Notes: a model not told the origin generated them from the letters alone. 64,000 nucleotides of DNA from Malacoraja senta (GCA_038087875.1 CM075989.1:7380001-7444000); one strand, 5' to 3'. Shown: positions 1-64,000, numbered from the stretch's first letter. A program made the numbers and translations.

Positions 1-643
1 ATTGCTCTTCCCACAGATGCTATCTGACCCGTCTAGTTGCCGTATTTTGACTTTTATTTTGGATTGAGAGAAGCGGAGGTATTTTGCTCTGGGTGTTTCC
101 ATAATGCCTCTTAGTATTCCTTTCAGGGAAGCTCAACATGTTTTGCAGCCGGTGAAGTATCCTTGAAGTATTGCAGGAATTCTGCTCGCGTGCATCCAGA
201 GAATGCAACGCAGCTGGATGGAGATGAAGGTTGCGACTGTGATGGAACATTGATAGTATTGATCCACGCTGGCAACGCTCAAACCTTTCTTGTGCAATCC
301 ATCCTGAAGACAATCTGGGACTAAGTTCCTGGAAAAAAAAATAACTTTGAAATTGCTCGTGCAACTCTAAACACTAAAATTGACTTTAGTCTAGAGCAGT
401 CATTTGGAGTCTACAAAGTAAACAGCTAAGTCTTGGCAAAGACTCGCTCTTTGTCCTTTGTTTGTGTAGATTGGAGCATAGCCTTAATTCTTTCACTGTT
501 TCCCCCAAATGCCAGGAGATGTGAAGTTGGGAGCAGGCACATTGGGAGTTGGGTCAGGGAATTTGATTGCAGCTTTCTTTCCCGATGCCTATGTTGGCAT
601 ATAAAAGATCAGGGTATCTTATATGTTGGCATATAAAACATCA

Positions 644-940
644 CTGTGGCGCAGCGGTAGAGTTCCTGCCTTACAGCGCCAGGATCCGGGGTTCGATCCT
701 AACCTCGGGTGCTGTCTGTACGCAGTTTGTATGTTCTCCTAATGTCCGCGTAGGTTTTCTCCGGGTGCTCTGGCTTCCTCACACACTCCAAAGACATGTG
801 GGTTTGTAGGTGAATTGGCTTTGGTCAAATTGTAAATTGTCCCCAGTATGTAGGAGAGTGCTGGTGCACTGGGTGATCGCTGGTCAGTGTGGACACAGTG
901 GGCGTAAGCCAGTTTCCGCACTGTACCTCTTAAAGTTAAA
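644..940 (+). mobile_element. HE1-like tRNA-derived V-SINE
   Basis: A box tggcgcagcggt, B box ggttcgatcc, V-domain gtttgtatgttctcc...ccgggtgctc...ccaaagac, CR1-type tail. Confidence 0.85.
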
Positions 941-1444
941 ACTACTAAGTAAAAACCTAAAAATTCATCAGCATGGGGAGAGAGAAGATTGGCTAACGAA
1001 GCTGCTCTAATTACTTCTTTGTGTAGGAAGGAACGCAGATGCTGGTTTGCACCGACGATAGAGACAAAATGCTGGAGTTACTCAGTAGGTCGGGGAGTAT
1101 CTCCTGCTCTCTGGACCTGCTGAGTTACTCCAGCATTTTGTGTCTATCCAATTGTTTCATTCTTTGTTTAAAATTCCTGATTATATAGCAGAGTTCAAAT
1201 GTGTGCCATGTGTTGAAGTTGAAATGAATGACTTGTGACTGATGGGGCACTGGAGGGAACTTTCCCTTGAGGGAACCCAGTTTCTCCTCTTGTGTGGGGT
1301 GAAGATGGGATGATGGCTTTATCAGATGACCTTTCACATAGATGCAGGATGAGTGCCGCCTGTTGTATCGATGTCAGGAGTGCAAAAGTCTGACATCAAC
1401 TGGACCCAGAGACATAACAAATGATTGGGCCAACTTAATTTTCA

Positions 1445-1730
1445 GTTTAGCTTAGAGACACAGTGCGGAAACAAGCCTTTGGGCCACCGAGTCCGCACCA
1501 ACCAGCGATCCCCGCACATTAACACTATCCTACACGCACTGGGGACAATTTATACCAAGTCGATTAACCTGCAAACCTGTACGCCTTTGGACTGTAGGAG
1601 GAAACCGAAGATCTCAGAGAAAACCCACACGGTCACGGGGAGAACATACAAACTCTGTACTGACAGCACCCATAGTCGGGATCGAACCCGGGTCTCTGGT
1701 GCTGTAAGGCAGGAACTCTACTGCTGCCCA
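1445..1730 (-). mobile_element. HE1-like V-SINE
   Basis: Reverse complement of the same consensus. Confidence 0.85.
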
Positions 1731-2361
1731 AATTTAAGCAAAATTTAACTAAACTAAAAAAGTTCAATTATTAACTGAAATAAACGGAAAGTGAACAAAC
1801 TAAATTCAATAAATGTCCATTTCAGTAATGTGTCTACCTTTTACTGTGATAATCTGAGATTGAATGTTCCTCTCACCCCATCATTCTGCACCACTACACC
1901 GTGTTGACCTCATGGTGAGGGATGTGAATGCAACATTAAATAAATATACCAGAGATAAGGTAAACCTTAAGTAGTGCTCCAAATTTAAAACCAAGTCATG
2001 TGAAAGAGTTTGACACAAGTAAAGGGTAAATCTGTGACTAACAATGGATTTTTGTGTTCAAAAGGTTATCCACACACACACAATTGCTATTCTAGTACTC
2101 TGGGGACAGAAGGCAGATTCAGAGAACATGCACAGGAACGGGCCCTTCGACCCACAATGTGCGTGTCGAACATGATGCCAAGTTAAACTGATCTCAACTG
2201 CCTGTACATAATCCATATCCCTCTATTCCCTGCACTTCAATGTGTCAACCTAAAAGCCTCTTAAATGCCCACTATTGTATCTGCCTCCACCCCCTACCCC
2301 CTGGCAACGTGTTCCAGGCCCCCACTGCTATGTGTAAAATAAAAACTTGCCCTGCACATCT

Positions 2362-3218
2362 CCATTAAACAAAGGACAAAGGACAAAGACGTTTATTGTC
2401 ACATACACCAAATGGTGTAGTGAAATTTGTCTTGCCATGCAGCACAAATAGACACAACATTAAAGAAATTTAACATAAAACATAAAAACATCCCCCCACA
2501 ATGGTTCCCACTGTGGGGGAAGGCACAAAGTCCAGTCCCCATCCCATGTCCACCCATAGTCAGGCCTATTGAGGCCTCCACAGTCGCCTTCACGGAGGCC
2601 CGGTGTTCCAGGCCGTTCTCGGCGGGTGATGGTGCTCCGGCGTCGGGAGAATCCTCTCAGCGGCTTGGGACACCTGGAACGGCCGCCTCCTTACTCGAGA
2701 CCGCGGCTTCCGAAGCCAACAGGCCGCGCTGAGTGGAGCTCCACCACTGGCGATCTCGGCGAGAGATCCCAGGCTCCCGTTGTTAAAGTTCAGCGCCGCC
2801 GCCCGCAGACCCGCAGACGCGCAGCTCCGCGATGTTTCACCTGCGGGCTCAGCTCACCGGAGTTCCAGCGCGGCGACCCGGGCAAGGCATCGCCCGCTCC
2901 GCTCCGCGATAGCGCTCCAGCACTGTGCCGCCGCCGAAGCCGAGGTCCTGGCCTGTCCCCTCAGGAAACGCCGCTCCAGGCCCGCTGGTAGGCCGTGAGG
3001 ACGGGTCGAAGGTGCAGCCCGGAGAAAAGCTGCCTCTCCGACCAGGTAGGGACCCTAGAAAGTAGTTTCCCCCCCTCCCCCCCCCCCCCCCCCCCCACCC
3101 CCCACATAAAAAGGACTAGAACTCCTAAAAAAACAAACTAACTAACTAAAAATAAGAAAAAGATGAAAACGGACAGCTGCAGGCTGGGCAGCCATACCAC
3201 ACAGGACGGCGCCCCCTA
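2362..3218 (-). mobile_element. Unclassified GC-rich retroposon (body type A, Rex-like tail)
   Basis: Head, T-tract, G-tract, GC-rich body, hairpin, then aaatttcac...gtgacaataaa(gtccttt)n. Homologous to 48040-48815. Confidence 0.7.
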
Positions 3219-3433
3219 GGACAACTGTCCCCTCTCACCTAAAGAAACATAGAAACATAGAAAATAGGTGCAGGAGTAGGCCATTCGGCCCTTTGTGCCA
3301 GCACCGCCATTCAATATGATCATAGCTGATCATCCAAAATCAGTACCCCGTTCCTGCCTTCTCTCCATATCCCTTGATTCCGTTAGCCCCGTTATAGCCA
3401 TGTCTTCTAGTGTTGGACTATCTACCCTATCTG

Positions 3434-4218
3434 ATGTGGTGTGGCGGCGCCTATCGGCAGCGGCTCAACTACAGTCCATCTGTCTTTTTTAAATTTTTGT
3501 CTCATTAAATGTATGTCTTGACTCTAGTTTTCATTATTTTTCTTTAGCTGGTGTATATGTGTGGGGGAGGGGGGGGGAACCATTAATCTCTTCCGTCGGG
3601 TCTCCGGTGTCGTTGGGCCTAACATCGTGGAGCCGGCGGCGGTCTCCAGCCAGGACCAACCTGAGGGCTCCAGTCGCGGAGCCTGCGGACTCGCCGTCGC
3701 GGAACTGGCCGTCTCCAGAACGGGAAGAGCTGTGGTGGCGCGCGGCTGCGACCCGACTTCGGAGCTTCTTAGGCTCCGGCTGCAGACCTGGTGGATGGTA
3801 ACATCGGGAGCTTGCAGGTCCCTGGTGGGAGACCGCTTTTCGTAGCTCCCGCAATGGCAACTTCTCCTGCCGGAATCGCGGGGGTTTAAAGGACTCGGAA
3901 CGGAGCCTAACATCGCCCGGCGCGGCTTAACGGCCGCGGGACTTACCACCGCCCGCCGGGGGCTTTAACATCGGGAGCCCCAGTCGCCTCAACGCTGCAG
4001 TTGGACTGGCTGGACCGTGGGAGAAGAACAAAGGGAAGAGATAAGACCTTGCCTTCCATCACAGTGAGGAGATGTTGGAGATTCACTGTGATGGATGTTT
4101 GTGTAAATTGTGTTAAGTGTGGGGTCTTGGTTTTATTTGTAATGTAAGACTGTAGAAAATGCAATTTCGTTCAAACCAAGCTGTTTGAATGACAATAAAA
4201 GGCATTCTATTCTATCTA
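3434..4218 (+). mobile_element. Unclassified GC-rich retroposon (body type B, Rex-like tail)
   Basis: Homologous to 48828-49672; 13-bp stem tccatcacagtga / tcactgtgatgga; tail aatttcgtt...tgacaataaa. Confidence 0.7.
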
Positions 4219-4389
4219 TGGCTCTCATAATAATATCGTCTCCCCTCAACCTCCATTCTGGAGAAAACCACGCAGGTCTATACAACACCTCTCCCAGTAG
4301 CTGAAACACTCTAATCCAGGCAGCATTCTGGCAAACCTCCTCTACACTCTCTCCAAAGCCTCCACATCTTTCCTGCAATTTACCAAATA

Positions 4390-4732
4390 ATGAAAGGTCT
4401 GGATAGAGTGAATGTGGAGAGGATGTTTCCACTAGTGGGAGTCTCATAATAAATGGACGTACACTTAGAATGGAGATGAGGAGGAATTTCTGTAGCAAGA
4501 GGGGGGGGTGAATCTGTGGAATTAATTATCAGAGACGTCTGTGGAGGCCGTCATTGGGTATTTTTAAAGGGGAGATTGTTAGTTTGTTGATTGGTAAGGA
4601 CGGGGAGTCCTTACTAAATGGGGAGAAGGCAGGGGAATGGGGTTGAGAGGGAAAGATAGATCTGCCATGATCGAATGGTGGAGTCAACTTGATGGGCCGA
4701 TTGGCCTCATTCTGCTCCTATGTCATATGAAC
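4390..4732 (+). mobile_element. CR1 LINE 3' end
   Basis: gaatgtggagaggatgtttccactagtggg...atgggccgattggcctcattctgctcc, shared with other copies. Confidence 0.72.
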
Positions 4733-4789
4733 TGATGTACTGGGGGCCACCATGGATTCACACTGGATTCATTAAGGGAGAACCAAGTA

Positions 4790-5532
4790 ATAGGACAATG
4801 AAATTCTTGCTTTGCTTTAGCACACCAGTACATAGTAGGCACGAATACTGAACAGATCAATGTGTCCATGTACCATTGCATAAATATATACACACACATG
4901 AAAAATTAAACTGATAAAGTGCAAACAAACAGATTATTGGCTATTAATGTTCAGAGTTTTGTCCGAGCCGAGTTTAATAGCCTGATGGCTGTGGGGAAGT
5001 AGATATTCCTGAACCTGGTCGTTGCAGTCTTCAGGCTCCTGTACCTTCTACCTGAAGGTAGCGGGGAGATGAGTGTGTGGCCAGGATGGTGTGGGTCCTT
5101 GATGATACTGCCTGCCTTTTTGAGGCAGCGACTGTGATAGATCCCCTCGATGGTAGGGAGGTCAGAGCCGATGATGGACTGGGCAGTGTTTACTACTTTT
5201 TGTAGTCTTTTCTGCTCCAGGGCGCTCAAGTTTCCGAACCAAGCCACGATGCAACCAGTCAGCATGCTCTCCACTGTGCACCTGCAGAAGTTAGAGAGAG
5301 TCCTCCTTGACATACCAACTCTCCGTAATCTTCTCAGGAAGGAGAGGCGCTGATGTGCTTGCTTTATGATTGCATCAGTGTTCTCGGACCAGGAAAGATC
5401 TTCAGAGATACGCACGCCCAGGAATTTGAAGCTCTTGACCCTTTCCACCATCGACCCGTTGATATAAACGGGACTGTGGGTCCCCATCCTCCCCCTTCCA
5501 AAGTCCACAATAGCTCCTTGGTTTTGCTGGTA
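4790..5532 (-). mobile_element. Rex1/Babar-clade LINE 3' fragment
   Basis: ORF 4951-5508: FKFLGVRISEDLSWS...QRLSFLRRLR...HPGHTLISPLPSGRRYRS...FPTAIRLLN. Confidence 0.88.
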
Positions 5533-5774
5533 TTCCTGGTTTCCTTGGTAATGACCTGTTGCTTCAGTTTGCTTGGGATTAGATGTTGGGGTTCCCCTGC
5601 CAGGTTGAGTCAGGGTTTGGTTTGTAGATAATGGTGCAGATGATGCTGCCAGGACTTGCCTATAAACACTTTCTTTTGTGAGTCACAAAGGAGTCTGCAG
5701 AGCCACAAGGCTGCATGAGTCACCCAACTACTGGAGGAGATGGGGAGGATCATTGCAGCGGGCAGGGCTGGCCT

Positions 5775-6760
5775 ACCAGCTGCTATGAATACTGATTACT
5801 CTAACTTCAAGTAACCTCTGCATTCCCTCTCTCTCCATCCCTCCCCCACGCAACTCGCACCAGCTTCTCGTTATCACGTCATAAGGTCATAAGTGATAGG
5901 AGTAGAATTTGGCCATTCGGCCCATCAAGTCCATTCCGCCATTCAATCGTGGCTGATCTATCTCTCCCTCCTAATCCCATTCTCCTGCCTTTCCCCCGTA
6001 ACCTCTGAAAGCTGTACTAATCAAAAATCTCGATATCTCTGCCTTAAAAATATCCACTGACTTGCTACAGCCTTTTGTGGCAAGGAATTCCACAGATTCA
6101 CCACCCTCTGACTAAAGAAATGTCTCCTCATCTGCTTCCTAAAAGAACATCCTTTAATTCTGAGGCTATGACCTCTAGTCCTAGACTCTCCCACTAGCTC
6201 TGGAAACAACCTCTCCACATCCACTCTATCCAAGCCTTTCACTATTCTGTATGTTTCAATGAGGTCCACCCTCATTCTTCTAAACTCCAGCGAGTACAGA
6301 CCCAGTGCCGACAAACGCTCATTTGTAGGTTAACCCACTCATTCCTGGGATCATCCTTGTAAACCTCCTCTGGACCCTCTCCAGAGCCAGCACATCCATG
6401 CTCAGATATGGGGCCCAGAATTGCTATCAATATTCCAAATGTGGCCTGACCAGTGCCTGATAGGGCCTCAGCATTACATCCCTGTTTTTCATACTCAAGC
6501 CCTCTTGAAATAAATGCTAGCATTGAGTTTGGTTCCTTTACTACCGATTACACCGAGCAAGCAGCTAACAATGGCCTGTTTCCTTTATCATTACTTTGTT
6601 ACATATTTTTCGTTCATTTGTTCTATATCTCTCTACATTACCGTCTATATCTCTCATTCCCCTTTCCCTTGGGCCTTGACCCGTAACGTTACCCGTTCCT
6701 TCTCTCCAGAGTTGCTGCCTGTTACTCCAGTGTGAGTTACTCCATCATCTTGTGTCTACT
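5775..6760 (+). mobile_element. PLE 3' remnant split by the CR1 insertion
   Basis: atgaatactgattactctaacttcaagtaa (MNTDYSNFK*) resembles the PLE ORF end; resumes at about 6552 and runs to the gagttactcc...gtgtcta terminus. Confidence 0.6.
5878..6550 (-). mobile_element. CR1 LINE 3' fragment inserted in a PLE remnant
   Basis: LGLYSLEFRRMRVDLIETY...SRTRGHSL...FFSQRVVNLWNSLP. Confidence 0.85.
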
Positions 6761-6911
6761 CCAAGCTGTACTGCTCAATTTTCTCCCAAAGTTCCAAAAC
6801 ATTTAATTCAAAACTTCCTGCTCTATTTTCAATATTTGATTTTTAATCCTTTGTGAAATTGTTATAAAAAAAACTTCTGTGCCTTGTCTTCCTGCATATG
6901 GGTGCATCGGT

Positions 6912-7437
6912 TTAGTTTAATTTTGTTTTTTGCCACGTGTACCGAGGTACAGTGAAAAACCTTTTGTTGCGTGCTATCCAGTCCCGAGAAAGACTATGCA
7001 TGATTACAACCGAGCTGTCCACAGTGTACAGATACATGATAAAGGGAATAACGTTTAGTGCAAGATAAAGTCTGGTTAAAGATGGTCCGAAGGTTTTTAA
7101 TGATGTAGATGGTAGCTCAGGACCACTCTGTAGTTGTTGGTCGGATGATTCAGTTGCCTGATAACAGCTGTGAAAATGCTCTGAATCTGGAGGCACATCT
7201 TTTCACACTTCTGTACCTCTTGCTTGATGGGAGAGGGGAGAAGAGCGAGTGACTGGGGTGCGACTTGTCCTTGATTATGCTGGTGGCCTTGCCGAGGCAG
7301 CGTGAAGTATGGGATGGAGTGAATAAAAGGGAGGTTGGTTTGTGTGATGGTCTGGGCTGCATTCAAAATTCTCTGCAATTTCTTGTGGTCTTGGATGAAG
7401 CTGTTCCCAAACCATGCTGCGATGCATCCTGATAAAG
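6912..7437 (-). mobile_element. Rex1/Babar LINE 3' fragment with tail
   Basis: LSGCIAAWFGN...HPSHSLFSPLPSSKRYRS; tail cactgtacctcggtacacgtggcaaaaaac on the minus strand. Confidence 0.82.
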
Positions 7438-7446
7438 TATAAGGTG

Positions 7447-7465
7447 TATATATATATATATATAT
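7447..7465. repeat. (TA)n microsatellite
   Basis: Direct dinucleotide run. Confidence 0.85.
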
Positions 7466-8039
7466 GACTGCTGGTCTTTTGGGCAATTGGGCAGGGAGGT
7501 GGTCAGTGAGGGAGGTTTTTAATCCACCCTGTGTGTAAAAAACGCGTTTCTGATGTGATCGTGGCATTCGTAATAGGAACTTGGTGATGTTGGAGAGATT
7601 TTGTTTTTATGTTTGTGTTAAAGATTTAGTAGGATTACACTGAGTGACAAAGTTGGGTTGAGATCAACCTCCCAGATTGCTGCAGTGGAAATGTCCACAC
7701 AGCTGGCCTATATTGTGTTGAAAAATCGCTGTAATTAAGTAACACCCTATCATGATCTTGATTAAGGTTTGGTTGAAGTTCGGGGACATCTGTGGAACAG
7801 CTGCATCTTACAGTACTGTTCCGGATACAGTGCCAGTTTCGTTGCTCTTCCAACCCATCTTTAGGCAAGGGGAATGGAGGGCCTATTGCTGGCGATTCAG
7901 CTTTTGGTGGTCTTTCCATTGGAGGTATCATTAATTTGTCGCACGTAGAAAGTATGGAAACAAGCTCATCAAGTCCGTGCCAACCATCCACCTCCTATTT
8001 GCCATGAACCTGTATTAATCCTTTCGTTATTATCCCCGC

Positions 8040-8262
8040 ATTCGCATCGATTCCTCCCCAGGTTCTACCCCACACGTCCACAATTGGGCGAAATTTCTTA
8101 CCAACCCGCACATCTTTCAGATGAAACCCGAGCACCCACGGGAACCCATGCTGTCACAGGGAGAACCTGCAAACTCCACGCAGACAGCACCGGAGGTCAG
8201 GATTGAACCTGGTTGCTGGAGCTCTGAGATAATGGAGTTATAAGTGGCACCAGTGTGCCACC
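8040..8262 (-). mobile_element. HE1-like V-SINE, older
   Basis: V-domain gggagaacctgcaaactccacgcagacagcac. Confidence 0.72.
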
Positions 8263-9298
8263 CTAGATTGAATCTTCGGATCTACGTGCCTTAACACAAC
8301 AGCTGGGCAAACCCCCACCCCATGGCATCAATAAAACCCTTGAGAGACTTCCATAATAATTGTCTCCCATTTAAATTAATGATCCAGTCGTGAGGTAACT
8401 ACAATGCAGTGTGCTTACGTTGATCATTTGACTCTGCAACGCTACTGCTTTCAGTTAGCTTTTCTAAGTAACCTTGCCCGCCCACAATGAATGTTGGTAA
8501 GAAGTTTTGAACTGCCCTCAAGGTTGGCCACAATGGCCAGGTGATGCCCAGTACTGGACATACACGAGACCAAGCAGCATCGACGAGGGGAAACGGGTTA
8601 AATCCCAGGCCGATGACCTTTCAACTAAATGAATGACCGGAAATGTTAACTCTCTTTCTCTCCAAGTGTGTTTCCAACACTTTGCAGATGGTATGCAATT
8701 AGAAATAAAATAAAAGATTGCATTTGAATTGCATTTCAATTCTTTTAATAGCAAGAGTAATAGAAATTACTCTTGCTATTGAATGCACAAATCTCCACAG
8801 AATATGTGACAGAGGAGATAAAAGGCTACATTATGTTGGAGAGTCCACAAGCAGTATATCTTTACCATTTATTTTTTCTCTCTGAGGTTTCATAGATCTG
8901 TTCTCCCTGTGAGCTGATTGATCATTTCTCAAGCCATATAAAATAATTTCAGTTCCCCCAGTGTATACCAAGTATTTCTCGCTCACCAAAAAATATAGCT
9001 ACCCTGTCACTCATTCATTTGCAGCTTGCGAAATCTCGCAAATGGTCGGCCAAGTTTGCCGACAAAACAAAGCAATTGATCAAGAAACACAAAGTACTAG
9101 AGGAGCGTTCGTTCGCTGCATGTCTGGCAGCATTTGTGACGAGAATGGACAGGCGATGTTTCGGGCTGGGGTCCACATAAGGTTATGTTTTTGCAAATTG
9201 ATGAGGCAGTAGCCAAACGTGAGTTTTGGTGCTTGGCATGGATGAAGGAACCAGTGAAACTGATACCGGTCTTGTGTGCACCTTTTGTTTTCCTTCAG

Positions 9299-9482
9299 CT
9301 TCGATCCCTCGGGAGACGTTAATGCATTTCACAGCAAGACTGGGTCTGTCCCGGCTGGCCTCGTTCCTGCTGCAGCAGCCAGGTGGACAGGAAGCGCTTG
9401 GTATTCCCAACCTGGATGGCGCCACGCCCATCAATCTCGCAGCTCAGAGGGGCTTCCGTGGTCTGGAGCAGCTTTTTGCACA
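9299..9482 (+). CDS. AKAP13: Internal coding exon A (184 nt, phase 1 to 2) of an AKAP13-like Lbc-family RhoGEF; ankyrin-like N-terminal region (paralog ARHGEF18 possible)
   Basis: Encodes SIPRETLMHFTARLGLSRLASFLLQQPGGQEALGIPNLDGATPINLAAQRGFRGLEQLFA, resembling the recalled AKAP13 segment RETLMHFAVRLGLLRLTWFLLQKPGG...GATPVSLA. Polypyrimidine tract + AG at 9297-9298; donor GTAAGT at 9483. Confidence 0.85.
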
Positions 9483-10887
9483 GTAAGTGTGGAATTGCTT
9501 GCTGATGGAAACGGTTGGACAAAGAGTGTTGTGTGCTTTCTCCCCCCCAGACAACAAACAGTTGCAAAGGCTGTTTGTTATAAATTGATACCAATTAATG
9601 TCACCAGCACTCAGATTTTGCACAAACCTGCTTAGTGAGTTGAGTAAAAGAACTTTATTATTCCACCGTCGTCATTGTGTCTAATAACCTTTTACCCGTT
9701 CAATTCTAGGCAATGCATTAATTATAGTTTCACATTTTTGTTCGTGGAAGGGTGCATATGCTTTCTATTGAAGACTGTTATTAGGGTGAGCAGGGTTGGT
9801 GAGCAGGGTTGGTGTCAAGCTACAGGTACAGGGAATAAACAGAAAGGTAATGAGATATTTTGGAATGGGGAGGTTAGAGCCATGTGATGTGAAGTGTGAA
9901 ACAGATATTGGGTTTCAGCTTGGAAGGGAGCATTGCATGTGGAGGATCCATGCTCTACAGGAGGCAGAGAGTCGGCCCCGAGGAGAGACTGGAGTCACAA
10001 GTGCAGCACTGGAGGTTGTCTTAGCAGTTAAACACCTTCCAGATGACAGAGGTATTGATTAGGTCGCAAAGGAAGGGTTGGCAGTCAGAGCCTTGTTCTC
10101 CGGGAGGACATGTTAAAAAGTAAAGGAGCTTTAAGGTAAGAGGGGCAACATTTAAAGGAGATGTGTGGGGCAGGTTTATTTTACACAGAGGTTAGAAAGC
10201 GCTGCCATGGGTGGTGGTTGAGACAGACAGTGCATTTAAAGAGGCTTTTCGATAGGCACGTGAATATGCAGGGAATGGAGAGATATGGCTCATGTGCAGG
10301 CAGATGAGATTAGTTTAACCCAGCATCATGTTTGGCACAGATATTGTGGGCAGAAGGGCAGGTCCCTTCTCCTTTCGTGTCCATCTTCCATGTTTCAAAT
10401 GTTGACCTCGCTGTCATCGTCCGTCCTGAAAAGGACGCAAGCTTCCGGTGACAATCAGTGGAAGCCATCGCTTGTTGCAATAGATGATGGTGGTAGCAGA
10501 ATGAGCTCGGAATACTTCCAGTTGCCAGCCCCGCGACGTGGACGCTTCTTCAGACTGAAGAAGGGTTTCGACCCGAAATGTCACCCATTCCTTCTCTCCA
10601 GAGATGCTGCCTGTCCCGCTGAGTTACTCCAGCTTTTTGTGTCTATCATCTTGTCCTATATCCATCATCGGTGGCTGTGCTTTCAGCTGCTATTGACCTA
10701 CGCTCAGAAATTCTCCCATTTAAACCTCGCTGCCCCTTGTTGCTCCTTTGAACTACCGTTTCACACAAACGTTATCACCTCTACTGAAAAAACTCATTTC
10801 TTTGGAGTCGATATCTGTTTGCTTGCAATGAGGTTAGCTTGGGGAAAGCTGTGTAGCATTTGTGGTGCTTTTTAAAATATTGTTTAA

Positions 10888-11171
10888 AGGGCCTGTCCCA
10901 ATGTACGAGGTAATTCAAGAACTCTCCCGAGATTCCCCTGATTCGAACTCGGAGAATTACGATAATAGCCGTTCGTAGGTACTCGGGGCTCTCATGGACA
11001 TTTTTCACACTGTTGAAAAAACTTCACGAGTTTCCGCGTTTCCCGAGTACCTGCCGTTAGCATTACGAGCCGCTATGAAACATCCACGAGCTCCGACGTA
11101 GCCGCTACGTACATTCTACTTTTTAAACTCGGGAGAGCTGTTGAATTACCTCGTACAGTGGGACAGGCCCT
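10888..11171. mobile_element. PIF/Harbinger-type MITE
   Basis: About 44 bp TIRs (agggcctgtcccaatgtacgaggtaattcaa / ttgaattacctcgtacagtgggacaggccct) flanked by TAA at 10885-10887 and 11172-11174; non-coding. Confidence 0.85.
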
Positions 11172-11264
11172 TAAGGAATCAAAATGCTTGGAGTCATTGA
11201 GGAAGTGGTTGACTACAGGAACAATAGATTTATAATTCCTGTATGGAGGCTTGGGAAAGGGTGG

Positions 11265-11740
11265 ACCAGAGGTTTAGCAGAATGCTGACAGCATGAAAGG
11301 GCATTAGTTATAAGGAGAAGGTGGACAAACTGGGGTTGTTTTCTCTGAAGTGTGGGAGGCTGAGCGAAACCTGATAGAAGTATATAAAATTAGGCATATA
11401 TGTGGTAGACAGTGGCAACCTTTTTCCCAGCTTGGAAATGTCAAAGACAAGAGGGCATTGCTTTAAGGAGAGATGGGCAAAGTTTAAAGGAGATGTGCTG
11501 GGCAGGTTTGATATGCAGAGAGTTGTGGGTGTCTGGAGCGTGCTGATGGGGATGGTAGTGGAGGCAAATCTAATTGTGGCATTTAAGATTCCTTTAGAAA
11601 GGCACATGGATCTGCTGGGAATGATGGGATATGAATCATGTTCACACAGAAGAGATTAGTTAATCCCAGCATCATGTTCAGCATAGACAATGGACTGAAG
11701 AACCTGTTCCTATGCTGTACTATTCTAGAGCCGTTCTATG
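11265..11740 (+). mobile_element. Degenerate CR1 LINE 3' fragment
   Basis: KTRGHCFK...QRVVGVW; tail similar to other CR1 copies. Confidence 0.75.
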
Positions 11741-11949
11741 ACTGATGTGTATAAATTAAAATGTTGATCAGACTGACTAACGCTTTGTACTTTGTTACTA
11801 ATATTAGCAATGTTGGAATTCTATGTAAAGACAGTAAATGAATCTGCAAGATGAACATAAATCCTTCTCCAAAGAACTTCTCCAGATAGATTTTAACAAA
11901 AACAAAATAGTCGGGTCATTTAGTGTAAACAAAATAGTCAGGTCATTTT

Positions 11950-12706
11950 CAAAATAGTCCTCCGTCATTTTCGCCACCTCCAACGTGACCCCACCACTCG
12001 CCACATCTTCCCATCTCCCCCCTGTCTGCTTTCCGCAAAGACCGCTCCCTCCGTAACTCTCTGGTCAATTCTTCCCTTCCCTCCCGCACCACCCCCTCCC
12101 AGGACACTTTCCTTTGCAACCGCAAGAGATGCTACACTTGTCCCTTTACCTCCCCCCCTCGACTCCATTCAAGGACCCAAGCAGTCGTTCCAGGTGCGAC
12201 AGAGGTTCACCTGCATCTCCTCCATCCTCATCTATTGCATCCGCTGCTCTAGATGTCAGCTGATCTACATCGGTGAGACCAAGCGTAGGCTTGGCGATTG
12301 TTTCGCCGAACACCTCCGCTCGGTCCGCATTAACCAACCTGATCTCCCGGTGGCTCAGCATTTCAACTCCCCCTCCCATTCCGAATCCAACCTTTCTGTC
12401 CTGGGCCTCCTCCATGGCCAGAGTGAGCACCACCTTGAAATTGGAGGAGCAGCACCTCATATTCCGCTTGGGCAGTTTGCAGCCTAGCGGCATAAACATT
12501 GACTTCTCCAATTTCCGGTAGCCCTTGCTGTCTCTTTCCCTTCTCAGCTCTCCCTCAGCCCTTGGGCTCCTCCTCTTCCTTTCTCCTTTCTTCTCCCCCC
12601 CCACCCCACATCAGTCTGAAGAAGGGTTTCGGCCCGAAACGTTGCCTATTTCCTTCGCTCCATAGATGCTGCTGCACCCGTTGAGTTTCTCCAGCACTTT
12701 TGTCTA
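11950..12706 (+). mobile_element. Penelope-like element 3' part: GIY-YIG endonuclease plus terminal repeat
   Basis: LIYCIRCSRCQLIYIGETKRRLGDCFAEHLRSV...VAQHFN...EEQHLIFRLGSLQPSGINIDFSNFR* with one frameshift; followed by the hammerhead-type motif. Flanks agtcaggtcattt / agtcaggtaattt. Confidence 0.9.
12614..12646 (+). ncRNA. Minimal hammerhead ribozyme motif in the PLE terminal repeat
   Basis: CTGAAGA-A-GGGT(TTCG)GCCC-GAAAC-GTT: CUGANGA and GAAA boxes around stem II. Confidence 0.65.
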
Positions 12707-14453
12707 CAGTCAGGTAATTTAGTCAGATCAACAGGTAAGAACAAAGATTGAGAAGCACAAAATCAAAGCTAACCAGATAGCCATAGAAACAAAGTCACAC
12801 TGTGCTGTCCTGTCAGCTTCACTAGCAAGGTAAGATGATAGCATTCAAGACACAGGTAAACTCAAGAAACTCTTCAGGTCAGACAGCGTCTCTGGAGAAC
12901 ATGGATAGATAATGTTTTGGGTCAGGACTGTTCTTCAGACTGAGGAAGGTTCCGACCCACAACGTCATCTATCCATGTTCTCCAGACCTGGTGAGTTACT
13001 CCAGCAGGTTGTGTCTTAGTAACATTCAAGTTAGGTTGGTTTGGGATGGATTTGGTTGGACGGATGAATTAATTGAAATGATTTGGTGATGGCGAGAAAT
13101 TAGAAGTAAGTAATTAAGTAAATATCAGGCCAGATCATCCAACCAGCCATGGCGGCAGTGGTACCTGGCATCTGGTGGCAGTTTGCGTGGGTAAGTGTGT
13201 GGTTTGCAGGACTTGCATGCCCATTATCATACCATTAATCTCACAATACTGCTTCCTCACAGCGATGCAGGGTTCCAGTGGAGTGTAGACTCTTCACCGT
13301 TTCATACCAAATAGCCCTTGTGCCCAGTGATGAAGGCAGGGCAACCAGAATTAGCTGATTTACTGGAAGTCACTAGCCCAGTGAGAACTCAAGGAAGAAC
13401 CAGTGCTCCAGTCCGAATTAGGACTTCTGTGCATCAGTCGGAATGGGGAGTGTAGAATCTTCCATTGGCCTTTAACATAGAACATATAACTTGTATGGCA
13501 CAGGAACAGGCCCTTCACCCCTCAATGTCCATGCCGAACAAGACACCAAGATAAACTAATCTCATCTGCTTGCACCTGATTCATATCCCTCCATTCCCTC
13601 CATATCCATCTAAATGCCTATCTAAATGCCTCTTAAGCATCTATCTTCCTTCACCGCCAGCCCTGGTAGTGTGTTCCAGGCACCCACCACCTTCTATGTA
13701 CATTTATTTTTAAACTTGCTCCACACATCTCCTTTAAATGTTGCCCCTCTACACAACATTGGCTATTCTCCAGCACCTCCAGGACCTGACCTGTGGCTGG
13801 AGAAGTTGCAAAGATCTTCCACAAGCTTCTGTAATCTCTTCTTCCCTCTCGTGATAACCTGGGAGAGATCCCATCAGGCCCTTGGGATTTACCCACCTTG
13901 ATGTCTTTCAAGTGTGCCGACACTATGACGACCGTGATCTCAAACTGCTCTTGTATAAGAGCATTCTCCATACATATCACTGTCCGCCGTGTCCTTCCTC
14001 CATTCTGATTACAGGTGCACGTTATTTATTCAGTACCTTGCCTATATCCCCAACTTTCAAGGAAATGTTGTTTTCATGAAACCGCTGAACATGAAAACAC
14101 CTGGAAGTTTGCCCCTCACCTGTCTCCATACAGTGTGAGCCATGACTCCATTGCTATCCGTCCCTCAGCGCAGTGGACGTAATGTTTTTGAGTTTCGATG
14201 TGTGAGCCTCTGTACATTTTGTGCAACATTAACTTCAAATCTCTTGATAATTCTCCCTCAGCATTTTGAATACAACGTAATCTACCAAGCCCTTCAAAGT
14301 GTTTCCCCGCATATCTCTGTGTACATCAACCCCAACCCCCATGATGTATCTCGTTCTCTGCATGCAACAACACCTGAAGCCAGTTTAACCCCAGAAATGA
14401 ATCTGACTTTTCATTAGTGGGTTAACAGTCATAAAGAGCTGACTGTTGAATCC

Positions 14454-14488
14454 GTCTGAAGAAGGGTATCGAACCCGAAACGTCACCC
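14454..14488 (+). ncRNA. Minimal hammerhead ribozyme motif, core intact
   Basis: gt-CTGAAGA-A-GGGT(ATCGA)ACCC-GAAAC-GTC-ac, with palindromic ACGT at stem III. Confidence 0.62.
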
Positions 14489-14719
14489 ATTCCTTCTCTC
14501 CAGAGAAGCTGCCTGTCCCGCTGAGTTACTCCCGCATTTTGTGTCTATCTTCGGTTTAAACCAGCATCTGCAGTTCCTTCATACACAGTTGAATCCTGTA
14601 GTCAGCATTTGTTGCCAATAATGTATCCTCCTGACCTATTCGACACTTAAAGCAAAGTTTTCTGTAAGTTCACTTTGTACTATAAACATTTGTACTACAA
14701 ACTATAGATTTTAAACTTT

Positions 14720-15007
14720 AATTTAGACTTTAGCGATACAACATAGAAACAGGCCCACCGAGACCATGCTAACCAGCGATCATCCGTAAACTAGCATGAT
14801 CCGACATACGAGGGACAATTTACAGAAGAGAATTGACCTACCAACCTGTACATCTTTGGCGTGTGGGAGGAAACCGGAGCACCCGGAGAAAATCCACGCG
14901 GTCACAGGGAGGGCGTACAAACTCTGTACAGAGAACACCCATAGTCAGACTTGAACACGGGTCTCTGGTGCTGTAAGGCAGCAACTCTACCGCTACGCCA
15001 CTATGTT
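14720..15007 (-). mobile_element. HE1-like V-SINE
   Basis: Full head, V-domain and tail. Confidence 0.83.
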
Positions 15008-16283
15008 GCTCTTTGTATTGCTCACCCATGAGCCACTTTGTCTGATCTCTGAATATAATGTAATGAATATAAAGACTCCTCATTAGCTCCCCTTCCCCCT
15101 CCCTACACCAATTGAACCTAACTTCCCCGAGACCCCCAAAAGAGCCTTCACCAGTGCAATGAATAAACCTTCAGTGAGGGAGAGAAGCCTTTATGTACAA
15201 TTATAATATTTCTACTTTGTACGCCAGCATTCTTGTAGTTTCAGAGTAAGGCCGGATAATTATAGTCAGTTTCCCAACGTAAACCTTTCCTGATGGTAGC
15301 TTAACCTCGGTTCATTAAAAAGGAAACCTTTATCCTTACAAGAAGTCATGGGCTTAATCCCATTAGAAGTATTTATAGACCAGGGATGGATGAACAGTAC
15401 TGATTCATTATGTTACTCGGTTCTTATTCAGGACACTCCCTGTATGACTGATGCTGGGGGTTACTCCCTGATGTGTCATTGAAACGGCTGCCAGGCCTCC
15501 AGTGGATTAGGAAGAATACGAGATGTATAGGAGTGTCACTGACATGCTCACAATGGCCACTAAATTCTCAGCACCACTAATTAACAATGACAATTTAATA
15601 ATGATCAAGATGATTATCCAGGAGACTTCCTGCGTGGACACTTCGGTCGCTTTGGGTTCACTGTCCTCCTGCCGCTACGGTGGCTCTGGTTATCATTAAG
15701 TAGTTTGAGTGGATCGCCTCTGCCAAGTCCACAGATTTACGGTTATTGCAAATGCGCATAGACACCATCTGTAGTAAATCAGCAAAAAAATAAATATGCT
15801 TCACATGACGTTGCACATTAAGTGGAGCAATCTTCGACAGCTTGGACCAGAGGCAGTGTGTGAATGTGTTAATATTAAAGCTAGCCTACACCCCCCCCCC
15901 CCAGCAGAGGTATAGCGACCTGGATGTGAATATTTGCAGACTGTGTGTTTCTGAACCAGGCTTCCTCTGAACAAGGGTGGAGGACCTATTTAAAGACACA
16001 CTCCCCCATTAAGCAACAATTAATTTCCAGATGATTTTGATCTCTAGGTTGGGCAATCCCAATCTAATGTTTTATATTAGTTTATGGACCCGTTTCAAGA
16101 ATTGGCTGATTGTTATTAAGGAAACGTTTAATGATGACATAAGGACAATGGAGTTTGCCAGCCAGTTGTAAAGCAAGAAGAGAGCGATCAGGGTGCAGTG
16201 CAGCATGATAATGTTGGTGTCTTTCATGGTACTTTATCGTGGTACAGAGCAAGTACCTGAGAGATTATAGACATGCATTCAAA

Positions 16284-16562
16284 TGGGCACAGCAGTAGAG
16301 TTACTGCCTTACAGCATCAGAGACCCAGGTTTAATCCTGACTATGGGTGCTGTCCATACGGAGTTTGTACGTTCTCCCTGTTCTCCATGGGTTTTATCCG
16401 GGTGCTCCGGTTTGCTCCCACACTCCAAAGACGTGCAAGTTTGTAGGTTAATTGGCTTTGGTCAATTGTAAAGTTGTCCCAAGTATGTGGGATAGTGCTA
16501 GTATACAGGGTGATCGCTGGTCGGCGAAGGGCCTGCTACCTCGCTGTATCTCTAAAGTCTAA
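16284..16562 (+). mobile_element. HE1-like V-SINE
   Basis: Full head, V-domain and tail. Confidence 0.83.
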
Positions 16563-17269
16563 CATTGTGAGGTTGAAACTTACCACATCGACTGAGCATT
16601 ACAAAGTACCCTACGTTAATTGAATTTGTCGTAAAGTCGCACGTCAATTTCCGTCAACATTCGCTCAAATAATTGTGCAAAATCACAAGGTGAGGAGCAA
16701 TGAATCTGTGTGCAGGAAGGAACTGCAGATGCTGGTTTAATCCAAAGAAAGACACAAAAAGCTAGAGTAACTCAGCAGGTCAGGCAACATCTCTGGGGAA
16801 AAGGAAAGGTGACATTTCAGATCAAGACCCGTCTTCAGAGGGAGAAGTGGTGACCAGAACAATTCATTATCATAGACTTCTGAGCACCCACTCAATATTA
16901 TCAGCCATAGATCAATTTCTCCCCATTGTTGGTCCAGGTTCAATGATAAAGGACTGTATTTGTTTATTCATTATTGGATTTGGGGGTCTTTGACAAAATA
17001 ATTACTCATTGTCCATCCTCAGCACCTGGTGAAAAACCAAAGTGAGTTTGCTTCCTTGAAAATGCCATTGTGTGTTTGGCTCAGTAGCACGTTGTCTAGA
17101 GGCCTACAAAGATTCAATTTGTTGCCTGTGGTTCTTCACCCAGAAGCAGTCTGATGTCCAACTTTGAGAGATGTATAATCTTATTTCTTTACCACCAGTT
17201 GGCAAGCCATTGATATTTGGCACATTGGCCTTCATCAGTTTTTGGTGCCTTGGCCATCTTCAGACAAAG

Positions 17270-17858
17270 CATTAAGTATAGGTCATGTTGCAGTTGTACA
17301 ATACATTGGTGAGGCTGCATTTAGAGTATTGTGTTCAGTTTTGGGTGCCGTTTTATAGGAAAGATCTTATCAAGCTGGAAAATGTGCGATGAAGATTTAA
17401 GCAGATGATGCCAGGGCTCGAGGGCCATGAGCTACAGGGAGAGGTTGAGCAGGTTAGGGCTCTATTCCTTGGAATGCAGGAGGATGAGGGGTGATCTGAA
17501 AGAGGTGTACAAAATCATGAGAGGACCATATTGGGCAGACTCACAGAGTCTCTTGCCCAGAGTAAGGGAATCAAGAACCAGAGGACATGGGTTTGTGAGG
17601 GGGGGGGAAAGATTTTATTGGAACCTGAGGGGTAACTTTTTCATAACAATGGTGATGGGTGTATGGAACAAGCTGCCTGAGGCAGGTACAATCACAACAT
17701 TTAAGAAACATTTAGACAGGTGCATTTATAGGACAGGTTTACTGGGATATGGGCCAAATGCAGCAGGTGGGAGTAGTGCAGATGGGACATGTTGGCCAGT
17801 GTGGGCAAGTCGGGCTAAAGGGCCTGTTTCTACTCTGTATCACTCTATGATTCTATGA
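17270..17858 (+). mobile_element. CR1 LINE 3' fragment
   Basis: SYRERLSRLGLYSLECRRMRGDL...SRTRGH...VWNKLPE. Confidence 0.85.
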
Positions 17859-18292
17859 AGGTAGCGTTGGCAAATCAGAATGTTAGGAAGGGACCAGCAC
17901 ATCTGGGTGAATAATCCTTTCAAGCTGTATGGTAGAGTTGTGCATGTGTTTTAAAACTTATTTTGCACTTTTCCCCTTTCCCTTGATGCCACGTGCCAAT
18001 TCAACTTGAATGGAGCGTGTGACCCCTGGGGAGATGTGCAGGTAATAATTCACCATGAACGTTCCCGTCACATCCCGACTCCAGCGGAAGCGGCAGGTGC
18101 TTGCGAGGCACCTCCCCGCAGATGTGTGGTGGGTGAAAACAGCTGCTCTCCGCAGCGGGCTTCCAGTTGCCGATCTCTCGCCCTCACCGCTGCCTTGAGA
18201 TGATGCGCCGGGCTCCAGCGAGTCGCTTCCACTGTGCCAACGTGGACAAAGCGCTTCGACATGTTTAACTGCTGCTGCTCCTTCTGTTTCAG

Positions 18293-18485
18293 ACAAAAGC
18301 CGGCCGCGGCGTTGCAGGAGGATGTAACGCCGATTGTATCCTCCGAAGAATGCTCTGTGCGCTTTCAGCAGCATCTGAATGTTTACATGTACACCATCAA
18401 TAACCCCCAGGGAGCAGAGCTCAACAGCATGGAGCACAACATCAGCGAACTGCAGAGATACATGCACTCTCACAGGCACGAAATG
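18293..18485 (+). CDS. AKAP13: Internal coding exon B (193 nt, phase 2 to 0) of the same gene
   Basis: Acceptor cttctgtttcAG, donor ATG/gtaaga; phase matches exon A. Peptide ...EECSVRFQQHLNVYMYT...ISELQRY resembles AKAP13 DCSVRHHRELDIYTL. Confidence 0.8.
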
Positions 18486-18790
18486 GTAAGAAGTCAATTT
18501 TCTTCTCAACGCCTTCACGGCATTTGTCTTGGCAAGTTTAAGGATAATAACTTTCTCTACAGAGGTTGTATGTAAAATATTGTACTAAATATACTCCATT
18601 TACACAATATTGCAAATTGTCTGTTGGGAATGTACAGCGATGAAGCATAAAATATCTCCATGAGTAGGAAGGAACTGCAGATGCTGGTTTACACCGAAGA
18701 TAGACATAAAATGCTGGAGTAATCAGCGGGTCAGGCAGCATCTCTGGAGAGAAGGAATAGGTGGCGTTTTGGGTCGAGACCCTTCTTCAG

Positions 18791-19395
18791 GATTTGAGTA
18801 CAGGAGCAAGGAGCTTCCGACTGCAATTGTACACGGCCCTGGTGAGACCGCACCTGGAGTATTGTGTGCAGTTTTGGTCTCCTAATTTGAGGAAGGACAT
18901 TCTTGCTATTGAGGGAGTGCAGCGTAGGTTCACCAGGTTAATTCCCGGGATGGCGGGACTGACATATGATGAAAGAATGGAGCGACTGGGCTTGTATTCA
19001 CTGGAATTTTGAAGGATGTGAGGGGATCTTACAGAAACATATATAATTCTGAAGGCTTTTAGACAGGCTCGATGCAGGAAAAATGTTCCCTATTTTAGGG
19101 GGAGTCCAGAACCAGAGGTCACTGTTTAAGAAGAAGGGGTAGGCCAGTTAGGACTGAGATGAGGAAAGCTTTTTCACCAGAGTTGTGAATCTGTCACAGA
19201 AGGCAGTGGAGGCCAATTCACTGGATGTTTTCAAGAGAGAGTTACATATAGCTCTTAGGGCTAACGGAATCAAGGGATATGGGGAGAAAGCAGGAACGGT
19301 GTACTGATTTGGGATGATCAGCCATGATCATATTGAATGGCGATGCTGGTTCGAGAGGCCGAATGGCCTACACCTGCACCTATTTTCTATGTTTC
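18791..19395 (+). mobile_element. CR1 LINE 3' fragment between the arms of a palindromic element
   Basis: LYTALVRPHLEYCVQFWSPNLRKDILAIEGVQRRFTRLIPG; tail ggccgaatggcctacacctgcacctattttctatg. Confidence 0.85.
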
Positions 19396-19467
19396 AGAGA
19401 GAGAGAGCGACTCTCAGTCTAAAGAAGGGTCTCGACCCGAAGCTTCGTCTATTCCTTTTCTCCTTCT

Positions 19468-19886
19468 ATTGACTTCACTTACACCTCACGCTACCTCGGC
19501 AAGGCCAGCAGCATAATCAAGGACGAGCCGCACCCTGGCCACTCCCTCTTCTCCCCTCTCCCATCAGGCAAAAGGTATAGAAGTGTGAAAACGCACACCT
19601 ACAGATTCAGAGACAGTTTCTTCCCAGCTGTTATCAGGCAACTGAATCATCCTACCACAACCAGAGAGCAGTCCTGAACTACTATCCACCTCTTTGTTGA
19701 CCCTCGGACTATCCTTGATCGGACTTTGCTGGCTTTACTTTGCACTAAATGTTATTTTGTGTATCTGTACACTGTAAACGGATCAATCGTAATTACGTAT
19801 TGTCTTTCTGCTGACGGGTTAGCACGCAACAAAAAGCTTTCCACTGTACCTCGGTACACGTGACAATAAACTAAACTGAACTGAAC
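19468..19886 (+). mobile_element. Rex1/Babar LINE 3' fragment, nested in a palindromic PLE-derived element
   Basis: Same family as 6912-7437; ends ctgtacctcggtacacgtgacaataaactaaactgaactgaac. Confidence 0.8.
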
Positions 19887-20603
19887 CAGAGGTGCTGTCT
19901 GACCCGCTGAGTTACTCCAGCATTTTGTGTCTAAATATCTCCATGATGTAGGCTATGTTTCAAATCTACTTCAAACGCAATAGAGATAATCCAGGGGGAT
20001 TGGAGATATTGGCTGAAGTTGTAATTGAGTCCATCAATTTCAGCTTCTATCACCTTTCCAGTACCATTAAAGAAGAATAGAAGGGGCTTTGCCTAATTAT
20101 AACAGCCAATATGCCACACATCAGATAGCATTCCTGAATTACTTTTGGCTTCAATTTAATTTGCAATGTGCTATTAGTATCAATTATTTACTTTGCAATT
20201 ATTAACCATGCAATGATTATGAATAATTAAATGTATGAATATTTGTGCCTCATTTGCATTTATGATTATTCCAAATAGCCTACTATTTTGTAACGAGAAA
20301 TTTTTAAATGCTATTTGTGCTTCCAGTATAAGATTAGTTGGTTGTTTCAAAGATTTGATACATAACGGGTAAAAACATAGTTTCTTCTGTTTACTGGGGA
20401 ATACTTTGCGGTTGAACTTCTGTCATCAGATCTGTCGGTTTTTTCATCCCACTTTCTTTTGTCTCTCTAAAATGCTGAGGATTATCTTTGGGTGCAGGTT
20501 ACTGGATGCCCTCGTGGCCCGTTTGTGAACCTGGACTAAGAGTACCAATTTTATTCATGCCAAAGGCGGCAAATCAATTATCACTTAGAGTATCAGACCA
20601 ATA

Positions 20604-20865
20604 GGGCAGGGTGGCGCAGCGGTAGAGTTGCTGCCTTCCAGTGCCAGAGACCCTGATTACGTTCGTTCCTGACTACGGGTGCTGTCTGTACAGAGGTTGT
20701 ACGTTCTCCCCTTGACCTGCACGGGTTTTCTCCGGGATCTCCGGTTTCCTACCACACTCCACAGACGTACAGGCTTTGGTATATTTGTAAGTTGTCTCTC
20801 GTGTGTGTAGGACAGTGGGCCGAAGGGCCTGTTTTGGCGCTGTATCTATAAGGTAAACTAAAGTA
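20604..20865 (+). mobile_element. HE1-like V-SINE
   Basis: Head ggtggcgcagcggtagagttgctgcc plus V-domain. Confidence 0.82.
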
Positions 20866-22087
20866 AGCACACAACAACTGTCCTGCAAGGCTTCTGCACC
20901 CCATGTATACCCTCTTCTGTCACTAAGTGTGAAAGCAGATTGCAGTAGTCTTACTTTTCGCATGCTTGCATGGAGCTGAGTAGTCCAGTAACCAAATCCA
21001 GACCCTTTGTTTGTGCAGATCTCTACTTTTATGACCTTTCTATTTTTAGTTTTCATTGAACCACTCAAGGATGAGAAATCACTTTTATTTCTGTGGTGAA
21101 TCTTTTATTGTGGTCGATTTATTTTATCATGAACCGTTGCTGTTTCTGCCAATGTCCTTGCTTTGGGCAGGTTGACATGTTGATTTGGTGCCATTACCAA
21201 GGGCTGTGATTTGTAGCCGCAACAAAGAGCAAAACAATGTAATATTTATGAGCTTTGGATTTTCAAGTATCATCTATCTTCTGACAACGGAGACGTGGAG
21301 ATGGTGATGCAACATGATTTATGATGTGGAGAATTATTTGGTGAAGTCAAATGTCTTTTTTAACCATGAACCACATCTGGTTAAATAGGTTTACCTGATA
21401 GTCTAATAATACATAAATATACTACTATTAATGAAATTCTTAATTGGAAGAGTGGGGAGAGATGATAAACCACAAAGAGAAGGCAGTTTGAAGAAGGGTC
21501 CTGACTTGAAACGTCACCTAACCATGTTCCCCAGAGATGCTGCCTTACCTGTTGAGCTATTCCAGCAATTTGTGTCATTTTCTGTAAAGCAGCATCTGCA
21601 GTTACTTGTCTTTTAATTTTGGATTGTACCGAGGAGAGACCTTCTTGAGTTGCAGATAGTCACTAGAAGCTGGAGTAACTCAACGGCCCAAGCAGCGAGA
21701 AGGAATGGGTGAGGTTTCGGATTGAGACCTTTCTTCAGGGTCTTCTTGAGATGCAGACCGCTGGTGAGGGTTGTTATCTGCAGAACGTGGGTCGTGGTGA
21801 GATGGGTTCAACTCAGGACATGCAAAAAAGCTGACCACTGATGGTGGGAGGGAAAATGCAGCAGTCGGCTAGGGCAGTACTCCACCAATCTTGGTGAGTA
21901 GTTAGATGAGTTTAGTCTATTATCATGTGCACCAGGGTGCAATGACATTCCTCTTGTGCATGAAGCTCAGAGTAAACTCTATGCATACAGTGATAATAAA
22001 TACAACAATGAGTGTAAAACATGCCAACGATGCAAAGATTGTAGTGCAAAATCTAAGTCGTTCAAAGGAACATTGACATCCAATTAT

Positions 22088-22340
22088 GGGCAGCATAGTG
22101 GCGCAGGACCCTGACTATGGGTGCTGTCTGTTCGGTGTTTGTTCGCTCTCCCTGTATCCACATGACATTTCTCTGGGTGCTCCCATGCTCCAAAGACATG
22201 CAGGATTGTGGGCTAATTGGCATCGGTAAACTTTGGAAAAATTGCCCCTAGTGTGTAGAACAGTGATTGTGAATGGGGGAGGGGGCGTGGTTGGCTTGGA
22301 GTCAGTGGGTGAAAGGCCTGTTTCTGTGCTGTCTCTCTAA
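22088..22340 (+). mobile_element. HE1-like V-SINE, degenerate
   Basis: Partially deleted head, V-domain and tail. Confidence 0.72.
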
Positions 22341-22599
22341 TGTCCAAATAACAGGACGACCAAATGAGGTAGAGTTAAGAGTAAGAATACATGGTAGCAT
22401 CTCCTAGAATGGAGTTGTGAAAGAGGTGATTGACTTAGAGGTCTGATTACAGTGCGGAAGAAGCTTGTTAGGTTTGGATCTATGAGCTTTCAGGTGTATC
22501 TTTCCCCCAGACGATAGAAGGGAGAAAAAGAAGCGACTAGGGTGGGAGCCATCCTTGACGATAATTTTAGCCTTCCTGTTGCAACATATGGTGAAGATT

Positions 22600-22818
22600 T
22601 TGTAGGAAGGAACTGCAGATGCTGTTTTAATCCGAAGATAGACACAAAAAGCTGGAGTAACTGCAGGACAGGCAGCATCTCTGGAAAGAAGGAACGGGCG
22701 ACGTTTTGGACCGAGACCCTTCCTCAGAATGAAGATGTGTCTCGGCTGGAAACGTCACCCATTCCTTCTCTCCAGAGATGCTGTCGGTCCCGCTGAGTTA
22801 CCCCAGGTTTTTGTGTCT
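22600..22818. mobile_element. Palindromic PLE-terminus element
   Basis: TSD atatggtgaagatt at 22586-22599 and 22819-22832; inverted arms. Confidence 0.82.
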
Positions 22819-23146
22819 ATATGGTGAAGATTGACTGGGTTGGAGGTAGTGTGATGGACTGGACCGTGTTCCCCGCTTTCTACAACTTCAGGGAGTCTAG
22901 AGCAGAGTAGTTGCCATATCAGGCTGAGATGCATCTGCAGAGGTTGGGAAGAATGCTTGTGGATATGAAGGAGAGGGGGCTGCAGCACTCTGTGTGTGGG
23001 ATCCATAGCTTTCAGGGGATGGTGGGAGATCTGCTCAGTTCATTCATTCATTCATCATCGTTGAAAACATTAGCGACAGAGTGGGGCTGGTTTCCGACGG
23101 GAACGGTGACGGAAGCACCACACATCTCTGTCCTCCAGTTCCTGCA

Positions 23147-23408
23147 GAAACAGGCCCTTCGGCCCACCGCGTTCGCGCTGACTAGCGATCCCCGCACACT
23201 AACACTATCCTACACACACTGTTTTATCAAGCCAATTAACCTACAAACCTGTACGTCTTTGGAGTATAGGAGGAAATCAGAGAAAACCCACACAGGTCAC
23301 GGGGGAGAACATACAAACTTCGCACAGACATCACCCATAGTCAGGATCGAACCCGGGTCTCTGGCGCTGTGAGGCAGCAACTCTATCGCTGCGCAACCGT
23401 GCTGCCCA
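23147..23408 (-). mobile_element. HE1-like V-SINE about 140 bp upstream of exon C
   Basis: Reverse complement of the consensus. Confidence 0.83.
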
Positions 23409-23549
23409 GGGTATTCTACAGGAAAATAATGTTATGTTTGTACTAGCTTGCTAAATAAGACGCTGCTGCTGGTGTATATACACAGTGCAACTCAACATAG
23501 CAATGTACCGATTTAATAAAACCATCTGTTTTTCCTTGTTTTGGAACAG

Positions 23550-25320
23550 GACGCACTTCCTATACCATCCCTCCACTCACAGCCAGGGACCTCAGTGCCT
23601 GTTGAATGCTTAAGATCTGAAGAGAACAAAGCGGATTGCAATTCCGAAGCCATCTGCCCGATTGCACAAAAGCTGTCGGAGATACCCATTAAACAATCAG
23701 TTGGTGTGTCACCAGAAGAAAGCACGCTAACTAATGCAGAGTTGGACACCATCCAGTGTCCGGAGTCAACACTGGCCAATGAACAAAAAAATATCACTGA
23801 AGTGAAAATGGAGGAAGACGCTGCATTCACTCTGCCAGAGGAAGGATCTAGTTATCCAGTGGATTCCGAGAAACCACTATGTAACCTTGTGAAGAACACA
23901 TCTGATAGCGAATGTGATCAGAGCAGTCCATCCTACGATGGAGAACATGAGGGAATTTTAGAGTCAATTGAGGAATTGCATCCCAGCCAAGAGTGTGCCC
24001 TCAAATGCGACCTTCCCGAAATGCTTCTGGACAGGATGGTGATTGAACATCCTGATGACGGAACGATAGACTCTGGGAAAACTCTCCTTCGCACAGAGAT
24101 GGAGACTGCTGCCTCTGAGGAAATGAAGTCGGAAGAAGCCGAAGAATGTGCTGTGTTGGCCGCCACTGAAAGTGTACCTTCTGATGGGCAAGTGGAGGGG
24201 GCGGATTTTCAAGGTGAACAACTGTACAATGAGAGCCATCCGTTCACTGAACTGCTGGAGGAAGCAACAGTGGGTTTGGAGTTGGAGGACAATCGTTCCC
24301 GTGCGGAGACTGAGGTTTCTCAAATGCACGCAGCAAATGAAGTGAATGTTGGAGCAGGCTCTGAGGTAAAGCCCGACGTTCTTGATGAGGTGTGTGCAGC
24401 TCGTGTGGACTCCATTTGTAATTTAGATGATGAGTGTGAAGGAGTACATCACCAAAGGACTGAGGGGGATGAGACGTCACCGAATTCAGAGCTGCCTCGT
24501 TCATTAAACACCGTTGAGTTTGAACAGAATGATACAACTTTCGACGTGCCACCATTAAATGAACAAAACGACGCGGCTTTGAAAGTGTTACCTTTCCACG
24601 AACAGTGTGATGTGATATCAGAAGTGCAATCTTTACAAGAAGAAAATAATAACATGTCAGAACCGTTACCTCTAAGTAATCTAGAAAGTGAACCAGAACA
24701 ACACGATGACCAGTTGGAAGTGGAATGCCCTTGTGATGACGAGTGGTCTAAGCAGGTCGATGCTTTGTTGGAAACGGCTTCTGATTTCAGTTTGGGGGAG
24801 GACCAAGCACTGCCGAAGGAAGTCCAAGCCATGGAGGATTTAAAGGAAGAAGTTTCTTCAGATGAGGGCGCAGAAGAGGTGTTGCCCATGAGCACCGCAG
24901 AAACGCTGTCTACCTTGCGAGCATCTTTGGAAAACCCACTTAACGAAGATCATAGTCCCGACGGAGTTAAAAGGGCACCAGAGTTTCTCCGCAAATCCAG
25001 CGATGCAGTGCTGTATTCCCCGAGTCAAGAAGTACTGCTCAGTATAGTAGAGGAGCCCGCGGATTATATGATAAACAGTTCCTCGGATTCTGAGGATCAC
25101 TTTGAAGAATGCGGGAAGCCTTCACCAGAGGAGGAACTAAAAGAAGAAGCGTGGGTGATGGAAGAAACCAGATCAAATGTCAAACAGGAAGATATGTCCC
25201 CGACGGATGAGAAGTCTGACACAATTTCTTTGGATACAAAAGTTTCACATGATTCCACTGACTGGGCATTTAATACTGTGCTGGATGCAAATGGAAACTT
25301 GGAGCCTGTTGACTTGAAAG
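23550..25320 (+). CDS. AKAP13: Large acidic, probably disordered coding exon C (1771 nt, phase 0 to 1)
   Basis: Lies in the 637-codon ORF, the only long non-repeat ORF. Acceptor tttttccttgttttggaacAG, donor AAG/gtaagc. Phase matches exon B. E/D/S-rich like the giant AKAP13 exon. Confidence 0.85.
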
Positions 25321-25677
25321 GTAAGCACTCTCCTGACAGGGTGGGATCTCACCAGCTGACCAGTTGTGCTGCAGGTTTTTATCGCGTTTATTTTAGCGGC
25401 ACAGGTTCAGCCCATTTGACGACTGCCGCCATTCTTCAGAAGAATGTGAATTAAAATGCACTTGGGGAGTGTGAATCAAGAATCCTTGATTCTAGAGCGC
25501 TGACTATCTACATATAACTGCAAATGCTTGAATCTTTCCTTTTGCGGAGGAAGACCGTTTCTGGGAATATTCCAGGATTTGGCATCATTTGCGGTTAATG
25601 GGGAGCAAAGCTTTTGGGAATCACGGTTAAGGCCATGTGTGCACAGCAAATTAGGGCTTCAATTAGTGTATTGCAAG

Positions 25678-39472: not shown

Positions 39473-39743
39473 CTATCAAGAGTCAAGGGTATTTTATTGT
39501 CATATGTACCAAAATAACAATGGAATTCTTCCTTGCTGCAGCACAACAGGTTTGTCTGTGGGACCCAAGTCATCTCCATCTGTTCAGTGACAATTAGTTT
39601 TCCTACAAAGCCACCTGGTGGTCATGTTCAGTTCCACATCTCTGAAATTCTTCACTCAGCAATGTTCCCCTCTCAAGGAATGCTGTGTTGGAGAGGGATA
39701 TGAGATTGAAAATATTATCTTTCTACTAAAATTGTAATCATCA

Positions 39744-40106
39744 CAGCATAATCGAGGACCAGCGGTCACTCCCTCTTCTCCCCTCGCCCATCATGCAAAA
39801 GATAGGGACGTGTGAAAATACAAACCTCCAGATTCAGGAACAGTTTCTTCCCAGCTGTTATCAGGCCATTGAATCATCCTATCAACAACTAGAGAGCGGT
39901 CCTGAGTTACTATCTACCTCAATGGAGACTATTGGACTCTTTAATCAGATTTTACTGGACTTTATCTTGCACTAAATGTTATTCCCTTCATCATGTATCT
40001 GTACACTGTGGCTCGATTGTAATCATGTATTGTCTTTCCGCTGACTAGTTACCACGCAACAAAAAGCTTTTTATTGTACCTCGGTACACGTGACAATAAA
40101 CTAAAG
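39744..40106 (+). mobile_element. Rex1/Babar LINE 3' fragment
   Basis: Similar to 19468-19886; tail gtacctcggtacacgtgacaataaactaaa. Confidence 0.78.
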
Positions 40107-40297
40107 TTATAGAGGAATGCTGTAGGAAGGAACTGCAGATGCTGGTTTACACCGAAGATAGACACAAAATGCTAGAGTAACTCAGCGGGACAAGCAGCAT
40201 CTCTCGATAGAAGGAATGGGTGACGTTTCAGGTCGAGACCCTTCTTCTGAAGAAGATGCTGCCTGTCCCGCCGAGTTACTCCAGCATTTTGTGTCTA

Positions 40298-41942
40298 TAG
40301 TGCCCTCCATAATGGTTGGGATAAAGACCCATCATTTATTTATTTGCCTCTGTACTCCACAATTTGAGATTTGTAATAGAAAAAGAATCACATGTGGTTA
40401 AAGTGCAAACTGTCAGATTTTAATAAATGCCATTTCTATACATTTTGGTTTCACCATGTAGACATTACAGCAGTGTTTATACATAGTCTCCCCATTTCAG
40501 GGCACCATAATGTTTGGGACACAGCAATGTCATGTAAATGAAAGTAGTCATGTTTAGTATTTTGTTGCATATCCTTTGCATGCAATGACTGCTTGAAGTC
40601 TGTGATTCATGGACATCACCAGTTGCTGGGTGTCTTCTCTGGTGATGCTCTGCCAGGCCTGTATTGCAGCCATCTTTAGCTTATGCTCGTTTTGGGGGCT
40701 AGTCCCCTTCAATTTTCTCTTCAGCATATAAAAGGCATGCTCAATTGGGTTCAGATCGGGTGATTGACTTGGCCACTCAAAAAATGACAATTTTTAATCT
40801 TTGAAACACTCCTTTGTTGCTTTGGCTGTATGTATGGGATCATTGTCTTGCTGTTGAACTGCCAGCCTATGAGTTGAGGCATATGTGTGAACTTGAGCAG
40901 ATAAGATGTGTCTATACACTTCAGAATTAATTATGCTACTACCATCAGCAGTTGTATCATCCATGAAGATAAGTGGGCCAGTATCTTCAGCAGCCATATA
41001 TGCCCAGGCCATAACACCCCCACCACCATGATTCACAGATGAGGTGGTATGGTTTGGATCTTGGGCAGTTTCTTCTCTCCTCCATACTTTGCTCTTGCCA
41101 TCACTCTGATATAAGTTACTCTTCGTCTCATCTGTCCACAAGACCTTTTTCCAGAACTGTGGTTGCTCTTTTTAGTACTTCTTGGCAAACTGTAACCTGG
41201 CCATCCTATATTTGCGGCCAACCAGTGGTTTGCATCTTGCAGTGTGGCCTCTGTATTTCTGTTCATGAAGTCTTCTGCGGACAGTGGTCATTGACAAATC
41301 CACACCTGACTCATGAAGCGTGTTTCTGATCTGTCGGACAGATGTTTGGGGATTTTTCTTTACTATAGAGAGAATTCTTCTGTCATCAGCTGTGGCGGTC
41401 TTCCTTGGCCTGCCAGTCCCTTTGTGATTAGTAAGCCACCAGTGCTCTCTTTCTTCTCAATGATGTTACAAATAGTTGATTTTAGTAAGCCTAAGGTTTG
41501 GCTGACGTCTTTAACAGTTTTATTCTTGTTTCTCAGTCTCACAATGGCTTCTTTGACTTTCATTGGCACAACTTTGTTCATGTTGATAAACTGCAATAAA
41601 AGTTTCCAAATGTGATGGAAAGACTGGATGAAAGACTAGGTGTTGAGAGCTCTCTTATACCTGCATTAAGGAGGCAATTAAACACACCTGAGCAATTACA
41701 AACATCTGTGAAGCCATGTGTCCCAAATATTATGGTGCCCTGAAATGGGGGGACTATGTATAAACACAGCTGTAATTTCCACATAGTGAAACCAAAATGT
41801 ATAAAAATGGCCTTCAATAAAACCTGACAATGTGCACTCTAACCATATGTGATTTTTTTTCTATTACAAATCTCAAATTGTGGACTACAGAGGCAAATAA
41901 ATAAATGATGGGTCTTTGTCCCAAACATTATGGAGGGCACTG
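40298..41942 (-). mobile_element. Tc1/mariner DNA transposon with long IR/DR-type TIRs (about 225 bp), decayed
   Basis: TA at 40296-40297 and 41943-41944. Left end tagtgccctccataatggttggga; right end tcccaaacattatggagggcactg. Internal repeat ccataatgtttgggac near 40505 and its complement near 41720. Confidence 0.93.
40554..41596 (-). pseudogene. Frameshifted Tc1 DD34E-type transposase
   Basis: Fragments in three ORFs: HTH region (KEAIVRLRNKNKTVKDVSQTLG), WTDETK, QQDNDPIHT and WPSQSPDLNPIEH...CKGYATKY. Confidence 0.92.
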
Positions 41943-42884
41943 TATCTTTAATGGAGGAATGCTATATGTGGACCAGTTTTCATTAAGATGAAGTCAAACC
42001 ACATTGCTTTTTGAATGTCAACCTGCTAACCTTGTTGATCATGTATCCTGTTTAGAAATGAACGTTCTGTTTTTATAACCTTGATGTGGGCCCTCGGGAC
42101 TTGAGCTGCTTGCTGGGATTTGCCTCACCCTGTTTAGTCTTCCCTTCCTTGACAGGGGAGCTTGTTCTGTGTGGATGTGGTGCTTCTCTTCAGTTCATCC
42201 ATTTCTCATGTACATCACAAGGCAACGCTGCTCCATTCTGCCCAGAACTTCAGCAAAGGATCATAAGAGTAGAATTATTATTATGTTTAATATTATTAAC
42301 ATTATACTTATGGACGCCTTTCAAAGACTCTCAAGAACACCTTACAAAATTTAATAAGCAGATTACAAAACATATAAGCAGAATAAAACAAAAACAAATA
42401 GTAGGGACATCAACAACACACAATTCAAAGAGAGAGCAGAGGCAGCTAATCGGGCCAGCGTTCACTCTCCCGTCCGGCAGCCATCTTGAGGACAAAACAA
42501 ACAAAACACCTTTTAACATTTGAACATCCACTGTGGTGGAAGGCGATTCAGATGCTGCAAGTAGCAACAAAGTGTGTAATACAACCTTGCATCTATAGTT
42601 GACTTTCTGAAGTTCACCAGTCCCTGTGTTGAGATTGTAATCTCTTGCATCTGTCAGACCAGTTGGCACCATGCTTGACTGGAAGATCCCAGCTGACTTG
42701 CAATAAACTACTCAATAGGTTGGGAAATTGTTTTGGAAGGTGTCCGTCTACAAGACTACTGTGACAGCACTTCCAAAATAACTATTTGGCTGTGAATTGC
42801 TTTTGGATATCCTGAGAACTGAAAACGTTTCAAAGTCATGGACATTTGTTCTTTCCATCTGTTGTAACAGTGGAAATGTATGAG

Positions 42885-43520
42885 AAGTTCAAGTTCGCGT
42901 TGATCGTCACTTAACCGATTAAGGTACAGTGAAATTTGAGTTACCATACAGCCATACTAAGTGAAAAGCAACAAGGCACACAGCCACATAAAATAAAATT
43001 TAACATAAACATCCACCGCAGTGGAATCCCCATTCCTCACTGTGCTGGAAGGCAATAAAGTTCAGTCATCTTCCTCCTTTGGTTACCCGTGGTCGGGGCC
43101 TTTGAACCCTCCGCAGTTCGCCGCTGCCGACCGTCCAATGTTCAGGCCCTTGCGTCGGGATGATCGAAACTCCGGCGTCGGGATGGATCGGAACACTCCG
43201 CAACATGGAGCTCCAGAGTTGGACGCTTCTGACCGGAGACCGCGGCTTCACGGTGTTAAAGTCCATGGTCGGAGCCCTTTCACTGGCGTTCCTTGACAAA
43301 GGATCGCAGACTCCACGATGGTAAGTCCGCGCTGCACCCGCGGCTTGAAGCTCCAGGCCGGTCTCCAGGAAAGGCCACACCACTCAATGTTGTAGGCCGC
43401 AGGGGGGACGGAGATGCAACACGGGGGAAAAACTGCATCTCCGCCGAGATAAGTGGCTGAAAAAACAGGGAAGGGACGAGACAGACTGTTGGCAAGGCGG
43501 CCATTACGGGCGCCACCCAG
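42885..43520 (-). mobile_element. Unclassified GC-rich retroposon, divergent body
   Basis: Same hairpin flanks (gccttcc...ggatg on the minus strand) and an aaatttcactgtacc tail. Confidence 0.65.
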
Positions 43521-43621
43521 TTGAATGAGTGGGTGTGGATAAAGCTGTGGTGCCTTGATTGTCCTTATTCAGTCAACACAATTTTTTGATCTGAAATGTA
43601 CATAAAAAAGTAACAGGAGTT

Positions 43622-44290
43622 TCGAGAACAAGAGGTCATAGGTTTAAGGTGAGGAAGGGAAAGATTTAATAGGAACCCGAGGGGTAACTTCTTCTCACAG
43701 AGGGTGGTGGATGTATGGAACTAGCTGCTGGAGGAGGTGGTCGAGACGGTACTAACGCAATGTTTAAGAAACATTTAGACAGGTACATGGATAAGTTCAT
43801 AGGTTCTAGGAGCATTTAGTTCATCATGTCTACTCCGTCATTCAATCATGGCTAATCTATCTTTCACTCTCAACTACATTCTACTGTCATCGCCTAATAA
43901 CCCCTGACACCCGTACTAATCAAGAATCTGTCAATCGCCACCTTAAAAATATCCATTGACGGCCCCCACAGCCATATCTGGCAAAGAATTCCACAGATTC
44001 ACCACTCTCTGACTAAAGAAATTCCTCCTCATCTCCTTTCTAAAGGTACGTTCTCTTATTCTTAGGCTATGGCCTCTGGTCCTAGACTCTCCCACTAGTG
44101 GAAACATCCTCTCCACATTCACTCTATCCAGGCCTTTCACTATTCGGTAAGTTTCAATGAAGTTCCCCTCATCTTTCTAAACTCTAGGATGGGTTTGAAG
44201 GGATATGGGCCAAATGCAGGCAGGTGGGACTGATGTAGATAGGACATATTGGTCGGTGTGGGCAAGTTGGGCCTAAAGGCCTGTTTCTGA
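43622..44290. mobile_element. CR1 3' fragment (+) interrupted by a second CR1 fragment (-, about 43796-44185)
   Basis: Inner ORF KGLDRVNVERMFPLVGESRTRGHSL on the minus strand; the outer copy resumes at ggatgggtttgaagggatatgggcc. Confidence 0.75.
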
Positions 44291-44345
44291 CTCTGCGAGA
44301 TGTTGAAAAACTGAAACAAAGACAGAAAGTGCTGGAAACACTCAG

Positions 44346-44640
44346 TGCAGCGGCATGGCACTGCTGATGGAGTTACTACCTCTCAGTGCCAGATACCTGG
44401 GTTCGGCCTGGCCTCCAGTACTGTCTATGTGGAGTTTGCACGTTACCCCTAAGGCGATGTGGATTTCCCTGGGTGCTCCAGTTTCTTCCAAAGTTGCAAA
44501 GACATGCTGGTTAGGAAGGTTAATTGGCCATTGTGAATAGGTAAATGGTCGAATCTGGGGGAGATAAGGAGAATGCAGGAAGAATTAAACAAATAATGTA
44601 AAAGAGTGATTGAAGGTTGGCATTGACTCGGTGGGCCTGT
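44346..44640 (+). mobile_element. HE1-like V-SINE, older
   Basis: V-domain tgtggagtttgcacgttacccc. Confidence 0.7.
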
Positions 44641-45384
44641 GTCTCAGATTTATCACTCAACAAGAAATTCTCTTTCGTTCCTTTGCAGTTCGAGTTGCCA
44701 AATACAATCTGTGATGGAATCAGTCAGTATGTTCTCAACCACACACCTCTACCGCTGCCTGACCTGAGTTACTCCAGCGCTTTGGGTCTATCTTTGGTAT
44801 AAACCAGCATCTGCAGTTCTTTGTTTCTGGGATAGTCTAACTTGGTATTTTAAGTATGGACAAAATGTGTATTTTAAGTAGTGGGATAAATACATGGGGG
44901 AGTTGGGATAGGGTGGAGGTGGTTGGGGGAATGGAGACACTCCCCTCCTCCATCTTGAATTGAATTGAGGGAAATGTTTGCATTAAGCAGAAATAAAAGG
45001 CAGGGTTGGTTTAACATCACATCTTAAAAGGTATCCTCTAATGATGCAGCACGGCTCCTGAATTTAACTGCAGTGTGGACCTGAGCTACGAGTTCTGATC
45101 TCCTCACTACATCCTTGACTTGGAGGCTAGAGTGTGGTACAGATTGTACATGAAGCTGGATGTAACTTATTTATGGAATTGATCTAGTTTGATAAATTCT
45201 TTAATGTTTTCTCTGTACAAAGACCAAAAAAACTGTGGTCAACATGTTTTGCTGATGCAATATAGTGTAAGTACTTCAGAGCCATGAATGTCAGTGCTGG
45301 ATTACGTTTCATTTTCCATGCTTCTATTTAACACATTCATTCCGTTGTCCAAAATGTAAATGATGGTTCTTTTTCTGATTACAG

Positions 45385-45455
45385 ATGAGTCACAAGAAGA
45401 TGAAGTTGATAACATTCAGAAGTTGCCGGATCTTGCTGACTCTGTCTCTGAGATG
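45385..45455 (+). CDS. AKAP13: Small coding exon D (71 nt, phase 1 to 0), DESQEDEVDNIQKLPDLADSVSEM
   Basis: Acceptor tctttttctgattacAG, donor ATG/gtaagt; phase matches the exon C donor. EDEVD matches the motif recalled just after the large exon of AKAP13. Confidence 0.7.
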
Positions 45456-47782
45456 GTAAGTGGCCATCACATAAACAAACACACAAGTTGCAAGTCTGTC
45501 TTAAGGGACCAATGTGATTTAATTGTTATTTTTGTTCAGTATGTATGGAACCATCGTTGTGAATTCCACAGCTGCAGACCTGAAATTGGAAAACCACAAG
45601 GCTTAGGAAAGGATGAACCCAACAAAAATATGTGGACATGTTAGGAATTCCTGTTTGCACACAGTAACTTCACCAATCTACAGCTCAGCATATCTAGCTG
45701 CCCATTCAGCTTTATCGCTGATGGAACAATTGGCTTCTTATGCTGTAAAATGCCCAATTAACAGAGTGAGATCTTCCTTTTAGTGCTTAGTGATACAAGA
45801 TAGTCTGTGTCCTTGGATCCAATTCCACTGGCCCCTTTGGATGGAGATATGTTGCAAATTACTTCCGGGTTCCAGGATTATGTGTGCTAATTACATATGT
45901 TTTAACAATGTTAATAAAGCACTGAAATTGACCACTTGTATACTATATCTTCATGGGACGGTTTCTGAGTCAGTGTGGACTGATATGCTGCTGCATGGAA
46001 TCCATGCTGTATCTCTAAACAACTCAATTGAAAGTCAACTGTTCTAGAAACATAGAAAATAGGTGCAGGAAGGGGCCATTCGGCCCTTCGAGCCAGTACC
46101 GCCATTCATTGTGATCATGGCTGATCGTCCCAAATATATCATCAATAAAAGTGAAACGAGCAGTTAGGTGCTGAACCATAAATCATTGAATATGCAACCT
46201 TGTGGGAGCTGTATTGGTGAAACCGCTGCATGCAAAGAAGAAACTGATCACAATTTTCCCAGTCGTTCTCGGCTATTTAGATATCTTTTGATCGAAACAA
46301 CCTTCCCCAAGCCTTGTTGCTTTCTAGTCTTTGCAAGACTTGCCTCTTTTAATTTGTGTCAATGCTGGTGTAATTGGAAATGGCTAGTGCTTTTGTTTTG
46401 TATACAAAGAGGTGCTGGTATGCCGTTCTGCTGCGTAGCATCACAATAAAAGCATTGGAAATGTTCGACTCCATTTTACACAGGCAGTTCTACGGTGTGG
46501 TGAGGAAGGAAAGTTGATGATCAGTTGGTGAGTCAGGAAAGGGAATGGAACAAGAGAAATGGAAACTGAGCTGAAAAGGAAGCGATTCACAGGATCAAAA
46601 ACATTCCTGAGAGGAAAGTGAACATAACAAAACCAGAAAAAAAATGGAAACTTGTTATAAGGCCTGAATTTGGGTGTCTGCATTCGGTCTAGAGAAGGGC
46701 GAAGATCAGTCTCTGTCAAAGCACCAGGCAAGACGAGCTTAAAAATCGGCAGATTCTTGATTAGTACAGATGTCAGAGGTTATGGGGAGAAGGCAGAGAA
46801 TGGGATTAGGAGGGAGAGATGGATCAGTCATGTTTGAATGGCGGAGTAGATTTGATGGAACGAACGGCCTAATTCTACTATACCTTATGAGTTTATGAGC
46901 TTATGCTTGAAGCCTGAAATAAAAGGAGAAATAGCAGGAAGCACTCAGTATGTCAGGCAGCATCTACGGAAAGAGAAACAGAGTTCTCGTTTTAAGCCTC
47001 AGACCCTATTTCAGAACTGGAAAAGAGAAAAAAATCAAGTGGGTTTTTCCCATTAGATCCAGCGAGTTTAATACATCTTCTCGACCTAAAATGTCGACTG
47101 TTCCTTTGCCTCCATGTAAGCTGCCTGGCCTGCTGAGTTCCTCCAGCCGTTTACTTTTTGCACAAGTTAGTTCACACTGCCTGGCGGTGGTGGATGCAGA
47201 TATACAAACAAATGGAATATCTCTGTGGCGAGACCAGTTGTACTAATGAGGCCAGTTAGCAGGGAATTAAACCTCTATCTGTGTGATGTGTCGTATACGG
47301 TGTGCCTGTGAGACATGCAGCACAACAGCAACACAATTGAGAAGGTTGCCTGCAACCAAACTCATCCACAAAGAACACAACCACAAGGAATTAGGATCAG
47401 GGCAAGATCATGAGGCCCCACAAGCCTCCCCTGCCACAATCAGCCTCTGGGCAAGTGCCATGGTCACAACTGATCTATGCTGGGCTCAACGCCTCTGCCG
47501 GTTCCCCAGAGCCTGCAACTCCTCTCCTTCAAATACTTATCCATCTCCAGGTATCTATACCGAATGACAATGTCCACCAGCACCCTCAGGGGCAGAGAAT
47601 GCCAGAGATTCATCACTCTCCAAGAGGAGAAGTTTCTACACACCCCAGTTTTAAATGACTTATCTCGTAAAAATGGGGGGGGGGCAAAAAGAATAATAAT
47701 TTACCTCAACAATAATTGATGATGCGGCAGGACTCCTCTAAATGAGCGAGGTTCTCTGCCATTTATCAAGTTTTTAATGATA

Positions 47783-48815
47783 CAATAATAATAATAATAA
47801 TAATGGATTTTATTTACGGGCGCCTTATACCGAGGTCTCAAGGACACCATACAGAGATTTATAGAAAACATATAATCAGAATTTTAAAAAATAGGTTATA
47901 AAGACCAATACATAAATCAGGGACAGAATTCCTTCCAAAAACACAACAAAAAAAAAGAAAATCAGAAGCACAATTTGAGGAGAGAGCAGCGGCAATTTAA
48001 CGCCAGCGTCCACTCTCCCCTCCGACCGCCATCTTGAACACAGACTAACAAATACAATTACAAACAATTACATACAAAAATCATCCCCCCACAATGATTT
48101 CCACTGTGGGGGAAGGCACAATGTCCAGTCCCCAGCCCCAGTTCACCCAAACAGTCAGGCCAAATGAAGCCCCCGCTATTGCCTCTACGAAGGCCCGATG
48201 ATCCTGGCCGTTCTCGCCGGGTGATGTAGCCCCGGCGTCGGGAGAGTCCTCCAGCAGCTGGGCCAGCTGGAACGGCCGCATCCCTCACCGGAGGCCGTAA
48301 CTACGGCTGGAACGGCCGATTTCCCGCAGGCGTCCGCAGCACCTGAAGCCGACAAGGCCGCGCCGCCTTGGAGCTCAAGGCTCCCGGTGTTGGAGTCGGC
48401 GCCGCCGCCCGCGGATGGTCGCTCCACAGTCCCGGAGGTGTTGAGCTCGGCGGTCCAGCTCACCGGAGCTCCAGCGCGTCGGTCCAGCGCGGCGACCCAG
48501 TCAAGGCATCGCCCGCTCCGCTGCACAGTAGCGCTCCAGCACCGTGCCGCCACCGAAGCTGAGGGTGCTGTGCGGTTCCCGCCAGGAAACGCCGCTCCAC
48601 GCCCGCTGGTAGGCCACGAGGACGAGTCGAATGGGCAGCCGGAGAGAAGGCTGCCTCACCGACCAGGTAGGGACCAGGAAGTGGTTTCCCCTTGATCCCC
48701 CCACATTAAAGGCAAAATAAATAAAAACAAAGACTTAAAGAAAACTAAAAAAACTTAGTAAAAAAGTACAATTAACGGACGGCTGCTGTTTTGCAGCCGT
48801 TCCTCAAGATGGCTC
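47783..48815 (-). mobile_element. GC-rich retroposon, body type A with an L2-like (ATT)n tail module
   Basis: Body aligns to 2480-3070. The 3' module begins caagatggcg and ends gtgtccttgag...aaggcgcc...aaataaaatccattattattatt. Confidence 0.7.
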
Positions 48816-48827
48816 CTCGAGAGAGAC

Positions 48828-49672
48828 AATGATACAATACAATTTATTTGTTGTCATTTGAACCTAAGTTCAAACGAAATTTGGTTTCTGCAGTCATACA
48901 AACAAGTAAAAAGAACCAAGACACAACACAATTTACACAAACATCCATCACAGTGAATCTCCTCCTCACTGTGATGGAAGGCAAAGTCTTGTCTCTCCCC
49001 TGCACTCCCCATTCTCCTCCCGATGTCAAAGTCAAAGCCCCTGGCGGGCGATGGTAAATAAGTCCCGCGGCCATTAAAGCCGCGCCGGGCGATGCAAGGC
49101 CATGCTCCGGGTCTTGATGTTGGAGCCCCCGGTAGCGCTAGCAAGTCCCGCGGCCATTTAAAGCCGCGCCGGGCGATGTAAGACCCTGCTCCAGGTCATC
49201 TTCAACCCCGCAACTCGGGCGGGAGAAGTTGCCGTTGCGGGAGCCCCGAAAAGCGGTCTCCCACCAGGGACCCGCGAGCTCCCGATGTCACCGTCCACCA
49301 GGCCGGCGGCTGGAGCCTCTGAATCTCCGGGGTCGGGCTGCAGCAGCGCGCCACCACAGCTCCTCCCGTTCCGAACTCGGCCAGTTCCGCGATGGTGAGT
49401 AAGTCCGCCGGCTCCGCAACTGGAGCCCAAGGTCGTTCCGTTGGAGGCCGCTCCACGGTGCTAGGCCCCAACGACAACGGAGACCCGACTGAGAAAGGTC
49501 GGGTCTCCCGTGCAGGGAAAAGATTTTAAAAGTTTCCCCCACCCCACCCCCCGCCCCCCAACACATACTCAGTTAAAAAAAACACTATAAACGAAACTCA
49601 AACGAAACAAAAAAAATAAAAAAGACAGATGGACTGCAGAGGCCGCTGCGACGTGGGTCGCTCCGCCCACCC
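48828..49672 (-). mobile_element. GC-rich retroposon, body type B, tandem with the previous copy
   Basis: Homologous to 3434-4218; internal duplication of about 35 bp (agtcccgcggccatt...gccgggcgatg). Confidence 0.7.
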
Positions 49673-49721
49673 AATTTAAAAATATAATTTCAAAAATATA
49701 CTTTATTTGTGATAAACTTAC

Positions 49722-49950
49722 TGGTTGTGAGGAGTTTGCACGTGCTCCCTGTGACCGCGTGAGTTTCCTGCAGATGCTCCAATTTCCTCCCACAATACAA
49801 AGACGTGTGAGTTTGTAAGTTTGTTGACTACTAATGTCAAGGGAATGGATAAGAAAGTGGGATAACATAGAACTAGCGTGAATGATGGTTGGCATTGACT
49901 CAGTGGGCCGAAGGGTGTGTTTCTACGCTGTATCTCTAAAGTAAACTATA
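49722..49950 (+). mobile_element. HE1-like V-SINE, 5'-truncated
   Basis: V-domain plus tail gggccgaagggtgtgtttctacgctgtatctctaaa. Confidence 0.75.
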
Positions 49951-50295
49951 TAAACTAAAATATATGCAGCACAAAAAACATGAACAAAAATCTTCATTTT
50001 TAGTGTCTATAGATTGAATAACGTCATACTCAGTAGAGTTCGTATCTGTCAAGAAAAACACCATTGTCCATCGTGGGCCCCTGGAGTGATATCCCTTTCT
50101 TTGTTAGAATGGTGTCCCCACTGGACTCTGCCTCTCAATGTTCACCAGCCATTGGGATTCTTCTTCTTCTTGCGTTTAAGGCAGCAGAAGTCCGCAGCAG
50201 GGTGATGCCATCCGGTTCGACATCCCTGGGTGCCCGCCTTAAAAAGGGCGCTTGCTCCGGGTTGGCGCCAAGCTGCGGCGCTGCTGCTGCTGTCT

Positions 50296-50712
50296 CTAAT
50301 AATAATAGATTTTATTTTAAGGGCGCCTAATACCGAGGTCTCTAGGACACCTTACAATTTAAGAAACATATAAACATATAATCAGTAAAATAAGTCATAA
50401 AGACAACACCAATACATAAATTAAAAACAGAAATTTGATCCAAAAAAGACAACAACAAAATTCAGAAAACACAACATGAAGGGTGAGCAGCGGCAGCCAA
50501 ACCGCGCCAGCGTACACTCTCCCTTCCGACCGCCATGTTGGACATAGACTAACACAGACTAACACAGACACTTAACAGTACACACAAAATCATCCCCCCA
50601 CAATGGTTACCACTGTGGGGGAAGGCACAAGTTCCAGTCCCCAACCCAGTTCTCCCCAGAGTCAGGCCCATCGAGGCCGCCATAGTTGCCTCTACGGAGG
50701 CCCGATGTTCCT
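50296..50712 (-). mobile_element. 5'-truncated GC-rich retroposon with the L2-like tail module
   Basis: Aligns to 47790-48205. Confidence 0.68.
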
Positions 50713-52139
50713 GTTTGTTTGTTGTCTCTGTTTGTTGTCGTTCACCTGACTGAGGTCAGTTGACAGGGCTCACCACGGGGAGGTCAATAACATGAGCCCC
50801 GCCTTTGGGATTGAAGAAAATAGTTTTGTTTTAAAAAATAAAAAAATAAAGCATTTCTTGAGCTTGTGATTTAGTTTTGTGTCTCTCTGCCCGGGGTTTG
50901 CTCGGCCACACACCTTGTGCAGCTTAGGAAGTGGGGCTTCTCCATGAGACAATGGTCTGTGCTGGTCTTGGGCCAGATTGTCGGGTATGTGGTTGGGTGC
51001 AAAGCAGCAGCTGCCTTTAAGTCAACTTTTCTTTGTTGGCCTGCAGCAACGCAGAGCGCAGGGTCCGTGTGCAAAGCTGCAGCTTTCCAGCTGTGTACAC
51101 AATCGCGGGGCGGCTTTGGGAATCATTACCATCAACCCTAACATCTCAGCAGAGCTCCCCATCTCCCCGTTGCACTTCCACAACACATCACCAACCACCT
51201 GTTATCCTGTGTTGTTGGTTAAAACAGCGCTCTGGGAAAAGATCTCCAGGAACAGGAGAAAGCTCTGAAATCCATAGTGGATCTCAAAATCTTTGACCAT
51301 TTAACCCATGTCTGCTCCATCTCCTGTCGTTCCTGGATCCATTCTCATTGCCTCTTGAGCCAATTTTTCCCATCTGCTCCTGTAACTCTTGCAACACTTT
51401 TGTTGTTTCTTCTAATCTGCTGTTTCTGGGATAACAATCGTGTGACTAACGTCACCCATTCCTTCTCTCCAGAGATGCTGCCTCTCCCGCTGAGTTGCTC
51501 CAGCTTTTTGTGTCTATCTTGGTGATTCACTACTTATTCTTGAATTCTTACCTGAAACCATCGGGGGGGCCGGTACGGCAAAAAGGCGCAGGTGCACAAG
51601 AAGCCCTTGATGTCGATCATTGATGGTGTGTGGCCCATTGCAGGGGCTCACTCCAGCAGCACCACCCACTTGATATTTTGTCAAATAAAGGAATGAGGTA
51701 GCAAGAACTCTGGAACAAAGGCAGAATGTTTGCTAAAGCAAAGTTAGTTTGGCAGCTGAAAGAAAAATGAACCTTATCATTTGAGGTGTGGTACTACATT
51801 TCTGAGTAATGTTAATTTATCACACTGCACTCCAGAAGCAGCTTCCACAGTAGTCTCCTCCCTTGCTAGTTACCTCCGCCCCACCCCTACTGCCTCCTAA
51901 CTGTTACATGTGCCTCCAGTGAAGCACTGGGAGCTGCTTCAACCATTCTTGAGTTCTTCATGCTTCTTCTATGCTCTCTAACTAGTCTCTTTAATCCATT
52001 CTGCCTGCCTTATATTTATTCCTTCCCTTGTTCTAAATTTGGTGGAAATCATTTATTCACACCAAATCTCTCAAGTTCTTGCCTTTCCCACTGTCCAGCC
52101 TATTTAAGTTCTAGCAGCGGTCCAGGCAGCACCACTTTA

Positions 52140-52285
52140 ACGTTGGAGTGCAAGCCCTACTCCACAACTTAAGCACACTAATCTAGGCTGATACCCCGAG
52201 CACACCTGGAGGAATGCTGCATTGTCAGTTGCTCTGTTTTGGAAGAGGTACTGAACCAAACCCCTCGTATCATCTCAGGTGATAC
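52140..52285 (+). mobile_element. Ancient Deu-domain SINE (SacSINE1/AmnSINE-like) relic
   Basis: caagccctactccacaacttaagcacactaatctaggctgata...ggaatgctgcattgtc...ctcaggtg resembles the recalled SacSINE1/AmnSINE sequence. Confidence 0.55.
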
Positions 52286-52298
52286 AGGTCCTTTGGCC

Positions 52299-52528
52299 CA
52301 GATGTTGCTTTAAACCAAAGATAGACACAAAAAGCTGGAGTAACTCAGCGGGACAGGCAGCATCTCTGGAGAGAAGGAATGGGTGACGTTTTGGATCGAG
52401 ACCCTTCTTCCTGACCCGAAACGTCACCCATTCCTTCTCTCCAGAGATGCTGCCTCTCCCGCTGAGTTACTCCAGCTTTTTGTGTCTATCTTCGGTTTAA
52501 AGCAGCATCTGCAGTTCCTTCCTACACA
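52299..52528. mobile_element. Palindromic PLE-terminus element forming a near-perfect stem of about 100 bp
   Basis: Left arm atagacacaaaaagctggagtaactcagcggg...gggtgacg is complementary to right arm cgtcaccc...cccgctgagttactccagctttttgtgtctat. Confidence 0.82.
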
Positions 52529-52544
52529 CGTTCATGCACACAGA

Positions 52545-52805
52545 GGCCATGCTGACCTGTTCACACTAGTTCTATGTTATCCCACTTCTCTACACATTAG
52601 GGGCATATTTTTAATAGAAGTCAATTAGTGCACAAACCTGCATGTTTTTGGGATGTGGGAGGAAATCGGAGCACCCAGAGGAAAGCCATGCGGTCACAGG
52701 GAGAACGTGCAAACTCCACGCAGACAGCACCCGTGGTCGGGGTCGAAGCCGGTTCTCTGGCGCTGTGAGGCAGCAGCTCTACCATCAGCACCACTGTGCC
52801 GCCCT
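52545..52805 (-). mobile_element. HE1-like V-SINE
   Basis: Reverse complement of head and V-domain. Confidence 0.8.
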
Positions 52806-53438
52806 GTTGCCCAGTTAACACTTTTGCCACTTGAGAGGTCACTGTAGCAAATTTGCTAACATTTCCAACATCTCCCAACATTTCAGCAGTAAATACACCT
52901 TCTAAATACTCCATTATGTTGGCATTATCATCATTTCTCTCCTGTACTTTATTCGACTTGTTTTTAAACCCAGCACTCATCGAGGTCTTTGACTTGTATT
53001 GCTGGCTTTGCAATTTAACAGCACTTGATAACGTGAGCACCCCGATCCCAGTTGCTGTCTGATGTTTGAAAACAAAATAGACTGCAGGTGCTGAAATTAA
53101 AGCACCAAGTGCCAGCAATACTCATCTGATCAGGCAGCGTCCGTGGAGTGAGCAGCGGAATTAGTGTTTCAAGCCAAGGATCGTTTGTCAAAATAGCCCA
53201 TTGCTAGTGAGTCCTCAGGATTAAAGAGTTGCAATTAGAACACAGTCCCTGAAATTCTTGGCTTCTGCTGCCCCTGACTTGCTGTAACCTTTAGAAGTCC
53301 TCTAAATCATTTAGCTTTGAGTACATTGTCGGTATTGTAAGTTGACGGCATTGTGGCTGAAAGGGCAGCAGCACCACATCATCTAAACCAAGCATAACTG
53401 TGTGTGGTGCATTAATCAAACTGCTTTTGGAACTTGGT

Positions 53439-53703
53439 GGGCGGCGCGGTGGCGCAGCGGTTGAGTTGCTGTCTGACAATGCCCGAGACCCGGGTTCGAC
53501 CTTAACTACGGGTGCTGTCTGTATGGAGTTTGCATGTCTTCTCCGTGACTATGTGCATTTTCTCCGAGGAATCCGGTTTGCTCCCAGAATTCAAAGACGT
53601 GCAAGTTGCTGGTTAATTGGCTTCAGTAAAAATTGTCCCTAGTGTGGAGTGTACAGGGTGATGGCTGGTCGGCACAGACTCTGGCCCAAGGGCCTGTTTC
53701 CGC
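53439..53703 (+). mobile_element. HE1-like V-SINE directly abutting the L2 copy
   Basis: A/B boxes and V-domain; tail cut at gggcctgtttccg. Confidence 0.82.
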
Positions 53704-56043
53704 CTGTCAAATCATAGTGCAATTATATTCGATGCATCTCTGCCTTTCTCTCCCCCAAAATCCCATCTCCCTGTTCACTACTCCTGCTACGTAAACTCTT
53801 CGACTGCCAGTAAATTCTCTGAGGCTCCCATAGCTGCTCCCGATATCTGCACCATTGAGGCATCTCCCCTCCATCTCAGCACTGACAACCTCATTTCTTT
53901 ATTCAATACCATTTGCTCTTCCATCCTGGATTCTGTTGCTCCTCTTAAAATGAAAAAGCCTAAGCCTAAAGGCTGGCCCTGGCTCAATGACACCACCAGA
54001 GCCCTAAGAAGAGAGTGCAGAAAATCAGAGCGGATGTACAAATCTGATAAGCTTCAAATTTCCTTTGAACTTCTGAGAAACAATCTTCTCAAATACCAGG
54101 AAGCAGTAAAGTCTGCGTGAACACAATACTTTTCTGACCTTATCTCCAAACACGCTCATAACTCCAAGGTCCTTTTTAGTACCATTACCTCTATCATATG
54201 TCCTGCCCCCAGTACCAGCTTAGCTGGCCCCCCCTGCTAAGTGCGAAGAATTTACGACATTTTTCACCAGCAAAGTTAAGAACATCAGAACTAATATTTC
54301 CCCTCCCATCCGTGACCTAGCTGTCCCATTGGTCTGTTCTTCTAAATTAGACTGTTTCCAACCCGTTACTCTACCCTCCCTTGTAAAGCTGGTCACCACC
54401 GTGAAACCTGCGACCTGCCCCCTCGAAGTTGTCCCCACTGCCCTTCTGAAGGATGTCATTGCAATAGCCGGTCCCAGCATCCTCTCTATCATCAACAGTT
54501 CTCTGGCCACTGGCACTTCCAACCTGCTTCAAGCACGTGGTGGTCCAGCCCCTCCTGAAAAAACCTAACCTAGACCCCACCTAGACCTATTTCCAAACTG
54601 CCTTTCCTTTCAAAAGTCCTTGAAAAGGTAATTTTAAATCAACTAATGCCTTACCTACACCAAAATGCCATCCTGGAAATTTACCAATCAGGTTTCAGGG
54701 CCCACCACAGCACAGAGTCTGCCTTGTTGAACGTACACAATGACCTGCTTCTCACCATTGACTCCGGCGACTGTGCAATCCTGCTCCTTCTCAACCTCAG
54801 CGCAGCATTTGATACAGTGGACCACACCATCCTAATTGACCGTCTCCGGTACGGGGTTGGTATTGATGGCACTGCACTGAGCTGGTTCATCTCCTACCTC
54901 AAAGATAGGAGTTTCTCTACAAACATAGGCAACTCTTTCTCCTCCCCAGCTAGCCTTTCAGTGGGGTTCCACAAGGCTCCATCCTAGGCCCCATTCTCTT
55001 CTCCCTGTATATGCCCCCCTAAGGCCAAGTCATTCAAAGGCATGGCATTTCCTTCCACTGCTATGCAGACAATACACAACTCTATCTCCCCCTGAAGCCC
55101 AACAACTGATCAATACTCAGCCTTATCCACTGCCTCGAGGATATAAAGTGTTGGATGGCCCATAACTTCCTCCAACTAAACGAGAGCAAGTCTGAGGTCA
55201 TCCTACTCGGCCCCTCGGACTCAATCAAAACGATAGCTGGCAGCCTTGGAAGCCTTATCCCCTTACAAAAATTTCGGCGTGATATTTGACTCCGCGTTGA
55301 AGTTTGACAAACAAGTCAATGCCGTGGTAAAAGCTAGCTTCTTCCAGCATCGCACGATAGCTAAAATAAAACCATTCCTCCAATTTGATGACCTCAAAAA
55401 GATCATCCACTCATTAATCTCCTCCCGCCTTGATTACTGCAACTCCCTTTACACTGGCATCAGCCAATCATCCCTGTCCTGCCTGCAATTGGTCCAAAAC
55501 GCCGCAGCGAGACTTCTGACGGGCACCCGAAAAACGGACCACATCACCCCGATTCCAGCCACTCTCCACTGGCTCCCTGTGCGGTTCAGAATCAATTTCA
55601 AGCTCCTCCTTTATGTATACAAAGCCCTTAACGGGCTTGCCCCCACCTACATAAAAAATCTGCTAACCCACCATTCTACCTCCAGGTCCCTCAGATCGGC
55701 CGACTTGGGGTTACTGACTATCCCGCGGTCTAGGCATAAGCTCAGGAGCGATCGCGCTTATGCGGTTGCAGCACCTAGACTGTGGAACAGCATCCCTCTT
55801 CCCATCAGAACTGCCCCCTCCATCGACTCTTTTAAGTCTAGACTTAAAACTTATTTCTACCTTCAAGCGTTTCTTGAGGTCCTCTGAGGGAGAGCTGCAT
55901 GTATGTATTTATGTTATGTATTGTTAGATCTATGTACCACTGTATGTAGCATGTTAGTACCTGCACTGATGTAAAGCACTTTGGTCAACGAGAGTTGTTT
56001 TTAAATGTGCTATAGAAATAAAATTGACTTGACTTGACTTGAT
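53704..56043 (+). mobile_element. 5'-truncated L2-clade LINE, ORF2 (RT and C-terminus) disrupted
   Basis: YQSGFRAHHSTESALL...LSAAFDTVDH; tgctatgcagacaat (YADD-like); RLDYCNSL...LQLVQNAAARLL...LHWLPV; 3' tail gtaaagcactttg...aataaaa(ttgac)n. Confidence 0.93.
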
Positions 56044-56179
56044 TGATAAGGTGGATGGTCACAGGTTTTATTCTAGGATGGGGAAATCTAAAACTAGAGG
56101 GCATATGATTAAGGTGAGAGATTGAAGATGTAACAGGGAACTGATGGGCAACTTATTCACCAGGCTGATCAACTTAGCT

Positions 56180-56472
56180 CAGTTTAGAGATACAGCACGG
56201 AAACAGACCCTTTGACCCACCGAGTCCGCACTGATCAGTGATCCCTGCATACAAAGACTATCCTGCACACGCTAGGGACAATTGACAATTTTACTAAACC
56301 AATTAACCTACAAACCTGTCTTTGGAATGTGGGAAAAAACTGGAGTTCCGGGGGAAACTCACATAGGTCACGGGGAGAATGTACAAACTCCGTACACACA
56401 GCACCCGGGGTCAGGTTCGAACGGGGTCTCTGGTGCTGTAAGGCAGCAACTCTACCACTGCGCCACCCTGCC
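56180..56472 (-). mobile_element. HE1-like V-SINE inserted in a CR1 fragment
   Basis: Full-length; CR1 sequence on both sides. Confidence 0.82.
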
Positions 56473-57019
56473 GCCACTAACTGCCAGAGGAGGTTCCAGA
56501 GGCAGATATAATTACCATGTTATAAAGCCTTTTGGACAGGTACATGCTGAGGGAAGATCTGTAGCAATCTGGGCCAAATGCAGGCAAATGGGAAACCTCA
56601 AATAGACATCTTGGTCGGCATGGACGAATTAGATTGAAGGATCTGTTTCCATGCTGTATATCTCTGACTCTGTGACTCACTCCAACCAGGCTCAGTAACT
56701 CTGCACCAGTTGGGTGAGTGCTGTTCCTCATTCATCCCTGTTGTTGTACAGTAACACCAATGTATTGCTTTACTGTTTTGGCATACTTTTAGTTTTTCCT
56801 CCATAACCAGCTCTATTTCCAGTCTCCTGAAGCACTGAGACTGATCCAATTTAACTTTTCCAAGTGAGTCACAGTGTAATTCCCTTAAATAATGTTTGTA
56901 GTGCAGTAGGCCCATGGAACCTGGGCGTGGCAGGCTGGGCCTGTTGCACAGTGATATGTCCCCTTCCGTTTTCCTGAGTAATCTTTTTCTCATCTGTGCT
57001 CCCAGTCATTAAAATGATT

Positions 57020-57241
57020 AAAGGTAGACACAAAATGCTGGAGTAACTCAGCGGATGAGGCAGCATCTCTGGAGAGAAGGAATGGGCGACGTTTCGTGTC
57101 GAGACCCTTCTTCAGACTGATCAGTCTCGATGCTGTCGAAGGGTCTCGACCCAAAACGTCGCCCATTCCTTCCCTCCAGAGATGCTCCAGCATTTTGTGT
57201 CTACCTTCGATTTAAACCAGCAACTGCAGTTCTTTCTTACA
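57020..57241. mobile_element. Palindromic PLE-terminus element
   Basis: Near-TSD cattaaaatgatt / cattaatatgatt; inverted arms. Confidence 0.8.
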
Positions 57242-57759
57242 CATTAATATGATTGAGTTGTTTTAAATGTGATTTACTGTAAGTTGCTCTTAATACTGCA
57301 AAGTCCATATGCGGGGAATCCTTAAGTGGCAAGATTTAACACTTTATTTTTTCATCACTTGGTTTACATTGTCAGGTTTGAAAAGACCACTATTCTTCTT
57401 GTCATGATATTTTGCTAAAACGAAGTGCTTTTATTTCGAAGCATACTCTGTTTTAGGGTTGTGAAAGAAGGAACTACAGATGCTGAAGATAGACATAAAA
57501 TGCTGGAGTAACTCAGCAGGTCAGGCAGCATCTCTGGAGAGAAAAGACGGGTGACGCTTCGGGTTGGAACCCTTCCTCAGATTCGGAGTCGTGCAGTTGT
57601 TTAACCATGGAAGGGAATTGCTGGCAGGATAGAAATGCTTGAATTGTGCCTGTGGTGACTGAGGTCATCAATGTTGCGGACATAAAGGGAATAATTTTCC
57701 CACCGGGCCTGAATCCAGATCCAACCCATTGTGTCCTGGGTGGGCCAAAGGTGCTGTCT

Positions 57760-57922
57760 CAATAGACAATAGGTGCAGGAGTAGGCCATTCGGCCCTTTG
57801 AGCCAGCACCACCATTCAATGTGATCATGGCTGATCATCCACAATCAGTACCCCGTTCCTGCCTTCTCCCCATGTCCCCTGACTCCACTATCTTTAAAAG
57901 TCCTATCTAGCTCTCTCTTGAA
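57760..57922 (-). mobile_element. CR1 LINE 3' tail
   Basis: caatagacaataggtgcaggagtaggccattcggcc, as at 3250-3390, 29085, 31547 and 46045. Confidence 0.75.
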
Positions 57923-58641
57923 CGTTTTTTAGAAAGGGGCTTCTTGGGTCATTTTTTAGGACGGTGAGTTTGGAAGGCAGTGATGGAGACTGGGAAATGC
58001 AGAGCTATTGGCCCAGATCTTGCTCGTCAATGCTGGTGGATTGTACCTCCTGCAATGGAGCTAAATTCTGAACACAACATGCTGGAGTAACTCAGTGGGT
58101 CAGGCAGCATCTCTGGAGAACATGAGTGGGCTCTTGATTAATAAGGGAGCAAATGGGGAGTTATGGGGAGAAGGCAAGAGAATTGGGGTTGACCGGGAAA
58201 GAAAAGATCAGCCATGACGAGTAGACCCGATAGGCTTCTGTGTCTTCTGGTCTAAGACCAGAACTTCTGGCACAAGAAACGAAAGATTTGAAGTAATAAA
58301 TCTATTCCCACGCATCTCATCCGATTACTTTTCCCACACATTCCTGAAAACCGGCACGTCTTTGCGCTGAGGGAGGAATCTGGAGTACCAGGAAGGAACC
58401 TACACGGTCCACACAGACAACACCCGAGGTCAGAATCGAACCCGGGTCTCTGGCGCTGTGAGGCAGCAGCTTTCCCTGCTGCACCACTATGAGCTGCTAT
58501 TGCAACCCATCAAGTCCACAACTTCCACATATGTTGATATTGGGCAAGCCGCTCTCCTCAGTTGCTGCAGTCTTTGGGTAAGGAACTGTGGTACTTAAAC
58601 TTTGGACCAAACTGGTGAGGAACATAAGTGGATCATTTATG

Positions 58642-58985
58642 GGCCATGCAGTGCCATAGCTCTAGAGTTGCTACCCCACACCGCCAGCGACCTGGGTGCA
58701 TCACTAATCTCTGGTGCTGTCTGTGTGGAGTTTGCACGTTCTCTCTCTGACTGCATGGGTTTCCTCTGGTTTCCTCCCACATCCCAAAGGCCTGTGGGTT
58801 GGTCGGATAATTGGCCTCTGCTAGTTGCCCCCTGGTGTGTGGATGAGTGATAGAATTTGGTACATGGAAAGGGCAGGATGGGGACTGTGGAGAGAATAAC
58901 ATGGATTAGTGTAAAAGTGAGTGTTTGGCGGTCAGTGTAGACTTTGTGTGCCGAAGGGCATGTTTCCGTGCTGCATTTCTCTATC
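58642..58985 (+). mobile_element. HE1-like V-SINE
   Basis: V-domain and tail. Confidence 0.78.
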
Positions 58986-59488
58986 ACTCGGTGCGCAATT
59001 GAATGGAATGTTGTTGCCTGGAAATCCAGACAAATGGCCTTGAATGAGCAGACATTGTTCAGTTTCACCAGCCTCAATGTTTGTCTGCCTTTCAAACACT
59101 CACCAGGTAAATAATTGATTTAAATTATTGTGGAACTAGGATTTATCTGCTTGAGGAACCAGGAGCTCAAGGACTCTGTTTCTTGTCAGCAGATCTTACA
59201 TTTGGGCTTCAGTTCAATTATTACTCGTGAATCCAGCTTAATGCTGAACCTAACTCTGGAATAACTCCCTTGCGGAGAGCAGAATTGCCTTGCATCTGAA
59301 CCCCGTAGGTGTAGTATGAATGGACATTGTGTCCCATGAAATAATTAATCATCCATATCTAGATTTATCTGTATTTTGGCATAGGTTATGACAGTTAAAC
59401 AGTGACAAACATTCAAGGACTTCTTCGGAATATGATTAATTGCTACACCACAACATAAGGTGTATCCTTCTTGTAATCTGATTAAACT

Positions 59489-59806
59489 GCACAGTGGCAT
59501 AGCTGGTAGCTCACAGCACCAGAGACCTGGGTTCAATCCTGACCTTGGCTGCTGTCTGTGTGGAGTTTGCACATTCTCCCTGCATCTGCGTAGACTTCCT
59601 CCGTGTGTTCCAGTTCCCTCCCACTTCCCGAAGACTTGCAGGTGTGTAGGTTAATTGACCTCTTTAAAAAATAAAAAAAAAGCTGCCCCCCAATATGTGG
59701 GGAGTGAATGAGTAAGTGGAATGACATCGAACGAGTGTGAATGGGTGACCGATGGTCAGCGTGGACTTGCTAGGCCAAAGGGTCTGCTTCCATGTTGTAT
59801 CTCTAA
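59489..59806 (+). mobile_element. HE1-like V-SINE
   Basis: Head, V-domain and tail. Confidence 0.78.
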
Positions 59807-60082
59807 AAACAATTGATAGCATATCATTGCTATTGATGTTCAACTAATCTACAAAACACCACAGACATGATGTGTGGAAACTCCAGTGGAGAGTTTCAGC
59901 AACTTGCATCCAAAGTCAGTTGCTCCTCTCAAACAGACACTATATATTGAGCATAACCGAGACACAGGAGTAGACCTCTCATCTCTGTCCTCTGATGCAT
60001 TTTTTACTGCCATTATGGCTGATTTCTGCACTTTCCGTCCCTCAGATAAACCTTCATTTCTTGCTTAACAAGGATCTATGTA

Positions 60083-60334
60083 CGGAGACACCATGAACTG
60101 CAGATGTCCCAACCTTGCATTGAACATAAAATACTGGAGTAATTCAGTGGGTCAGGCAGCTTCTCTGGAGGACATGGATAGGTGACATTTCAGGTTGTGA
60201 CATTTCAGGTCAGGACCCTTTGTCAGACTCTACGTCTGAGTCTAAAGGGTCCCAATCTGAAAAGTCACCAATCCATGTCCTCTAGAGATGTTGCCTAACC
60301 CGCTGAGTTACTCCAGTATGTTGTGTTCTATGCC
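60083..60334. mobile_element. Palindromic PLE-terminus element, older copy
   Basis: TSD aggatctatgta at 60071-60082 and 60335-60346. Confidence 0.75.
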
Positions 60335-60784
60335 AGGATCTATGTAACTCTGCCTTAAACGGAGCAGTAAAAGAATCTCTGGGATTTTTGAGGAAGTTGC
60401 AATTAGGCGGGTGAAAGTCTGCATCATCTTCGAGTTAAATAGGCAACCACTTATTTTAAACAGTGATCCCAAGTTCCAAATTTTTCCACCTGAGGAGATA
60501 TCTACTCCACGTCCACCCTGATAACATCTCTCATGGTCTTGTGTGTTCCTTTTGAGTCACCGTTCACTCTTCTGAACTACAGCAGGTGAAAGCCCCTGGC
60601 ACGTCCATCGTCTCATAAGATCCCTTGACCTTTCCAGATATTAGACTTCTATCACTGTACATAGCTTGTGTTGTCAATGTGCTGAATCATACATTTTTTA
60701 AATCAGAGACAACCTATTTAATTACCATTTGAATCAATATGCACCAATCGCCTTTGCCATCTTCCTGGCAACTTGTTCCTTCAC

Positions 60785-61056
60785 TGTCGAGAGGGCCTGA
60801 ACATCAGGCCACCCGTAGCGGCGACTGTGGGGGGCTCGGGAGGCCCCGACCACAGGTGAACAACAGAGGAGGATGACTGAACTTTGGTGCCTTCCCTCAC
60901 AGTGGGAAACGTTGATTCCGCTGTGTGGGGATGTCTATGTTAAAGACTATCGTGTTCTGTGCTCTTTTTTTATTCGTATGGCTGTATGGTGACCACAAAT
61001 TTCACTGTACCAATTGGTACATGTGACAATAAATATCTCTTGTCTCTTGTCTTGTC
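60785..61056 (+). mobile_element. 5'-truncated GC-rich retroposon with Rex-like tail
   Basis: gccttccctcacagtggg...ctgtgtggggatg hairpin; tail aaatttcactgtaccaattggtacatgtgacaataaa. Confidence 0.65.
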
Positions 61057-61691
61057 CAATAAGACATTTTATTCAGGTAACTGCAGATACTGAATATCTG
61101 AAATGGAAACAGGAGATGTGAGGATATTAAGCAAGTGATTTGCAGATGGTGATGATTCAGGTTGATAATCTTTCATCATAGTTTTATTGGCATTTGGGAT
61201 GTGGACAATGCCTTTGAGAAGAAGAATTGCTGCCTCAAAATATTGCCGACTTAATGGCGATTGTGCTCCTGCATTGCTGCTGTATCAGGACTCTCAATAT
61301 TTAGACTCAACGATCATGAAAGAATGGCAATGTGGATACAAGAAACTGCAGATACTGGTTGAGAAAACAAGACACAAAGTGCTGGAGTAACTCAGCAGGT
61401 CAAGCAGCAACTCTGGAGAATATGGATTGGGTCGGGACCCTTCTTCAAAATGAGTTGAAGAATCACAAAAAGATTGGAGAATTGTGAAGTTGGAGGAAGA
61501 AATGAAGGGGGGGAGGGGGGAATAGGTGTGAGACCAGGTGGGGGACTGGGGAGGGGCGGAGCAGGGTGGAAGGGGAGGTTTAGGTGAAAAAAAGAGGGGG
61601 TGCTCACATCTATTTCCCCCCCCCCCCCCAATGCCCCTCCTCCCCTTCCACCTATATTTCTTCCTCTAGCTTCATAATTTGCAACTCTTGT

Positions 61692-61965
61692 TTAGTTTAT
61701 TGTCACATGAAGCGAGGTACAGTGAAAAGCTTTTTTGTTGCGTGCTTTACAGTCAACGGAAAGGTTACAATCAAGCCGTCGACAGTGTACAGATACAGGA
61801 TAAAAGGAATAACGTTTAGAGCAGGTTAAAGCCAGATTAAAGATTGTCCAAGGGTCCCCAACAAAGTAGGTGGTAGGTCAGGACCGCTCTCTAGTTGGTG
61901 ATAGGATGGTTCAGTTGCCTCATCACAGCTGGGAAGAAACTGTCCCTTAATCTGGAGGTGTGGGT
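61692..61965 (-). mobile_element. Rex1/Babar LINE 3' fragment
   Basis: Reverse complement of the same tail (tttattgtcacatg...gaggtacagtgaaaagc). Confidence 0.72.
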
Positions 61966-62295
61966 TCTCACTCCCCCCTGCCCCTCACCCCCGTATATCA
62001 CCCCAATGCATACTTGCCAGGTCCCTCCCATCTTCCTGCTTCGCCACCCCACCCCCACAATCAGTCTGAAGAAAGCTCCCGACCCAATACGTCACTTATC
62101 CATGAAAAATGGCCATTTTATTTCCAGAGATTCTTTGTTGGAGCATCCGACCATGCACTGCCTCTGTTCTGTCGTGTGGTGGAAGCCTTGGCTGCTGCCG
62201 CAGTAGTCTCAGCAAATCACCGCAACACCGTTTGTAGCCAGTGCACAAAGCAGAGAGTAAGAAGTGACAGATACTCTACGGGGTATCAATCAATC

Positions 62296-62590
62296 GGGCA
62301 GCACAGTGGTGCAGCTGGAGACCCAGGTTTCATCCAGATTTTGGGTGCTGCCTGTGTGGAGTTTGCATGTTCTCCCCGTGACTGCATGGGTTTCATCCGG
62401 ATGCTCCGATTTCCTCTCACGTCCCAATGATGTATAGGTTTGTAGGTTAATTGGTCTCTGTAAATTGCCCTTGGTGTGTAGTGAGTTTATGAGAAAGATG
62501 AATAACACTGAACTAATGTGAACGGGTGATTGATGGTTAGCATGGACTCAGTGGGCCGATGGGCCTTTTTCCATGCTGTATCGTTCAATC
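62296..62590 (+). mobile_element. HE1-like V-SINE
   Basis: Head, V-domain and tail. Confidence 0.78.
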
Positions 62591-64000
62591 AATCCAATGA
62601 AAACTTGTGAGCTTGTCCTGAATATAAATTCCCCGGTTGCCCTGGACTGAGGTGCTCAGATGCCTTTAGATCGCCAGATTGGGCAAGACATTTGATGGAA
62701 CTATATAAGGTGATGAGGGGACGCATGGATGACAGAAAGTTGATTCCTTTCGTGCAGGCACAAGGAACTGTAGATGCTGGAATCTTCAGTAAAACACATA
62801 GTGCTGGAGTAACTCAGCAGGCCAGGCAGCATCTGTGGAGGGAATGGATAGGTGACATTTCGGGTTAGGACCCTTCTTTAGAATCTGTGTCAAGAGACCT
62901 GCATGGGCACAAAGCCACCATGGACATGGTGGACTGAATGGCTCCCTCCTTCCTACACTCTGACCATTCTATGATCCTATCATTGCCAGTCCTATAACTG
63001 CATCACTAAGATTCTATAACTGTAATTTTCACAGCTGGGAAAAGGCTTCAACCCCCTTGACTTCCAAATGTCTCTTGACTTCTGGACAATGCTTAGTAGC
63101 TGTAAATGTTCCAAGTGCTGTGCAGTGTGTCTCGGTCTTCCAACTGGTGATGAAAGGGCAGTTGGCATTGGCTCATTATCTAACTTCAGATCACTCCCCT
63201 ATGTTGCTTAAGGAAGTGGCTGTCCTGTATTCTTGCAGCTGAAACTTTTCCAGAGGTTTGTGCTGAGAATGGCCGACTGTATTTCTGACACTGAACACCT
63301 GGATTATTAGCTCCCCTAATTCACTCATCCAGAAGTGATCTCTGTGAGTGATCGGTTTTGATTGGTGAGCTGGAAAACACATCTCACTTAAATATCCCCT
63401 TTGTTTTCTTTTAGAACATTGAGAGCAATGGGTGCAGTTTTCTGAAGTATTATTAAGAGAGCTGACGAAATCACAAAGACTACACCATATCATGATAGCT
63501 TTTTTTCTTAATTGTTCAGACATTCTTCAGCTTTCTGCTCGAGAATTATTTCTGTGGCACAGGAAACATTTGAGTTCAAAATTGGGCCAACACTAACAGA
63601 TTTCTTGATTTGTAACAGGTTATCATTTGGAACCAGTTTTCAGCTTATTAACTTGGTCAGTAATTGAAGTAGAAATTGATGAATGGAGGTAAACATATCA
63701 ACATTCAAGGCAATCAGAAAGTCCACAGTTCTGCTCAGTTTCAGAAATCTATTTGGGTTTTTGTTAGTTCTGGATTTTTTTTTAGTAAGCTCTAACTTTA
63801 GGAAACTATAGAAGTGTATATTAGTCAGAATCAATGGATATTACAGTAGACATGGTAATTGAAAGATTATCTGTTAAGGCATTATATTGAATCTATTTGG
63901 GCACTGATTGTTCATGCAGGATTTCATCTGCAGAGCTGAGAATTTGAATAATTTTCATTTTTCTCTTGATTAAGCAAGCAATCAAGTTTGAGAACATGCA

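Follow-up and report, generated by a model that had tools for sequence, protein, structure and literature searches.

The SVA and LAVA elements of apes are composite, GC- and CpG-rich, non-coding, and mobilized in trans; SVA is driven by L1, ends in poly(A), and contains a VNTR array. Among other non-autonomous retroposons, the known central domains are long and occur together with Pol III heads. What role such conserved domains play is an open question (PMC5786205), and the CORE, V, Deu, and Meta SINEs have a central block that persists across families as the tails change from one LINE partner to another (PMC5786205, PMC3531059). Bipartite non-autonomous LINEs, for which derivatives of RTE, Ingi, Vingi, and R2 provide ample documentation, combine the absence of an ORF with a 3′ end taken from a LINE, probable transcription by Pol II, and a head possibly taken from the 5′ end of the partner (PMC5786205). 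The avian BuceSINE and ManaSINE2 are likewise non-autonomous, with a GC-rich 5′ part of unknown origin and a LINE-derived tail (PMC4844689), and SINE2-5_NV of the sea anemone shows that Rex1 can mobilize a non-autonomous element via a shared 3′ end (PMC3747384). Rex1 lacks ORF1, and its coverage in rays is among the highest (PMC13343379).

We analyzed a window of DNA, most likely from a skate (the whole stretch of 64,000 nucleotides), for which a preliminary description had proposed at least nine copies of an unclassified GC-rich retroposon family. Related sequence was present in all nine intervals, interspersed at nine copies per 64 kb. Five copies are full length: two of A type (2362..3218 and 47784..48827, both on the minus strand), two of B type (3433..4211, plus, and 48828..49672, minus, the latter with an internal 55-nt duplication), and one of C type (42885..43520, minus). 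The other four are 5′ truncated and comprise a D-type copy (35841..36217, minus), an A-type copy (50298..50722, minus), a C-type copy (60785..61056, plus), and the copy at 42285..42545 (minus). A tenth related piece, at about 34560..34900 (minus), is a fragment of a B-like body that has neither hairpin nor tail and stands as a counterexample. Most parts of the layout proposed for full copies (short GC head, T-tract, CpG-rich body, hairpin, and tail) were borne out, but the G-tract (3069-3103 in copy 2362..3218) occurs in only four of the five and is missing from 42885..43520. The 5′ parts differ strongly between subtypes. Four full copies measure 636-857 nt, and the L2-tailed one reaches ~1,045 nt, compared with <1 kb in the definition of a SINE (PMC3531059). 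CpG o/e is 0.81 in copy 2362..3218 versus 0.48 for the window. Summed contig depth over the elements was ~6e3-2.5e5 versus 7 on unique flank in run X11, values that do not represent a copy number. The pattern GCCTTCC-N20-50-GATG matched 10 times versus 1.24 expected, a count reached in 0/100 shuffles; the matches are eight distinct hairpins, one duplicate within the 48942-48982 hairpin, and one unrelated sequence (22570), and the choice of copies had itself been guided partly by the hairpin motif. Because skates are not expected there, the zero matches of the hairpin pattern in metagenome contigs and in viral contigs say little.

Target duplications of 5-8 bp flank four of the nine copies: 6 bp around 3433..4211 (3427-3432 and 4212-4217), 5 bp around 35841..36217, which sits in another repeat, 8 bp around 47784..48827, which lies within the tail of copy 48828, and 7 bp around 50298..50722, which lies within a short RTE-type element. 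Two of these insertions are inside host repeats with a readable empty site, and the uninterrupted motif of the host repeat of the 35841 copy occurs 27 times in the window. The duplications also shifted two proposed limits, with the copy given as 47783 now starting near 48827 and that given as 50296 near 50722. For the remaining five copies no convincing target duplication was found; copy 2362..3218 has no clean one, only a 7-nt match between its 5′ junction and the tail repeat. Together with LINE-type tails, 5′ truncation, and the lack of both an ORF and a Pol III head, the four duplications support the proposed assignment to non-autonomous, non-tRNA retroposons. The copies likely represent a superfamily of composite retroposons that are transcribed by Pol II, depend on LINEs, and exchange their tails. 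No description of the family was found among the titles and abstracts searched, which did not extend to Repbase Reports, Dfam, or most subscription papers; one may exist in a repeat library or in the supplement to a skate genome.

The tails are indeed LINE-type, as proposed, but there are three different ones rather than one. Five copies (2362..3218, 3433..4211, 42885..43520, 48828..49672, and 60785..61056) end in a Rex1-type 3′-terminal stem-loop followed by GACAATAAA and a microsatellite, one (35841..36217) ends in a variant of this tail, and three carry an L2-type cassette (47792-48047 in copy 47784..48827, 42288-42498 in copy 42285..42545, and that of copy 50298..50722). In copy 2362..3218, the stem-loop and following motif (2392..2427, minus) are identical in 35/39 columns to the 3′ end of the autonomous element L003 (E 1.7e-06). 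A profile built from the five element tails gave nine matches at E<0.1 among 62 LINE-bearing loci, all on the sense strand and 70-340 nt behind the ORF match. Directly before CAATAAA, the same basal stem folds in 5/5 element tails and in 5/6 tails from these loci, the sixth being cut too short, with the best 5′ register chosen per sequence, which favors pairing. Each of three loci tested has a single ORF of 970-1,000 aa with RT and PF09004, and two of them also have an endonuclease domain. Peptides of published Rex1 primers were found 552-555 nt apart in all six ORFs tested; as DNA, the forward primer was found with five mismatches in 3/62 loci and the reverse primer in none. The window itself holds two Rex1-type LINE 3′ fragments. 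One (4760..5682, minus; PF09004 E 1.7e-08, with homologues) represents a candidate partner clade, and the second (6919..7606, minus) ends in the same terminal stem-loop, which the tail profile matches at 6919-6963 (E 0.0084). A further LINE fragment (53662..56040, plus; RVT_1 E 1.1e-09), which we take to be L2-type from its protein motifs, has a 3′ end laid out like the cassette tails. A single pattern matches only this end and the three cassette tails, with 0 matches in 200 shuffles; it was built from those four sequences and loosened once. We consider it likely that the copying enzymes are borrowed from Rex1 or L2 LINEs, and the L2-tailed forms may be recent chimeras in which the hairpin is a passenger. 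The partner LINEs can thus be named, while "unclassified" still describes the origin of body and hairpin.

The absence of Pol III boxes proposed earlier was confirmed for the B box, which is missing from the first 150 nt of all five full copies; one of two control tRNA-SINE copies has one. Each copy also contains 5-11 runs of four or more T. Given the lack of a B box and the many T runs, Pol III transcription of the copies appears unlikely from their sequence. Rfam gave no match on any copy at the gathering score or at E up to 5; it also missed the tRNA-SINE heads of the window, so this negative is weak with respect to a Pol III head. A head from tRNA, 5S, or 7SL RNA, by which SINEs are recognized (PMC3531059), was not seen with Rfam or the B-box search. 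In one of the nine copies ARAGORN called a poor tRNA-Arg cloverleaf in mid-body, a call that 0/300 shuffles gave; we rejected a tRNA-Arg origin because the cloverleaf is formed by a duplication that the sister copy lacks and is not common to the other eight copies. The claim that no ORF is conserved held as well, with gaps in multiples of three in 1/20 cases in the A pair and 2/14 in the B pair. Pfam gave no match for seven body ORFs from named copies, the longest sense ORF had no homologue among 286 candidates, and no copy contained a remnant of the single EN-RT ORF of an autonomous Rex1/Babar LINE. When the head was compared with Rex1 5′ ends, the best rank over 32 comparisons was 2 of 3,654 tiles, with an unrelated tile first, and a head profile had no match below E 0.7 in any locus. 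For the L006 head, the top-ranked tile (36420) has no T-tract after it and cannot clearly be equated with the head of copy 35841. The 5′ ends of L002, L004, and L006 resemble the copies in layout, with a GC head followed by a T-rich tract. That the head derives from Rex1 is no more than a suggestion.

The central hairpin, which had been described as kept by the copies, is full in eight of the nine: 2489..2524 (minus; -25.7 kcal/mol, z -3.45), 4051..4097 (plus; a pattern match, z -4.13), 35961-36006, 43010-43053 (three mismatches), 48082-48117, 48942-48982, 50591-50626, and 60889-60933. The ninth copy (42285..42545) retains a collapsed remnant (42527-42545), its stem lost through deletion between the arms. 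The stem letters given for the A type also needed correction, as its 3′ arm has six G rather than five, with one base bulged relative to the B type. RNAalifold recovered the same stem unaided; its prediction consists of this one simple stem and a further helix that is poorly conserved. In keeping with the earlier observation of different but still pairing stems, 100 of 104 cells pair across the eight hairpins and 3 of 13 pairs have changed on both sides; one pair occurs as C-G, U-G, and U-A. Between subtypes the arms are 82% identical, as against 59% over the upstream 90 nt and 61% over the downstream 60 nt, and the hairpin is the best-conserved block of the element across subfamilies.

Such a hairpin could also be neutral, within an element class otherwise as described here, if it were an inherited inverted repeat, one arm of which is now and then copied onto the other by template switching or quasi-palindrome repair. 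The double-sided changes amount to only ~3-5 independent events, the two covariation measures based on counts of pairs or of pair types do not rise above shuffles (136/500 and 372/500), and the remaining measures can be exceeded through relatedness alone. In a flank tree, the grouping that demands repeated double changes is supported at only 61%. The antisense also folds (z -2.2 to -5.2), so that folding alone picks no strand, two sense hairpins are weak (z -1.1 and -1.35), and departures from pairing are G-U in 7 cells versus A-C in 3. The loss of one stem by deletion between its arms and the body fragment that lacks a hairpin are further points for neutrality. Against it, GCCT, a U-U opposition, and ATG are invariant in 8/8 hairpins though unpaired or weakly paired, and the arms stay constant while loops vary from ~3 to 17 nt. 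A G-U pair, which in DNA is a mismatch, is fixed in all three A copies. Read depth, in runs that are contigs from other species, also peaks at the hairpins: in 4/4 runs no element bin is deeper than that of the B hairpin, and in 3/4 the bin of the A hairpin exceeds all others of the A copy. Because the bins 3′ of each hairpin are lower, this peak is not just 3′ bias. We regard neutrality as unlikely. Selection on the hairpin, proposed in the preliminary description, is plausible; with eight sequences and only ~3-5 double-change events, the alignment makes selection on the RNA likely, not proven. Runs X1 and X6, whose RNA nature is guessed, cover body and hairpin and so point to relatives in two other organisms but not to expression; a search for runs with the host exon at 23520-25454 listed none of RNA. 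Neither X1 nor X6 covers the bins at 47794-48009, in the L2-type cassette, and 48730-48801, in the head, which hints at most weakly that the form with the cassette is lineage-specific. None of 40 variant positions listed, with 181 more beyond the listing, falls in a hairpin, and we draw no conclusion from this.

The family might alternatively be a bipartite, internally deleted LINE, with head, body, and hairpin being the UTRs of an autonomous skate CR1-group element outside the window and the hairpin that element's own UTR structure. The Rex1-type tails would fit, as would the resemblance of the head to the 5′ ends of L002, L004, and L006, and this route of origin has the precedents cited above. 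Autonomous Rex1-type loci, however, are almost without a 5′ UTR, their ORF opening within the head. A profile and a covariance model of the central hairpin found nothing better than E 0.6 among the 62 loci, which include no full-length skate Rex1 or L2, and the window's own two Rex1 fragments have AT-rich 3′ UTRs in which the hairpin is absent. The copies share a partner-derived 3′ end and a lack of coding capacity with bipartite LINEs, but their ~400-600 nt of GC-rich body plus hairpin had no match in the autonomous elements examined (62 Rex1-type loci, with full-length skate LINEs outside the comparison) and thus appears as a foreign middle part. Their Rex1-type and L2-type partners also lie outside the four clades listed in 2018 (PMC5786205). 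We judge such a plain bipartite origin rather improbable.

The other described systems differ in further respects. SVA and LAVA lack the structured Rex1 or L2 ends of the skate copies, which have only scattered short duplications in turn. In layout, the copies share with the CORE, V, Deu, and Meta SINEs a conserved central block combined with exchanged tails. They differ in lacking a head from tRNA, 5S, or 7SL RNA, in containing many internal T runs, and in having a central block of only ~45-60 nt that consists of one hairpin. The tails of BuceSINE and ManaSINE2 are bipartite AviRTE tails, and the portion of PMC4844689 that treats them mentions no shared central hairpin; SINE2-5_NV (PMC3747384) has a tRNA head, which the skate family lacks.

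We also considered the conserved block as a 3′ splice acceptor held in a stem (branch-like motif, pyrimidine tract, and CACAG), with splicing from upstream exons or the body bringing new 5′ parts. SVA provides a precedent for 5′ parts gained by splicing. CACAG is invariant in 9/9 copies after a pyrimidine-rich run, and the strong divergence of 5′ parts between subtypes would be accounted for, but no joint fell at the predicted site among 15 of 64 joints (from contigs of other species whose RNA nature is guessed), and the stretch upstream of the AG, which splicing would remove, is still present in the genomic copies; this reading is very unlikely. Least likely is the suggested part in a self-cleaving or otherwise catalytic RNA: the stem covaries and has an invariant base, and other retroposons of the window contain HDV-like and hammerhead-like motifs, but descriptor scans for these match no copy, Rfam is silent on all of them, the predicted fold shows no catalytic core with a nested pseudoknot or three-way junction, and cleavage at this internal stem would part the tail from the body.

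A role in RT recruitment, also suggested earlier, more likely belongs to the second, 3′-terminal stem-loop shared with autonomous Rex1 LINEs. Since the central stem precedes both Rex1-type and L2-type tails, it is probably not an RT-specific signal. As a whole, the data are best explained by an ORF-less, LINE-dependent superfamily in which tails are exchanged and the hairpin acts on the RNA whichever enzyme is borrowed, an account we hold to be reasonably probable. In this superfamily, the GC head and CpG-rich body would form an internal Pol II promoter, and a LINE protein would bind the 3′-terminal stem-loop and prime reverse transcription at the nicked target. In some subfamilies, template switching or recombination may have put an L2-type cassette in place of the Rex1 tail, directly after the hairpin. 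Most speculatively, the central stem might dock or stabilize the transcript, helping it reach newly made LINE protein. A stronger version, which we find doubtful, would have the hairpin of a skate Pol II superfamily in the role of SINE central domains as the actual parasitic device, delivering the transcript to the tail-matched LINE enzyme and allowing switching between Rex1 and L2; the family would then, in addition, be the first element lacking an ORF to have ends derived from Rex1 on both sides.

The conserved part in this family is reduced to one ~13-bp hairpin, and its natural stem variants and two alternative tails make a break-and-rescue test simple. Should the head prove to be Rex1 derived, the few LINE clades with ORF-less derivatives would gain one more; a family already listed in Repbase or Dfam, or one with a neutral stem, would count as an ordinary lineage-specific repeat. 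An abundant family that spreads CpG-rich blocks and AATAAA signals is also an issue for annotation.

Two resemblances of the hairpin to known signals were followed up. An iron-responsive element, whose consensus has a CAGUGN apical loop atop a 5-bp upper stem, was rejected, as 0-3 of 5 upper-stem pairs form in all eight hairpins and CAGUG lies within the stem rather than in the apical loop. The facing CACAGTG/CACTGTG arms match the V(D)J heptamer; the spacer is too short for 12/23 and one arm is broken in A-type copies, and we regard the match as a coincidence.

Comparison of the copies showed that all nine intervals assigned by the preliminary description to an ORF-less retroposon family hold mutually related sequence, in a window that our repeat survey found to be rich in repeats. 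A search for the central hairpin motif (GCCTTCC-stem-GATG) returned 10 matches against 1.24 expected, representing 8 distinct hairpins, 1 duplicate, and 1 unrelated site. The hairpin is common to the copies, which are named here by start position, with a collapsed remnant kept in the ninth (42285); neither a profile nor a covariance model built on the hairpin region detected any additional full hairpin in the window. Similarity of the bodies groups the copies into types A (2362, 47783, and 50296), B (3434 and 48828), C (42885 and 60785), and D (35841), with 42285 as a remnant; five of the nine are full length and four are 5' truncated. Their bodies are CpG rich, as had been described (CpG observed/expected of 0.81 to 0.94 versus 0.48 for the window), and a tenth body fragment at ~34560-34900 has neither hairpin nor tail. 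The B and C bodies (3434-4218, 42885-43520, and 48828-49672) carry local duplications of 12 to 55 nt and an ACATCG-type motif repeated 4 to 6 times, which may represent repeated factor-binding units.

Short target duplications flank four of the nine copies (6 bp for 3434, 8 bp for 47783, 7 bp for 50296, and 5 bp for 35841), the last two lying in other repeats in which the empty site is readable; no convincing duplication was found for the other five. Target-primed reverse transcription is the established LINE route, and the 5' truncations, microsatellite ends, and short duplications are consistent with copies made in this way. The reported lack of a conserved ORF was borne out, as just 1 of 20 alignment gaps in the A sister pair and 2 of 14 in the B pair preserve the frame. 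Pfam gave no matches for seven ORFs overlapping the named copies, and no homologue of the longest sense ORF was present among 286 candidates. Also as described, the Pol III B box is lacking: none was found in the first 150 nt of the five full copies, each of which contains 5 to 11 runs of at least four T residues. ARAGORN made a single tRNA call, in the middle of the body of one copy; its stems are mismatched, and it arises from a duplication not shared with the sister copy. The most probable arrangement is that Pol II transcription would be driven by the head together with the CpG-rich body.

We next considered the tails and their partner LINEs. The best named protein matches of a LINE fragment at 4951-5682 were from Leucoraja erinacea (87%) and Rhinoraja longicauda (77%), with teleosts behind at 44 to 63%, which points to a skate as the most likely host. 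Using an alignment built on this fragment, we retrieved 62 LINE loci from metagenome contigs, probably derived from fish host DNA. Several are full length with a single ORF of 959 to 1,000 aa; the three loci scanned all contain reverse transcriptase (RT) and PF09004 domains, two of them also an endonuclease domain. Published Rex1 primer peptides (PMC3728117, excerpt) were present in all six ORFs tested, spaced 552 to 555 nt apart. Excerpts of the literature describe Rex1 as lacking ORF1 and rays as among the taxa richest in it (PMC13343379), and its 3' UTR as conserved with a repeat tail (PMC6274825). A profile of five element tails had nine matches at an E value of <0.1 in the 62 loci, all directly 3' of the ORF, and the 3' end of copy 2362 is identical to that of one Rex1-type locus (L003) in 35 of 39 columns. 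Immediately before CAATAAA, a terminal stem-loop folds in 5/5 element tails and 5/6 locus tails; such 3' stem-loops have been noted in those LINEs and SINEs whose 3' ends are recognized stringently (PMC3747384, excerpt). Other 3' ends of Rex1 type, lacking the central hairpin, lie at 19839-19878, 26059-26093, 39478-39545, 40069-40101, and 61695-61756 and belong to truncated LINEs or to different elements. The tail of copy 35841 is a variant that has a stem of its own and, from its layout, is a putative Rex1-type tail.

Copies 47783, 50296, and 42285 instead end in a cassette of ~210 to 260 nt (47792-48047, 50298-50551, and 42288-42498, respectively, all on the minus strand) in which a second GC head is followed by a T-tract and then by a tail. 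The tail layout agrees with the end of a LINE at 55970-56024, which we presume to be L2 from its protein motifs. Because the cassette replaces the Rex1-type tail in some copies, type A occurs with both kinds of tail, joined just behind the hairpin, where tails would have been swapped. The cassette resembles a small separate element; in the window, it is found only behind the hairpin. Rex1 or L2 protein would recognize the terminal stem-loop and microsatellite in trans, as the shared tails suggest.

RNAalifold recovered the central stem unaided. In a 13-pair model, 100 of 104 cells are paired; six pairs are invariant and three changed on both sides, one of them showing the states C-G, U-G, and U-A. 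Percent paired and covariation score were each equaled in 2 of 500 shuffles, whereas shuffles reached the counts of double-changed pairs and of pair types in 136 and 372 of 500, respectively. A flank tree set type A apart at 99% and united the two C copies at 61%; if the C grouping holds, two pairs change twice, and otherwise once, giving about 3 to 5 events. Six of eight sense hairpins had z scores below -3.4 and two were weak; the antisense strand folds about equally well. Identity between types is 82% in the hairpin arms, compared with 56 to 61% in the flanks and 48 to 55% in shuffles, and this conservation is stronger evidence for the hairpin than covariation. A neutral inverted repeat, to which the small number of events lends weight, is a real rival; selection on the hairpin, as proposed in the preliminary description, is likely.

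Contigs of four sequencing runs were placed on 47650-49800 at 80% likeness. In run X11, depth was 7 on unique flank and ~6 × 10^3 to 2.5 × 10^5 over the elements, values that do not equal copy number. Among element bins, depth was greatest in the B hairpin bin in all four runs; among bins of the A copy, it was greatest in the A hairpin bin in three of the four. Depth was lower in the bins 3' of both hairpins. From this we conclude no more than that relatives number many thousands and that the hairpin is widely shared. The body and hairpin were covered in runs from two other organisms as well.

As for hairpin function, the central stem is unlikely to be the RT-specific recruitment signal that had been suggested, because it precedes two unrelated tails and is missing from the autonomous elements examined. 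We favor a putative tail-independent role, in which the stem would stabilize the transcript or help it dock close to LINE RNA under translation. That the element parts are UTRs of an unseen skate LINE is also a real rival. Support is good both for the non-autonomous element class and for the Rex1 tail. A weak test on the placed contigs gave nothing in favor of a splice-acceptor role for the conserved block. Nor is catalysis supported by Rfam, which matched no copy, or by ribozyme descriptor scans.

Full-length Rex1-type loci start with a short GC head followed by a T-rich tract already opening the ORF, and the retroposon copies likewise start with a short GC head and T-tract. The copy 2362 head ranked second of 3,654 tiles against the 5' end of one such locus (L006), behind an unrelated tile, and the other 31 head comparisons ranked 9 to 2,424; a Rex1-derived head is suggestive only. 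The top-scoring stretch against a Rex1-type 5' end, 36380-36420 on the minus strand, lies 170 nt upstream of copy 35841 with no T-tract after it, possibly a chance similarity.

Under the definition excerpted from PMC3531059, the skate elements are not SINEs, because they have no Pol III RNA head. They work like central-domain SINE superfamilies and bipartite LINE derivatives but match the full definition of neither. Excerpts of PMC5786205 name only RTE, Ingi, Vingi, and R2 as sources of ORF-less bipartite elements and describe conserved SINE bodies, unknown in origin, on which tails are exchanged; some bird SINEs pair GC-rich heads with RTE tails (PMC7245038 and PMC4844689, excerpts). The titles and abstracts retrieved in literature searches contained no description of the family.

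Copy 50296 is inserted within a short element at 50160-50800 (minus strand). The start of this element coincides precisely with that of an HDV-like ribozyme fold (50734-50800), and a 12-bp duplication, perfect but for a single mismatch, borders the element. From the ribozyme head and AAG-repeat tail, we take the element to be of the RTE clade. The fold, the sole match of the descriptor scan, scored 28.8 bits against RF02682, under the gathering score of 44, and its catalytic C position appears to be U. Minimal hammerhead-like cores whose helix II spans 4 bp, at 10555, 12616, and 14456 (plus strand) and 27408 (minus strand), belong to an abundant repeat (window families D3, D11, and D13) that, with a weak GIY-YIG match (E value of 0.053) at 11924-12487, fits a Penelope-like element (PMC4209133, excerpt). 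Long hairpins with weak miRNA-precursor scores, at 27745-27851 and 52340-52471, arise where two copies of this repeat lie in inverted orientation. An abundant tRNA-headed SINE (640-945, plus strand; B box at +52; also families D7, D10, and D14-D17) is probably HE1, the shark and ray V-SINE; this candidate name is taken from an excerpted table in PMC3747384. Inverted repeats of 228 nt with 91% identity (40296-40523 and 41717-41944) flank a broken transposase-like frame (40794-41171) with no Pfam match, likely a Tc1/mariner-type DNA transposon. A 644-aa acidic open frame at 23520-25454 (plus strand), without a Pfam match, probably represents a large exon of the host. Relative to this frame, seven of the nine copies are in the opposite orientation.
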